Source of the DNA: a virus
Lineage: Duplodnaviria > Caudoviricetes
DNA: 54,127 bases
Virus record (IMG/VR): IMGVR_UViG_3300034155_000029
Span: 1 to 54,127 of that record
Strand: one strand, 5' to 3'
Shown: piece after piece, positions 1 through 54,127 of the stretch
Layout: each line of letters opens with the position of its first letter
Numbering within the stretch: the stretch's first letter is position 1
Program-made: the position numbers and the translations under genes
Notes under the pieces: model-generated
What the model was told of the DNA's origin: nothing
Databases searched by the model: none
Seen by the model: only the letters and a program-made list of their open reading frames with translations

Positions 1-575
1 CAATGTTCGCAAATCAAGATGAGTCTCTTATTAATCGTGTTAAATATTTATGGGAGGTTTTGTTTTTAGGAAACTCCACGTCTTTTGAATATCCATCTGG
101 TTTTGAAAACGGAAAACCTACAACACAATTAAACCTAAATAGTGTTAGATCTATTAGTTTGTGGTTAAGAGAACAGATTTATGATACAAAGTCAAAATTA
201 AAAAAAGTTCCAAAACTAGTTTTAAACGGATCGGTAGCTGTTAAAAAAGCCTTTATTAAAGGATATTATGCTGGAGATGGCTTAAAAGCCGGGGTTACTC
301 CAAATGTAATTAGTATAAAAACAAACAGCCCAATATTGGCACAGGGATTGTGTGTTCTTTACTACTCTATATTTGGTTATATATCATCTACATATATTGA
401 GCATCGTGGAGAAAACGATTATTATCAGCTTAATGTTATAACTACAGCACCACATAAAGATCCTTCTGAAGTTCGCTGGACAAAACCAGATATTGTACCA
501 GATGAATGGGTTTTTGATTTTGAAACAGAAAGTGGAGTTTTTTGCGCAGGAGTTGGTAGGGTTATTGTACATAAT
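1..575 (+). mobile_element. Intein with LAGLIDADG endonuclease (C-terminal portion) in gmd
   Basis: LAGLIDADG-like [10 protein letters not shown], block F (VFDFET) and block G VIVHN followed by +1 Ser of the Gmd SPRRG motif. Confidence 0.9.
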
Positions 576-1052
576 AGTCCACGTCGTGGAGAAACTTTTG
601 TCACGCGTAAAATTACACGAGCAGCTACACGAATCAAGCTAGGGCTTCAAGATAAACTTTTTCTAGGAAATTTAGATGCAAAACGTGATTGGGGTTATGC
701 TGGTGATTATGTAGAAGCTATGTGGAGAATGTTACAAGCAGACAAATCTGATGATTATGTAATTGCTACTGGAGAGACTCATAGTATTAAAGAGTTTTTA
801 AGTTTGGCATTTGGTAATTTAGGTTTAGATTGGGGGAAATATGTTGAATATGACAAGAGGTATGAAAGACCTGCGGAAGTAGATTTATTATTAGGAGATC
901 CTAGTAAGGCTAAATCTATTGGATGGAAACCATCTGTAAGTTTCCCAGAGCTTGTAAAAATGATGATTGATAGTGATTTGAAATTAGCCGAGCAAGAACA
1001 AGCTATAGAAATTGTTCGTACAAAACAAGATAAAGTTGGAGAGAGTTTATGA
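3..1052 (+). CDS. gmd: GDP-mannose 4,6-dehydratase, C-terminal part, interrupted by an intein (5' end outside the window)
   Basis: From 576 the frame reads [14 protein letters not shown]...[21 protein letters not shown]...DDYVIATGE...[15 protein letters not shown], the diagnostic Gmd C-terminal half; fcl follows with overlapping ATGA. Confidence 0.95.
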
Positions 1053-3820
1053 GAAAAATTTTAGTTACTGGGGCATCATCATTTTTAGGTCATCATTTAA
1101 TACCAAAATTAGAACAAATTAGTATTAAAGCAATTGGTCATGATAGCAGATTTGCATATACACAATGGAAAATTTTAACACCGACATCTAAAGAATTAGA
1201 TTTAACATCTTTGCCAAGTGTATTGAAATATTTTGATGAAAATAAATTTGATACAATAATTCATTTGGCGGCAAAGGTTGGTGGAATTGGTTTAAACAAA
1301 AACAAACCAGCAGATCTTACTTTAGATAATTTATTAATGGGTATGAATTTATATTCTGGTATTAAATTACATTTAGATAAAATAAAAAACGTATATAACA
1401 TATCAACTACATGTGGATATCCTAAAAATTGTCCAGTTCCTTTTAAAGAAGAAGATTTATGGAATGGTCGAGAAGAAGAAACCAATAATGGATATTCTTA
1501 TGCAAAGAAAGCTTTGATTGTATTAGGGGAAAAATTTCGCATTCAATATGGTTTAAATTCAGTATGTTTAATGGTTGCTAATTTATTAGGTGAACATGAT
1601 CATTTTGATTTAGAAAACTCTCATGTTGTACCAGCTTTAATTAGAAAAATGGTTGATATTAAAGAAGATCAAATGCAATATAAAATGTGTGGAGTTCCAA
1701 TTCCTATGTGGGGTGATGGATCTGCTACGAGAGATTTTTTATATGCAGGAGACTGTGCAGAGGCTATTTGTAAAGCGGTTGATAAAAATATAAATTATGA
1801 TAAACCCATAAATATTGGAACAGGTAAAGAGATATCAATAAAAGAGCTTGGTGAGCAATTAATTAATATTATTGGAGTTCGTGGATATTTATCATTTGAC
1901 AAAGGATCTAATCCATTAAATGGGCAACCAAGACGTTGTTTAGAAGTATCAAAAGCTAAAGAAATATTAGGGTTTGAAGCAACAACATCTTTAAGAGAAA
2001 GTTTAATAAAAACCGTTAGATGGTTTGAAGAACAAAGAAAAATTGAAAAAGAAAAAAAACCGATGCTATATATTGAAGTACCATCTATGTGGATAAAGTT
2101 ACCAAAGGAAGATATGTATTATAAAGAAGCAAATGATAAAAAAATAATTAATAATCGCAAATTGTTACCTTATGAATTTGACAGTATGTTTAATGGGTGG
2201 CAAAATTTATATTTTTATTGTAATCGAAATGATGTTTCGACTGTAACTAATACATGTATTAAGCATCCTGTTAAAGTTGTTGATGATATTAAGAAAACAA
2301 ATACAGTTAGAGATGTGCTTATTGGTCGTAGATCAGATGCTAGAAAAGATTTAGAAAAATGTAAAGATAAAATTACAGTTGAAGATTTATATAGTAGGCT
2401 TGGAAAAGACCCTTCAAAATATTTAGAAAAATATAAAGACAAATTTTCTGTTAATGATTTGTTTAAAGACTTGGACAGTATTAAATATAAACTTGCTATT
2501 GATTCTTTAATTAAAGAATTTGATACATTAAATGTAAAAAAGACTGATATTAAATTTGTACATAATACCATAAAACCAGATTATGATAATAAATATATAA
2601 AGCCAAAGAAAAACACAAAAAAACCAAATGATGTTAAGTTTGATTTTAAAGCAGCTTTAAAGCGAGCTGGTATGAGTGATGCTCAATTAGAGGAAACTGG
2701 TGTTATTAACAAACAAACACCGTATCAAGGATATATTACAAAACAACATCAGGAAGATATTAATTGGATGTTAGAACATCATTCATTAAAGTGTGCAGAT
2801 TTAAAGTACGAAGAGCTGGCAGCATTATCTAAAAATTTTAATCATGGTGAGAAATTAAAAGAACTTGAAACTTTAAATAAACTTGATACAACTCCACATT
2901 GTGATGAACTTGATTTAAAATCAACTCGGGTTCACGCATCAACACATGAAATAAATAAATATAAAAAAATAATTGGTAAAATTACTTCAATAGATGAGTT
3001 AATAAAATATAAAGAATATTATCTAAACACAATAACTAAAATTTTTTCTGAAGTTTTATTAGAAAATAAAAATAATAAAGAAATATTTAAAAATTTAAAT
3101 GATTGGTTTTCTAAACAAATACTTTGGAGTAATGAAGCATTCAATTCTAGAATGAACGAGTTAGTTTATCCTGAAGCATTCGCTATTCTTAATAAAGCTA
3201 TTGATTATAAACAAAACGATATAACTACTAGTTTAGATGGTTATGATATAAAACCAGAATCACGTCTTCAAATATACCCAGATCTATCTTATATAGATGG
3301 TTATAATAATCTAGCTACCAGATGGTTTGATAGTTTAGATGGTTATGAAATTTTCCCAATAAAACTCAAAGATAATAAATTACCTATTGAAAAAACCGTT
3401 ACAGAAGTAAAAGTAAAAAGGGATGAAGAAGAAACTGCTAGAATTAAAACCAAACTCAGTTGGCATAAAGCACAACAAGCAGCAACAGATAAATATAATG
3501 AAATCTTTGGTAAAATTAATTCAATAGATGAATTGAAAAAAATTAAAGAATATTATATAACAGCAAATTCATTTTATGCAACTCCAAATAATGAACTGCC
3601 TGAAAATGTTCAATTTAGATTAATTCAAGAAACTTGTGGAGTTAATGATGCTTTTAGTTCTAGATTAAAAGTATTAGAAAAAGCCGAAGCTGAAAAACAA
3701 AAAGAAATACAAACCCCTGTTATTGAAAATAATGTCGAGATTATTCCACCGTCTCTTCCTTATAAAATATCTAGATTTGTTTCTTCTATTAAACATGCTG
3801 TAAAAGATTTGATTGATTAA
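1049..3820 (+). CDS. fcl: GDP-L-fucose synthase-like SDR (first ~330 aa) fused to a ~590 aa helical extension of unknown function
   Basis: [56 protein letters not shown] match Fcl/WcaG; the Lys/Glu-rich C-terminal part is not recognised. Confidence 0.85.
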
Positions 3821-3845
3821 AAAAAGGAAAGAATAAGGAGATAAC

Positions 3846-3893
3846 GAGCAATTCCTCCCTACCTACAGTTTTTGTGGGTAGGGTTTCCTTGCT
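3846..3893 (+). mobile_element. Orphan IS200/IS605-type end hairpin, homologous to the end of the IsrB element at 30735-30778
   Basis: GAGCAATTCCTCCCT-stem-AGGGTTTCCTTGCT matches 30735-30778 with compensatory changes in the inner stem; no associated ORF. Confidence 0.75.
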
Positions 3894-3902
3894 TTATATA
3901 AA

Positions 3903-4835
3903 ATGGCCAAAAAAAAGAAGATTTTATGTTTGGGTTCCGGTGGAATGATTTTAGGGAATTTTATTAGATATGTTTTCCATAATCATAAACCATATTCTAT
4001 CTCTTCTCTAGATCGTGTTAGAGAATCTCATCTAATTCATAATATTTATGTAAATTCAGATCATGAATTTTATATAGCCGATATTATGGATCAACATATT
4101 TTACATGTGATTTTCCAAAAAGAAAAACCAGATATTGTTATTTTTGGTGTTGATGAAAAACTAAATAATAATCAGATATTATCTTCCAATATTATCGGTA
4201 CTCAAAACGTTATTAATGAATGTCTTGATTCTAATATAAAATTAATTTATTTAAGCACCGATAAAGTATTTGGTCCCATTTCAGAAAATGATTCTCCATG
4301 TAGTGAAAATACTTACACTAATCCTAAAGATATATATGCTATTTCAAAATTAGCAGGAGAGCAATTAGTAAAAAGCACAATTGGATTAAATTATAATATT
4401 GTAAGATTAAGTAATAATTATGGACCTTGGCAAACAAATAATAATTTAATACCAAATATTATATCTTCAATATTGGAGAATAAATCTATTTCAATATATG
4501 GAGACGGGAAACATATGAGAGACTGGACTCATGTATATGATTCTTGTTCTGCTCTTTGTCAAATAATTGAAACTGGAATAGATAAAGAAATTTATAATAT
4601 CAGTTATAAACAAGAATATTATAATATTGAAGTATTTCAGATGATTTGTAATCTTTTTGAAAAAGGACATGATTTAATTAAGTTTGTCGAGGATGTTCCA
4701 AACAATGGAGCAAGGTTTGCTATGTCAAATGAGAAGATTTTATCATTGGGGTGGGTACCAGAATATAAGTTTAAAGATGGTATTTCTCAAATTTGTCAAT
4801 GGTATGTTTCTAATCAATATATATTAAAAATGTAA
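3903..4835 (+). CDS. NAD-dependent nucleotide-sugar epimerase/dehydratase (RmlB-like SDR)
   Basis: GSGGMILG Rossmann motif, STDKVFG, YAISK (YxxxK), NNYGPWQ, YGDGKHMRDW. Confidence 0.85.
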   Translation: MAKKKKILCLGSGGMILGNFIRYVFHNHKPYSISSLDRVRESHLIHNIYVNSDHEFYIADIMDQHILHVIFQKEKPDIVIFGVDEKLNNNQILSSNIIGTQNVINECLDSNIKLIYLSTDKVFGPISENDSPCSENTYTNPKDIYAISKLAGEQLVKSTIGLNYNIVRLSNNYGPWQTNNNLIPNIISSILENKSISIYGDGKHMRDWTHVYDSCSALCQIIETGIDKEIYNISYKQEYYNIEVFQMICNLFEKGHDLIKFVEDVPNNGARFAMSNEKILSLGWVPEYKFKDGISQICQWYVSNQYILKM

Positions 4836-4847
4836 ATATTGATTGTG

Positions 4848-4861
4848 GTTTTTACCAAAGA
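4848..4861 (-). repeat. Exact copy of dispersed motif TCTTTGGTAAAAAC
   Basis: GTTTTTACCAAAGA on + strand, just upstream of the ATG at 4875. Confidence 0.8.
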
Positions 4862-4874
4862 AAGAGTTTATATT

Positions 4875-5900
4875 ATGACAAATGAAAAAGACAATTGGTA
4901 TGAAATATCAAAAACACCAGGATTAAGTGAAGAATTCATAAAGGAAAATTCTGATAAATTAGATTGGATAAATATATCATATTTTCAAAATTTAAGCGAA
5001 GATTTTATAAAGGAAAATTCTGATAAAATAAACTGGAACTGTATAGTAGAACGTCAAAATTTAAGCGAAGATTTTATTAGAGAAAATTCTGATAAAGTAA
5101 ACTGGGTTTTAATATCATGTTTTCAAAAGCTTAGTGAAGATTTTATAAAGGAAAACTTTGATAACTTAGATTGGTGTTGTATATCACAATATCAAAAACT
5201 TAGTGAAGGCTTTATTAGAGAGTTTGCTAATAAAGTAAATTGGTATAATATATCAGCGTATCAAAAATTAAGTGAAGAATTTATTAAAGAGTTTTCTGAT
5301 AAGGTTGGATGGTATAATATATCGTGTTGTCAAAAACTAAGCGAAGAATTTATTCATGAAAACTCAGATAAAGTGGCTTGGAGCTCTATATCACAATATC
5401 AAAAGTTAAGTGAAAGATTTATTAGGAAATTTTTTGATAAAGTAAATTGGGATTATATATCATATTATCAAAAATCAAGTCCTGAATTTATTAAAGAATT
5501 TAATTTAGAAATTCCAGTTTTTTGTTGGTTATATAAGGATAAAGAATTTAAGAGAAAATATATTCAAGACAATACGAAATATGAAATAATTGGAGATAAA
5601 GTAATAGCGTATAAATCTTGTAGATCAGATGGATATTCGGTATTTAATTTCCAATATCATTATGAAGTTGGTGGAAAATATGAAGCTCATGCCGATTATA
5701 ACATATATGCAGAAGCTAGTTTTGGTTTATCAGCCTGGACAAAAGAAAAAGCGTTATCATATTATAATAAAGGTAAATTATTTAAAGTAGAAATAGATTT
5801 AGAAGATATTGCTGCAATTGTACATAATGGAAATAAGATTAGGGCGAGTAAGATTAAAATATTAGAAGAGATTAATTATAAAGAGAAAAACAATGACTGA
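4875..5900 (+). CDS. Tryptophan-repeat protein (nine 23-aa repeats) with conserved ~110 aa C-terminal domain
   Basis: Repeats of xWxxISxxQKLSExFIxExSDKV, then WLYKDKE...VIAYKSCRSDGYS...FGLSAW...KIRASKIKIL shared with three paralogues; ATG 4875 preferred to TTG 4839. Confidence 0.85.
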   Translation: MTNEKDNWYEISKTPGLSEEFIKENSDKLDWINISYFQNLSEDFIKENSDKINWNCIVERQNLSEDFIRENSDKVNWVLISCFQKLSEDFIKENFDNLDWCCISQYQKLSEGFIREFANKVNWYNISAYQKLSEEFIKEFSDKVGWYNISCCQKLSEEFIHENSDKVAWSSISQYQKLSERFIRKFFDKVNWDYISYYQKSSPEFIKEFNLEIPVFCWLYKDKEFKRKYIQDNTKYEIIGDKVIAYKSCRSDGYSVFNFQYHYEVGGKYEAHADYNIYAEASFGLSAWTKEKALSYYNKGKLFKVEIDLEDIAAIVHNGNKIRASKIKILEEINYKEKNND

Positions 5901-7275
5901 AAACAAAATTGAAAATTTAGAAAAAGAGAAAATTGTGGATGATTTAACAAACCAAAAAGTTGACGAAGATAAATTAGCAGCACTTAAGGCTCGTGTAGCT
6001 AAAAAACGAGAAGAAGAAGCTGCTGCTTTACAATCTATTCCAGAAGAAATTGAGGAAAATATGCCACCACGTATTGTTGAAGAAAAATTACGAAGTATTA
6101 GATTTGGTATTATTGGTTCGGGTGCTGCTGGAAGTCGATTAGCAGAAGAATATTTTTCATTAGGATATCCTGCAGTTGTTTTTAATACCGCTAACCAAGA
6201 TTTAGAAGGTATTAAAATACCAGAACATAACAAATTATTATTAGATTTTGGATTGGGTGGATCTGGTAAAGATCTTCAAATTGGTTATGATGCTGCAGAC
6301 GCTTACAGAGCAAGTATTAATCAACTTATTCAACAACATTTAAATGATGTTCAGGTTTTTATCTTTTGTACTTCTCTTGGCGGTGGCTCAGGCGCAGGAT
6401 CTGTTGAAGTTGTTATAGATATATTATCTCAATTAGGAAAACCTGTAGTTGTTATGGCTGTTCTTCCTAAAGCTAGTGAAGATGCCGCTTTAAAACATAA
6501 TGCATGGCAAACATTAAGTAAATTAACTAAATTATTTAATGAAAATAAGATTGATAATATTATTACTATTGATAATGCTAAGATTGAATCGCTTTATAGT
6601 GATGTTGGTCCTTTTAATTTCTTCTCAGTATCTAATAAAGCTATTGTGGAACCAATTCATATTTTTAATACAATGAGTACTAGAAAAGATGAAGGTGTTA
6701 AGATTTTAGATTCAACCGAATTTGGTAAGTTATTTATTGATGGAAAAGGTTTCACTACATATGGTGAAATGACTGTAGAAAACTATGAAGATGAAATGGC
6801 TATAGCAACCGCTATTGTAGAATCTTTAAACAGTAATTTATTAGCTTCTGGTTTTGATATTCGCCAAGCAAAATATGCTGGCTTTATGTTGGTTGCACCA
6901 GAAAGTGTATGGGATAAAATTCCAAGTTCTAGTTTGGGTTTTGCTGGACATATGATTGATGATGTGTGTGATAGTCCAATTGCAATTTTCCAAGGTGTAT
7001 ATAAAGAAGAAAATGGTCAAGATTGTGTTAAAGTATATTCTATGTTCTCTGGTTTAGGTTTGCCAACTGAAAGAATTGATCAGTTGAAGGCCGAAGCTCA
7101 GAAAAAGATGGAAATTGCCAAGAGAAAAGACAGTGATAGACAAATGACAATGAAGGTTGATGTTGGTGAAGAGAATATAAATAAAGTAGATGAAATTAAG
7201 AGAAAAATTCAGGCAAAATCATCCGCGTTTAATAAATTGCACGGGTCTTCTATACAAGATAGAAGAAAGAAATAA
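5893..7275 (+). CDS. Tubulin/FtsZ-superfamily GTPase (PhuZ/TubZ/CetZ-like)
   Basis: GIIGSGAAGSRLA, GGSGKD, tubulin signature SLGGGSGAGS, IDN, charged N- and C-terminal tails. Confidence 0.9.
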   Translation: MTENKIENLEKEKIVDDLTNQKVDEDKLAALKARVAKKREEEAAALQSIPEEIEENMPPRIVEEKLRSIRFGIIGSGAAGSRLAEEYFSLGYPAVVFNTANQDLEGIKIPEHNKLLLDFGLGGSGKDLQIGYDAADAYRASINQLIQQHLNDVQVFIFCTSLGGGSGAGSVEVVIDILSQLGKPVVVMAVLPKASEDAALKHNAWQTLSKLTKLFNENKIDNIITIDNAKIESLYSDVGPFNFFSVSNKAIVEPIHIFNTMSTRKDEGVKILDSTEFGKLFIDGKGFTTYGEMTVENYEDEMAIATAIVESLNSNLLASGFDIRQAKYAGFMLVAPESVWDKIPSSSLGFAGHMIDDVCDSPIAIFQGVYKEENGQDCVKVYSMFSGLGLPTERIDQLKAEAQKKMEIAKRKDSDRQMTMKVDVGEENINKVDEIKRKIQAKSSAFNKLHGSSIQDRRKK

Positions 7276-7312
7276 TTATATTTTTTTTGGTAAAAATATA
7301 AGAAAGTAAAAA

Positions 7313-7861
7313 ATGATTAAAATTAAAGAATTGATTTATAGTTATCAAATGTTGGTTTTTGATAATTTAAGAAGTGAATCTCCTAGATATGACACAAATA
7401 CACCGAATTGTTTTGTTTCTTTGGGTAATGATAAATTTGAAACATATGGTTGTAGTATTATAAACACTCCATTATTATCGGTTAATGATTTTTGCCCAAA
7501 GAAAACTATTAATGGTTTATTTAAATCTATATTTGAACTATTATATAAAGAAGATACTGATAATAATCTTACCAAAGAAGAATTTTTACATTTTATTAAA
7601 ATGGAAGAAATTGAGTTTAAATTAAATAATTTAGAACTTGATTGCTTGGTGTGTGGTGAGAAAGCTGGTAAGTGGATTAAAGAATATATTGTTAAAGTAT
7701 TTATTCTTGAGGGTTTACCAGAAAACGCTGTATTAGCCTTACCAGAACCAGAATATACCGGAGTCTTGGCGGTTAAATGTATTGATAATGATATTGTTGA
7801 TAGTTTTGGTATAATGATTCAGGATAATAATTTTAGATCTATTGTAATTACAGATCTTTAA
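7313..7861 (+). CDS. Hypothetical protein
   Basis: 182-aa ORF in the operon-like run; no recognised motif. Confidence 0.6.
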   Translation: MIKIKELIYSYQMLVFDNLRSESPRYDTNTPNCFVSLGNDKFETYGCSIINTPLLSVNDFCPKKTINGLFKSIFELLYKEDTDNNLTKEEFLHFIKMEEIEFKLNNLELDCLVCGEKAGKWIKEYIVKVFILEGLPENAVLALPEPEYTGVLAVKCIDNDIVDSFGIMIQDNNFRSIVITDL

Positions 7862-7871
7862 AATATTAAAA

Positions 7872-8222
7872 ATGGTAATTTTTAACGAAAAATATATTCA
7901 AGATGGGTATTATTTACCAGATATTGAATATACTATCTATCAGGATAATGGAGATTACCATAATTATATAGCAACCCCAGATTATTTAGAAGAAGAATAC
8001 GAAAATCTGATTTTAAAACTGGGGTTGCTTTGTGTTTGGGAAACTTTTAATGATCTAAAACCGCATACTACAGAATATTTAATGGATAACAATCTTAAAT
8101 CTTCTAAACAGGATAGTAATATAGAAGTAGATTTGTTGAATTTTCCAAAACCATTAAAAGATCAATTAAAAGAATCCGCAGAGAGTGTTTTGAATGGAGA
8201 AAATAATTTGCCCAATTTGTAA
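7872..8222 (+). CDS. Hypothetical protein
   Basis: 116-aa acidic ORF, tightly packed. Confidence 0.55.
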   Translation: MVIFNEKYIQDGYYLPDIEYTIYQDNGDYHNYIATPDYLEEEYENLILKLGLLCVWETFNDLKPHTTEYLMDNNLKSSKQDSNIEVDLLNFPKPLKDQLKESAESVLNGENNLPNL

Positions 8223-8478
8223 TTCAGAAAATATTTCAACAGGTCGGCTTTGGTATTCATACGGTGAAGGATGTGAAGATTATATTGCTCAAGTTTCTTG
8301 TCCTAATTGTAAGAGGAAAGTTGCTGGTTGGGATATAGAGGTTTGTAAAGATGTTTTTTTAAATGGGCAAAATGGCTGCGAATGTTTCCATTGTGGAATT
8401 TTAAAATTTGAATATGGGGAAACTGATAATGTAGATACTTTGGTTGTTGAAAAAATCTCAGAAACAGTAAAAAAATGA
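8194..8478 (+). CDS. Small Zn-finger-like protein
   Basis: CPIC, CPNC and CxCxxC motifs in 94 aa. Confidence 0.55.
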   Translation: MEKIICPICNSENISTGRLWYSYGEGCEDYIAQVSCPNCKRKVAGWDIEVCKDVFLNGQNGCECFHCGILKFEYGETDNVDTLVVEKISETVKK

Positions 8479-9425
8479 ATAATATTACAGTTAAAGAAAA
8501 AATTAATGGAGGAATTCTAGGTCTTTTGGTTGGTGATGCTTTGGGGGTTCCTTATGAGTTTCGCGATGCTAAAAATATACCACCAATTGAAAATATTGAA
8601 TATATTCCTCCTGAAAATTTTCCACGGTCACATAAGAAAATCCTTCCAGGCACTTGGTCTGATGATGGCTCTCAAGCTTTGTGTTTATTAACATCTTTAT
8701 TAGATTGTAATCGTTTAGATTTAAATGATTTTGCTAAAAGATTAGTTAATTGGTATGATAACGGATATCTTGCTGTAGATGATTGTGTTTTTGATGTTGG
8801 AAACACTACTGCAACAGCTATTTTATCATTAAAGGAAGGTGTTTCTCCATATGATGCCGGTCCATTTGGATCCTATGATAATGGAAATGGTTCACTGATG
8901 AGGTGTCTTCCACTTGCTCTTTGGCATCGTGGTTCTGATAAAGAATTGGTTTTAGATGCACAGTTACAGTCTTATGTTACTCACGGCCATTTAAGATCTC
9001 AGGTTTGTTGTGCTCTTTATTGTTTATGGGCAAGATATGAATTATATTCTTTACAAAACTCATTTGAAAAAGCCGTGAAAACACTTAGAGAAATTTATAA
9101 GTTTAATTTTGAAGCTTTACAAGAATTAGATTGGTCAATACGGCCTGATGACGAGATTATAGGAACAGGATCTGGGTATGTTGTTGATAGTTTAAGATCT
9201 GCAAAAGATTCTTTACAACAAAACACATATCAAGATGTTGTTAGATACGCTATTAAGCTTGGTAAAGATACAGATACAACAGCATGTATAGCTGGAGGTA
9301 TAGCTGGTATTAAATATGGGATTAATGGAATACCCATTCGTTGGCGAGATTCTCTTCGTGGTAAAGAGATATATAAACCTATTTTAGATAATTTTAATTC
9401 ATATATTGATAATAATCCATTATAA
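8475..9425 (+). CDS. ADP-ribosylglycohydrolase (ARH/DraG family)
   Basis: GLLVGDALGVPYEF, WSDDG, GNGSLMR, TH, GKDTDTTACIAGGIAG. Confidence 0.93.
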   Translation: MNNITVKEKINGGILGLLVGDALGVPYEFRDAKNIPPIENIEYIPPENFPRSHKKILPGTWSDDGSQALCLLTSLLDCNRLDLNDFAKRLVNWYDNGYLAVDDCVFDVGNTTATAILSLKEGVSPYDAGPFGSYDNGNGSLMRCLPLALWHRGSDKELVLDAQLQSYVTHGHLRSQVCCALYCLWARYELYSLQNSFEKAVKTLREIYKFNFEALQELDWSIRPDDEIIGTGSGYVVDSLRSAKDSLQQNTYQDVVRYAIKLGKDTDTTACIAGGIAGIKYGINGIPIRWRDSLRGKEIYKPILDNFNSYIDNNPL

Positions 9426-9480
9426 TTATTATTATATCGATAGAAGATAATTCAATTCCCAATAATTAATTAGTAATAAT

Positions 9481-11001
9481 TTGGGAATGAATTATATGGT
9501 AAATATAATAAAATATCCTAATTCTTGTAAAATTGAAGAGTTAGATGATGTAGAGCTTTTTCAAGAATTAGATAAAGAATTATCTTTTAAATTAAATGGT
9601 GCAGAATTCTCTGCAGCATATAAAGGATATATAAATGATTTTGGAGAATTTGTAACATGGGATGGATATAGACATTTAATGTCGTCTACAGGAAGGTTTC
9701 CACCTGGATTATTACAAAGAGTATTAGAATTTTTAGATTCTAAATTAATTATTCCAAATATAATAGATCAAAGACCTGAAAAAACACCAACAAATGAAAT
9801 TGATATTTCAAAAAGATTAAAAGACCTTGATAAAATACCAAGGCCATATCAAATAGAAATTGCAAATACAGCTATTGCTCATGAACGTGGGGTTATACGT
9901 GCAGCTACTGGTTGTGGTAAAAATTTAATATCAGCAATGATAACTGCTAAAATAGGGTTATATACAACTATTCTAGTTATAGGAAAAGATTTATTATATC
10001 AAGGACATCAATTATATTCTGAATTATTTAATAAACCAATAGGAATTATTGGAGATGGCAAATGTGAAATTCATGACATAAATATTGCTAGTGTATGGTC
10101 TGTTGGAAAAGCTTTAGGAATAATTGAAACAAATAATTTAGATGAATTTTCTGAAAAAGAAAAAGATATTAGTAGGGAAAAATATAAAGATATTAAACAA
10201 ATGTTAAAATCATCTAAACTAGTTATTTTAGATGAATGTCATTTGGCAGCAGCAGCAACTTTACAGGGTATTTTTAGAGAAATAAAATCTGTAGAATATT
10301 TATATGGTATGTCGGCTACACCATCTAGGGATGATGGAGCAAATCTATTACAAGAAGCTTATCTTGGTAAAAAAATAGTTGATTTACATGCTAGAAAGTT
10401 AATTGATCAAGGATATTTAGTTGAACCAATAATTAGGTTTTTAGCACCAGATCCTTATCCATATAAAAGCGGACAATATCAAAAAGTATATAATAAGTAT
10501 ATTACTGAAAACAGTCAACGTAATGGAATGGTTGTTAAAGCAACATTAAAAATGATAGAACAAGGATTTATTCCTTTAGTTTTATTTAATTCTATTAAAC
10601 ATGGTGACATTTTATATAATCTTTTAAAAGATAAAATACCAACGGTATTATTAAGCGGTAAAAACTCTTCTAAGATTAGAGAACATGCAAAAAACAATAT
10701 AAATAGTGGTAATATAAAGTGTGTTTTAGCAAGTAAGATATTTGAATGTGGAGTAGATATTCCTTGTGTATCAGGACTTATAAATTCCAGTGGTGGAAAA
10801 TCAAGTATTCGAGCTATGCAAAAGGTTGGTAGGGTAATACGTCCTTATAAAGGAAAGAGAATAGCTGCAGTAATTGATTTTGCTGATCAAGCACCTTATT
10901 TAAAGAATCATGCATTAAGAAGAAAAGAAATATACGAAACAGAATTTAAGGTACAATGGCCAGGATCTGTTTCTAAAACGTTAGAGGTCGATCCTGAGTA
11001 A
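9481..11001 (+). CDS. Superfamily 2 DNA helicase (UvsW/ResIII-like)
   Basis: PRPYQ Q-motif, AATGCGKN Walker A, DECH, SAT, GVDIP, QKVGRVIR; real start probably ATG 9487 or 9496. Confidence 0.9.
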   Translation: MGMNYMVNIIKYPNSCKIEELDDVELFQELDKELSFKLNGAEFSAAYKGYINDFGEFVTWDGYRHLMSSTGRFPPGLLQRVLEFLDSKLIIPNIIDQRPEKTPTNEIDISKRLKDLDKIPRPYQIEIANTAIAHERGVIRAATGCGKNLISAMITAKIGLYTTILVIGKDLLYQGHQLYSELFNKPIGIIGDGKCEIHDINIASVWSVGKALGIIETNNLDEFSEKEKDISREKYKDIKQMLKSSKLVILDECHLAAAATLQGIFREIKSVEYLYGMSATPSRDDGANLLQEAYLGKKIVDLHARKLIDQGYLVEPIIRFLAPDPYPYKSGQYQKVYNKYITENSQRNGMVVKATLKMIEQGFIPLVLFNSIKHGDILYNLLKDKIPTVLLSGKNSSKIREHAKNNINSGNIKCVLASKIFECGVDIPCVSGLINSSGGKSSIRAMQKVGRVIRPYKGKRIAAVIDFADQAPYLKNHALRRKEIYETEFKVQWPGSVSKTLEVDPE

Positions 11002-11024
11002 CAGTCAAGATATAGAAAAAACTT

Positions 11025-11630
11025 ATGGCAAAAAAAGAAAATGGAAAATTAAGTGGTTTAAAGGAAGATGGAACTCCTAATGCTTATTGGCGTAAGTTTA
11101 AGGAGAGATTAAACACTTATGATCAAGTACCTATTCAAGAATGGAAAGAAGATCAGGTTTTAGGACATATCTTAAAAAGATATAAAGATTTTCAAGGTGT
11201 TGAATTTACATTATCTTATAGTGGGCCACCGTCTAAAAGTAAAGAGATATACTGTATAAGAAGAATGATTTTATCTCTTGGATTTGAAGATGGAATTACA
11301 TTAAAGAAATATATTGATTGGGTATTTGATTTTCATATTTTACCAAAGAAAATATCTATAACTAGTATAGCCTTCTTTTTTACAACCAATTTTGTATTAA
11401 AGTTTAAACAAGAATTAAGAAGATCTAATACTGTTTCTAGAAATTCTGTTTTACCAGAAAAGTATTTATTATTATCTTCAGATCTTGATATTTCTACTTA
11501 TGGAGATTTAGCTTTTGCCAAACGAGCAATTGATCAAAATCCTGAGGAATATAAACAATATTCCGATTTATTAATTCAATTAATTGATAATGGGTTTAAT
11601 ATTGATATTTTAAATAACTTGGAAGGATAA
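11025..11630 (+). CDS. Hypothetical protein in replication block
   Basis: 201-aa ORF between helicase and loader genes. Confidence 0.6.
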   Translation: MAKKENGKLSGLKEDGTPNAYWRKFKERLNTYDQVPIQEWKEDQVLGHILKRYKDFQGVEFTLSYSGPPSKSKEIYCIRRMILSLGFEDGITLKKYIDWVFDFHILPKKISITSIAFFFTTNFVLKFKQELRRSNTVSRNSVLPEKYLLLSSDLDISTYGDLAFAKRAIDQNPEEYKQYSDLLIQLIDNGFNIDILNNLEG

Positions 11631-11635
11631 CTAAT

Positions 11636-11806
11636 ATGTCTTCAATTCTTTTTACCAAAAAAATGATTTGTTTATTGCACAAGTGTTTAGCAGAAGCTGA
11701 TTTGTTTGCAAATATATATGACAGTGAGTACATGGGACCAGGAAAAGGTTCCGTACATTATCAAAAATTAAAATCACAACTTTTTGAATTAATGAATCCA
11801 AAATAA
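11636..11806 (+). CDS. Small hypothetical protein (56 aa, below ORF-track cut-off)
   Basis: GGAAGGA upstream of ATG; MSSILFTKKMICLLHKCL...NPK*. Confidence 0.45.
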   Translation: MSSILFTKKMICLLHKCLAEADLFANIYDSEYMGPGKGSVHYQKLKSQLFELMNPK

Positions 11807-11842
11807 ATTCATAAAACTATTTAATAGAACAAGGATAATTAC

Positions 11843-11989
11843 ATGTCTTGTATAATTTTTGCCAGAGAAATTATTTATTTACTATATAGCTATATAAGAG
11901 ATTGTTTCATCTCTACATTCTCAGTGAGAGAATGGGACAATAAAAGGTTTTACTACGGAAATAATATCAAGAAAATAATATGGAAATAA
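11843..11989 (+). CDS. Small hypothetical protein (48 aa), N-terminus similar to the preceding ORF
   Basis: AAGGA upstream of ATG; MSCIIFAREIIYLLYSYI...IIWK*. Confidence 0.4.
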   Translation: MSCIIFAREIIYLLYSYIRDCFISTFSVREWDNKRFYYGNNIKKIIWK

Positions 11990-12414
11990 AAATAAATTCT
12001 TTGGTAAAAATAATTTGCCAAAATAACTTAGTAGAAGGTGGTAAAGTATTAGAATATACAAAAACTCAATTAGTTTTACAATTAATTGATGGAGATGTTT
12101 TTATTATACAAAATCCCTACAAAAACATTATAGCTATAAGATTAATAAATACAGAAATCAAATCACAAAAACCTGTATTTGTTGATAAGGATATTAAAAC
12201 ACAATTACTAGAAGAAGATGAATTACCAAAAGAGAATTTAAATGTTAAAACTTTGGCAGAACTTCATAAATTAAAAGCTGCTGAGGAACGCATTAGGGCA
12301 AAAGATCTTTTAACTACTAAAACAATTTCTAATACTTTTAAAGAGGTTAATTTTGGATATCCAAATTTCACAAAACCACCCGTTTTTAACAATTCCAAGA
12401 AAAAAACTCGATGA
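11980..12414 (+). CDS. Hypothetical protein
   Basis: 144-aa ORF overlapping the loader gene. Confidence 0.6.
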   Translation: MEIKINSLVKIICQNNLVEGGKVLEYTKTQLVLQLIDGDVFIIQNPYKNIIAIRLINTEIKSQKPVFVDKDIKTQLLEEDELPKENLNVKTLAELHKLKAAEERIRAKDLLTTKTISNTFKEVNFGYPNFTKPPVFNNSKKKTR

Positions 12415-13078
12415 AGCATTAGAAGACATTGCATCTTCTTTTTCTAATGGTCTTATCTTAACCCATGAAGGAGCTGTTCTTACTGAAATTTTCCAAAAAT
12501 ATTATCTAGCAAATATTCCAGTTGATTATTGGTTTAGAGATATGGATGATTTTATTGGTCCTAATATATTAAAGAAATATTATATAGAAACAATTACAGA
12601 TATCAAAAATTCTTTTAAAACTGGTAAAAAAGCTATGTTTGCCGGTAAAAACGGAATTGGTAAAACAACTGTTTCTGCTTGTATATTAAAAAGAGCAGTA
12701 GAGTCAAATAAGTATAGTGGGTTATATGTTAATCTTGCAGATATTGTACATGTAATGTTATCAACTCCAGCAGATGTGAAAAACCAAGCTAGAGATATGC
12801 TTTTAAATGTAGATTTTTTAGTTATAGATGAATTTGATACTAGATTTATGGCAACAGAAGCTGCTGCTGATTTATTTGGGAGAATATTAGAACCTATTAT
12901 GAGAACTAGAATACAAAATAGAATGCCATTATTTTTTTGCACAAACTCTATAAAGGTAGAGGATAGTTTCTCAGGGCCACTACAAGCTAGTATAGGTAGT
13001 TTGCTTAAAGTAGTAAATTTAATTCCTGTTATTGGTGGTAAAGATGTTAGAGAAAACGTTGGCAAAGGTGAATTATGA
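12353..13078 (+). CDS. DnaC/IstB-like AAA+ ATPase, putative helicase loader
   Basis: GKNGIGKT Walker A, FLVIDEF Walker B, FFCTN sensor; directly upstream of DnaB. Confidence 0.85.
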   Translation: MDIQISQNHPFLTIPRKKLDEALEDIASSFSNGLILTHEGAVLTEIFQKYYLANIPVDYWFRDMDDFIGPNILKKYYIETITDIKNSFKTGKKAMFAGKNGIGKTTVSACILKRAVESNKYSGLYVNLADIVHVMLSTPADVKNQARDMLLNVDFLVIDEFDTRFMATEAAADLFGRILEPIMRTRIQNRMPLFFCTNSIKVEDSFSGPLQASIGSLLKVVNLIPVIGGKDVRENVGKGEL

Positions 13079-15018
13079 TCTCTGAACTAGATCTTAAAGT
13101 ATTAAAAGCTATTCTTGATGATAAAGTAAATGCACTTACATTTGCCTACAGGTATGATTGTTCTTTATTTGAGGATGATGTAAAAAAGTTTGCTAAAACA
13201 ATATTGGATTATATATCTCATTTTAAATCACCACCAACCAGAAGAACATTAATAGATCGTCATAAAAATAATTCAGATTTGGTACAATCAATTGAAGAAT
13301 CATGGGATGAGATTGATGCATTAGAACATGATATTAAAGAGTTTCCTTATAATTTAGAAGAGATAAAAAAACGATTTCAATTAAGGTCTGTTGAAGAAAT
13401 TCGAGCACAAGCAGAAAATATAGATATTGATTCTATAGAAGATCCTGAAGATTATTTCAATAAACTTTCTTTAGCAATTACAAGGGTAACATCTTTAAAT
13501 TTAGAAAGAACATATATCCAAAAACCCATTGGAGATTATGTTGTAGAATTTTCAGACTCTTATGAGTCACGAAGACAAAACCCAGAACAAACAGAAGATA
13601 TTAAAACGGGATATTCCATTATTGATGATGTAAGAGGAGGAATTTCAGCTGGTGAATTAGTTATTGTTGGAGCTGAGACGGCTGGTGGAAAAGCCTTATC
13701 TATTGATACTCCTATTTTAGTTTGTGGAGAAGATTGTCGAAATAATAAAACGCATTCTTTATATTCTTCTTTAAATAAATTCAAAACAATGGGGGAATTA
13801 AAAGTAGGAGATATGGTATATGGAGATGATGGTTTACCGGCTAAAATTATAGCTACTACTGAAATTATGTATAACCATTCATGTTATGAATTAAATTTTT
13901 CTAATGGAGAGAAAATAATAGCTGATAAAGATCATGTATGGCCATTAATTCAAACAGATATTCAATATTCAAAACAATTAACTACAAAACTTTTATATTT
14001 TAGGTTTAAAAAAAATCCAGAGTTATTAGTATTTGATTTTTTTGGTACAAAACATACACATAAATCTTTTTTGGTAAAATTAGTATCTATTAAAGAAGTA
14101 GATAGTGTACCTGTAAAATGTATTCAAATAAATAATTATAGTAATTGTTATTTATGTGGTAGAAAATTAATTCCAACACATAATTCAATGTTGCTTAGTA
14201 ATTTAGCAAAACAAATATGGCTACAGAAAAATAATCCTGATACTTTATCTGAAGATTTTACACGTGGATATAATATTTTATATTTTTCTTTAGAAATGCC
14301 ATACAAAGATTGTTTTAATAGGTTTCTAGCTAGTTTAGCAGACATTCCTCAAAAAGCAATTACTTCAGCTACATTGGCTCATGATGAATTTGAAAAAATG
14401 AATAAAGCTCTTGATTTTATTCAAAGATATCAAGAGGCGGGAAACTATTTTGATATTGTAGATGTTCCAAGAGGTGTTACAATAGAAGAGATAGAATTAC
14501 GATATCACGATGCATTAGCAAGATATCGTCCAGATTTTGTAGTAGTAGATTATATGGGTTTAATGAGTTCTAAAGAATTTGTAAAAGAGGCTGACTGGTT
14601 AAAGATGGGGGCCATTGCTTCTTCATTACATGAGTTTGGGCGAGCATATGATGTAGGAATGTTGACAGCTGCACAACTTACAGATTTGAAAAGAAACTCA
14701 CAAGGAAATATGGATGAGTCTAAGGTTGTTGGCGTTCATAGGTGGGGGAGATCTAGTTTAATTATGCATAATGCGAATTTAGCTATTCAAATTGAAACTA
14801 GACAACATGAAAAATCTCTTCCAGATTTAAAAGTACATATTGTAAAGGATAGAAGAAGTAATTTATGTCAAGGAAACTTAATAAAGAATTTTGCTAATGC
14901 AATATTAATAAATATGCCAATAGATCAAAGTGAGCTTCCTGGAAAATTAAGTGCTAGTATTCCTGATTTAATTAAATCTATTCAAGCATCTAAAAACAAA
15001 ACAAATGAAAACAGTTAA
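13075..15018 (+). CDS. dnaB: DnaB-like replicative helicase containing an intein in the P-loop
   Basis: TGYSIID, GAETAGGK|S after splicing, FSLEM, VVVDYMGLM, AAQL, KDR. Confidence 0.9.
   Translation: MISELDLKVLKAILDDKVNALTFAYRYDCSLFEDDVKKFAKTILDYISHFKSPPTRRTLIDRHKNNSDLVQSIEESWDEIDALEHDIKEFPYNLEEIKKRFQLRSVEEIRAQAENIDIDSIEDPEDYFNKLSLAITRVTSLNLERTYIQKPIGDYVVEFSDSYESRRQNPEQTEDIKTGYSIIDDVRGGISAGELVIVGAETAGGKALSIDTPILVCGEDCRNNKTHSLYSSLNKFKTMGELKVGDMVYGDDGLPAKIIATTEIMYNHSCYELNFSNGEKIIADKDHVWPLIQTDIQYSKQLTTKLLYFRFKKNPELLVFDFFGTKHTHKSFLVKLVSIKEVDSVPVKCIQINNYSNCYLCGRKLIPTHNSMLLSNLAKQIWLQKNNPDTLSEDFTRGYNILYFSLEMPYKDCFNRFLASLADIPQKAITSATLAHDEFEKMNKALDFIQRYQEAGNYFDIVDVPRGVTIEEIELRYHDALARYRPDFVVVDYMGLMSSKEFVKEADWLKMGAIASSLHEFGRAYDVGMLTAAQLTDLKRNSQGNMDESKVVGVHRWGRSSLIMHNANLAIQIETRQHEKSLPDLKVHIVKDRRSNLCQGNLIKNFANAILINMPIDQSELPGKLSASIPDLIKSIQASKNKTNENS
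13693..14184 (+). mobile_element. 164-aa Ala1 mini-intein with class 3 WCT signature
   Basis: Starts ALSIDTPI after GGK; DKDHVW (W), VKCIQI (C), IPTHN|S (T); no endonuclease domain. Confidence 0.85.
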
Positions 15019-15187
15019 TACAGTTGCAAGGGCATACAGAATGGAGATAGATCCAAATACTGAAGATTTATATTTGGTATTTAAGGTTATTGATGTATCA
15101 TTTAAAAAGAGAATTCGAGAATCTTGGAGTAGGGATGTTGAATTACAGATCTTGGGAAAAGACCTTGTTGAAATAACGGAGAAATAA
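15005..15187 (+). CDS. Hypothetical protein
   Basis: 60-aa ORF, packed between neighbours. Confidence 0.55.
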   Translation: MKTVNTVARAYRMEIDPNTEDLYLVFKVIDVSFKKRIRESWSRDVELQILGKDLVEITEK

Positions 15188-15188
15188 A

Positions 15189-15449
15189 ATGCCTACTTAC
15201 GATCATTTATGTAATGCTTGCAATCACGAATGGGAAGAATCTTATTCTATTAAAGCGGAAGTACCAACAATTTGCCCTAATTGTAAAACAGAGGGACAGG
15301 TTCAAAGATTAATATCAGCTTCTGGTGGCGTTACAGTAAAACTGGAAGGTAAAGAATTAGTTAATCAATTACGTAAAGAGGGAAAAGATTTAGCCAGGAG
15401 GGCAAGGAAGGATGAAAATTTAGCAGCCAATCTTTACGGTTGGAAATAG
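15189..15449 (+). CDS. FmdB-family zinc-ribbon protein
   Basis: MPTYDHLCNAC...CPNC...RLIS pattern. Confidence 0.8.
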   Translation: MPTYDHLCNACNHEWEESYSIKAEVPTICPNCKTEGQVQRLISASGGVTVKLEGKELVNQLRKEGKDLARRARKDENLAANLYGWK

Positions 15450-15457
15450 GAGGTTAC

Positions 15458-16108
15458 TTGAAAAAGAAACAACCTAAGCAAGTAGAAATTGAAAATTTAC
15501 TAGATAAAATGGTAACTTTACGCATTAAATGTGAAACATCCAAATCTAATAAATTACATACTAGTTTAAATGATATACAGAATCAATGTATTAAAGAATT
15601 AAATTATTTAGTGGAGGACAGAGCTTCTAAATATAAGGGGTTTTCCAATTATGAAGATTTATGTCAAGATGGTAGATTAGCATTATACCGTGCATTACAA
15701 ACATACAAACCAGAAAAGGGTAATTTTTTCTGGTGGGCAAATGAGTATGTTAAAACAAAACTGAGTCGAGAGGCAAATAATCACTCTACTATCAAAATAC
15801 CATTAAAAAAAGCAAAGGATATAAAACCACATAAAGAAAATACAATTCCTATTATTGTAGATTCTTCTAATGCTTTAGAAAAAATGGAAACACACGAAAC
15901 ATCTTTAGAAATTAAAAATGCAATAAACAAATTACCTAATAAACAAAAAAAGATAATTAATTTACATTTTGAAATGGGACTAGATCCCAATAATGATTCA
16001 ACGGCTGTAAAAATTTGTAAAAAAATGAAAATTTCTAGAATGTCATTTTTAAAATTATTAGATAAAGCAAAGGAAAATTTGAAGGTTGAATTATCAAATT
16101 CTATCTAG
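15458..16108 (+). CDS. Phage sigma-70-family sigma factor (SigB/F/G/FliA-like)
   Basis: Region 2 YEDLCQDGRLAL...YKPEKGNFFWWA, region 4 AINKLPNKQKKII plus HTH; AGGAGG precedes TTG 15458. Confidence 0.85.
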   Translation: MKKKQPKQVEIENLLDKMVTLRIKCETSKSNKLHTSLNDIQNQCIKELNYLVEDRASKYKGFSNYEDLCQDGRLALYRALQTYKPEKGNFFWWANEYVKTKLSREANNHSTIKIPLKKAKDIKPHKENTIPIIVDSSNALEKMETHETSLEIKNAINKLPNKQKKIINLHFEMGLDPNNDSTAVKICKKMKISRMSFLKLLDKAKENLKVELSNSI

Positions 16109-16130
16109 TGTAATATTTAAGCATTAAAAA

Positions 16131-16177
16131 AAATAAAGAGATTGGATCTGGTTATTACTGGGCCAATCTCTTTGTTT
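16131..16177 (+). terminator. Long hairpin, probable intrinsic terminator after sigma gene
   Basis: AAATAAAGAGATTGG...CCAATCTCTTTGTTT inverted repeat. Confidence 0.65.
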
Positions 16178-16253
16178 ATTACAAATAAAAATATTTTTTT
16201 TAAATCTGGTAAACAGGACGCATAGAGTAACAAGATTAGTTTAGGAATAAAAA

Positions 16254-16454
16254 ATGCAGATAATATTATATAGTACAAATTGTCCAAAGTGTAACGTATT
16301 AAAACAAAAACTTACTAAGAAAAACATTATGTTTGAAGAGGTAAATGATATAGAACTAATAATTTCTAAAGGCTTTTCAGCAGTTCCTATGTTAGAAATT
16401 GATGGAAAGTCTTTAAATTTCGTAGATGCTAATTCATTGGTTAACACTTTTTAA
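16254..16454 (+). CDS. Glutaredoxin-like protein (NrdH-like)
   Basis: CPKC and AVP motifs, upstream of nrdD. Confidence 0.8.
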   Translation: MQIILYSTNCPKCNVLKQKLTKKNIMFEEVNDIELIISKGFSAVPMLEIDGKSLNFVDANSLVNTF

Positions 16455-16468
16455 TATTTTCGGGTAAC

Positions 16469-18382
16469 ATGGACATTAAACTTAAACTTAACAATAAATT
16501 CGTAGCGGCATTAAACAAATTAAAAGAGGAATATGGACAAGAATTCGATAAACTGAATGGTTTCCATAATAGTAATTTAAACTTTACTGATTTTATAGAT
16601 AATTTTATAGATTCTAAATCTATATCTGATGTAACAATAGATGCAAATGCAAATTCTTCATCAAAAGATGTAAGATCTATGTTGGCAGATATGATGAAGC
16701 CACATACAAAGCTATTGTCTTATAATAAAATATTTTATGAATTAACTAAAGAATATGGAATTGCTACGGCAGAAGATTGGCTTAAACATGAATGGAATGG
16801 TGCTTTTTATTTACATGATGCAGCATCGTCTACTTTAATGAGTTATTGTTTTGCGTATGATTTAGAAGATGTAGTACAAAAGGGTTTATATTTTATTAAT
16901 AGTTTTAAACCTGGTCCAGCTAAACATCTTACTACTTTTAATGATCATGTATTAGAGTTTATATCTTGGGCTTCTAATAGGACAAGTGGTGCTTGTGGTA
17001 TACCAGGATACTTAGTTCATTCTTATGGGTTTTGGATGAATGATGTTAAAGAAGGATTTTATCTTAAAAATCCAGAATATTATAGAAGACAATGTTTTCA
17101 AAAATTTATTTATGATTTAAATCAGCCTTATTTAAGAATTACAGAATGTGCTTTTACTAATATTTCTATTATGGATAGAAATTATTTAACAGAAATTTTT
17201 GGTGGAAGACAGTTTCCTAATGGTGAATTTGTAATTGATCATATTGATGGAATTTTAGAACATCAAAAAGTCTTTATGGAAACGTTAGCAGAAATTCGTA
17301 AAGAGTGTATGATGACATTTCCCGTTGTTACATTTGCATTGCTTTATCAAAATGGTAAATTTGTTGATGAAGAATTTGCTAAATGGTGCAATAAACACAA
17401 TATGCAATGGTATGATTCTAATTTTTATCTTGGAGATAATGTTGCTAATTTAAGCTCTTGTTGTAGAATGGTTAATGATACTTCTAAAGTTAAAAAAGCT
17501 GAAGGTTTTATTAACTCTATTGGAGGATCTAGTATTTCTATTGGATCAATTAAAGTTAATACAATTAATCTTCGTAGAATTTCTTTAGAAGCAAATAAAG
17601 ATAAAGAAAAGTTTAAAAATATATTAACAGAACGAACAAGTCTTTGTATTAAAGTTCTTCATATTATCAGAAAAATAATTACCAGAAATGTAGAAAAGGG
17701 ATTACTTCCTAATTATACACACGGGTTAATAAAAATGGAAAACCAATATAATACAATTGGTTTGACAGCAATGTATGAAGTAATTAAAGATTTTGGATTT
17801 ATTGCAACAGATGAATTTGGTAATAAATCATATACTAAAGAAGGTATTAATTTCGCCTCTGATATTTTAGATTTAGTTAATAAAATTAAAGATGAACAAA
17901 CATTTGACTATGCAATTAATATTGAAGTGATACCAGCAGAAAGAGCAAATGTAGTATTGTGTCAAAAAGATAAAGTAATATATGGTGAGCAAGAGGAATT
18001 TATTTATTCTAATCAATGGATCCCTTTAATGCAACAATGTACAATTCAAGAAAAAGTAAAATTAGGAGCATTATTGGATAAACGATGTGGTGGTGGGCAA
18101 ATAATGCATGTTAATTTACAAGGAAAGTTTTCTTCAGAAGAACAATCTTGGGATTTGTTAAATTATATTGCAAAATCTGGTGTTATATATATGGCTTACA
18201 ATCCAAGAATTTCAGTCTGTGAAAAAGGCCATGGTTTTTTTGGAGAACATTGCCCAACTTGTGGAAATATTAAAATAGATGAATTTACCAGAATAGTAGG
18301 TTACTTAGTTCCAACAAATACTTATAGTAAAGATCGTAAAAATGAATTCTCAAAAAGATATTGGTATAATCTCGACGATTGA
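16469..18382 (+). CDS. nrdD: Anaerobic (class III) ribonucleotide reductase
   Basis: YCFA, TFPV, SSCCR, PAE, CPTCG Zn site and glycyl-radical loop TRIVGY. Confidence 0.93.
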   Translation: MDIKLKLNNKFVAALNKLKEEYGQEFDKLNGFHNSNLNFTDFIDNFIDSKSISDVTIDANANSSSKDVRSMLADMMKPHTKLLSYNKIFYELTKEYGIATAEDWLKHEWNGAFYLHDAASSTLMSYCFAYDLEDVVQKGLYFINSFKPGPAKHLTTFNDHVLEFISWASNRTSGACGIPGYLVHSYGFWMNDVKEGFYLKNPEYYRRQCFQKFIYDLNQPYLRITECAFTNISIMDRNYLTEIFGGRQFPNGEFVIDHIDGILEHQKVFMETLAEIRKECMMTFPVVTFALLYQNGKFVDEEFAKWCNKHNMQWYDSNFYLGDNVANLSSCCRMVNDTSKVKKAEGFINSIGGSSISIGSIKVNTINLRRISLEANKDKEKFKNILTERTSLCIKVLHIIRKIITRNVEKGLLPNYTHGLIKMENQYNTIGLTAMYEVIKDFGFIATDEFGNKSYTKEGINFASDILDLVNKIKDEQTFDYAINIEVIPAERANVVLCQKDKVIYGEQEEFIYSNQWIPLMQQCTIQEKVKLGALLDKRCGGGQIMHVNLQGKFSSEEQSWDLLNYIAKSGVIYMAYNPRISVCEKGHGFFGEHCPTCGNIKIDEFTRIVGYLVPTNTYSKDRKNEFSKRYWYNLDD

Positions 18383-18869
18383 GGTTAAAAATATAATTCA
18401 TGAAACATTCCAAGATTATAAAAAAGCCGGAATGCTCATTGCGATGTGTTATTGTGATTGGAAATGTTTAAAAGAACAAAAACTTGATGTTTCTTTATGT
18501 CAAAATTGTGCTTTGTCTAAACACAATTCTTTTAAAATTAATATTTCTGATTTATTTAATCAATATATTTACAATCCAATAACATCTTCTATTATTTTTG
18601 GTGGTTTAGAACCTATGCTTCAATTTAATGAGGTGCTATCTGTTATAGATTATTTTAGAAATCATAATTGTTATGATGATATTGTTATCTATACTGGATA
18701 TAATAAAGATGAATTAAAAGATAAAATATTATTATTATCTAATTATGATAATATATATTTAAAATGCGGAAGGTTTATTTATAATGATAAACCGATATAT
18801 GATGAAGTATTGGGAGTGAATCTTTCTTCACAGAATCAAAAAGGAATTTCTTTGGTAAAAACACATTGA
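18342..18869 (+). CDS. nrdG: Anaerobic RNR activating radical-SAM protein
   Basis: CDWKC...CQNC, GGLEP, IYTGY, KCGRF, SSQNQ; follows nrdD. Confidence 0.88.
   Translation: MNSQKDIGIISTIEVKNIIHETFQDYKKAGMLIAMCYCDWKCLKEQKLDVSLCQNCALSKHNSFKINISDLFNQYIYNPITSSIIFGGLEPMLQFNEVLSVIDYFRNHNCYDDIVIYTGYNKDELKDKILLLSNYDNIYLKCGRFIYNDKPIYDEVLGVNLSSQNQKGISLVKTH
18849..18862 (+). repeat. Exact copy of dispersed motif TCTTTGGTAAAAAC
   Basis: At the nrdG 3' end, just before the next gene. Confidence 0.8.
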
Positions 18870-18879
18870 AAAATAAATC

Positions 18880-19239
18880 ATGAGTGAAAAAGTAATATAT
18901 ATAGATAGAGAAGATGCAAAACAAGTTGAAGAAGAAGAGTTAAATATCTTCATTAAAGGTGTTCTTGAAGAATTGGGTTTACCATTAGATGAAATATGGC
19001 CTGATATATATATTAATACTGTAAATGATAAATTAAAATTTAGAGAATTGCTTGTAAAATCAGAAATAGATGTTATAAATGATGGTGATAGAGGTTGTAA
19101 AATATATTTTCAAAATAAATTATTTGCAGAATGGTTTAAGCCAAGATTTATTTTAAAAACAGATCATAAAGCATTAACAAATAAAAAGAAATTGTTTTAT
19201 GAAATGCATATTAAAACCTTTAGTATATTTGAAAAATAA
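18880..19239 (+). CDS. Hypothetical protein
   Basis: 119-aa ORF. Confidence 0.6.
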   Translation: MSEKVIYIDREDAKQVEEEELNIFIKGVLEELGLPLDEIWPDIYINTVNDKLKFRELLVKSEIDVINDGDRGCKIYFQNKLFAEWFKPRFILKTDHKALTNKKKLFYEMHIKTFSIFEK

Positions 19240-19252
19240 AAAGGGAAAAAAA

Positions 19253-19597
19253 ATGAAAGAACAAACAGCACAGTCAAAACTTATTAACCGTGAAGAATTA
19301 AATGGCGTTGGAGATCTTAGGGTAAAAGCTATTAAAGCTGCTCAACTAGCTGAACAAAGTATTAAAGAAGCCAGAATTGCAGAACTAGAATATAGAAATG
19401 CTGTTCAACAATTATATCTTAGTAATGATATTCCTATTAAAGCTAAAATTAACTGGGAGTCTGGTGAAGTATTATATCCCGATGTAGAAAAAATACCGGA
19501 AATCAAAACAACAAATATAACAAAAGAAGAAACTTCAGTTGAAGTGGTTGAACCAGTTATAAAGAATAAAAAATCAACAAAGAAAGAGATCAAATAA
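19253..19597 (+). CDS. Hypothetical protein, coiled-coil N-terminus
   Basis: ATG 19253 after AAGGG preferred to 19199. Confidence 0.6.
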   Translation: MKEQTAQSKLINREELNGVGDLRVKAIKAAQLAEQSIKEARIAELEYRNAVQQLYLSNDIPIKAKINWESGEVLYPDVEKIPEIKTTNITKEETSVEVVEPVIKNKKSTKKEIK

Positions 19598-19998
19598 TGT
19601 TCCCAAATATATTTTATGATTTGTCTAAATTGGTTGATGTTAGAAACCATATACAAACAGTAGTAAATGATAGAGGTGTTACAGATAAAAACGATGTAAA
19701 TACTTTACATAAAATTAGAATTCAATTAGATAAGAAGTTTATTGAGTTGGTTAAAGAGATTAATGTTGATGATCTTAATACAGAAGAAGAATCTGCTATA
19801 GAAGATCCTTTTGCTATAGATTTTCCAACACAAGAACCAATTATTAATATGTTTTCACCAAAGATTAAAGAAAAAGCTAAACCAATATCAGAAGGAATTC
19901 TAGCTAAGATAAAACAGGCAGATGAAGATATAGCTAATAGAATAAAAGAAGAAAAACTTAAATTAAAAAGCAAAAAGAGCAAAACTGAAAAAAAATAG
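19597..19998 (+). CDS. Hypothetical protein
   Basis: 133-aa ORF, TAATG coupling. Confidence 0.6.
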   Translation: MFPNIFYDLSKLVDVRNHIQTVVNDRGVTDKNDVNTLHKIRIQLDKKFIELVKEINVDDLNTEEESAIEDPFAIDFPTQEPIINMFSPKIKEKAKPISEGILAKIKQADEDIANRIKEEKLKLKSKKSKTEKK

Positions 19999-20011
19999 TA
20001 GTAAACCTGTT

Positions 20012-20069
20012 ATAAATTCCTTGGTACGCATATTTTAGAGTATTTTGGTATACGCATTAAGGAATTTAT
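20012..20069 (+). promoter_or_regulatory. Hairpin sequestering the ribosome-binding site of the fibre-like gene
   Basis: 20012-20033 pairs with 20048-20069 (11 perfect outer bp, 22-bp imperfect stem) and buries AAGGA at 20059-20063. Confidence 0.6.
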
Positions 20070-20070
20070 T

Positions 20071-22548
20071 ATGGTTAGAATTAGCGAAAAATTTCTAAAA
20101 CAAATTACATTATTAGCTAAAGAGGGTGCTACTACAGTTAATAATTATTTAGCAAGAATAATAAATGTTAATGATCCTATAGATGATTATGATGCTGTTA
20201 ATAAACGATATGTTGATGCTCATTCTGGTGGGGGTACAGTAAATAATGTTTCAGATACCGAAGACGGTTCTGTAAATTTATATCCTACAGCTGCACGTAG
20301 AATATTACATAGTACTGGGTTTCAACCTGGTGGAAGTTGGGACGCATTAAGTTTAGCAGATAATACGGCGGCTTTTTCCAATTATACATTTCCATTAATT
20401 AAACTAGATATTACAGATGCTGTTTCAGGAGATGCAATATCATTTAATGGAACAAGCCCAGTATGGTCAAGTGGTTATTTAGCTAGAGATGGTTCTACTA
20501 CTTTAACAGGTACATGGGATACTGGAGCAACTTATCATATAAGATCTATTACACCAGTTAATGATACAGATGTTGTTATTAAATCATATGTTGATGATGC
20601 GATTGAGGGTATTGCTGTTGGTGGAATGTCTGTTGTATCTTCGTCTTCTTTAGGTGCTGTTAATGCTTTCCCATCAATGATTACTAGAGCTTTGTTATCT
20701 GATGGTACTACTGGCGGTTGTGTTTGGAGACGTTGGACAACAATAGACTGTACTAATGTTTTTACAGCCGGATCTATTTCTCCAAATTTAATTAATACTA
20801 CAGGGTCTTCTTCTAATCAAATATTAAGAAATGTAGCCGGAGTTGCTGTATGGAGTAATGAATCATCTGGTGTTAGCACTAATGAAGCTAAGGTTGTTTT
20901 TCATCCAGTTTGTGAAGTTGCAGTAATTACAAATATAAACACAACTGTTCCAGGGTCTGTTTTTCGTGGACAAACATGGGGTTCTGGACATTATGGAACA
21001 CTTAGATTGTTTTTATCAAATCAATTATTTTCAAACCAAAACGGACCATGGGTATGGAATGGACCGTCGTCACCATTAACCAGACCTACAGATTGGACTG
21101 GTACTTTAACTCTAGAATATACACATATTTTCCCAATAAATAGAGCTCATGATGTACAACATGAAATTCCGGTAACCGACAGTGCTCCGACACCAATTAA
21201 TCGTGGTGGTTTTTATATGACTACTTTAATAAGTGGGTCTTTAGTTGTTAATAGTTATTCTTTCCCGTTTTTGTTTGTAGGTCCAGAATCAAATATAATT
21301 CATTATGCAGAAGTTTCAACTACTTGTAACATTAATATTGCTAGTCCACCGGCAATAATTGATGGTTTATCAATGTATGAAGGGTGTAGATTTTGGGTTG
21401 GGCTTCACCAAAGCAATCCAAACCAACAAGGCTTATGGACATGGCATGCCTCAGGATGTCAACGTCCTGTTGATTGGGCTTCTGGAAGAGAGCTTTCTAT
21501 ACTTAATATTCATTTAATTTATATAAACAATGGTGCTTTATGGGGTAAATCACATATAATTGCGTGTTTTATTTCAAACACTTTTATTATTGATTCTGGA
21601 TGGACAGCTAGAACACAAATTATAGGACCTATACAGTGGTGTTATGGCGGAATGTTATTAAAGAATACAACATTAGATTCTGGAAATCTTTCAAACCCAT
21701 ATTTAAATGAAATTACTAATGGAATTGCAAAAGTTTCCGGGGTTGTTAAAATAGATTCAACTGATATTGGAACAAAAGCAAATTGGACAACTGTATTAAC
21801 GGAAGATTTTGAAACAAACCCTCCTATTGATGGTACTGGTACAACTTGGACCGTTTCTGGCGGTACTTTGTTGAGGGTTAGTGGTTTATATCATAAAACA
21901 GGAACTTATGCATGGTATTTAGATAGGACATCTACAACAATTCAATATATGTATATAAATCGAAACGTATCTAATCCTGGTGGTGGATATGGAACTTATA
22001 GAGCTAGAGTTTGGGCAAAAGGATATGATGGTGAAGTATCAGCCAAGTTATGGTGGAATACAAACGCTTATTCTACAACAAGTCCCGCTTTTGGTGTTGC
22101 ACATGATACACCAGCTAATCCTTTAGAAGGATATTTAAACTATCCATATAGTGCAAATTCAGTTGCTTTATTTCTTGGAACAAACACCGGATATCCGACA
22201 ACAACATATGGTGTTTGTTTTGATTCTTTACAAGTTGATTGGAAAGCAACTCCACCAAGTAGTTTTGTTAGAATTGATCGTGTTATGTATAAATATAACC
22301 AACCACAAGATTTAATAGTTCCAGATGAACCCTCTAATTTAGACACTTATGATTTACAGACACAATGTAATAGTACAATATGGGGAGCATCTTATCTTGT
22401 AAGTTGTATATGGGATGGTTCAAACTTTGTTATTGGTCCTTTTGGAGTAAATAGAATAATAAACATATCACTATCATATAAACCGTTCGATTATTCTTAT
22501 GCTTCTTCTATTTCTCCAGCAACAAACTTACCATGGGTATATGCGTAA
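20071..22548 (+). CDS. Putative virion fibre/decoration protein
   Basis: Gly/Thr/Ser-rich; DAVNKRYVD and DVVIKSYVD fibre motifs; two NQxxxxxNGxW-like repeats; carbohydrate-binding-like C-terminal region. Confidence 0.7.
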   Translation: MVRISEKFLKQITLLAKEGATTVNNYLARIINVNDPIDDYDAVNKRYVDAHSGGGTVNNVSDTEDGSVNLYPTAARRILHSTGFQPGGSWDALSLADNTAAFSNYTFPLIKLDITDAVSGDAISFNGTSPVWSSGYLARDGSTTLTGTWDTGATYHIRSITPVNDTDVVIKSYVDDAIEGIAVGGMSVVSSSSLGAVNAFPSMITRALLSDGTTGGCVWRRWTTIDCTNVFTAGSISPNLINTTGSSSNQILRNVAGVAVWSNESSGVSTNEAKVVFHPVCEVAVITNINTTVPGSVFRGQTWGSGHYGTLRLFLSNQLFSNQNGPWVWNGPSSPLTRPTDWTGTLTLEYTHIFPINRAHDVQHEIPVTDSAPTPINRGGFYMTTLISGSLVVNSYSFPFLFVGPESNIIHYAEVSTTCNINIASPPAIIDGLSMYEGCRFWVGLHQSNPNQQGLWTWHASGCQRPVDWASGRELSILNIHLIYINNGALWGKSHIIACFISNTFIIDSGWTARTQIIGPIQWCYGGMLLKNTTLDSGNLSNPYLNEITNGIAKVSGVVKIDSTDIGTKANWTTVLTEDFETNPPIDGTGTTWTVSGGTLLRVSGLYHKTGTYAWYLDRTSTTIQYMYINRNVSNPGGGYGTYRARVWAKGYDGEVSAKLWWNTNAYSTTSPAFGVAHDTPANPLEGYLNYPYSANSVALFLGTNTGYPTTTYGVCFDSLQVDWKATPPSSFVRIDRVMYKYNQPQDLIVPDEPSNLDTYDLQTQCNSTIWGASYLVSCIWDGSNFVIGPFGVNRIINISLSYKPFDYSYASSISPATNLPWVYA

Positions 22549-22577
22549 ACATGTTTTTTGATGATATATGATTATAT

Positions 22578-23813
22578 ATGTCAAATGAAAAATATATAAT
22601 TATTACTCCAAGTTTATCTGGTATAATTTTACATAACCGAGAATGTATTGGTATAAAAGGATGTTCTGATGTAGTAACCGCAAGACATCTTTCATTAGCA
22701 ATGGCATTAAATAAATACAAAAATAAACCATTGCTTTGGTTAGATGATGATGTGTCAATTAAAGATTCAGACATTAAAGAATTGTTTAGAGTACAAAAAG
22801 AAACAAATGAATCAATTATTGTTGGTTGGTATCCAAATTCATTTGGAGAACCAATATTTAAACCAAAAAATAATTGGAGTTCTTTAGATTGGCATGAGTT
22901 ATATTCGTGTGGTATGGGTTGTGTTTTAATTATGCCAAATGTATGGAATTATATTGGTGAACCAAATATTCCTATATTAAATTCAGAGCGTGGAAAATAT
23001 CCTGCTGTTTTTAAACATGTTATTTCTTGGGATTCTACTTTATTAGGAGAAGATTTTTCATTTTGTGTAAATATGAGAAAGGAAGGGTTTAAAATAATTG
23101 CAGCAAATAATGTTTGTCTAACCCATAAAGGCAAAACTTTAGATTCTGAATTATTAAAAAAAGATCTTAAAGATTTATTTTCACAAAAAAACACAATTAC
23201 TACTTTGGTAAATTGCTGTGGTCCAAATAGAAGATCGAGAGATATTGCAAATAAAAGTATTAAAAAATCTGATTTATCAGATGTGAAAATTATAACAGAA
23301 AGTTCTGGAAATATTTTAACAGATTGGATAACAGTATTACGTCGAGCATCACAAGAAACATCAGATTTAGTTTTAATGATGGAAGATGATGTTGTTGTTT
23401 GTTCAGATATAGAGTCTAGAATTAAAAATTGGGAATTCGAAATTGGAAACCCATGGTATAGTAGGTTTTTTGGAGCGGCTTCTTTATGTCGTATTGGTGC
23501 TTGTACCACAACAGTTCCAAGCTGTGGTGGCCAGGCAGTATTAACAACACCTAATATGGCCAAACAATTATTAGATATTATTCTACCTTTAGTAGAGCCG
23601 TTTTTTAAAATAAAAAACTCTGAATTATCAGACAAAATTTTTAATGGGGAAATAAGGCTTGTAGATGAAATTTTTTGGGACGAAATTAAAAAACTAGGAT
23701 TGATTGGATTATATTCTCCACAATCATGGGCTAAACACATAGGCGTAAATCAGTCTTGTTGGAATAAAAACAAAGAACAAAATTGGGAAACTCCAGATTT
23801 TGTAGAAAATTAA
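22578..23813 (+). CDS. Putative two-domain GT-A glycosyltransferase
   Basis: WLDDDV, GMGCVLI, GEDFSFC in the first half; MEDDV and C-terminal HIG in the second half. Confidence 0.7.
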   Translation: MSNEKYIIITPSLSGIILHNRECIGIKGCSDVVTARHLSLAMALNKYKNKPLLWLDDDVSIKDSDIKELFRVQKETNESIIVGWYPNSFGEPIFKPKNNWSSLDWHELYSCGMGCVLIMPNVWNYIGEPNIPILNSERGKYPAVFKHVISWDSTLLGEDFSFCVNMRKEGFKIIAANNVCLTHKGKTLDSELLKKDLKDLFSQKNTITTLVNCCGPNRRSRDIANKSIKKSDLSDVKIITESSGNILTDWITVLRRASQETSDLVLMMEDDVVVCSDIESRIKNWEFEIGNPWYSRFFGAASLCRIGACTTTVPSCGGQAVLTTPNMAKQLLDIILPLVEPFFKIKNSELSDKIFNGEIRLVDEIFWDEIKKLGLIGLYSPQSWAKHIGVNQSCWNKNKEQNWETPDFVEN

Positions 23814-23824
23814 AATATTACAAA

Positions 23825-24643
23825 ATGTTATTATCAAATTTACTAAAAGGTGAAATTATTTCCCTTAAAAATAAAGACTGGTTAAAAAAGCAAAAATATG
23901 CTGGTAAAATATTAGGAGATTTACATAAAGAATTATTTTTAATTATTAAAGGGCTAGCTACTAATATTTCTTTATTTGATCTTAATTATTTTTCATTTAA
24001 TTATATTAAAAATCATAATTGTATACCTACATTTTTAAATTATCATGGTTTTCCAAGTTCTATTTGCGCTTCTTTAAATAAAGAATTAGTACATGGGTTT
24101 GGAAATAGAAAAACAATATTAAAACCAGGTGATGTTTTAAAAATTGATATTGGCGTAACTTTTGAAGATACTATAACAGATTGTGCTGTAACTTATATTT
24201 ATGGTAAACCAAAATCAGATAATATATTAAATCTTTTATTATCGTGTCAAAATGCTTTAAACCAATCTATAAAGGTGGTTAAACCAGGAAATAGAATTGG
24301 TGTAATAGGATCTGAGATATATAGAATTGGAAAAGAAAATAATTTTGGAGTAATAACAAATTATGGCGGACATGGAATAGATTATAATATATTACATGCT
24401 GCTCCATTTATTACAAATAAATCAAAATCAGAAGATGGAATAATAATACAACCAGGATTGTCTATTGCTATAGAACCAATGTTTGTATTAAATAATAATA
24501 TAAATACTAAAGTATTATCTGATAAATGGACAGTAGTAACCCAAGATATTGGGGCTCATTTTGAACATAGTATTACTTTAGATGAAGAAGGAAATACACA
24601 TATTATTACGGAACATGGAATATCAGTAAAAGATTTTATATAA
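23825..24643 (+). CDS. map: Methionine aminopeptidase type I
   Basis: GFPSSICAS, VHG, IDIG, TDCA, GGHGI, IEPM, AHFEHSI; ATG 23825. Confidence 0.93.
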   Translation: MLLSNLLKGEIISLKNKDWLKKQKYAGKILGDLHKELFLIIKGLATNISLFDLNYFSFNYIKNHNCIPTFLNYHGFPSSICASLNKELVHGFGNRKTILKPGDVLKIDIGVTFEDTITDCAVTYIYGKPKSDNILNLLLSCQNALNQSIKVVKPGNRIGVIGSEIYRIGKENNFGVITNYGGHGIDYNILHAAPFITNKSKSEDGIIIQPGLSIAIEPMFVLNNNINTKVLSDKWTVVTQDIGAHFEHSITLDEEGNTHIITEHGISVKDFI

Positions 24644-24668
24644 TGTTTAATAATTTTGGAGTCGAGCT

Positions 24669-24878
24669 ATGAAAGTTACATTTGATAATGGTGGATACAT
24701 TGAATTTCAAAAATCTAATAAGCCATATCATGTTCATATTATGATAGCTTCGAAGAACCCTGATAATTCATTACAATTATTAGTAAATTCTGCTGAAATT
24801 CATTTAAGTAAATTATTAGAATGTGTTAAGTCGGTATCTGGACCACTCATTCTATCTGAAAAAGAAAAGGAAAGTTAA
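24669..24878 (+). CDS. Hypothetical protein
   Basis: 69-aa ORF with GGAG upstream. Confidence 0.55.
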   Translation: MKVTFDNGGYIEFQKSNKPYHVHIMIASKNPDNSLQLLVNSAEIHLSKLLECVKSVSGPLILSEKEKES

Positions 24879-25178
24879 ATGCAAATTAAATCAATTATTC
24901 AAAAAATCAACAGTCGTCAATTTACAAATAACACTCAGCGTGTAGGTCTTCGTCTATTAAGTGCCAATGGTGAGTGGTTGGTTCGTTCTCAATTAGGAAA
25001 GATTCCATCTGCAACATCTCGGGTTCGAGATCTTCGTTTGTCTAAGTTTGGTGGATTTGCTGTAGAGTGTGCAAGTTCAGATTCTCTTGCTAAGAAAACC
25101 AATCGTCGAACATTTTATTATAGAATTGATCCTACTAAGGTTTCTAGTAAGCAGATTGAAACGCTTTTTAGTGTTTAA
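24879..25178 (+). CDS. Small basic protein, possibly winged-helix DNA-binding
   Basis: SATSRVRDLR helix followed by beta-wing-like FYYRI; followed by a terminator. Confidence 0.5.
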   Translation: MQIKSIIQKINSRQFTNNTQRVGLRLLSANGEWLVRSQLGKIPSATSRVRDLRLSKFGGFAVECASSDSLAKKTNRRTFYYRIDPTKVSSKQIETLFSV

Positions 25179-25202
25179 TTAAAAATAATTAAATTAATGC
25201 TT

Positions 25203-25231
25203 AAGCCCCAGATTAATTTCTGGGGCTTTTT
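25203..25231 (+). terminator. Intrinsic terminator
   Basis: AAGCCCCAGA-loop-TCTGGGGCTT followed by T-tract. Confidence 0.85.
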
Positions 25232-25251
25232 GCGTTTTGGCTGTTAAATTT

Positions 25252-25265
25252 GTTTTTACCAAAGA
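25252..25265 (-). repeat. Exact copy of dispersed motif TCTTTGGTAAAAAC
   Basis: Intergenic, between the terminator and the ATG at 25333. Confidence 0.8.
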
Positions 25266-25332
25266 ATTATTTGTTTGTTTAAACTCAAGATACATAATCC
25301 AGTATAAAAAGGAGAGTCTTTTTCGGAGTATT

Positions 25333-28300
25333 ATGACAATATCCAATCCTTGTGATTTTGCAGATCCGGTACCTTGTGGAGTAAACCCTGCATTCACATA
25401 TACAAGATATCCTTGTGATTTTGATGATCCTCGTAGTGGAGATACTAGAGGTGTACCAATAATTATAGATCTTCAAACTCCCGTAAAAGCAGAGGTTGTA
25501 AATCGTCATAGAGAAGTATTATTAGCTATTGAAGCCGAACTTGGTATTCAACCTAGTGGAACTTATACTACAGTAAGATCTAGACTAGACTCTTTAGAAG
25601 CTACGCTTTGTACTATTTGGACTTCTTTAGAGGGTCTTACAAAAGTAAATATATTATCAAACGGTGTTTCTGTTGTTGACAATGTTCAAAATATTAACTT
25701 TTTTGGTCCTGGTGTATTAGTTACAGATGCTGGTGATTTTCAAGCGAATATAAATATTATCGGTGGTGGTTTGCCTGATGTATTAAGCATTAATAATACT
25801 ACTGATGGATATGATATTGATTTTATTAATGATTCTAGAGGTGTAAATTGTTTAGACCCAGTTAACCCTCAAGATGTTGCTACTAAAAATTATGTAGATG
25901 AAATTGCAAATTATTTTGATGGTTATTTATTAACTGTTCAACAAGACAGTTTAATTATTCGTGAAAAAGTATCTTTATTAAATTTTACAGGTCCAGGTGT
26001 TACTGCTACCGAAGGTTTAAGTGATGGTGAGGTTGTTGTTAATATAGAAAGCACAACCACTATTATGAGACAGGATGTATTTGATCCTGTACCTGGGCAA
26101 ACACAATTTACATTATTACACCCGCCACTAAATCAAGAGTCAACAGAATTGTTTATTGATGGTGTATCACAAACAGTAGTTGTTGATTATGGTTTATCAG
26201 GACAAACACTAACATATGTTGGTAATCCTGTTTTAGATGGAACAGAAACTGTTGTTATAAAATATTTTGAAGATTTATCAGTTGTAGGTTACATTGGTCT
26301 TCCTGAAGTTTTATATGTAGATAATGCAACTGATGGATATAATATTGATTTTGTAAATGATTCTAGGGGTATTAATTGTCTAGACCCAATAGATCCACAA
26401 GATGTTGCTACTAAAAATTATGTTGATGGATATATTGGAAGTTTAGATTTAAGCCCAGTATTATCAGTGTATGATGAAGGGTTTTTAGAGCAAACAAGAG
26501 TAGATAAAATAAATTTCATTGGACCAGGGGTAACTGCGGTTGGTATTGGTTCTGGAACAGTAAATGTTACTATTACAGGATCTGGTGGCGGTGGTTCTGG
26601 TACAGTAATGAAACAGGAATTATATATTGCTGAAGCAGGTCAAACTATATTTACTGTTGTAGGAAATCCTTTTAATGAACAATCAACAGAGTTATTTATT
26701 AATGGTGTATCACAAACCGTTGTTTTAGATTATAATTTAACAGATATTCATGAAGTTACATATTCTGGTAATCCAATATTATTAGGTGGAGAAGAAGTTG
26801 TTATTAAATATTTTGAAGATATATCGTTAGTAACTCCACCAAATCCTTCTGCAATGAAACAACAAGTATTTATTGCTGAACCTGGACAATCTTTATTTAC
26901 TGTTGATTATAATCCAATGAATGAAGATTCTGTAGAATTGTTTATTGATGGTGTATCTCAAACTGTTAGAGATGATTATTCTGTTACTGGAAATGTAATT
27001 AATTATTATGGAGATGTTGTATTAGATGGAACAGAAATTGTTGTTATAAAATATTTTACAATGATAATGATAACAACAGATCCTGGATTGCCAACAGTAT
27101 TAGCTGCTGATAATTCTACTGATGGTTATAATATAAACTTTGAAAATGCATCAACAGGTATTAATTGTATAGATCCAACAAACCCTCAAGATATAGCCAC
27201 TAAACATTATGTAGATGGATATTCTCAAGACCTTGAAGATTTAATAAATAATCATTCTATTCAACATGAGAGTGGTGGTATTGATGAGGTTGATGGATAT
27301 AATATTGGTATAACTTATATTCCAGAAAACTATATATCTCCTAGTTTAAATATAGTTGGAGCACATATAGCTGCAATGGATTCAAAATTTGGAGATATTA
27401 TAGCTGGTAATGTTGTAGCGATATCAGCAGGAAGTTTTTCTAGAAATTCAGGGACTGTAGCGTTTGCAAACTCTAATGGTGTTACATTTGGTATGAATAC
27501 GGCAGGTGTTGTAACAGCAAGTGTAACTGGTGGTGGTGCAGCGATATCGGCTGGAACAAATTCTAAAAACTCAGGAACTATATCTTTTGTAAATTCTAAT
27601 GGATTATCTTGGGGGATGGATACAGCAGGAGTAATAACCGGAAGTGTATCTGGTGGTGGGGTAGCGATATCAGCAGGTACAAACTCTAAAAATTCAGGAA
27701 CTGTAGTATTTTCTAATTCCAATGGATTATCTTGGGGAATGGATACTGCTGGGGTAATTACTGGAAGTGTAGTTGCAGGTGGGGCGGCAATATCGGCTGG
27801 AAGTTTTTCTAGAAATTCTGGAATAATATCTTTTGCAAGTAATAATAATGGAATATCTTGTGGAATGGATTCTTTAGGATTGGTGACCTGGAATACAACA
27901 CAAAATTCTCCAATGACAATTGCAATTGGACCAAATACAATAAGTGGTAATAGTGTAGTATTTTCAAATGCTAATGGGGTATCTTTTGGAATGGCTACAG
28001 ATATTAATGGAGGTACTATTACAGCTAGTGCAGTATCTGGAGTAGTTATGGGACAAGCAGTAATGTTGCATCCAAACGTAGCTCCGGCATTAGGTGTTTC
28101 ATCATTTTCAACGTCAGGAATATCAGGCACTTTTACAAATGGTTATTTACCAATGGGGGCAACTCCATTTAATGTTCCTAATTTATGTACAATATCATCA
28201 GTATTTATTCCGGTAGTGTTTAGTGAAGTATATGGTAATGGATCCTTCTCTAATCAAACACGTAATGTTACATATTCTTGTGGAATATATTCAAAGAGTT

Positions 28301-28773
28301 TAACTAATTATACTCAAGTAGGCACTACTTCTTGGTCATATGCTTATTCATGTGCAACAGATACTGCAAGTAACACGATAGCAATTCAAATTAATAATTA
28401 TATAACTTCAATAGTTTCTGCCTTTGGTATAACTCTATCAAGTAATTTACAGGTTGCGCTTCCACTTGGCTTAACATTGAGTCCTGGAAAATATTTATGG
28501 CTTACTGGAGGCAGAATACAATGTACTAATTCTGGATATACTAGGGCAGGGGTATTAAGTTATGGGGCAATTATCGTTAATACTACTCGTATGAATATTC
28601 AGGAGTATCCATGTCTTATTGGTACTGAAAATATAACCAGAGATGCAGCAAGTGGTGTAAATCGTTATGGTGGTTTTGCATATTCGTATGCATCTCAAAG
28701 TGTTATGCCTGCGTTTTTCCCGCAATCTCCAAGTATATCTGCAAGTATAATGCCTTATTTTATTTTAGGATAA
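25333..28773 (+). CDS. Large repeat-built virion structural/fibre protein
   Basis: Three GLPxVL..TDGY..DPQDxATKxYVD units, three GQTxFT..ELFIDGVSQTV..VVIKYF units and ~41-aa ISAGxxSxNSG repeats; GGAG precedes ATG 25333. Confidence 0.75.
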   Translation: MTISNPCDFADPVPCGVNPAFTYTRYPCDFDDPRSGDTRGVPIIIDLQTPVKAEVVNRHREVLLAIEAELGIQPSGTYTTVRSRLDSLEATLCTIWTSLEGLTKVNILSNGVSVVDNVQNINFFGPGVLVTDAGDFQANINIIGGGLPDVLSINNTTDGYDIDFINDSRGVNCLDPVNPQDVATKNYVDEIANYFDGYLLTVQQDSLIIREKVSLLNFTGPGVTATEGLSDGEVVVNIESTTTIMRQDVFDPVPGQTQFTLLHPPLNQESTELFIDGVSQTVVVDYGLSGQTLTYVGNPVLDGTETVVIKYFEDLSVVGYIGLPEVLYVDNATDGYNIDFVNDSRGINCLDPIDPQDVATKNYVDGYIGSLDLSPVLSVYDEGFLEQTRVDKINFIGPGVTAVGIGSGTVNVTITGSGGGGSGTVMKQELYIAEAGQTIFTVVGNPFNEQSTELFINGVSQTVVLDYNLTDIHEVTYSGNPILLGGEEVVIKYFEDISLVTPPNPSAMKQQVFIAEPGQSLFTVDYNPMNEDSVELFIDGVSQTVRDDYSVTGNVINYYGDVVLDGTEIVVIKYFTMIMITTDPGLPTVLAADNSTDGYNINFENASTGINCIDPTNPQDIATKHYVDGYSQDLEDLINNHSIQHESGGIDEVDGYNIGITYIPENYISPSLNIVGAHIAAMDSKFGDIIAGNVVAISAGSFSRNSGTVAFANSNGVTFGMNTAGVVTASVTGGGAAISAGTNSKNSGTISFVNSNGLSWGMDTAGVITGSVSGGGVAISAGTNSKNSGTVVFSNSNGLSWGMDTAGVITGSVVAGGAAISAGSFSRNSGIISFASNNNGISCGMDSLGLVTWNTTQNSPMTIAIGPNTISGNSVVFSNANGVSFGMATDINGGTITASAVSGVVMGQAVMLHPNVAPALGVSSFSTSGISGTFTNGYLPMGATPFNVPNLCTISSVFIPVVFSEVYGNGSFSNQTRNVTYSCGIYSKSLTNYTQVGTTSWSYAYSCATDTASNTIAIQINNYITSIVSAFGITLSSNLQVALPLGLTLSPGKYLWLTGGRIQCTNSGYTRAGVLSYGAIIVNTTRMNIQEYPCLIGTENITRDAASGVNRYGGFAYSYASQSVMPAFFPQSPSISASIMPYFILG

Positions 28774-28836
28774 TATTTCAAATATTGATCATTTTAGTAA
28801 AATACATTATTTGATCTAAATTATTAAAAGGATTTT

Positions 28837-29514
28837 ATGAAAAAATTTAATTCATTTGTTTCTAATTTATCACAAACAAATTCATTTTTTATTAAATATA
28901 AAAATGAATCTTTCTTAATGAAGTTATTAAATATTATTTTATTTTTTAATAAAGGATTTATGACTGATTTTACAACTACTATTGGAAACACTATTTATTT
29001 TCCAAGTAAAGAACTTATAGAACAAGACCCAGATCTTGCAATATCTATTGTGTCTCATGAATTAATTCATATTAAACAAAGTAAATCATATGGTGGTTTA
29101 GGATATAGTATTTTGTATTTATTCCCACAAATATTATCTTTATTATCTATATTATTTGTGGTTTGGTTTCCTTTTATATTTTGTTTAATATTTTTATTAC
29201 CAATTCCAGCATATTTTAGAATGAAATTTGAATTTGAAGGATATTTAGCTACATTATTAATGTTAAAACTTATTTTGACAGAAAGAGGTTTTTCAAAAGA
29301 AGAAATTAAAAACAAACTTGAAGAAAAAGGAAATGTTTTAAATAAATATTTTAAAGACTCTGGTTATTATTACATGTGGCCATTTGGAGTTGATTTTACC
29401 AAAGAAATTCAAAGCATTATGAGTGGTCATAACCCCCACCAAGATTCCAGCTTGGAAATGGCTTGGAAAGGGCTTGTTAAAGTAAATTATGCCAAAATCA
29501 AAACAACAGGTTAA
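28837..29514 (+). CDS. Membrane protein with HExxH motif (putative Zn-peptidase); native C-terminus displaced by the IsrB element
   Basis: TTIG, SHELIH, hydrophobic helices, FEFEGY; last ~29 codons are element-derived. Confidence 0.65.
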   Translation: MKKFNSFVSNLSQTNSFFIKYKNESFLMKLLNIILFFNKGFMTDFTTTIGNTIYFPSKELIEQDPDLAISIVSHELIHIKQSKSYGGLGYSILYLFPQILSLLSILFVVWFPFIFCLIFLLPIPAYFRMKFEFEGYLATLLMLKLILTERGFSKEEIKNKLEEKGNVLNKYFKDSGYYYMWPFGVDFTKEIQSIMSGHNPHQDSSLEMAWKGLVKVNYAKIKTTG

Positions 29515-29690
29515 ATCAATGACTAGAGTATCCGGTCTTCCTACTCGTAAGAGTAGGAAGACAAAGGAAACTGAATCATCTTCCCATGGCAGGGAAAAAT
29601 ATATTTCTGATGTTTCTCTAGTTAGAAATCCCTATGATGATCAGTCTCGAAGAGAGCAATTACCGGAGCAATCCGTGAGGAAGGTAACTT
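29426..29690 (+). ncRNA. Putative omegaRNA (HEARO-like) scaffold
   Basis: GC-richer structured tract upstream of the PLMP domain; perfect 12-bp GTAA-capped stem at 29535-29562, GCAA-capped stem near 29665, TGACTAG element. 3' boundary approximate. Confidence 0.7.
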
Positions 29691-30722
29691 CCAACCATTG
29701 GATTCCTATTATCTCTAGTAATGGGAATCCTCTTATGCCGTGTCACCCAGCTAGAGCCAGACAATTACTAAAAAATAATAAAGCTAAAAAACAATTTGCT
29801 AATTCTATTTGTTATCTTAAACTAATTAAAAGAAATATAGGAGACATTCAAGAGATATCATGTGGAATAGATTCAGGATCTAAGAGAGAAGCGATAACAG
29901 TAAAATCCATTAATAAAACTTTTATTAATATTTTAACCGATGCTAGAACAGGAGTAAAAGAATCTCTTGAGATTAAAAAATATATGAGAAGATCAAGGAG
30001 ATTTAGGAAAACTCCTTGTAGAAAGAATAAATTAAATAGGAAAAGGAATAAAAATTTTATTCCTCCATCAACTCGGGCAAGATGGAATTCAAAGTTAAGA
30101 TTAATAAATATATTAAAGAAAATATATCCAATATCGATATATGTTGTAGAAGATATTAAAGCAAAAAGTAAAGAAGGGCAAAGAAATTGGAATAAGAATT
30201 TTTCTCCATTAGAAATTGGAAAGAAATATTTCTATAATATTATTAAAACATATGGAAATCTTATTTTGAAAGAAGGATGGGAAACTAGTAATAAAAGAAA
30301 AGAATTAGATTTAGTAAAAACTACAAAAAAATTAGATAAAATATTTTCTGCACATAATATTGATAGTTGGGTTCTTGCTAATTTCCCCTTTGATATTCAA
30401 ACATATCCAGAAAATATTGATATATTATTTCCAACAAATTGGATTATATAGAAGATCATTACATATGTTACAATTTTCTAAAGGAGGAGCAAGGAGAATA
30501 AATGGAGGAACAGTATCTTTGGGAATTCCAAAAGGGACAGTAGTAAAAACAAAATATAAAAAGAAAAAAATATTATGTTATATAGGTGGAAATATGGATG
30601 GAAAATTATCTATACATGATTTAAAAATTGGGAAACGAATATCTCAAAATATAGATAAGGAAAAGATAGAGATATATAGAGGATGGATAGCAAAATGGAA
30701 AGTAGAGATAATAAAAGGATAG
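29675..30722 (+). pseudogene. isrB: IsrB-like RNA-guided nickase (PLMP + split RuvC, no HNH), frameshifted near 30420-30428
   Basis: GNPLMPCHPARAR, GIDSGSK, RRSRR, VVEDI, AHNIDSW in ORF 29489-30451; C-terminal YRRSLH..KGG..GGTVSLG continues in another frame (30360-30722). Start uncertain. Confidence 0.8.
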
Positions 30723-30842
30723 CAAAAAAGAATAGAGCAATTCCTCCCTGCCTGCGTAGCAGGCAGGGCTTCCTTGCTCGTTAAGGTGATATATGTAAAG
30801 ATGAGAGATATGCCATGCTTATTCTGGCATACAAAAATATTT

Positions 30843-32081
30843 ATGTATGACATTGCAATAATTGGTGCTGGAGTTTCTGGAGTATTTGCAGCTTTAAGAT
30901 TAGCTGAAAAACATAAACAACTTAAAGTAATAGTATTTGATTTTGGGCCACCACCTTCAAATTGTTTGCGACAAGATCCTATAAATGTAAAACGTCGTCG
31001 TAGACAATTAGAAGGATGGTTAGGGTGTTTTCCAACAGGTGATGGAAAACTATATATAGATGAAGATGCTAATAAAGTATTATCTATTACAGATGGCAGA
31101 AGAGTTAGAATTGCTAAAGAATGGATATCTGATAAGTTTAATTCAATATCACCATTAGCAATTATAAAAAACAAATCTCCAATAGCATCTGTTAAACATA
31201 ATATTAAAAATAATGGATTTGAATTAAAAATACATGAATATGATCAATGGACTCCTGATTTAATTCATCAATTATCAAAAATATCAGCCGATACAATAGA
31301 AGATACTGGAAATATATTTCTAAGTTTTGAAACAGAAGTATTTGGATTTAATAAATCTGGTAAAAACTTTACTATTCAAACATCTGAAGGAGAATTTGAA
31401 AGTAAAAAGGTTATCCTTGGAGCTGGTAGAAGCGGTTGGCGTTGGATGAATAAAATATATAAGTCTTTAGATCTTTTGAAAACAAATACTATTGCTAAAT
31501 ATGGTATAAAAGTTGAAATGCCAGGATCTACTCTTAAGGATTATAATAATTGTCATTGTTCTATTTCAAAAGAAGGTTTAAATATTGGACCATTAGAATG
31601 GGAAGGATCAATTATACAAGAAGATCATGAAGATATGACATTAGCAGCTTTTAGATCTAATGAAAATAGATGGAAAACAGATAAAGTATTTTTCTCTATT
31701 GAAAAACAATTTGAAATTAAAAGCGATGTATGTGAATATGTAGATAGAATTGCAAAATTATCACATCTTCTTTCTGGAGATAGAGTTGGTAGAGAAAAAA
31801 TTAAACACTTTATTAAAGGTATTGGTGATTTAGTTGAAATGCCAGAATATAATTGGATTGAAAAAACCGTTTCAGAACTAGAATGTATACTTCCTAATAT
31901 TACCAGTCGAGGTTATTTTCACGTTCCCAGTATTAATACTAGTGTAAATAATATTAATATATCTTCTAATTTAGAAACAGATATAGAAGGATTATTTATA
32001 GCTGGAGAAAGCACTGGTATTAAAGGTATCGCAGCAGCCGCTATTATGGGTGTTGTTGCTGCAGAAGGAGTTATCAAATGA
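30843..32081 (+). CDS. FAD-dependent oxidoreductase
   Basis: MYDIAIIGAGVSG, GDGKL, GAGRSG, ETDIEGLFIAGESTG; ATG 30843. Confidence 0.85.
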   Translation: MYDIAIIGAGVSGVFAALRLAEKHKQLKVIVFDFGPPPSNCLRQDPINVKRRRRQLEGWLGCFPTGDGKLYIDEDANKVLSITDGRRVRIAKEWISDKFNSISPLAIIKNKSPIASVKHNIKNNGFELKIHEYDQWTPDLIHQLSKISADTIEDTGNIFLSFETEVFGFNKSGKNFTIQTSEGEFESKKVILGAGRSGWRWMNKIYKSLDLLKTNTIAKYGIKVEMPGSTLKDYNNCHCSISKEGLNIGPLEWEGSIIQEDHEDMTLAAFRSNENRWKTDKVFFSIEKQFEIKSDVCEYVDRIAKLSHLLSGDRVGREKIKHFIKGIGDLVEMPEYNWIEKTVSELECILPNITSRGYFHVPSINTSVNNINISSNLETDIEGLFIAGESTGIKGIAAAAIMGVVAAEGVIK

Positions 32082-32425
32082 AAGAAAAAAAATCTTATGA
32101 TAAATATGTTTCTTCATCAGATGAAAAGTTTGTTTACGATGAGAAAACTGCTAAAACAGGATCTTTTATAAAACAAGATTGTGAATTATATAATGATGAA
32201 GATAATATTCCTGGAGAACCTATTAGAGTTAAAAGAATTACTAAACCACAAGAAGGTTGGAAAGTAATGAAAAATGGAAAAGATATTTTGGTAATAAAAG
32301 CAAGTAGATTTTCTAAACAAGAAAAAGAATATTTAAGAACTGTAAAAGGATTATCTTTTATTATTGATGGTGTAAAACAGGGTTGGAAATCTGTATCTGA
32401 ATTTAAAAGAAATATTACTTTATGA
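32078..32425 (+). CDS. Hypothetical protein
   Basis: 115-aa ORF, ATGA-type coupling. Confidence 0.6.
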   Translation: MKEKKSYDKYVSSSDEKFVYDEKTAKTGSFIKQDCELYNDEDNIPGEPIRVKRITKPQEGWKVMKNGKDILVIKASRFSKQEKEYLRTVKGLSFIIDGVKQGWKSVSEFKRNITL

Positions 32426-32607
32426 TTATTTTTAAAGGAACAAAAACAATAGGTATTCAATCTTATATTGAATTTTCCAATGAGAAAGGATCTGTTATAC
32501 AAATACCAGTAGAAACTAATTTGTTATCTAGATTTTTGTTATACTTTGATAGATTAGAACCAGGAACAAAACCTTTGGTCGAGACCCAAATGCCTTCTGT
32601 CAAATAG
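32422..32607 (+). CDS. Hypothetical protein
   Basis: 61-aa ORF, ATGA coupling. Confidence 0.5.
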   Translation: MIIFKGTKTIGIQSYIEFSNEKGSVIQIPVETNLLSRFLLYFDRLEPGTKPLVETQMPSVK

Positions 32608-32628
32608 TTTAGAAGGAAGATTTTTATC

Positions 32629-33273
32629 ATGGGTTATGCTTTATATGTTTGCGATACAGAAACTACTGGACTAGATTGTAAGAAACATGATATTATAGAA
32701 TTATGTTTTTGGCGTGTTGGAGATACGGAATCTAAAACATGGTGGATGAAACCTTTACATCCAGAGAATATTAGTAAAGAAGCATTAAATGTAAACAAAC
32801 ATAAACTAGAAGATATTCTACATAGAACAAAAGAAGGTATAGAGAAATACCGATTACCATCTGAAGTATTACCAGAGATAGAAATGTGGTTAATGCAAGA
32901 TGGTGCTGCAGCCGAAGAGCGTGTTTTCATTGGACACAATCCTCAATTTGATTATGATTTCTTATTGGAATTATGGAAAAATATAGGGTGTGAAAATGAT
33001 TATCCATTTGGATATTGGATGGATAATAAAGATGGAACTAGAAGGAATGTTGGATATCTTATTGATACAATGCAATTAGTTAGACTTATTGATATTTATA
33101 CTGGACAAAAACGTGCTAGATATGGTCTTGGTTCTTTAGTTAAAGATTTTAGTATAACAAAATCTACTTCACATAGAGCTGATGGTGATGTTAAAATGAC
33201 TAAAGAATTATTTGAAAAAATATCAAAAGTATTACAAGGCCCTCTACTAGAAGCTTTTAAAGATTGTTATTAA
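32629..33273 (+). CDS. DEDDh 3'-5' exonuclease (DnaQ-like)
   Basis: CDTETTG, GHNPQFD, IDT, HRADGD. Confidence 0.9.
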   Translation: MGYALYVCDTETTGLDCKKHDIIELCFWRVGDTESKTWWMKPLHPENISKEALNVNKHKLEDILHRTKEGIEKYRLPSEVLPEIEMWLMQDGAAAEERVFIGHNPQFDYDFLLELWKNIGCENDYPFGYWMDNKDGTRRNVGYLIDTMQLVRLIDIYTGQKRARYGLGSLVKDFSITKSTSHRADGDVKMTKELFEKISKVLQGPLLEAFKDCY

Positions 33274-33663
33274 ATGCAAAATATAGCTGAAATAATTATT
33301 TCTTCTTTATCAGAAGATGCTAAATTAAAATTAGATGAATATTATATTGAAAAATATAGTAAGTTTATTAATTTTAAATTCATTTCACATTCAGAAAAAC
33401 TTAGTGAAGATTTTATTAGAAAATATTCTGATAAAGTAGATTGGCAATTAATATCAGCTTATCAAAAACTAAGTGAAGATTTTATTAGAGAATTTCAATA
33501 TAAAGTAAATTGGTGGTTTATATCTTGGAAACAAGAACTATCAGAAGAGTTTATTATAGAATATTCTGATAAGGTTTGTTGGCCATGTATATTTGGTTAT
33601 CAAAAATTGTCAGCTTCATTTAAAAGAAAATATAAAAAGATGTTGCCAAAAGATAATAGATAG
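33274..33663 (+). CDS. Short tryptophan-repeat protein (~4 repeats) lacking the C-terminal domain
   Basis: DWQLISAYQKLSEDFIREF-type repeats only. Confidence 0.8.
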   Translation: MQNIAEIIISSLSEDAKLKLDEYYIEKYSKFINFKFISHSEKLSEDFIRKYSDKVDWQLISAYQKLSEDFIREFQYKVNWWFISWKQELSEEFIIEYSDKVCWPCIFGYQKLSASFKRKYKKMLPKDNR

Positions 33664-33681
33664 ATAGTTCACAAAGATTCG

Positions 33682-33714
33682 AATCGGGCTATTATGGCCT
33701 GATTTTTGGCCCGA
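33682..33714 (+). terminator. Terminator-like hairpin with an alternative pairing
   Basis: TCGGGCTA can pair with TGGCCTGA (followed by TTTTT) or with TGGCCCGA 12 nt further on. Confidence 0.45.
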
Positions 33715-33721
33715 GAATTTT

Positions 33722-34555
33722 ATGAGGATATTATTTGGAGGAAGTAATAATATTGGTTCTAATATTATGATTTCGAGATTTATTGAAAACTCATCTCATG
33801 ATATTAAAGTAATTTCTTATTATCGCAATCATAAATATATACCATACATTGATTATTGTTTGGATGATGTTTTTTGTAGAGCTAAAAAAAATATCACACC
33901 ATATTTTAAACACCATTTTGGTATTAATTGTCCTGAAGTAAAATCTAAATTTGCAGATTTGATAATTAATGATCTTCTTGATTGGTCTCCAGATTTAGTT
34001 ATTTCTGACTGTGAAATATTTACTGCATCCATTGCTAAAATAATGGAATTACCACTATATTATTGTAGTCCATTATTACAGCTTTATTCATTGAAAAATA
34101 AAATTCTTTTTTTAAAATTAAAAGAGTTTTTATTTAATTTACCCAAGGCTGATAAATATTTAGTATATTCTTCTGTTCCAAACTTAATTCTTAAAGATAA
34201 TTTTTATCAAGTATATCCATATTACAACTCAGTACAATCACCTACACAGATTTTAACATCTGAAGAAGAATCTTTTAAAAAGACATTGCAAATTTTGCCA
34301 AACGGAGTATTATTAACTAGTGGTGAAACTAGTTTTATAACTGATTGTATTAATTCAGGAAATAAATTTGTAATATCTCCAAATCCAGAAGAAACAGAAC
34401 AAGTTTTAAATGCACGTATATGTGATGATTATAATGTTGCAAAAAATATTGGAAGATCTGATAATTTTCAATATATATTAAATCAATTTGATTCTGATCT
34501 TTATTCACCACCAGTTTTTAATAAACCAATTCAATTTTTGGAAAAATTTTTATGA
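33722..34555 (+). CDS. Divergent GT-B glycosyltransferase-like protein
   Basis: MRILFG start, PDLVISDCE, GETSFITD...EQVLNA resemble GT-B family motifs. Confidence 0.5.
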   Translation: MRILFGGSNNIGSNIMISRFIENSSHDIKVISYYRNHKYIPYIDYCLDDVFCRAKKNITPYFKHHFGINCPEVKSKFADLIINDLLDWSPDLVISDCEIFTASIAKIMELPLYYCSPLLQLYSLKNKILFLKLKEFLFNLPKADKYLVYSSVPNLILKDNFYQVYPYYNSVQSPTQILTSEEESFKKTLQILPNGVLLTSGETSFITDCINSGNKFVISPNPEETEQVLNARICDDYNVAKNIGRSDNFQYILNQFDSDLYSPPVFNKPIQFLEKFL

Positions 34556-35157
34556 ACAAACGTAAAGTAGCATTTGATTTGGGTAATGTAATTATTCATG
34601 TAAATATAAATAGCTTTTTATCATTTCTTGTTGATAATAATATTGTAAGCAATTTGCAAATTGCAACTGATTTTGTTTCTGGTATTCAACCAGCTCATGA
34701 TTTAGGAACTTATAGTTTTAGACAAGGGTTTTCTAATTTATTATCTCACCTACCACATTATATACTGCAAGAAATACATAACAAATGGCTAAGTCTTGCT
34801 GTACCATCTGTTCTAATGTTAGAATTAATAGATGATTTAATAAGTAAACATAATTATGAAGTTGCGATATTATCAAATATAGGATATGATCATGCTGGAA
34901 TAATTAGACATCTTTGTCCCGTTTTACAAAAATGCAATCAATATTTTTCATGTGAGGTTGGTATTATGAAGCCATCTAAACTATATTTCCAAAATTTCAT
35001 AAATAAAAATAACTGGGAATTGGGGATGCCTTTTTTTGATGACAGAATGGAAAATATAATATCTTCTAGAGGTTTTTTTAAAGGTTATCAATTTGATTTA
35101 GATGATTTTAAAAATGATGAAGAAGCTGTTGATTTTGTAAAGAATATATTGATCTGA
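34552..35157 (+). CDS. HAD-family phosphatase
   Basis: FDLGNV, LSN, KP, FFDDRMEN. Confidence 0.85.
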   Translation: MNKRKVAFDLGNVIIHVNINSFLSFLVDNNIVSNLQIATDFVSGIQPAHDLGTYSFRQGFSNLLSHLPHYILQEIHNKWLSLAVPSVLMLELIDDLISKHNYEVAILSNIGYDHAGIIRHLCPVLQKCNQYFSCEVGIMKPSKLYFQNFINKNNWELGMPFFDDRMENIISSRGFFKGYQFDLDDFKNDEEAVDFVKNILI

Positions 35158-35199
35158 TATATACCTTTTAGAAACCATTTGGTTTTTCAAAGGATTAAT

Positions 35200-35424
35200 A
35201 TGTCAGTTTTAAATAAGAAATTATCAACAAAAGAAGCTTTAGAATATATTGCATTTGCTGCGTGGTATAGAGATCTTCCAGATAATTGGGATGGGGAAAT
35301 AACTTGCGAATGGACCGAAGATGGAGAAGTGGAAATTATTGCAACTCCAGCAGAGGAAGAAGAGCATTCAGAAAAATATGTACAAAAATCGGATACTGGG
35401 CCAGATGGAAAACTATTAAATTAA
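35200..35424 (+). CDS. Small acidic hypothetical protein
   Basis: AAGGA before ATG 35200. Confidence 0.55.
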   Translation: MSVLNKKLSTKEALEYIAFAAWYRDLPDNWDGEITCEWTEDGEVEIIATPAEEEEHSEKYVQKSDTGPDGKLLN

Positions 35425-35457
35425 CCAAATTCTTTGGTAACAACATAACAAAAGATC

Positions 35458-35486
35458 TTGCTATCTGGTCTGTTGTGTGGTATCGT
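35458..35486 (+). promoter_or_regulatory. Sigma70-type promoter, copy 1 of a 33-bp direct repeat
   Basis: TTGCTA-17 bp-TATCGT with extended -10 TG; AGGAG and ATG 35514 downstream. Confidence 0.65.
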
Positions 35487-35513
35487 CTTGTCTCCTTTAT
35501 AGGAGATTAATAT

Positions 35514-36119
35514 ATGAATAAATATTTATGTATATTAGCTGTTTTGGCAATCTTTATTACAGGTTGTCATAGAAGGACTAATAGATATCCCCAAACCCAA
35601 TCCAATACATATCAATCTACATATCAACCCGAATCAAATCCAGAACCAAATACAACAGAACAATTATATGTTTGTTATTATGTTCCAGAAGAAATTAAAT
35701 TTCCACAAGGAATAACACCTCCAGAAGCATTGCAAGTAGATTGTAATTCACAACAACCATTGTATCCTTCAGCATTTAAAAGAGAATTAGCTAAAATAGA
35801 AGCTTCTATACAACGAGTATATTCTAATAATAATCCTGAAATTGAAAATCCACATTATCCAGTTACTTCTGATAATCCAAAACCAATATGGGATTTTTCA
35901 GATTTTGAAAACGATCTTACATTAGGACCAGACGGTTTACCAGATCCTGATAAAATGGATGAAATGGATAATTATAGACGTGACAGAGATGAGAAATTAA
36001 ACCAAGAAAGCAAAATTATTTGGGATGATTTCAAAAGAAAACAAATTGCGACTTGTAAAAACCTATGTAGAGGATTTGATAATTCTGCTAAGTGTATAGC
36101 ACAGTGTGACGATATATAA
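35514..36119 (+). CDS. Putative lipoprotein
   Basis: MNKYLCILAVLAIFITG-C signal peptide with lipobox; Pro/Gln-rich linker; C-terminal Cys cluster. Confidence 0.7.
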   Translation: MNKYLCILAVLAIFITGCHRRTNRYPQTQSNTYQSTYQPESNPEPNTTEQLYVCYYVPEEIKFPQGITPPEALQVDCNSQQPLYPSAFKRELAKIEASIQRVYSNNNPEIENPHYPVTSDNPKPIWDFSDFENDLTLGPDGLPDPDKMDEMDNYRRDRDEKLNQESKIIWDDFKRKQIATCKNLCRGFDNSAKCIAQCDDI

Positions 36120-36157
36120 TCATGTTATTATTTCTTTGTTGACATAAGCGAAAGATC

Positions 36158-36186
36158 TTGCTATCTGATCTGTTGTGTGGTATTCT
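36158..36186 (+). promoter_or_regulatory. Sigma70-type promoter, copy 2 of the 33-bp direct repeat
   Basis: TTGCTA-17 bp-TATTCT with extended -10 TG; an additional TTGACA at 36139. Confidence 0.7.
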
Positions 36187-36265
36187 TTTGTTCTCTTGAA
36201 CAAGAAAGATTTTGAATCATGGCTGAAAAAATTAAATCAGAAAAACCACTTAATATAAAGGTCTT

Positions 36266-37534
36266 ATGTTTGATAAAGAAACAGAAATAAAAAAAATATC
36301 AGAAATTGCAAAAAAATGTGGTGGTAAATTAATAAATACAAATTATAAAAATAATTATGATAAAATGTGTTTTGAGTGTTTTCATGGTCATGTTTTTAAA
36401 AACTCTGCAAATGCAATAAAAAATGGTCGTTGGTGTCCAAAGTGTAATAGTAATAATAGGACTGAAGAAATTTGTCGTGTATATTTTGAACATATTTTTA
36501 AATCTAAATTTTTAAAAAAACGACCAGAATGGTTAATTGGAAAAAACGGATATAGAATTGAGCTTGATGGATATTCAGAAGATAGTATGGTTGCTTTTGA
36601 ATATAACGGTCAACAACATTATAAAAAAACATTTTGGTATAATTTTGATAATGCCGAATTAGAAAGAATGAGAATAAATGAATTTATTAAAATTGAAAAA
36701 TGCAAAGAGCGTGGAATAATTTTAATTATTATTACATATAAAACAAAAATATGTAATTTAATTTCAGAAATAAAAAAACAATTAAGTATTTTTAATTATC
36801 CAAATATTGATAGTCTTGATTGGAGTGAGCCTTCTTTAAAAGAAATATATACAAGTGAAGTTTATATACAAAAACTAAGAAAAGATTTATTATTAAATGG
36901 ATTTAATTTAATTAATAATGATTATTTTGGTGAAGATTATAAATATACAGCAAAATGTAATATTTGCGGATTTGAAAGAAAAGCTAATCCGTGGAGTCTT
37001 AGAAAAAATGGTTGTAAAAGATGTTCGGGAACAGAGAAAAAAACAATAGAAGACTGTATTAAACTAGCAAGTTCTCATGGTGGGTTTTGTTTGTCAAAAG
37101 TTTATGTTAACAATTCTGAACCATTACAGTGGGAATGTAAATGTGGTTATATTTGGTTTGCAAGTTATAATAGTATACAAGCAGGAAGTTGGTGTCCAAA
37201 AGACGGTGAAGAAATTAGAAAATTATCAATAAAATCAAGTTGGGAAAATAGAAAATTAATAGAGAATATTGTTAAATTTGAAAATGCTAAAATTATAGCA
37301 TTTGAAAATGGTTTTAAACTTCTTTCTGAAAACTATATTAGTTGTGATTCGCCATTAGTATTTTTATGTAAACAAGGACATAAATGGTGTGTTGGATTGC
37401 GTTCTTTTAAAAAAGCTATAAAACAAGGTAGAGGGTGTACTCAGTGTGGTCCAAACAGTATAAAAGATACATCTTTATTTAAGAAAGAAATAAAATGTCA
37501 AAAATTAAAACTGATAAAAAATCATTTATTATAG
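36266..37534 (+). CDS. Putative homing endonuclease: Vsr/PD-(D/E)XK-like domain plus multiple Zn-ribbon repeats
   Basis: ELDGY...AFEYNGQQHY core; repeated CxxGHxW/F...WCPxC units. Confidence 0.75.
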   Translation: MFDKETEIKKISEIAKKCGGKLINTNYKNNYDKMCFECFHGHVFKNSANAIKNGRWCPKCNSNNRTEEICRVYFEHIFKSKFLKKRPEWLIGKNGYRIELDGYSEDSMVAFEYNGQQHYKKTFWYNFDNAELERMRINEFIKIEKCKERGIILIIITYKTKICNLISEIKKQLSIFNYPNIDSLDWSEPSLKEIYTSEVYIQKLRKDLLLNGFNLINNDYFGEDYKYTAKCNICGFERKANPWSLRKNGCKRCSGTEKKTIEDCIKLASSHGGFCLSKVYVNNSEPLQWECKCGYIWFASYNSIQAGSWCPKDGEEIRKLSIKSSWENRKLIENIVKFENAKIIAFENGFKLLSENYISCDSPLVFLCKQGHKWCVGLRSFKKAIKQGRGCTQCGPNSIKDTSLFKKEIKCQKLKLIKNHLL

Positions 37535-38964
37535 ATTACAATGTGCCAGTTGGTTGGGTTGTTGAGCTTAATTTTTTTGATTTAACTGGTGAAAAATCAA
37601 AGTGCAAAAATACAAGTAATAAGTTCTACCACATTGAGCTTCAATTGGGTAAAGACGGAAATTGTCAATTATATACGGAATATGGTCCAACTGGTTTTGT
37701 TCAAGCTAGAGAATTTAGATATTTTGCACAAGATAAAGCAAATGCTGAAAAAGAATTTAACAAAATTGTAAAGTCTAAAATAAAAAAAGGATATGTTGAA
37801 ATTGATATCGCTCAACGTGTTGTTGGTAGTGATGAATCTAAAAAAATTGTTAAACCTGTTCAATTAAATAATATTGAAGAAATTACAATTGAAAAAAACA
37901 ATAATAAACTTCATTGCGAAACACAAAGAATTATTAGTGAGCTTTTAGGATCTACAAATAAATTCGTAACTACAACATTAAAATGTCCCCTTGGGCAATT
38001 AACTAATAACCAAATTGACTCTGGTAGATCTAAATTACAAGAAGCTAGAAAGATAATTCAAACAGGATTGTCAGATGATAATAAAAAAATATTGTTATCA
38101 TTAACAAATGATTTTTATGGATTAATTCCTCATAATCTAGGACAAGGTGCAAGAGGGAAATTAACCAATCTTATATTGGATACTAAAGAAAAAATTGACA
38201 ATAAAGAATATGATCTTGATACTTTATTAGATGCTAAGTCTTTAGGTACAAGCTTGGATAGTAATTCAATTTGGGATCAGTATAATTCTTTAGATACAGA
38301 GTTTTCTTTTATAGATCATCAAGATCCTATTTTTGATTGGTTGAATAAATTAATTCAAGATACAAGGGCTAGTAATCATCACCATCTTGGTAAGATTATA
38401 TTGTTGAATGCTTGGACCGTTGAAAGAAAATATGAAAGGAATGTTTTTCAAAAAACAGCAGAAGATATTGCATCTCAATGTGGTAAACAAATAATTCCAC
38501 CTATAATGAAAAATTTAGTTACTACTCGTCCTGATGGTAATTCTAAATTATATCAAAATGCAAATGTTATTCCTTTATTTCATGGAACAAGAACTCAAAA
38601 TATTACTGGTATTCTTAAAAAAGGAATGCTCATTAGACCCTCTGGTGTAGTTTTGTGCGGAAACATGTATGGGTCGGCCATCTATAAATCGGCTAATTCA
38701 TCAAAAAGCATAAATTATACTAATATTAAATCATCATATTGGGCACAAGGATCTTGTGATAAAGCCTTTTTATTTGTATCTGATTGTGCATTAGGTAATC
38801 AATTTATGGCAAAATCATCAGGAAACTATACATTAAACTCTATTTCTCCTTATCATTCTGTATGGGCAAAAGGTGGAAGTAGTGGAGTAATAAATGATGA
38901 AATGATGTTGTATAAAATAGATCAACACAATATTAGATATTTAGTGGAATTTACATGCAAATAA
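37495..38964 (+). CDS. PARP-like ADP-ribosyltransferase with WGR and regulatory domains
   Basis: SNKFY...YG...KIKKGY (WGR), PLGQL...LTNDFYGLIPH (regulatory domain), LFHGT, MYGSAIY, KSINY, NDEMMLY (H-Y-E triad). Confidence 0.92.
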   Translation: MSKIKTDKKSFIIDYNVPVGWVVELNFFDLTGEKSKCKNTSNKFYHIELQLGKDGNCQLYTEYGPTGFVQAREFRYFAQDKANAEKEFNKIVKSKIKKGYVEIDIAQRVVGSDESKKIVKPVQLNNIEEITIEKNNNKLHCETQRIISELLGSTNKFVTTTLKCPLGQLTNNQIDSGRSKLQEARKIIQTGLSDDNKKILLSLTNDFYGLIPHNLGQGARGKLTNLILDTKEKIDNKEYDLDTLLDAKSLGTSLDSNSIWDQYNSLDTEFSFIDHQDPIFDWLNKLIQDTRASNHHHLGKIILLNAWTVERKYERNVFQKTAEDIASQCGKQIIPPIMKNLVTTRPDGNSKLYQNANVIPLFHGTRTQNITGILKKGMLIRPSGVVLCGNMYGSAIYKSANSSKSINYTNIKSSYWAQGSCDKAFLFVSDCALGNQFMAKSSGNYTLNSISPYHSVWAKGGSSGVINDEMMLYKIDQHNIRYLVEFTCK

Positions 38965-40532
38965 AAATAACACTAGAAAATCTAAAACAAATATTAGAAG
39001 ATAAGGGTTTTACATTATTAACAACAGAATATAAAAGAAATAGCCAAAAGCTAGATGTACTGTGTTCTAAAGGACATATTTATCACCCAACAGCAAAAAG
39101 CATAAAACGTGGTGGTTGTTCTGTTTGTTATAATGAAACATCTGCTCGTATGAAAGTAAAGGCTTGTCCAGAAAAACTACAAGAAGCAATTGATATTGCC
39201 AAATCTAAAGGAGGGGAGTGTTTATCAGATAGTTATATAAATAACAGATCTAAGTTAAAATTTAGATGTTCTAATGGACATGAATGGGAAACAACCATTA
39301 AATGTATAAAAAAAGCATGGTGCCCTATATGTTACCTTGGAGGGTCGAGTTCTGATAAATTTAAAACAGCACAAGAAACAGCTATAAAACGTGGAGGAAA
39401 ATTAATTTCTGATAATATTTCTTTTTCAGAGAAATTAATATGGGAATGTGACGCTGGTCATACTTGGAGTGCTACATATCAAAATGTAATATATAAATAT
39501 TCTTGGTGTCCATATTGTAATTCTAGTTTTTCAGAAAATATATGTAGACAATATCTAGAAGCTATCTTTGAAAAAAAGTTTATTAAAATAAGACCTACAT
39601 GGTTGGTTAATAATAGTGGAAGAGCAATGGAGCTTGATGGGTATTGTGAAGAGTTGGGTTTAGCTTTTGAACACCAAGGACTTCAGCATTATGAAACAAT
39701 AACATCTTTTTCTGAAAATATAGAAGCCGTTCAAAAAAGAGATGAAATAAAAAAAAATCTTTGTAATAAGTTTAATATAATATTACTAGAAATACCAGCA
39801 TTGTTTTATTTAACCGCTATAGATGATTTACATACAGTTATATCATCTCAATTAGACAAATCTAATATCAAATATGATTTATCCAAACTAAAACCTGTAA
39901 CACAAGTAATTGATTTAGATGTTGTAAATTTAGTTGAAAAAGAAAAAGAGCTTCAAAAAATCAAAGATATTGCCAAAAGTAAAGGCGGAGTTTGTCTATC
40001 AACCAATTATACTGGATATAATTGCAAAGTAGATTTATGTTGTGAGTACAAACATACATGGACAACAACAGCAGCTTCTATTAAAAATAACCATCATTGG
40101 TGTCCGATTTGTTCTCATAAAGGCATAATAACAATAGAAGATATGCAAAAAATTGCCACCGAACGTGGTGGTTTATGTCTTTCTAAAGAATATATAAATA
40201 ACCATTTAAAACTTGAATGGCAATGTGCTTGTGGAAACATATGGCTGGCAACATATAACAATATACAAAGTGGTAAATGGTGTCCTAAATGTGGTGTTAT
40301 CAAAAGATCAAAAGCGAAACATATTGGAATTGAAGCTTATCAATTAGCAGCGGAAAAGAAAGGTGGAAAATGTTTGTCAGCTTTTATTTCTGGCTGTTAT
40401 GATAAATTAAAGTTTGAATGTGCTTTAGGTCACAAGTGGTTTTGTAGAGCAGATCAAATGAAAAACACTAATAAATGGTGTTCTGAATGTGCAAAAATAA
40501 AAAGACAGAAAAGTAAACATGTCGATAAATAA
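38955..40532 (+). CDS. Putative homing endonuclease, paralogue of 36266-37534
   Basis: MELDGY...AFEHQGLQHY core; six GGxCLS...CxxGHxW...WCPxC-type repeats. Confidence 0.75.
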   Translation: MQIKITLENLKQILEDKGFTLLTTEYKRNSQKLDVLCSKGHIYHPTAKSIKRGGCSVCYNETSARMKVKACPEKLQEAIDIAKSKGGECLSDSYINNRSKLKFRCSNGHEWETTIKCIKKAWCPICYLGGSSSDKFKTAQETAIKRGGKLISDNISFSEKLIWECDAGHTWSATYQNVIYKYSWCPYCNSSFSENICRQYLEAIFEKKFIKIRPTWLVNNSGRAMELDGYCEELGLAFEHQGLQHYETITSFSENIEAVQKRDEIKKNLCNKFNIILLEIPALFYLTAIDDLHTVISSQLDKSNIKYDLSKLKPVTQVIDLDVVNLVEKEKELQKIKDIAKSKGGVCLSTNYTGYNCKVDLCCEYKHTWTTTAASIKNNHHWCPICSHKGIITIEDMQKIATERGGLCLSKEYINNHLKLEWQCACGNIWLATYNNIQSGKWCPKCGVIKRSKAKHIGIEAYQLAAEKKGGKCLSAFISGCYDKLKFECALGHKWFCRADQMKNTNKWCSECAKIKRQKSKHVDK

Positions 40533-40773
40533 TGTAATAGGATTATCAGTTTCTAAAAAAATGGATTTAATTCTTGCACTTGCACAAAAACAAGCAGAAT
40601 CACTTAATCCTGATCACAATAAAATAATCGAGTTAAAAAATCATATAAAAGATTTAGAATTAACTATTACCAAAAGAAATAAAGAAATTGTAGAGTTAAA
40701 AAGAATTGTTGCCGCATATGAAAAATTTAGCCAACAAATAAAAACCCAATTACAACTAGAATCGATTTATTAA
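40519..40773 (+). CDS. Hypothetical coiled-coil protein
   Basis: 84 aa; KEIVELK motif also in 42639-42881. Confidence 0.5.
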   Translation: MSINNVIGLSVSKKMDLILALAQKQAESLNPDHNKIIELKNHIKDLELTITKRNKEIVELKRIVAAYEKFSQQIKTQLQLESIY

Positions 40774-40777
40774 ACTT

Positions 40778-41062
40778 ATGCTAAAATTTATTAATAAAAT
40801 AATTGACAAATATTTTACTATAAACCCAGGAGCAAAGGCTATATGCTCTGGAAATATCAAGGCAACTTGGGGTTGGGATCCTTATTCTGAGTGGCGTTTT
40901 CTTTATTACAAAAATCAACAAATAAATATATATAGAGATAATAATTATTGGGAGTTTAGTAATTATGCAAAACAAAGATATTCAAAAATGGAATTGAAAT
41001 ATATCATGAATTGTATTCGTCCTTATTTAGATGCTAAGTTTGAAATTAGATTTTGTACATAG
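40778..41062 (+). CDS. Hypothetical protein
   Basis: 94-aa aromatic-rich ORF. Confidence 0.5.
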   Translation: MLKFINKIIDKYFTINPGAKAICSGNIKATWGWDPYSEWRFLYYKNQQINIYRDNNYWEFSNYAKQRYSKMELKYIMNCIRPYLDAKFEIRFCT

Positions 41063-41071
41063 GAAAAAAAA

Positions 41072-41341
41072 ATGAAATCACAAGATCGCAAGGAAGAATT
41101 TCTTCAATTATTAAAAACCGAAGAGGTTTTGCCAGTATCGTTTTTAGCTGGTGATCCTAATAATATTCTACCAAAAGAAAAGTGTAGAGTTTGTGGAGGC
41201 GATGAAGGAGAAGATCAATTTGGACCATTTAATTACGATCATCAATCTGGTTGTCCAGAAGATCTTAATAATTTAGCTTATTTCGAAGTTGGGTTTGGAT
41301 CATTTATTGGTTGTAATACAAAAATTCCAGATATAGTATAA
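41072..41341 (+). CDS. Hypothetical protein with possible Zn site
   Basis: CRVC...HxxxC; AGGA upstream. Confidence 0.5.
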   Translation: MKSQDRKEEFLQLLKTEEVLPVSFLAGDPNNILPKEKCRVCGGDEGEDQFGPFNYDHQSGCPEDLNNLAYFEVGFGSFIGCNTKIPDIV

Positions 41342-41352
41342 TTTATTTTCTT

Positions 41353-41619
41353 TTAAGGTTTGAAAAAATAAGTTTTTAAAGATATTCTAAAACTATCATA
41401 ATTTCTATTAGGTACAACACCCATAATATCAGAACACTGATCTGTACAGATCATTAAATTATAATTTTTAATATCTTTATGATGTAAATAAGGCCAACAA
41501 CAAATTCCTCCATAGCAACTGAGCTGTCCAGTTGCGATAGTTGGAGAAATTTTCTTTTTTGTTGATGGTGTAAATGTACAAGAGCAACAAAAGATAATAA
41601 GAAAAATAATTTTTTTCAT
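41353..41619 (-). CDS. Putative small secreted protein or lipoprotein
   Basis: MKKIIFLIIFCCSC signal-like start, Cys-rich; coupled to the upstream minus-strand gene. Confidence 0.5.
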   Translation of the reverse strand: MKKIIFLIIFCCSCTFTPSTKKKISPTIATGQLSCYGGICCWPYLHHKDIKNYNLMICTDQCSDIMGVVPNRNYDSFRISLKTYFFKP

Positions 41620-42122
41620 TAAGATTTTTCTCTATATAATTTTTCTAATTTGCGTGGATTATTTCCGCTTTGTAATAGATCTAGAAAAGTAATATTTATA
41701 TCTGTGAAATTATTTAGACCACCAACTTGTAATTTAATTGGGTTTTCCATTGGCACATTTTTACTAATAAACAAATCGGTAACTCCATCAATAATGTTTG
41801 GTGTTAATTTTTCGCAACTGATTACAATTTCTTTTCCATATTTATGTACTCTGGCAGCACCTTCTTTAAATAAAATATCCATAGCTGCAGAAAAATCAGG
41901 AATATTTCCAGGACGCATAGGGACTTTATCCCCACGTGCCTCTATTAATTCAGCTGCTGTTTGTCCATGTGTATTGGCCACATTAATAATTTGTTTATTG
42001 GCTAATATCCACCATTCCTGTCTTGAGCCAGTGGTTGGTTGAATAAAGAAATTACGTTCTACAGCTAATTGAGATTGTTTAAGAAATACGTTAGTATATA
42101 AGGATAATTTTCGAAGATCCAT
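41619..42122 (-). CDS. Hypothetical protein
   Basis: 167-aa ORF with natural composition; one of only three complete minus-strand genes. Confidence 0.65.
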   Translation of the reverse strand: MDLRKLSLYTNVFLKQSQLAVERNFFIQPTTGSRQEWWILANKQIINVANTHGQTAAELIEARGDKVPMRPGNIPDFSAAMDILFKEGAARVHKYGKEIVISCEKLTPNIIDGVTDLFISKNVPMENPIKLQVGGLNNFTDINITFLDLLQSGNNPRKLEKLYREKS

Positions 42123-42139
42123 GGCTTAATACAAAGTTA

Positions 42140-42168
42140 TTGACATTGCCGATGTTTGGTGGTATTGT
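42140..42168 (+). promoter_or_regulatory. Sigma70-type promoter giving a probably leaderless mRNA
   Basis: TTGACA-17 bp-TATTGT with extended TG; ATG 42175 begins 7 nt after the -10 box. Confidence 0.75.
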
Positions 42169-42174
42169 ATCTAC

Positions 42175-42657
42175 ATGTCTATTCAATTCAGACAAATTGA
42201 GACAGGATTAGGAACAATATTTTTTGGTCCAATGTGGAACAATAGTGAGAAAGCTATGTTCGCAAAGGAATGTGAAAAGAGAAATATAAAAATTATTTGT
42301 AATCTTTTAGAAGACTCTCATGGAAACATTGGAAACATAAAAGAAATATGGTATCCAATAAAGAATCATAATAATCCAGATATTACTGATACATTTATTA
42401 AGTTTATTAGACGTATAATATCTGAGATTAAATCTGGTAAAAATATTTATGTTCATTGTTTATTTGGGTTGGGACGAACTTCTTTTATTTTAAAAAGTAT
42501 TTTAATGGAGCTTGGGAAAAGTAAAGAAGAAGCTGTTAATATTGTTGATGATGTATTTTATTATGGTGTTTCTAAAATTTCAATATATAATAAAACAATT
42601 AATAATTCATTTTTAAAAAAGTGTTTTGAGGTATACAAATGGATAATAGCACCATAG
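42175..42657 (+). CDS. Dual-specificity/tyrosine phosphatase family protein
   Basis: VHCLFGLGRT (HCx5R). Confidence 0.85.
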   Translation: MSIQFRQIETGLGTIFFGPMWNNSEKAMFAKECEKRNIKIICNLLEDSHGNIGNIKEIWYPIKNHNNPDITDTFIKFIRRIISEIKSGKNIYVHCLFGLGRTSFILKSILMELGKSKEEAVNIVDDVFYYGVSKISIYNKTINNSFLKKCFEVYKWIIAP

Positions 42658-42881
42658 ATAAATTAATAAAAATTGTTCATAAACAAACTAAAGAAATTGT
42701 AGAATTAAAAAAAGTTATTGAAAAGGGTATTTGGGGACCATTTGCTGGAGAGTCGTTAGTTGAAAGAGATGTTCGTATTCAAAAAGATCAATTAATTGAA
42801 TCGCAAAAATTAGAAATAGAAAGATTAAATAAAATAATTAAAGATTTGGAAAGTGATATAGATAAACTATTTCTTTGGTAA
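42639..42881 (+). CDS. Hypothetical coiled-coil protein
   Basis: 80-aa ORF. Confidence 0.5.
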   Translation: MDNSTIDKLIKIVHKQTKEIVELKKVIEKGIWGPFAGESLVERDVRIQKDQLIESQKLEIERLNKIIKDLESDIDKLFLW

Positions 42882-42885
42882 AAAC
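42872..42885 (+). repeat. Exact copy of dispersed motif TCTTTGGTAAAAAC
   Basis: Spans the stop codon of 42639-42881; an inverted exact copy lies at 43040-43053. Confidence 0.8.
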
Positions 42886-42938
42886 ATAGTATTGTTAATT
42901 TTCTATCGAGGGTATGAGTATTGCCAAGTCTAATAACA

Positions 42939-44075
42939 ATGCTATTAGAAACAGATGTAAAATTAAATTTTAATGATGTTGTTATAAGGCCTAAAAGATC
43001 TATTCTAGAATCGAGATCTGAAGTATGTTTAGAAAGATCGTTTTTACCAAAGAATGGTAATATAAGTTCTAAGTTTTCAGGTATACCAATTATAGCTGCT
43101 AATATGGCAACTGGTACATTTAAAATGCTTGAGGTTTTTGCCAAGTATAAAATGTTTGTAGCTATTGCTAAATATAATTCTTCAGAATGGTTAAATCCTA
43201 AACAACAATATGATTTATCTTTAGAAGATAAAATAAATTATGGTATTTATACTATTGGTATGTCAAATGAAGAGTTATTACATTTTGATAAGTATTATCA
43301 GTATGTATATAATACAGTTCCACATTTTGCACATAGAATAAAACTATGTGTAGATATAGCAAATGGATATACTCAAAAGTTTGGTAGTTTTATCTCTAAA
43401 ATTAGGGAAGCATATCCAGCTAATTTAATAATAGCTGGAAATGTAGCAACCCCAGATATGACTCAAGAATTAATATTAGCCGGAGCAGATATAATTAAAG
43501 TAGGAGTATCTCAAGGGGGTGCATGTTTTACTAGATTAAAAACTGGAATTGGTGTACCGCAATTATCTGCGGTAATAGAATGTTCAGATGCAGCACATTC
43601 ATTTAATAATGCTTATATAATATCTGATGGAGGGTGTAGGTGTGTGGGTGATATATCTAGAGCATTTTGTGGAAATGCAGATATGGTAATGGTTGGTAGT
43701 TTATTAGCTGGGACTTATGAAAGTGATGGAGATATTATAACCAGATATTTTAAAACGGGTGAATGTAGATTAAAATATGAAGATTGTGATGGTTTAAAAG
43801 TATTTGAAGATATTATTGAGGAAAAACAATATAAATTATTCTATGGTATGAGTTCCGACTATGCACAACAAAAGCATAGTGGAGAAATTAAAAATTACAG
43901 AACATCAGAGGGTAGAGTGGAAGAGGTTGAATATAAAGGATTAGTAGATAATATAATAAAAGATATATTGGGAGGATTAAGATCTACTGGTACTTATATT
44001 GGGGCAAAGAACATTAAACATTTTGGTAAATGCGCTACATTTTTAAGAACAAATCAGGTTCATGATAGATTTTGA
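42939..44075 (+). CDS. guaC: GMP reductase
   Basis: IRPKRS, PIIAANM, CVDIANGY, AGNVAT, ACFTRLKTGIGVPQLSAV, SDGGC, FYGMSS, YRTSEG, GGLRSTGTYIGA. Confidence 0.92.
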   Translation: MLLETDVKLNFNDVVIRPKRSILESRSEVCLERSFLPKNGNISSKFSGIPIIAANMATGTFKMLEVFAKYKMFVAIAKYNSSEWLNPKQQYDLSLEDKINYGIYTIGMSNEELLHFDKYYQYVYNTVPHFAHRIKLCVDIANGYTQKFGSFISKIREAYPANLIIAGNVATPDMTQELILAGADIIKVGVSQGGACFTRLKTGIGVPQLSAVIECSDAAHSFNNAYIISDGGCRCVGDISRAFCGNADMVMVGSLLAGTYESDGDIITRYFKTGECRLKYEDCDGLKVFEDIIEEKQYKLFYGMSSDYAQQKHSGEIKNYRTSEGRVEEVEYKGLVDNIIKDILGGLRSTGTYIGAKNIKHFGKCATFLRTNQVHDRF

Positions 44076-44085
44076 AAGAAATATT

Positions 44086-44913
44086 ATGTCTAAAAAAATT
44101 AAGATCGATATAAATAATAAAGATACTGATTATTGGGATCATGTTTCTTTACGTTATGTTTTAGATGAAAAAATTATTCGTAAATATATGGATAAATTAG
44201 ATATGGATTTAATTTCTCAATATCAAAAATTAAGCGAAGAATTTATTAGGGAATTTTCTAATGAAGTAGATTGGTATTTTATATCGCAATCACAAAAACT
44301 TAGTGAGGATTTTATTAGAGAATTTTCTAATTTTGTAAATTGGATAAATATATCACAATATCAAAGGCTAAGCGAAGATTTTATTAGGGAGTTTTCTAAT
44401 AAAATAAATTGGTATTATATATCGGCTTATCAAAAGCTTAGTGAAGATTTTATTAAAGAATTCTCTAATAAAGTAGATTGGTATTGTATAGAAAATTGTC
44501 AAAAATTAAGTACAGGATTTATGAAAAAACATAAATTAAAAACTACAAATTCTTGTTGGTTATATAAAGACAAGGAATATAAGAGAGAATATATTAAAGC
44601 AAATACATCATATGAGATAATAGGAGACAAGGTAATAGCATATAAATCTTGTAGATCAGATGGATATTCATATTTTAATTTTCAATATCGTTATAAAGTA
44701 GGAAAAGAGTATGAGTGTCATGCTAACTATAATGTAGCTGAGCAAAATAGTTTTGGATTATCTGCTTGGACAAAAGAACAAGCATTAGAATATCATTCTA
44801 CAGGAAAATTATTTAAGGTAGAAATAGATTTAGAAGATGTGGCTGCTATTGTGGGTGATGGAAATAAGATAAGAGCAAGCAAAATAAAGATATTAGAAGA
44901 GATTAAAATTTAA
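44086..44913 (+). CDS. Tryptophan-repeat protein (~6 repeats) with conserved C-terminal domain
   Basis: Same architecture as 4875-5900; ATG 44086 aligns with the tandem paralogue. Confidence 0.85.
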   Translation: MSKKIKIDINNKDTDYWDHVSLRYVLDEKIIRKYMDKLDMDLISQYQKLSEEFIREFSNEVDWYFISQSQKLSEDFIREFSNFVNWINISQYQRLSEDFIREFSNKINWYYISAYQKLSEDFIKEFSNKVDWYCIENCQKLSTGFMKKHKLKTTNSCWLYKDKEYKREYIKANTSYEIIGDKVIAYKSCRSDGYSYFNFQYRYKVGKEYECHANYNVAEQNSFGLSAWTKEQALEYHSTGKLFKVEIDLEDVAAIVGDGNKIRASKIKILEEIKI

Positions 44914-44926
44914 CGAAAGAAACATT

Positions 44927-45754
44927 ATGTCTAACAAAATTACAATTGATATAAATAATAAAGATACTAATTACTGGAGTGATATTTCTGAAAAATATGT
45001 TTTGAACGAAAACATTATTCGTGATAATATTAATAAAATAAATTGGGATTATGTATCAAATAATCAAAAACTTAGTGAAGGCTTTATTAGAGAGTTTGCT
45101 AATAAAGTAAATTGGTATAATATATCAGCGTATCAAAAGCTAAGTGAAAAATTTATTAGGGAATTTTCTGATAAAGTAAACTGGTATTATATATCGCAAC
45201 AACAAAAACTAAGTGAAAAATTTATTAGGGAATTTTCTCATAAAATAGACTGGTATTGTATAGCGGTTTATCAAAAATTAAGTCAAGAATTTATCAGAGA
45301 GTGTTTTGGTGAAGTGGTGCGTTTTGATATAGGAAAGTATCAGAAATTAAGTCCAGAATTTATAAAAGAACATCATTTAAAAATTCCTAACACATGTTGG
45401 TTATATAAAGACAAAGAATATAAAAGAAGGTATTTTAAAAGATATACTAGTTATGAAATAATAGGAGATAAAGTAATTGCATATAAGTCTTGTAGATCAG
45501 ATGGGTATTCAGTATATAATTTCCAATATTATTATAAAGCCGGTAAAGAATATAAGTGTCACGCAGATTATAATATAGATAATAATAATAGTTTTGGTTT
45601 ATCTGCTTGGGAAAGAGAAAAGGCTTTTAATCATCATTCGACAGGAAAATTATTTAAGGTAGAAATTGATTTAGAAGACATAGCAGCAATTATTCATGAT
45701 GGAAATAAGATAAGGGCGAGTAAGATTAAAATATTAAAAGAAATTAAAATTTAA
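44927..45754 (+). CDS. Tryptophan-repeat protein (~6 repeats) with conserved C-terminal domain, tandem paralogue
   Basis: MSNKITIDINNKDTNYW vs MSKKIKIDINNKDTDYW; same upstream GAAAGAAAxATT. Confidence 0.85.
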   Translation: MSNKITIDINNKDTNYWSDISEKYVLNENIIRDNINKINWDYVSNNQKLSEGFIREFANKVNWYNISAYQKLSEKFIREFSDKVNWYYISQQQKLSEKFIREFSHKIDWYCIAVYQKLSQEFIRECFGEVVRFDIGKYQKLSPEFIKEHHLKIPNTCWLYKDKEYKRRYFKRYTSYEIIGDKVIAYKSCRSDGYSVYNFQYYYKAGKEYKCHADYNIDNNNSFGLSAWEREKAFNHHSTGKLFKVEIDLEDIAAIIHDGNKIRASKIKILKEIKI

Positions 45755-45763
45755 GGAATTTCT

Positions 45764-46288
45764 TTGAGTATTATATTACCACAAAAATCTAGTATTTCAA
45801 AATCTCCAAATGGCTGGTGGGATCTATCAACTTGTTGGGATGTAATTTGTTCTATAGGAGAGCAAAGACATCAACAAAAAGATTATTTTAAATCTACTCG
45901 CGCTTGGAATAACAAATCTCATATCATTGGTGTGTTAGGGGAATTTGTAATTTCACTAGAATCAGGAATAGAATTTGATACTGAATTAAAAATCAATGGT
46001 GATAATGGTAGCGATTTTAAAATCAATAATAAAACAATTGATATTAAATGTGCTACGTTTTTTAAAGATCCTGATTTAAAACATCCGGCACAAGAAACCA
46101 GATGGCCAGATTATTTTGTATTGGTTGCTCTCAATGAACCCAGAAAAAAAGCTAGGTTAATGGGTTGGGCACTTGGAGATAAGGTTCGCAATTCGCGAAT
46201 CACGAATTATGGATATGGTCCACAAAAAATATTAAACTGGTCAGAATTAAACCCAGGACTTCCTCCAGTATTTAAAATCGGAAAATAA
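45764..46288 (+). CDS. Putative PD-(D/E)XK-fold nuclease-like protein
   Basis: GVLGE...DNGSDF...IDIK...PDYFVLV...GWA; AAGGA then TTG start. Confidence 0.55.
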   Translation: MSIILPQKSSISKSPNGWWDLSTCWDVICSIGEQRHQQKDYFKSTRAWNNKSHIIGVLGEFVISLESGIEFDTELKINGDNGSDFKINNKTIDIKCATFFKDPDLKHPAQETRWPDYFVLVALNEPRKKARLMGWALGDKVRNSRITNYGYGPQKILNWSELNPGLPPVFKIGK

Positions 46289-46289
46289 A

Positions 46290-46916
46290 ATGGAACAATT
46301 TTTTAACGAAGATGTATATAATTCAGTTTTATTAAAACTATTAAAAGATGAAACAATTTATTCATCCTGCATTAATAATATATTAATCTCTAATTCTTTA
46401 GAAGAGCAATATAAATACGAGAAAGAACAACAACAAGATTTTAATTCTATTTCCGATCAAGAATTAGAAAACCAAATTGCAAATATAGTTTATATTACAA
46501 GAATACCTAAAAGACCTAGTTTGTTTTATATGTTTTTCAATGTTAGCAATGAACGCATAGATAATGTTTTTAATAATTATAAAAGTCTTTATATAGAAAT
46601 GTGCTTTCCAGATTTTACACAAGATACATATTCATTAATTTTTAAAAACCTATTAAAATATCATCAATTTTTTGAAAATAAAACAAAATATATGGATAAG
46701 AAAATTTCAGAAGAAGAATACTATAAAGTAGTAAAAGAAAAATATAAAACTCTTAATAGTATTAGTAAAGAAGAATTAGCAAAACGTATTAATATTGTTT
46801 CGCTAATATTAAACATAAAAGATTCTAATAATCGTTTTGAAAAATTACGTTTGCTTGGCCAAATGTTTAATGTAACTGTTGATTATTTAGAACCTGTTGT
46901 TAAAACTTTAATGTAA
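46290..46916 (+). CDS. Hypothetical protein
   Basis: 208-aa ORF. Confidence 0.6.
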   Translation: MEQFFNEDVYNSVLLKLLKDETIYSSCINNILISNSLEEQYKYEKEQQQDFNSISDQELENQIANIVYITRIPKRPSLFYMFFNVSNERIDNVFNNYKSLYIEMCFPDFTQDTYSLIFKNLLKYHQFFENKTKYMDKKISEEEYYKVVKEKYKTLNSISKEELAKRINIVSLILNIKDSNNRFEKLRLLGQMFNVTVDYLEPVVKTLM

Positions 46917-46929
46917 AAAGGAAAAAAAA

Positions 46930-47796
46930 ATGAAAGCGTATTTAGATATTGTAAAAAAAGTATTAGAACAAGGTGTTATAAAACCAAACCGTACAGGTAT
47001 TGATACAATAGCAATTCCAGGAGCTATGTTTGAGCATGATATGAGTGAAGGATTTCCTTTACTTACAACCAAATCAGTTCCATTAAGATTGGTTGCTTCT
47101 GAACTTGAATTTTTCATTAAAGGATTAACTGATAAACAATGGCTAATAGATCGAAATAATCATATTTGGGATGATTGGTGTAATCCCGATATTGTTCCAT
47201 ATGGTCATGATGTTGAAACTAAATCTAAAATGAAAAAAGAACGTGATTTAGGCTGCGTATATGGGTGGATTTGGCGAAATCTTGGTGCTACTTATATAGA
47301 TTATAAAACACCTGCAGTTGGTGATGGAATAGATCAATTAAATAATGTGGTTAAAAAATTAAAATCAGATCCTTCTGATAGAAGAATGATTGTATCAGCA
47401 TGGAGTCCAAAAGATTTTCATAGTATGGCTCTTCCTCCATGTCATTATGGTTTCCAGGTTACTGTTATAGATGGTAAACTAAATCTACTTTGGAATCAGC
47501 GCAGTGTTGATATTGCACTTGGAGCCGGTTATAATATTGCAAATTATGCGTTATTATTACATCTTTTAGCAAAAGAATCTGGATTTAAAGAAGGTAAGCT
47601 TGTTGGATTTTGGGCAGACACTCATATATATGTAAATCACATTGATGGATTAAAAGAACAACTCAAGAGAGATCCTTACCCTCTACCAAGTATTAAAACA
47701 GATAATTGGAAGAGTATATTTGATTGGGAATATACAGATTCTCATGTTGAGAATTATCAACATCATCCTAAAATTAGTTTTGAGATAGCGGTTTAA
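46930..47796 (+). CDS. thyA: Thymidylate synthase
   Basis: NRTG, FPLLTTK, LGCVYG, RRMIVSAW, ALPPCH, QRSVD, DTHIYVNH. Confidence 0.95.
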   Translation: MKAYLDIVKKVLEQGVIKPNRTGIDTIAIPGAMFEHDMSEGFPLLTTKSVPLRLVASELEFFIKGLTDKQWLIDRNNHIWDDWCNPDIVPYGHDVETKSKMKKERDLGCVYGWIWRNLGATYIDYKTPAVGDGIDQLNNVVKKLKSDPSDRRMIVSAWSPKDFHSMALPPCHYGFQVTVIDGKLNLLWNQRSVDIALGAGYNIANYALLLHLLAKESGFKEGKLVGFWADTHIYVNHIDGLKEQLKRDPYPLPSIKTDNWKSIFDWEYTDSHVENYQHHPKISFEIAV

Positions 47797-47804
47797 TTGG
47801 AGTA

Positions 47805-48785
47805 GTGATGAATAGTGGAATTTATATTATAAAAAATATCATAAACAGCAAAATATATGTCGGATCTACTAAAGACTTTGATAAAAGAAAACATAAGCAT
47901 TTTTTAGATTTAAAAAACGGAAAGCATAGTTCTATAAAATTACAAAGAGCTTATAATAAGTACGGGATAGATAATTTTATTTTTGAAATTATTGAAGAGT
48001 TCCCATATGTAAATGACATACAAAAAAGAGAGCAATTTTGGATAGATTCTTTGAAATCTAAAGAGCTTGGATACAATATAGCTGATGCTTCTTTTGGAGA
48101 TTGCTTATCCAATCATCCAAATAAAATAAACATTATAAAAAAAAGAACACAAACTATATTAAGTAATAATGCAAAGCTATCTCAAGATGAAAGAAATATA
48201 AAATGGGGAAAGTCTGGAGAATTAAATGGCAGATGGGATCCTGAAAAACATATGTTTTGTGAAATTTGCGGGGTTCGCGTTGCAAATTCATCAGAAAAAA
48301 AAGAAAAAAAATATTGTAGTAAACATGTTCCTAAATCAGGTATATCAAATCCGTTTTATGGAAAACATCACACAGAAGAGGTTCGTGAAACACTGTCTCA
48401 AAAAGCACTGGAAAAATATAAGAATAATTCTCAATTAAAACAAACAATTAGTGAAAAAACAAAAGAGCTGTGGAATAATCCTGAGTTTAGACAAAAAATT
48501 GTAAAATCAATGTCTTTGGCACATATTGGAAAAAAACATTCTGAAGAAACAAAAGAAAAAATGTCTAAAGCACAAAGGGGTAAAATTGTTTCAGAGGAAA
48601 CTAAAGAAAAAATTAAACAAGCCCAAATAGGAAGAAAAACACTCTCTCCATTATCTAGAAAAAAACTTTCAAACACTATAAAAGAACATCATTATAAATG
48701 GTATAATAATGGAGTTATAGTAAAAAGATTTTCTGACACAGATGAAATCCCTTCTGGTTTTAAACTTGGAAGGAAAATATTATGA
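47805..48785 (+). CDS. Free-standing GIY-YIG homing endonuclease with NUMOD3 repeats
   Basis: SGIYII...IYVGST...R, REQFWI, GYN; NPFYGKHHTEE and GKKHSEETKEKMS repeats. Confidence 0.9.
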   Translation: MMNSGIYIIKNIINSKIYVGSTKDFDKRKHKHFLDLKNGKHSSIKLQRAYNKYGIDNFIFEIIEEFPYVNDIQKREQFWIDSLKSKELGYNIADASFGDCLSNHPNKINIIKKRTQTILSNNAKLSQDERNIKWGKSGELNGRWDPEKHMFCEICGVRVANSSEKKEKKYCSKHVPKSGISNPFYGKHHTEEVRETLSQKALEKYKNNSQLKQTISEKTKELWNNPEFRQKIVKSMSLAHIGKKHSEETKEKMSKAQRGKIVSEETKEKIKQAQIGRKTLSPLSRKKLSNTIKEHHYKWYNNGVIVKRFSDTDEIPSGFKLGRKIL

Positions 48786-49294
48786 ATCAAATAATTATTA
48801 TAGCAGCTATTTCTGAAAATGGTATTATAGGATCTAAAAATGATATACCATGGAGAATTAGTGAGGATTTTAAAAGGTTTAAGAAATTAACTTTAGGACA
48901 CCCTTGTATTATGGGTGATATTACATATAAATCTTTACCAGAAAAATCTAAACCGCTTCCGGGAAGAGAGAATATTGTATTAAGTCTTGATCCAACATAT
49001 AAACCATTAGATGTTACTTTGTTTTCTGATTTTAATAAATCAATTGAATATATAAAAAACAAAGATAAAGCATTTATTATCGGTGGGGCTACAATATATA
49101 AATTAGGATTAGGTGTAGCTAATACTTTGGAACTTACAAGAATCCATAAGAATTATAATGGAGATATTAGATTTCCAGATATTGATTATAGCAAATGGGA
49201 AAAGATTAATACAGAAAATCATACAGGAATAGATTTGGTTAATAATATATCTGTTGAGTTTTCTTATGAGACATATAAAAGAATTTTTTGGTAA
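48782..49294 (+). CDS. folA: Dihydrofolate reductase
   Basis: IAAISENGIIG, IPW, EDFKRFK, PLPGRENIVLS, IIGGATIY, GDIRFP. Confidence 0.95.
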   Translation: MNQIIIIAAISENGIIGSKNDIPWRISEDFKRFKKLTLGHPCIMGDITYKSLPEKSKPLPGRENIVLSLDPTYKPLDVTLFSDFNKSIEYIKNKDKAFIIGGATIYKLGLGVANTLELTRIHKNYNGDIRFPDIDYSKWEKINTENHTGIDLVNNISVEFSYETYKRIFW

Positions 49295-49324
49295 AAACAA
49301 TTAATAATATCTTTACCAAAGAAT
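49283..49324. repeat. Inverted pair of TTTGGTAAA-motif copies between convergent folA and cca
   Basis: ATTTTTTGGTAAA-16 nt-TTTACCAAAGAAT; possible bidirectional terminator or double binding site. Confidence 0.6.
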
Positions 49325-49328
49325 CTAA

Positions 49329-50924
49329 TTATATACTAATTTGTTTAGCAATATCTAATGCTTCATCTCTACTCATGTTGGGATTATCTAATAAAGCTTC
49401 ATCAATAGCTTTTAATATTTTCCCCATGAGTGGGCCTGGAGCAATTCCTAATTCAATTAAATCTTTTCCATTAATTGGGCGAACTATATTTGTAGATATT
49501 TGTCCTGTTAGATTATTAATATTTGCTTCTATAATTTTTTCTCTTAGGTCTTCATATTTTTTTTCTTCTTCTAATATTTCATGATCAGAATAATTTTGTT
49601 TTCCAAGATTATCAGCTTTAGCAAGATCAATACTATGTTGCCAATCAGGAAAATTTCTAACGAATTTACGGTATGCTCTACCACTACCTTGATCTAATAA
49701 AGTATGTGGAGACAAATGTGAATCAATTAGTTTTTTCACTCTAGCTATAATATCATTAGGTGCTTTAATTCTTTGTAATATTTTTTCTGCAATGGTTCCA
49801 GAAATTTCTTCATGACCATGGTAAGTAGTATGTCCTTTTTCATGTGTCCCATGAACACCTTTATATCGTTTACCGATATCGTGTAATAAAGCTGTAATAT
49901 TTCTAACCAAGTAGCTTTCATAATCTTCAGATATGTTTTGTTGAGTTTGATCTACTAGATTCTTTAAAGTATTTAATGTATGATTCCAAATAGTAAATTC
50001 ATGATGGGGATTATTTTGTTCAGAATCCCACGGGATCATTTCTTCTGATAATTCTAGTTCTTCTAGTTCTTCTGAAGATGGGTTAAATATAATATCAAAC
50101 AAACCAAGTTCTTTTAATAGTTCTGCGGCTTTTGTTGGGTTTGGTCCAATTAAAGCACCTGGTTTATATTTGTTTCCTTCTTTTTTTCCAGCTAGTTCTG
50201 TCCAAATTCTTTCTTGAGATATTTTGTTTTTAAAAGCCTCTTGAACATCTGGTCTTTTTGCAGCTTCTATTAATTCCGGATCTAATTTTAGATTATATCG
50301 AGAAGCAAATCTAACCGTTCTTAATATCCTAAGAGGATCGTCTAAAAATGTTTGTACGGGGTCCATGGGTGTTTTAGCAATACCGTTTCGCAGATCTGAT
50401 AATCCACCTACATGATCTTCTATTTCTCCAGTATTAATATTATAAAATAAAGAATTGATAGTTAAATCTCGTCGATGAGCATCTTCTTCAGCAGTACCAA
50501 ATTCCATAGTAGGAATTCTACTATCTGAATATGTTTCGGTTCTTAGATTAACAAAATCTATTGGAAGACCATATAGTTTTAACATAGCTGTAGCTAAGTG
50601 TTTTGATTGATCTGGATTAGCCTCTACAACGCTAACATTATTAGTTTTAATTCCATGTTCATCCATATAAGATTTAACAAGATTAGCAAATTGCTCTCCT
50701 GTCATATTGTTAACGGAGATATCAATATCATTAGAGTTTTTACCCATTAATTTATCACGAACGTATCCTCCAGCAATTCTTAAAATTGTATCTGGAGATT
50801 TTTCATTTATTACATTTTTTAATAAATCAATTATTTTTTGTTCAGTATTAGAAAATGATAAATTCATGTTAAAACTTTCAATAGCTATAGAATATAATGT
50901 TGCAAACTTTAATAACTTCAACAT
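49329..50924 (-). CDS. cca: Class II tRNA nucleotidyltransferase (CCA-adding enzyme) with HD domain
   Basis: AGGYVRD, DIDI, RRDLTINSL, DDPLRILR, ERIWTEL, LLHDIGK, HEEIS. Confidence 0.9.
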   Translation of the reverse strand: MLKLLKFATLYSIAIESFNMNLSFSNTEQKIIDLLKNVINEKSPDTILRIAGGYVRDKLMGKNSNDIDISVNNMTGEQFANLVKSYMDEHGIKTNNVSVVEANPDQSKHLATAMLKLYGLPIDFVNLRTETYSDSRIPTMEFGTAEEDAHRRDLTINSLFYNINTGEIEDHVGGLSDLRNGIAKTPMDPVQTFLDDPLRILRTVRFASRYNLKLDPELIEAAKRPDVQEAFKNKISQERIWTELAGKKEGNKYKPGALIGPNPTKAAELLKELGLFDIIFNPSSEELEELELSEEMIPWDSEQNNPHHEFTIWNHTLNTLKNLVDQTQQNISEDYESYLVRNITALLHDIGKRYKGVHGTHEKGHTTYHGHEEISGTIAEKILQRIKAPNDIIARVKKLIDSHLSPHTLLDQGSGRAYRKFVRNFPDWQHSIDLAKADNLGKQNYSDHEILEEEKKYEDLREKIIEANINNLTGQISTNIVRPINGKDLIELGIAPGPLMGKILKAIDEALLDNPNMSRDEALDIAKQISI

Positions 50925-50940
50925 ATAAAAATAAGGAAAT

Positions 50941-51213
50941 ATGCCACAAAAAGCACCAGTAAAAAAAGAAAAAGTATTAGAAAAACCAAAAATAAAAAAG
51001 CGCTATATGTTATCGGTCGATGGGATAGCTCCTATCAAGGTTCAATTTGAAACATGGGCTTTTGATGAACATGAAGCATTGGAACAATTTAAAAATCCAA
51101 GATTAATGAATTTAGTAAATCGTCCAGATATTGATTTGTCTAGATTGAAACTAAAAAAAATTACAGTTAAAGATATTTTCACACAATTAATTAAGTTAAC
51201 CAAATCATTTTAA
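50941..51213 (+). CDS. Hypothetical basic protein
   Basis: 90 aa, AAGGA upstream. Confidence 0.55.
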   Translation: MPQKAPVKKEKVLEKPKIKKRYMLSVDGIAPIKVQFETWAFDEHEALEQFKNPRLMNLVNRPDIDLSRLKLKKITVKDIFTQLIKLTKSF

Positions 51214-51232
51214 AGAAAGAAAAACAATTACA

Positions 51233-51913
51233 ATGTCAATAGAGTTTTATATTACGGACGTAGAGAGTTTGGGGTTGGCGGTAGATATTCATGAGATTAA
51301 TCAAATTTCAGTATTAAGGGTTTCTGATCAGAAACAGTTTACGGCAAATATTAAAGTAAAGCATCCTGAAAGATTTAGTCCGCAAGCATTAGAGATACAA
51401 GGAATTACGCCGTCAGATTTATTAGTTGGCATTCCTATAGAAGAAACTGTTGAGGGTTATGAAAATTTCTTAAAAGAAGATGGAAAAACCAAGGCACACA
51501 GGTGTATGATAGCTCACAATGCACCGTTTGATAGAAAGTTTATACACCGAGCTTGGGAAAATGTCAATAGAGATTTGTCAGCTGATCTTTGGTTATGTAC
51601 AATGTCATTAGCTAAACGCTATGTTGCCAAAATGGGTGGAGATAAGTTAGCGCAATCTCAAATTAAGTTGGGTGTAGAAGGAATTAAAAAAGATAAGAAT
51701 GGATCGCTTAAACCAAAGTTTGGTCTTAATAATTTATTGGCTGGTTTAGAATTAAAATCTAAAAATGGAGCACATCAAGCTGAGGTAGATGTTCAAAACA
51801 CATTAGTATTATTTAATTGGTTAATGGAAACAAAGTTAGAATATGTTTCTTTAATTGAACGCATTCCACACAAAGAAATTGTTGTTCCACAATTAGATGT
51901 ATCTGATTTTTAA
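51233..51913 (+). CDS. DEDDh 3'-5' exonuclease (second paralogue)
   Basis: TDVESLG, AHNAPFD, LCT, AHQAEVD. Confidence 0.88.
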   Translation: MSIEFYITDVESLGLAVDIHEINQISVLRVSDQKQFTANIKVKHPERFSPQALEIQGITPSDLLVGIPIEETVEGYENFLKEDGKTKAHRCMIAHNAPFDRKFIHRAWENVNRDLSADLWLCTMSLAKRYVAKMGGDKLAQSQIKLGVEGIKKDKNGSLKPKFGLNNLLAGLELKSKNGAHQAEVDVQNTLVLFNWLMETKLEYVSLIERIPHKEIVVPQLDVSDF

Positions 51914-51924
51914 AAAGGAGTATT

Positions 51925-52059
51925 ATGTTAAATTTAATACAAGAAAAACTATTAGAAGAAGTTAAGCAAACATTGGAAGAAGAAATTGAAAACAAAAGAA
52001 AAGATAGAAATAAAAGAAAAGCAGCAAAACGTAAGGGTAAAAAATTGTTGACAAAATAG
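51925..52059 (+). CDS. Small 44-aa protein with basic C-terminus (below ORF-track cut-off)
   Basis: AAGGAG RBS; MLNLIQEKLLEEVK...KRKAAKRKGKKLLTK*. Confidence 0.55.
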   Translation: MLNLIQEKLLEEVKQTLEEEIENKRKDRNKRKAAKRKGKKLLTK

Positions 52060-52076
52060 ATGTAACATGTTATAAA
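52048..52076 (+). promoter_or_regulatory. Sigma70-type promoter, very short leader
   Basis: TTGACA-17 bp-TATAAA with extended TG; 9 nt between the -10 box and ATG 52086. Confidence 0.6.
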
Positions 52077-52085
52077 AAAAAACAA

Positions 52086-52883
52086 ATGACCACAAAAATA
52101 AATTGGAGTAAAGTTTCTGCTACACAAGGTTTAGGCGAAACCTTTATAAGGGAAAATTCAGACAAAGTAGACTGGTATTATATATCAAAAATCCAAAGGC
52201 TTCATGAAGAATTTATTAAAGATTTTTCTGATAAAGTAGATTGGGCAAACATATCATATTATCAAAAACTAAGTGAAAAATTTATTAGAAAAAATCACGA
52301 TAAAGTAGACTGGATGTTGATATCGGCGTTTCAAAAACTTAGTGAGGAGTTTATTAGAGAATTTTCTGATAAAGTAGATTGGGCAAACATATCAAGTTAT
52401 CAAAAACTAAGCGAAAATTTTATTAGAGAATTTTCTAATAAAGTATATTGGGATTTTATATCTTTATATCAAAAATTAAGTCCGAAATTTATTACAGAAT
52501 ATAATTCAGAAATATCAGAAGAAAATTGGTTATATAAAGATAAAGAATATAAAAGAAAATACATTCAAGAATATACAAAATATGATATTATTGGAGATAA
52601 AGTAATAGCATATAAGACATGTAGATCTGATGGATATTCTGCGTTTAATTTCCAATATCATTATGAAGTTGGGGGAGAATATGAATGTCATGCTAACCAT
52701 AATATAAATCATAAAGATAGTTTTGGATTATCTGCATGGACACAAGAAGAAGCTTTAGATTATTATCCTGATGGAAAATTGTTTAAAGTAGAGATTGATT
52801 TGGAAGACATTGCTGCGGTTGTATATGAAGGAAATAAAATCAGGGCGAGCAAAATTAAAATATTAGAAGAGGTTTCAAACTAA
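52086..52883 (+). CDS. Tryptophan-repeat protein (6 repeats) with conserved C-terminal domain
   Basis: Same architecture as 4875-5900. Confidence 0.85.
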   Translation: MTTKINWSKVSATQGLGETFIRENSDKVDWYYISKIQRLHEEFIKDFSDKVDWANISYYQKLSEKFIRKNHDKVDWMLISAFQKLSEEFIREFSDKVDWANISSYQKLSENFIREFSNKVYWDFISLYQKLSPKFITEYNSEISEENWLYKDKEYKRKYIQEYTKYDIIGDKVIAYKTCRSDGYSAFNFQYHYEVGGEYECHANHNINHKDSFGLSAWTQEEALDYYPDGKLFKVEIDLEDIAAVVYEGNKIRASKIKILEEVSN

Positions 52884-52885
52884 TT

Positions 52886-53389
52886 ATGGATCAAATATTA
52901 TTTTATAGAACTATTGGCGACTATGGTTGTTTTGCAAATTTTTCAAAACATTCTGTTATATTTAATGGATTAATATATCCAACATCAGAGCATGCTTTTC
53001 AAGCTCAGAAGTTTATTAATAACCCTGAAGTTATGGAGAGAATTAGATTATTACCAACTCCAAAAGAAGCAGCTATCATGGGAAGAGATCGCTCTCTTCC
53101 TTTAAGACCAGATTGGGATTCTTATTCCGAAGAAGATGCAAGATCTATATTTGATATTTCACTTGTTAAAGATTTTGTAATGTTAAATGTTGTATTGGCT
53201 AAGTTTAAACAACATCCAGATATTAAACAAACATTAATTAATACTGGGAAATCAACAATTGTAGAAGATTCTCCAATTGATTATTATTGGGGATGGGGAA
53301 AAGATCATTCAGGTAAAAATATGCTAGGTCAAATCCTAATGATTGTTAGAGATAGGATTAATTATGAGAGTTTTTTGGTAACAACATAA
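52886..53389 (+). CDS. NADAR (YbiA-like) family protein
   Basis: YGCFANF, PTSEHAFQAQKF, LRPDW, AKFKQH, LINTG, IVEDSPIDYYWG, GKNMLGQILMIVR. Confidence 0.92.
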   Translation: MDQILFYRTIGDYGCFANFSKHSVIFNGLIYPTSEHAFQAQKFINNPEVMERIRLLPTPKEAAIMGRDRSLPLRPDWDSYSEEDARSIFDISLVKDFVMLNVVLAKFKQHPDIKQTLINTGKSTIVEDSPIDYYWGWGKDHSGKNMLGQILMIVRDRINYESFLVTT

Positions 53390-53399
53390 AAAAAACATA

Positions 53400-53428
53400 T
53401 TGCAATCTCAAAAAAACCGTGTTAGAGT
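53400..53428 (+). promoter_or_regulatory. Sigma70-type promoter
   Basis: TTGCAA-17 bp-TAGAGT with extended TG; preceded by TTTGGTAACAACATAA as at 35433. Confidence 0.65.
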
Positions 53429-53460
53429 TGCCGGGTCTTCGATACAAAAGGAAAATAAAA

Positions 53461-53826
53461 ATGATTAAGTACGGATATTTTTCAGTTGCCAATAAAACAA
53501 ACAATCGCAAGCGGTGGGTTACAGTTGCTCTAGACCGTCCAGAGAAAGGAGCCACCACACAACTATATAAAGCTTCGTTTGCTTTTTGTTCTACCAAGGA
53601 TAATTTCGTAAAAGAAATTGGACGACGCATGGCTAGTGGTCGTCTTCTTAAAAACAAATGCACTGTAGAATATGAATATTCTGGTGATATTCATAAGGCT
53701 ATTGTTAAGGCTTTAGAAACAGCAATTCAAAATAATATTGTACCAAAGTGGGTTATTAAATCTTACAGTAATAAAACATTAATTCAAGGTTTAAAGAAAT
53801 TCACTGAACCACAAGACTGTTCTTAA
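53461..53826 (+). CDS. Hypothetical phage protein
   Basis: AAGGA before ATG 53461; FAFCSTKDNFVKEIGR motif. Confidence 0.65.
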   Translation: MIKYGYFSVANKTNNRKRWVTVALDRPEKGATTQLYKASFAFCSTKDNFVKEIGRRMASGRLLKNKCTVEYEYSGDIHKAIVKALETAIQNNIVPKWVIKSYSNKTLIQGLKKFTEPQDCS

Positions 53827-53905
53827 TTATTATTAGCTTAATTTAGTATGTGGTAATAAAGAGCTGTTCATTGATCCGTGTTATATATTAAAAGTTATTT
53901 CTAAA

Positions 53906-53939
53906 ATGGAAAATGCTATAATGTATATTGATGGAGGGT
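53906..53939 (+). pseudogene. 5' stub of a probable RNase H gene interrupted by the TnpB element
   Basis: MENAIMYIDGG resembles the first RNase HI strand (xYxDG); only 11 codons visible. Confidence 0.45.
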
Positions 53940-54127
53940 GTCAATTACCTAGGGGACTAACCCCTAGGCTTGTCAAATCCCTCGCTGGCTTTTGCCAGCT
54001 CGGGAGACATATGGTACTTTGACTTGTACCTGCCCTTTCGGGATTGCTAATTTTATTAGCTGGATTTTTGGCCTCTAGCCATAAATCCCTTATATTCTTT
54101 GCCGCATTAACATCTGCTCCATCTTCA
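53940..54127 (-). mobile_element. Right end of an IS200/IS605 TnpB element with omegaRNA-like hairpins
   Basis: Minus strand ends ...AAGCCTAGGGG-TTAGT-CCCCTAGGTAATTGAC; further stems GCTGGC-AAAA-GCCAGC and CCC-GAAA-GGG. Confidence 0.85.
53941..54126 (-). CDS. tnpB: TnpB C-terminus (partial; absent from ORF track)
   Basis: EDGADVNAAKNIRD (RuvC-III ADxNAAxNI) reading to TGA at 53943-53941. Confidence 0.85.
   Translation of the reverse strand, partial: EDGADVNAAKNIRDLWLEAKNPANKISNPERAGTSQSTICLPSWQKPARDLTSLGVSPLGN

Follow-up and report, generated by a model that had tools for sequence, protein, structure and literature searches.

A tryptophan-repeat protein family with a RIIB-type C-terminal domain and position-specific variability in a jumbo-phage-like virus

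What is the role of a protein family whose members combine a nearly fixed repeat scaffold, a few hypervariable positions within each repeat and a common C-terminal domain? The question is raised by the stretch of DNA analysed here (the window), a fragment of 54 kb that represents about 12% of the genome of a jumbo-phage-like virus. The five-gene tryptophan (Trp)-repeat family reported in a preliminary description of this DNA is confirmed, as are the gene coordinates, and all five genes lie on the plus strand:

Gene A, 4875-5900, plus strand: 341 aa; nine Trp-repeat units at 4896-5516; RIIB-C/DUF7666 domain at 5526-5897.
Gene B, 33274-33663, plus strand: 129 aa; repeat-only, with four units at 33373-33648.
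Gene C, 44086-44913, plus strand: 275 aa; six units at 44134-44547; RIIB-C/DUF7666 domain at 44557-44910.
Gene D, 44927-45754, plus strand: 275 aa; six units at 44975-45388; RIIB-C/DUF7666 domain at 45398-45751.
Gene E, 52086-52883, plus strand: 265 aa; six units at 52104-52517; RIIB-C/DUF7666 domain at 52527-52880.

The end of gene A overlaps the start of a TubZ/PhuZ-like gene (5893) by 8 nt, gene B begins where an RNase T-like exonuclease gene stops, and genes C and D are arranged in tandem downstream of an IMPDH/GMP-reductase-like gene. The open reading frame (ORF) listing suggests earlier TTG/ATG starts for genes A and C; their ATG starts are favoured by the alignment of the paralogues.

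The unit counts of nine, four, six, six and six given earlier are right: counted from the first Trp, a new unit begins every 23 residues, with no insertions or deletions, and all nine residue pairs quoted as examples are found in them. One degenerate unit precedes the four of gene B, and in gene D the last two units are degenerate or have lost the Trp. A six-frame HMM scan of the window (i-E<0.001) found units in these five ORFs and none elsewhere. Across the genes the repeats match phrog_3532 with E values from 3e-97 to 3e-32 (gene A, 3.1e-97; gene D, 6.5e-46; gene C, 1.2e-43; gene B, 2.8e-32), and by sequence comparison the repeat family is far beyond chance. Structure models were made for the gene E copy (pLDDT 96.1 and 96.2). 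In the full-length model (pLDDT 96.2, pTM 0.90) every unit is predicted to form helices at unit positions 1-7 and 12-17. Judged from the helix periodicity of this model, positions 2, 3, 6 and 7 (i, i+1, i+4, i+5) share one face of the first helix, helix A, and would point away from W1, I4, S5 and Q8. Ankyrin, DARPin and tankyrase ARC structures give weak alignments (Z 4.0-4.6) to the repeats of the model.

Four of the five genes share, as reported, a common C-terminal domain, which measures 118 aa; relative to the gene E copy, identity is 79% for gene A and 76 and 70% for the remaining two. The preliminary description missed its more exact identity. Sequence profiles identify it as Pfam DUF7666 (PF24703), homologous to the C-terminal domain of T4 RIIB. 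All four copies match the DUF7666 model end to end and, scored alone against a cut-off of 27 bits, three lie above it (32.4 bits for gene E, 29.5 for C and 29.3 for A) and gene D slightly below (26.4). The whole proteins of genes E and A score 30.3 and 25.9 bits, and the gene E copy is absent from the list returned by a DNA-level DUF7666 scan. Gene B matched no Pfam family and showed no match to the C-domain of its paralogues. Among 114 family members, 42 match phrog_11221, annotated “RIIB lysis inhibitor” (best E 2.2e-12; gene C, 3.3e-4), and a further 14, 9 and 4 match three other RIIB PHROGs. Aligned to T4 RIIB with hhalign, the family profile covers residues 203-310 of 312 (probability 95.6%, E 1.1e-8, 101 columns). 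The 37 BFVD matches at E<=1e-3 have predicted structures of RIIB proteins on top (TM 0.74-0.84, rmsd 1.3-3.0 A), and the nearest ESM Atlas cluster is DUF7666, viral, with a score of 0.93. The DUF7666 family had no match in 14 control cellular genomes, a tblastn search with the C-domain against 50,697 phage records gave none at E<=0.01, and DUF7666 is not mentioned in the literature searched.

The association of the two modules extends beyond the window. At least one Trp unit lies upstream of the C-domain in 117 of the best 150 representative homologues, and the C-domain is present in 92 of 102 further proteins found through their repeats. In BFVD it also occurs in proteins named ankyrin-repeat (from Megavirus and moumouvirus, E 6e-4 to 5e-3) and pentapeptide.

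The preliminary description had read this domain as ADP-ribosyltransferase (ART)-like, a proposal that holds for the order of secondary structure elements and for the fold search, but the scores are modest and the canonical triads are absent. The proposed succession of strand AYK, strand GLS, helix A..Y and strand LFKVEI corresponds to the predicted elements E25-32, E68-71, H73-79 and E84-91 of the pLDDT-96 model. Matches in structure searches are almost only ART-fold proteins, though weak (Z<=6.5): at least 32 of the 50 entries listed in the first search are ART-type by title, and all 50 listed in the second are ART-fold, mostly by title, the BC2332, TreX and CNFy rows being assigned from what is known of their folds. 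The best solved structures are BC2332 (2aua, Z 6.5, 82 aligned residues, rmsd 3.3), Arr (9iaf, Z 6.3, 79 residues) and a Tpt1-like chain (9ld3, Z 6.2, 79 residues), scores that the search tool grades as middling; according to its notes, Z<8 can reflect a common arrangement. Foldseek against the PDB gave no match at E<=1e-3, and PDB chains no sequence-level match. The C-domain alignment preserves neither an H-Y-E nor an R-S-E triad, and no His or Glu reaches 90% conservation anywhere in the domain. The residues that are conserved include G67 and R106 (both 100%), K30 (96%), Y46 (95%), S65 (94%), S38 (93%), D94 (90%), D57 (88%; D or N 100%) and K104 (84%).

The genomic surroundings include three ADP-ribose-related genes in the window:

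ADP-ribosylglycohydrolase (ARH) gene, 8475-9425, plus strand: Pfam ADP_ribosyl_GH, E 5.6e-64; context, ADP-ribose-centred.
PARP-like gene, 37495-38964, plus strand: Pfam PARP E 5.4e-18, PARP_reg E 2.6e-13, WGR E 1e-10; with its WGR, PARP regulatory and PARP catalytic domains, a canonical ART-superfamily member.
NADAR-domain gene, 52886-53389, plus strand: Pfam NADAR, E 1.8e-32; context only.

These genes would suit an active NAD+-dependent ART which the repeats aim at different substrates, with the phage ARH and NADAR proteins as erasers, a reading that we consider rather unlikely. The filling of the structure-search lists by ART-fold proteins, the smallest ARTs (Arr, BC2332 and the Tpt1-like chain) being the best matches, argues for it, as does the density of conserved polar residues, of the kind expected in a ligand pocket. 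It is opposed by the missing triads and the absence of a highly conserved His or Glu, and the usual catalytic Glu would presumably fall near the basic residues K104 and R106, going by the aligned ranges of PARP10 and PARP14 and the usual numbering of catalytic residues. The low Z scores and the lack of a Foldseek match in the PDB also count against it, and the match list includes inactive ART folds such as the TASOR pseudo-PARP domain and PARP13. The adjacency of NADAR to gene E stands as described, with a gap of 2 nt (52883 to 52886), but is not kept in the one related contig examined, where the NADAR homologue (7772-8179 of record G001) is separated by about 4.4 kb from the closest member of the family. 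The accessible part of a preprint reports that RIIB is toxic when expressed alone (bioRxiv 10.1101/2023.05.28.542683), which would agree with an enzymatic activity.

Equally doubtful, in our estimate, is that the proteins are non-enzymatic adaptors, the C-domain docking a single shared partner in the phage or the host (a RIIA-type ATPase or the membrane, for example) and the repeats recruiting different clients. T4 RIIB acts with RIIA against RexAB, according to the sections available of two reports (bioRxiv 10.1101/2023.05.28.542683, PMC13716836). A constant domain behind changing upstream modules (Trp repeats, ankyrin, pentapeptide, HTH) and lacking canonical catalytic residues is what adaptors would lead one to expect, and, going by the pTM of 0.90, the two modules would form a rigid body. 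Nothing homologous to RIIA was seen in the window, which at about 12% of the genome is uninformative. The invariant Gly and Arg, together with the conserved Lys, Asp, Ser and Tyr, probably resemble a small-ligand pocket more than a flat protein interface.

The repeats themselves raise the question of why they differ. In the 31 units of the window the entropy is 3.23, 2.99, 3.39 and 2.59 bits at positions 2, 3, 6 and 7, compared with 0.2-1.1 bits at W1, I4, S5, Q8, L10, S11, E12, F14 and I15; positions 13, 19, 20 and 23 are moderately variable too (2.1-2.5 bits). The pairs flanking IS had been said to vary freely, which is somewhat overstated for position 7, a Tyr in 15 of the 31 units. In a larger set of 87 units from the window and the related record G001, positions 2, 3 and 6 reach 3.49, 3.29 and 3.66 bits, with 15-19 residue types, and most scaffold positions stay at 0.2-1.5 bits. 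Tyr accounts for 18% of the residues at these three positions and Asn for 11%. Variability also peaks there in gp123-127 of Bacillus phage BpSp.

Fifteen mutual-nearest pairs of units, picked on the other 20 codons, share 4% amino-acid identity at positions 2, 3 and 6 as against 84% at the other 20. In these pairs dN/dS is 2.2-2.3 at the three positions (bootstrap 95% interval 1.02-5.25) and 0.24 in the scaffold, whose dS is biased downward by the choice of nearest pairs; with genes paired by their C-domain the values are 1.3-1.6 and 0.2. All these estimates are near saturation, and synonymous sites are few in the variable class (S=20). A within-class Fisher test of non-synonymous against synonymous change at positions 2, 3 and 6 is not significant (p=0.08). 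The variable positions evolve at or above the neutral rate, and the scaffold and the C-domain are under purifying selection.

Could the variation be without functional meaning, positions 2, 3 and 6 being unconstrained surface sites that drift neutrally in a structural or otherwise uniform family? The gene-level dN/dS, near 1 and near saturation, and the Fisher test would allow this. However, other exposed positions (13 on helix B, 16 and 17) are far less variable (1.1-2.6 bits), the contrast between 4 and 84% identity is large, the bootstrap interval excludes 1, and positions 2, 3 and 6 are also the most variable ones in BpSp, a distant phage that has been cultured. The enrichment in Tyr and Asn also seems unlike the product of AT-rich neutral drift alone, and we regard drift as improbable. 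Targeted mutagenesis, for example by a diversity-generating retroelement (DGR), would fit variation limited to a few codons of otherwise near-identical units, but is extremely unlikely: a Pfam scan of 46 ORFs of at least 100 aa found no reverse transcriptase domain, the variation runs through every unit of many paralogues and not one C-terminal variable region, and about 24% of the residues at positions 2, 3 and 6 are K, E, Q, W or M, which the adenine mutagenesis of AAY codons typical of DGRs is not known to yield.

The reading that we favour, at somewhat better than even probability, is that re-targetable binders, attached to an unvarying RIIB-type module for phage-host conflict, have undergone a lineage-specific expansion. 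The earlier idea of a variable binder plus a constant module fits the variable helix face, its evolution at or above the neutral rate and the purifying selection on scaffold and C-domain. The five genes would represent the expansion, in a jumbo phage, of a two-module protein. Its first module would be an alpha-solenoid of four to nine 23-residue units, each composed of helix A (W-x-x-I-S-x-x) and helix B (E-x-F-I-R-E) on a fixed scaffold of Trp, Ile, Ser, Gln, Leu, Phe and Ile, with the hypervariable, Tyr- and Asn-rich positions 2, 3, 6 and partly 7 on one face of helix A. The diversified residues would thus form a surface stripe that runs along the solenoid, which is therefore read as a recognition module, and the net charge of the repeat modules, neutral to acidic (-12 to +2), makes a protein target more likely than a nucleic acid. 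The second module, the constant 118-aa domain of four of the genes, is predicted to adopt a minimal ART-like split beta-sheet, in which a Gly and an Arg are invariant and Lys, Ser, Tyr and Asp residues nearly so, without the canonical ART triad; we infer that its cleft may bind NAD+ or another phospho-ligand. Most likely, the repeats would give each paralogue a host (or competitor) protein of its own to bind, the candidate targets being proteins of host defence or physiology, and would thereby bring the RIIB-type output domain to that protein, in a role that may be comparable to that of RIIB against RexAB.

How does this family relate to known systems? T4 RIIB has a homologous C-terminal domain with shared motifs (IAYK/YAWK, RS[DN], SFGLS/SRGLH, D[IV] and K[IM]R), and RIIB-like proteins also occur in T4-like, N4-like and other phages. 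However, in RIIB the place of the Trp repeats is taken by a weak HTH signal at the N-terminus and by a middle region, and RIIB is single-copy and paired with rIIA, whereas the family numbers four C-domain copies plus one repeat-only copy in 54 kb and eight C-domain copies in the related 68-kb record G001. The window proteins are not RIIB orthologues. In the available parts of bioRxiv 10.1101/2023.05.28.542683 and PMC13716836, RIIB is needed against RexAB by a mechanism given as unknown and triggers a bacterial gasdermin system; Iyer et al. 2021, in the text available, class RIIB as a transcription factor (PMC7824862). The RIIB analogy carries over phenotype, not mechanism. Within DUF7666 the family forms a divergent branch, only 24 of its 114 members matching at E<=0.01, and T4 RIIB itself has no match to the model at E<=1.

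The same 23-aa unit, with the scaffold W..IS..QKLSE.FI, defines the phage “tryptophan repeat gene family” (phrog_3532), found in Bacillus phages BpSp (gp123-127), G and AgentSmith, Listeria phage LPJP1 and Clostridium phage c-st, with 39 matching places in BpSp, 35 in LPJP1 and 21 in G. In contrast to most of the window genes, BpSp gp123-127 are small proteins of 142-204 aa made of repeats only, apart from a short tail of their own. The suggestion that gene B is a decoy or module reservoir finds no support, repeat-only proteins being the normal form in this cultured phage. For phage G the function of the family is stated as unknown in the part of the source available (PMC12484599). The putative tie to an entomopoxvirus family, mentioned earlier, comes from a shared annotation label.

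Arr, the NAD+ lobe of Tpt1/KptA and BC2332, described as diphtheria-toxin-like in the available text of PMC3024214, represent the minimal ART fold and give the best structure matches over nearly the whole C-domain, but at 11-13% sequence identity and with catalytic residues that are not conserved in it. Tankyrase (ankyrin plus PARP) and the giant-virus ankyrin-repeat proteins with DUF7666 differ in their repeats: the Trp repeat has 23 aa instead of 33 and lacks a close analogue among solved structures. The likeness to tankyrase is one of design, for which homology is not claimed: in each of these architectures, a helical repeat array is placed N-terminal to an ART-like domain.

The five tryptophan-repeat genes of this virus record most likely represent a lineage-specific expansion in which a diversified repeat binder is joined to a constant RIIB-type domain. 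The genes are as follows.

4875–5900, + strand: gene A, nine repeat units and the common C-terminal domain
33274–33663, + strand: gene B, four repeat units only
44086–44913, + strand: gene C, six repeat units and the C-terminal domain
44927–45754, + strand: gene D, six repeat units and the C-terminal domain
52086–52883, + strand: gene E, six repeat units and the C-terminal domain

As the preliminary description had it, these genes carry 9, 4, 6, 6 and 6 units, which follow one another in gap-free register in 23-residue steps from the first Trp, and a six-frame scan of the window with a unit HMM found units solely in genes A–E. The ending ascribed to four of them is likewise common to all four: it comprises 118 residues (here the C-domain, numbered within the gene E copy), and relative to gene E the other three copies show 79, 76 and 70% identity. 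Gene B had been suggested to act as a decoy or module reservoir; it bears no marks of either and resembles the ordinary repeat-only class of Bacillus phage BpSp.

With unit positions counted from the Trp (W1), the scaffold residues W1, I4, S5, Q8, L10, S11, E12, F14 and I15 have entropies of 0.2–1.1 bits in the 31 window units. The two residue pairs flanking the IS had been described as freely variable, and entropy is indeed highest there (3.23, 2.99, 3.39 and 2.59 bits at positions 2, 3, 6 and 7), but at position 7 about half of the units have Tyr; positions 13, 19, 20 and 23 are also moderately variable. When the units of one related virus record, G001, are included (87 units), entropy at positions 2, 3 and 6 is 3.49, 3.29 and 3.66 bits, with 15–19 residue types. 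The full-length model of gene E (44-sequence alignment, pLDDT 96.2, pTM 0.90) places a helix A at positions 1–7 and a helix B at positions 12–17 of every unit. By helix geometry, positions 2, 3, 6 and 7 would lie on one face of the helix and W1, I4, S5 and Q8 on the opposite one. A close solved analogue of this solenoid was absent from the structure comparisons, in which the best rows covering the repeats were ankyrin, DARPin, tankyrase-ARC and TOG arrays (Z 4.0–4.6).

Divergence at these positions was measured between units that are mutual nearest neighbours on the other 20 codons only, which gave 15 pairs.

Table. Divergence between the 15 nearest pairs of units
Amino-acid identity: positions 2/3/6, 4%; other 20 positions, 84%
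pN: positions 2/3/6, 0.62; scaffold and other positions, 0.06
pS: positions 2/3/6, 0.41; scaffold and other positions, 0.22
dN/dS (near saturation): positions 2/3/6, 2.2 (bootstrap median 2.3, 95% interval 1.02–5.25; only about 20 synonymous sites); scaffold and other positions, 0.24 (dS lowered by the choice of nearest pairs)

A Fisher test within the class of positions 2/3/6 gave p=0.08. When gene pairs were instead chosen by C-domain similarity and their units aligned by position, dN/dS was 1.3–1.6 at positions 2/3/6 versus 0.2 for the scaffold. Purifying selection acts on the C-domain, whose mean pN of 0.18, inflated by one copy with an indel, compares with a pS of 0.48. In these jumbo phages the repeats that precede the C-domain diversify at their surface positions at a rate equal to or above neutral.

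Since Tyr makes up 18% and Asn 11% of the residues at positions 2, 3 and 6 and the net charge of the repeat modules runs from −12 to +2, a protein-binding surface fits better than one which reads nucleic acid. A nucleic-acid code of the TALE or PPR type is the less likely alternative, the modules being neutral to acidic and their variable residues Tyr-rich and partly hydrophobic. Mutagenesis by a diversity-generating retroelement (DGR) was rejected, as a reverse transcriptase domain is absent from the 46 window ORFs scanned with Pfam and about 24% of the residues at the variable sites are K, E, Q, W or M.

About 25 nt before the start codons are conserved in many paralogues (window positions ~4850–4874, 44061–44085 and 44902–44926, and the upstream regions of paralogues at loci L003–L006, including G001) and translate as ..YQRKIYIM or ..ERNIM, which suggests that the duplications took along a common leader, or a region for translation initiation, containing a GAAAGAAA-like motif. 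A frameshift divides one family member of G001 (L004, 4358–5327) into two ORFs, one of repeats only and one of repeats plus domain, and another (G001:C1:46798-47148) is interrupted by an in-frame TAA; these broken copies point either to turnover or pseudogenisation among the expanded genes or to faulty assembly.

The repeats belong to a phage family that already has a name. All five genes match phrog_3532, a phage Trp-repeat family of unknown function (E 3.1e-97, 2.8e-32, 1.2e-43, 6.5e-46 and 1.3e-50 for genes A–E), and their tandem 23-residue units with the W..IS..QKLSE.FI scaffold fit the family profile. By tblastn they are 46.9–50.3% identical to repeat proteins of the phages LPJP1, G, BpSp and AgentSmith; jumbo phages of Firmicutes hold many repeat places (35 in Listeria phage LPJP1, 21 in Bacillus phage G, 39 in Bacillus phage BpSp), and AgentSmith and Clostridium phage c-st likewise hold matches. 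The BpSp proteins are annotated as 'tryptophan repeat gene family protein', and in the description of phage G (PMC12484599) the function of the family is given as unknown. At 90% clustering, 1071 proteins match the repeats at E<=1e-5, and 92 of 102 further proteins found via the repeats have the C-domain. Many homologues (P0008, P0010 and others) carry a precomputed PF08004 label, not reproduced by our own Pfam scans, which probably reflects a match of the repeats below threshold.

The C-domain corresponds to DUF7666 (PF24703). Domain-only scores are 32.4 (E), 29.5 (C), 29.3 (A) and 26.4 bits (D) against a curated cut-off of 27 bits, so that three of the four copies lie above it and the fourth 0.6 bit below; whole-protein scores, in descending order, are 30.3 (E), 25.9 (A), 25.7 and 20.5 bits. 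A DNA-level scan recovered three of the four copies and gave no DUF7666 match in 14 control cellular genomes. HMMER, run exhaustively over 1.84 billion representatives, returned 234 relatives at E<=1e-3. Among the best 150 of these, 117 have at least one upstream Trp unit, and 25 of the 33 that have none are no longer than 182 aa. Pfam scans of 16 long or repeat-less homologues, and of eight whose C-terminus is unmatched by the C-domain HMM, gave no other domain over cut-off, and a tblastn search of 50,697 phage records with the C-domain as query gave no match at E<=0.01.

The C-domain is homologous to the C-terminus of RIIB. The PHROG annotated 'RIIB lysis inhibitor' (phrog_11221) is matched by 42 of 114 family members (best E 2.2e-12), and three other RIIB PHROGs by 14, 9 and 4. 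The family profile aligns with residues 203–310 of the 312 of T4 RIIB (hhalign probability 95.6%, E 1.1e-8), and the C-domain model (pLDDT 96.1) matches predicted RIIB structures of many phages in BFVD (TM 0.74–0.84, E 1e-8 to 1e-6), where weaker matches include DUF7666 proteins named ankyrin-repeat (in giant viruses) and pentapeptide. T4 RIIB itself has no match to the Pfam DUF7666 model at E<=1, so the link between RIIB and DUF7666 is not evident from Pfam alone; the protein shows weak N-terminal HTH matches only.

The preliminary description had likened the C-domain to ADP-ribosyltransferases (ARTs). The predicted fold may bear this out, with structure lists dominated by ART-fold chains at Z up to 6.5; the catalytic residues do not. 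Foldseek against the PDB returned nothing at E<=1e-3 with either the C-domain or the full-length model; the weak rows for the C-domain are largely CNFy domain 4, PARP14/15/16/10 and Arr, mostly of ART fold. On re-examination all 50 Foldseek matches listed were of ART fold, mostly by title, with BC2332, TreX and CNFy counted as such from the literature or general background. VIA-align against 48,161 representative chains gave 89 matches at Z>=2, five of them at Z>=5.

Table. Chains matched by the C-domain model at Z>=5 (VIA-align)
BC2332: Z 6.5, 82 aligned residues, rmsd 3.3
Arr: Z 6.3
Tpt1-like chain with ADPR: Z 6.2
PARP13: Z 5.3
Diphtheria toxin: Z 5.1

Among the best 50 of the 89, at least 32 are ART-type by title (PARPs, ADP-ribosylating toxins, Arr, DarT and Tpt1), and most of the others (CNFy, Rhs toxins, Scabin, CARDS, MbcT) we take to be of ART fold. 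BC2332 is described as diphtheria-toxin-like (PMC3024214). Comparison with the split beta-sheet of the ART fold gave a best Z of 6.5 and an rmsd of 3.1–3.3 Å over 79–82 residues, scores that are middling by the tool's scale; it is the homogeneity of the structure lists that argues for the predicted ART likeness. A PDB sequence search with gene E found nothing below E 0.4, and the only PDB-sequence matches of the family profile, engineered OspA chains with a 23-residue repeat (6kk9, 2oy7), were treated as compositional.

Column frequencies over 114 sequences place no His or Glu at 90% or more in any column, so that a conserved H-Y-E or R-S-E triad, or an Arr or Tpt1 variant of it, is absent; the residues that are conserved are of another kind.

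Table. Conserved C-domain residues (114 sequences)
W1: 97%
K9: 99%
A28, Y29, K30: 94%, 96%, 96%
S38: 93%
Y46: 95%
D57: 88% (D or N, 100%)
S65, F66, G67: 94%, 93%, 100%
D94: 90%
K104: 84%
R106: 100%

Lys, Gly, Asp, Lys and Arg are retained in the T4 RIIB alignment. From the aligned ranges and the numbering of ART catalytic residues, K30 presumably lies on the first long strand, where ARTs have His or Arg, D94 may correspond to the Asp of Arr, and in PARP-type alignments the Glu position would presumably land near K104/R106; K30, D94 and R106 may be equivalent to catalytic positions. A basic, phosphate-friendly site would, speculatively, be closer to Tpt1-type than to toxin-type chemistry. Cys occupies C-domain columns 56, 58 and 107 in 68, 55 and 71% of homologues, where the window copies have Ala, His/Tyr and Ala (52692–52700 and 52845–52847 in gene E); this covarying trio is possibly a metal site or disulfide lost in the window lineage.

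The record is linear (54,127 bases, estimated completeness 12%), with a GC content of 26–35% and nearly all ORFs on the + strand. Pfam and PHROG scans revealed a jumbo-phage-like gene set.

5893–7275: TubZ/PhuZ-like tubulin, overlapping the stop of gene A by 8 nt
Elsewhere in the window: DnaB-like helicase and DnaC-like loader
sigma-70 region 2 protein
NrdD and its activase
ThyA, DHFR and CCA-adding enzyme
GIY-YIG and HNH homing endonucleases
proteins with head-decoration-like and tail-like segments
three ADP-ribose-related genes: PARP-like (WGR and regulatory domains), ADP-ribosylglycohydrolase and NADAR

The PARP-like gene (37495–38964) has eukaryote-style WGR, PARP regulatory and catalytic domains, with an HNH/homing-endonuclease-like ORF on either side of it (36266–37534 and 38955–40532). 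A partial GDP-mannose-dehydratase ORF (3–1052) contains a LAGLIDADG_3 segment at aa 80–147, which suggests an intein, and in the 923-aa ORF at 1049–3820 an epimerase domain spans aa 4–319 only, with about 600 aa without assignment. Megablast of 8.7 kb of the window found no close DNA relative among 50,697 deposited phage genomes, and tRNA and Rfam scans of the window were empty. A RIIA-annotated match is absent among the window ORFs scanned, the window being only about 12% of the genome. A single-protein query yielded one related record, G001 (67,775 bases, 16% complete), with eight C-domain copies, of which one has a frameshift and another an in-frame stop. The adjacency of gene E to the NADAR ORF noticed earlier is present in the window, where that ORF begins 2 nt after gene E, but in G001, the sole comparison for conservation of neighbours (n=1), about 4.4 kb separate the NADAR homologue from the closest member of the family.

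What the expansion does is approached through RIIB, a gene that has been studied since the early days of molecular genetics. The classical r1589 deletion reportedly shows that the B cistron can do without its N-terminal part, and function would then sit C-terminally. RIIB is required against RexAB abortive infection, is toxic on expression and alone suffices to trigger a bacterial gasdermin system, all without a known biochemical mechanism (bioRxiv 10.1101/2023.05.28.542683; PMC13716836), and one review treats it as a transcription factor (PMC7824862). Because of these roles (RexAB, toxicity and the gasdermin trigger), we lean, by a modest preference, towards reading the family as conflict effectors, in which the repeats would select the target and the RIIB-type domain would supply a common output. 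That this output is active ADP-ribosylation is an unlikely sub-case: the predicted fold points towards the NAD+-using ART superfamily, but the C-domain has no conserved canonical ART triad. A non-catalytic docking role of the C-domain is given the same low weight. It is similarly doubtful that the DUF7666/RIIB C-domain forms an unrecognised, highly derived ART branch nearest the minimal folds of Arr, Tpt1 and BC2332, whose Lys/Asp/Arg site would use NAD+ or bind ADP-ribose or phospho-ligands and which phages would use as a fixed warhead, its targeting part being exchanged from case to case (T4 RIIB would employ an HTH, giant viruses ankyrin repeats and jumbo phages the hypervariable Trp repeats). 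If such a branch were real, biochemistry would have a way into the rII system, and the Trp-repeat paralogues would be a natural library of re-targeted effectors under diversifying selection.

The Trp repeat family, DUF7666 and RIIB are all already named. The open literature searched (subscription journals and closed supplements excluded) yielded no mention of DUF7666 and no analysis of the phage Trp repeats beyond naming, and its accessible portions on RIIB and on the ART fold contained no link between the two. The C-terminal domain of RIIB recurs as a constant module behind differing targeting arrays. The 23-residue repeat, a compact and highly regular solenoid in which each unit has three defined variable positions and to which no solved structure comes close, merits attention as a natural scaffold for binders.

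The window proteins are not RIIB orthologues: their N-terminal two-thirds consist of Trp repeats, in place of the RIIB N-terminus of T4, and their genes are multi-copy, whereas the full RIIB architecture comprises an N-terminal HTH-like region, a middle region, the C-domain and pairing with rIIA. The entomopoxvirus tryptophan repeat gene family shares its annotation label with the BpSp and phage G members. The units of BpSp have the same scaffold as those of the window, and its five tandem repeat-only genes gp123–127 are again most variable at positions 2, 3 and 6 (24 units), but end in a short conserved tail, ..NPN...TEKIKTLFKL.E[IVL], where the window genes have DUF7666.
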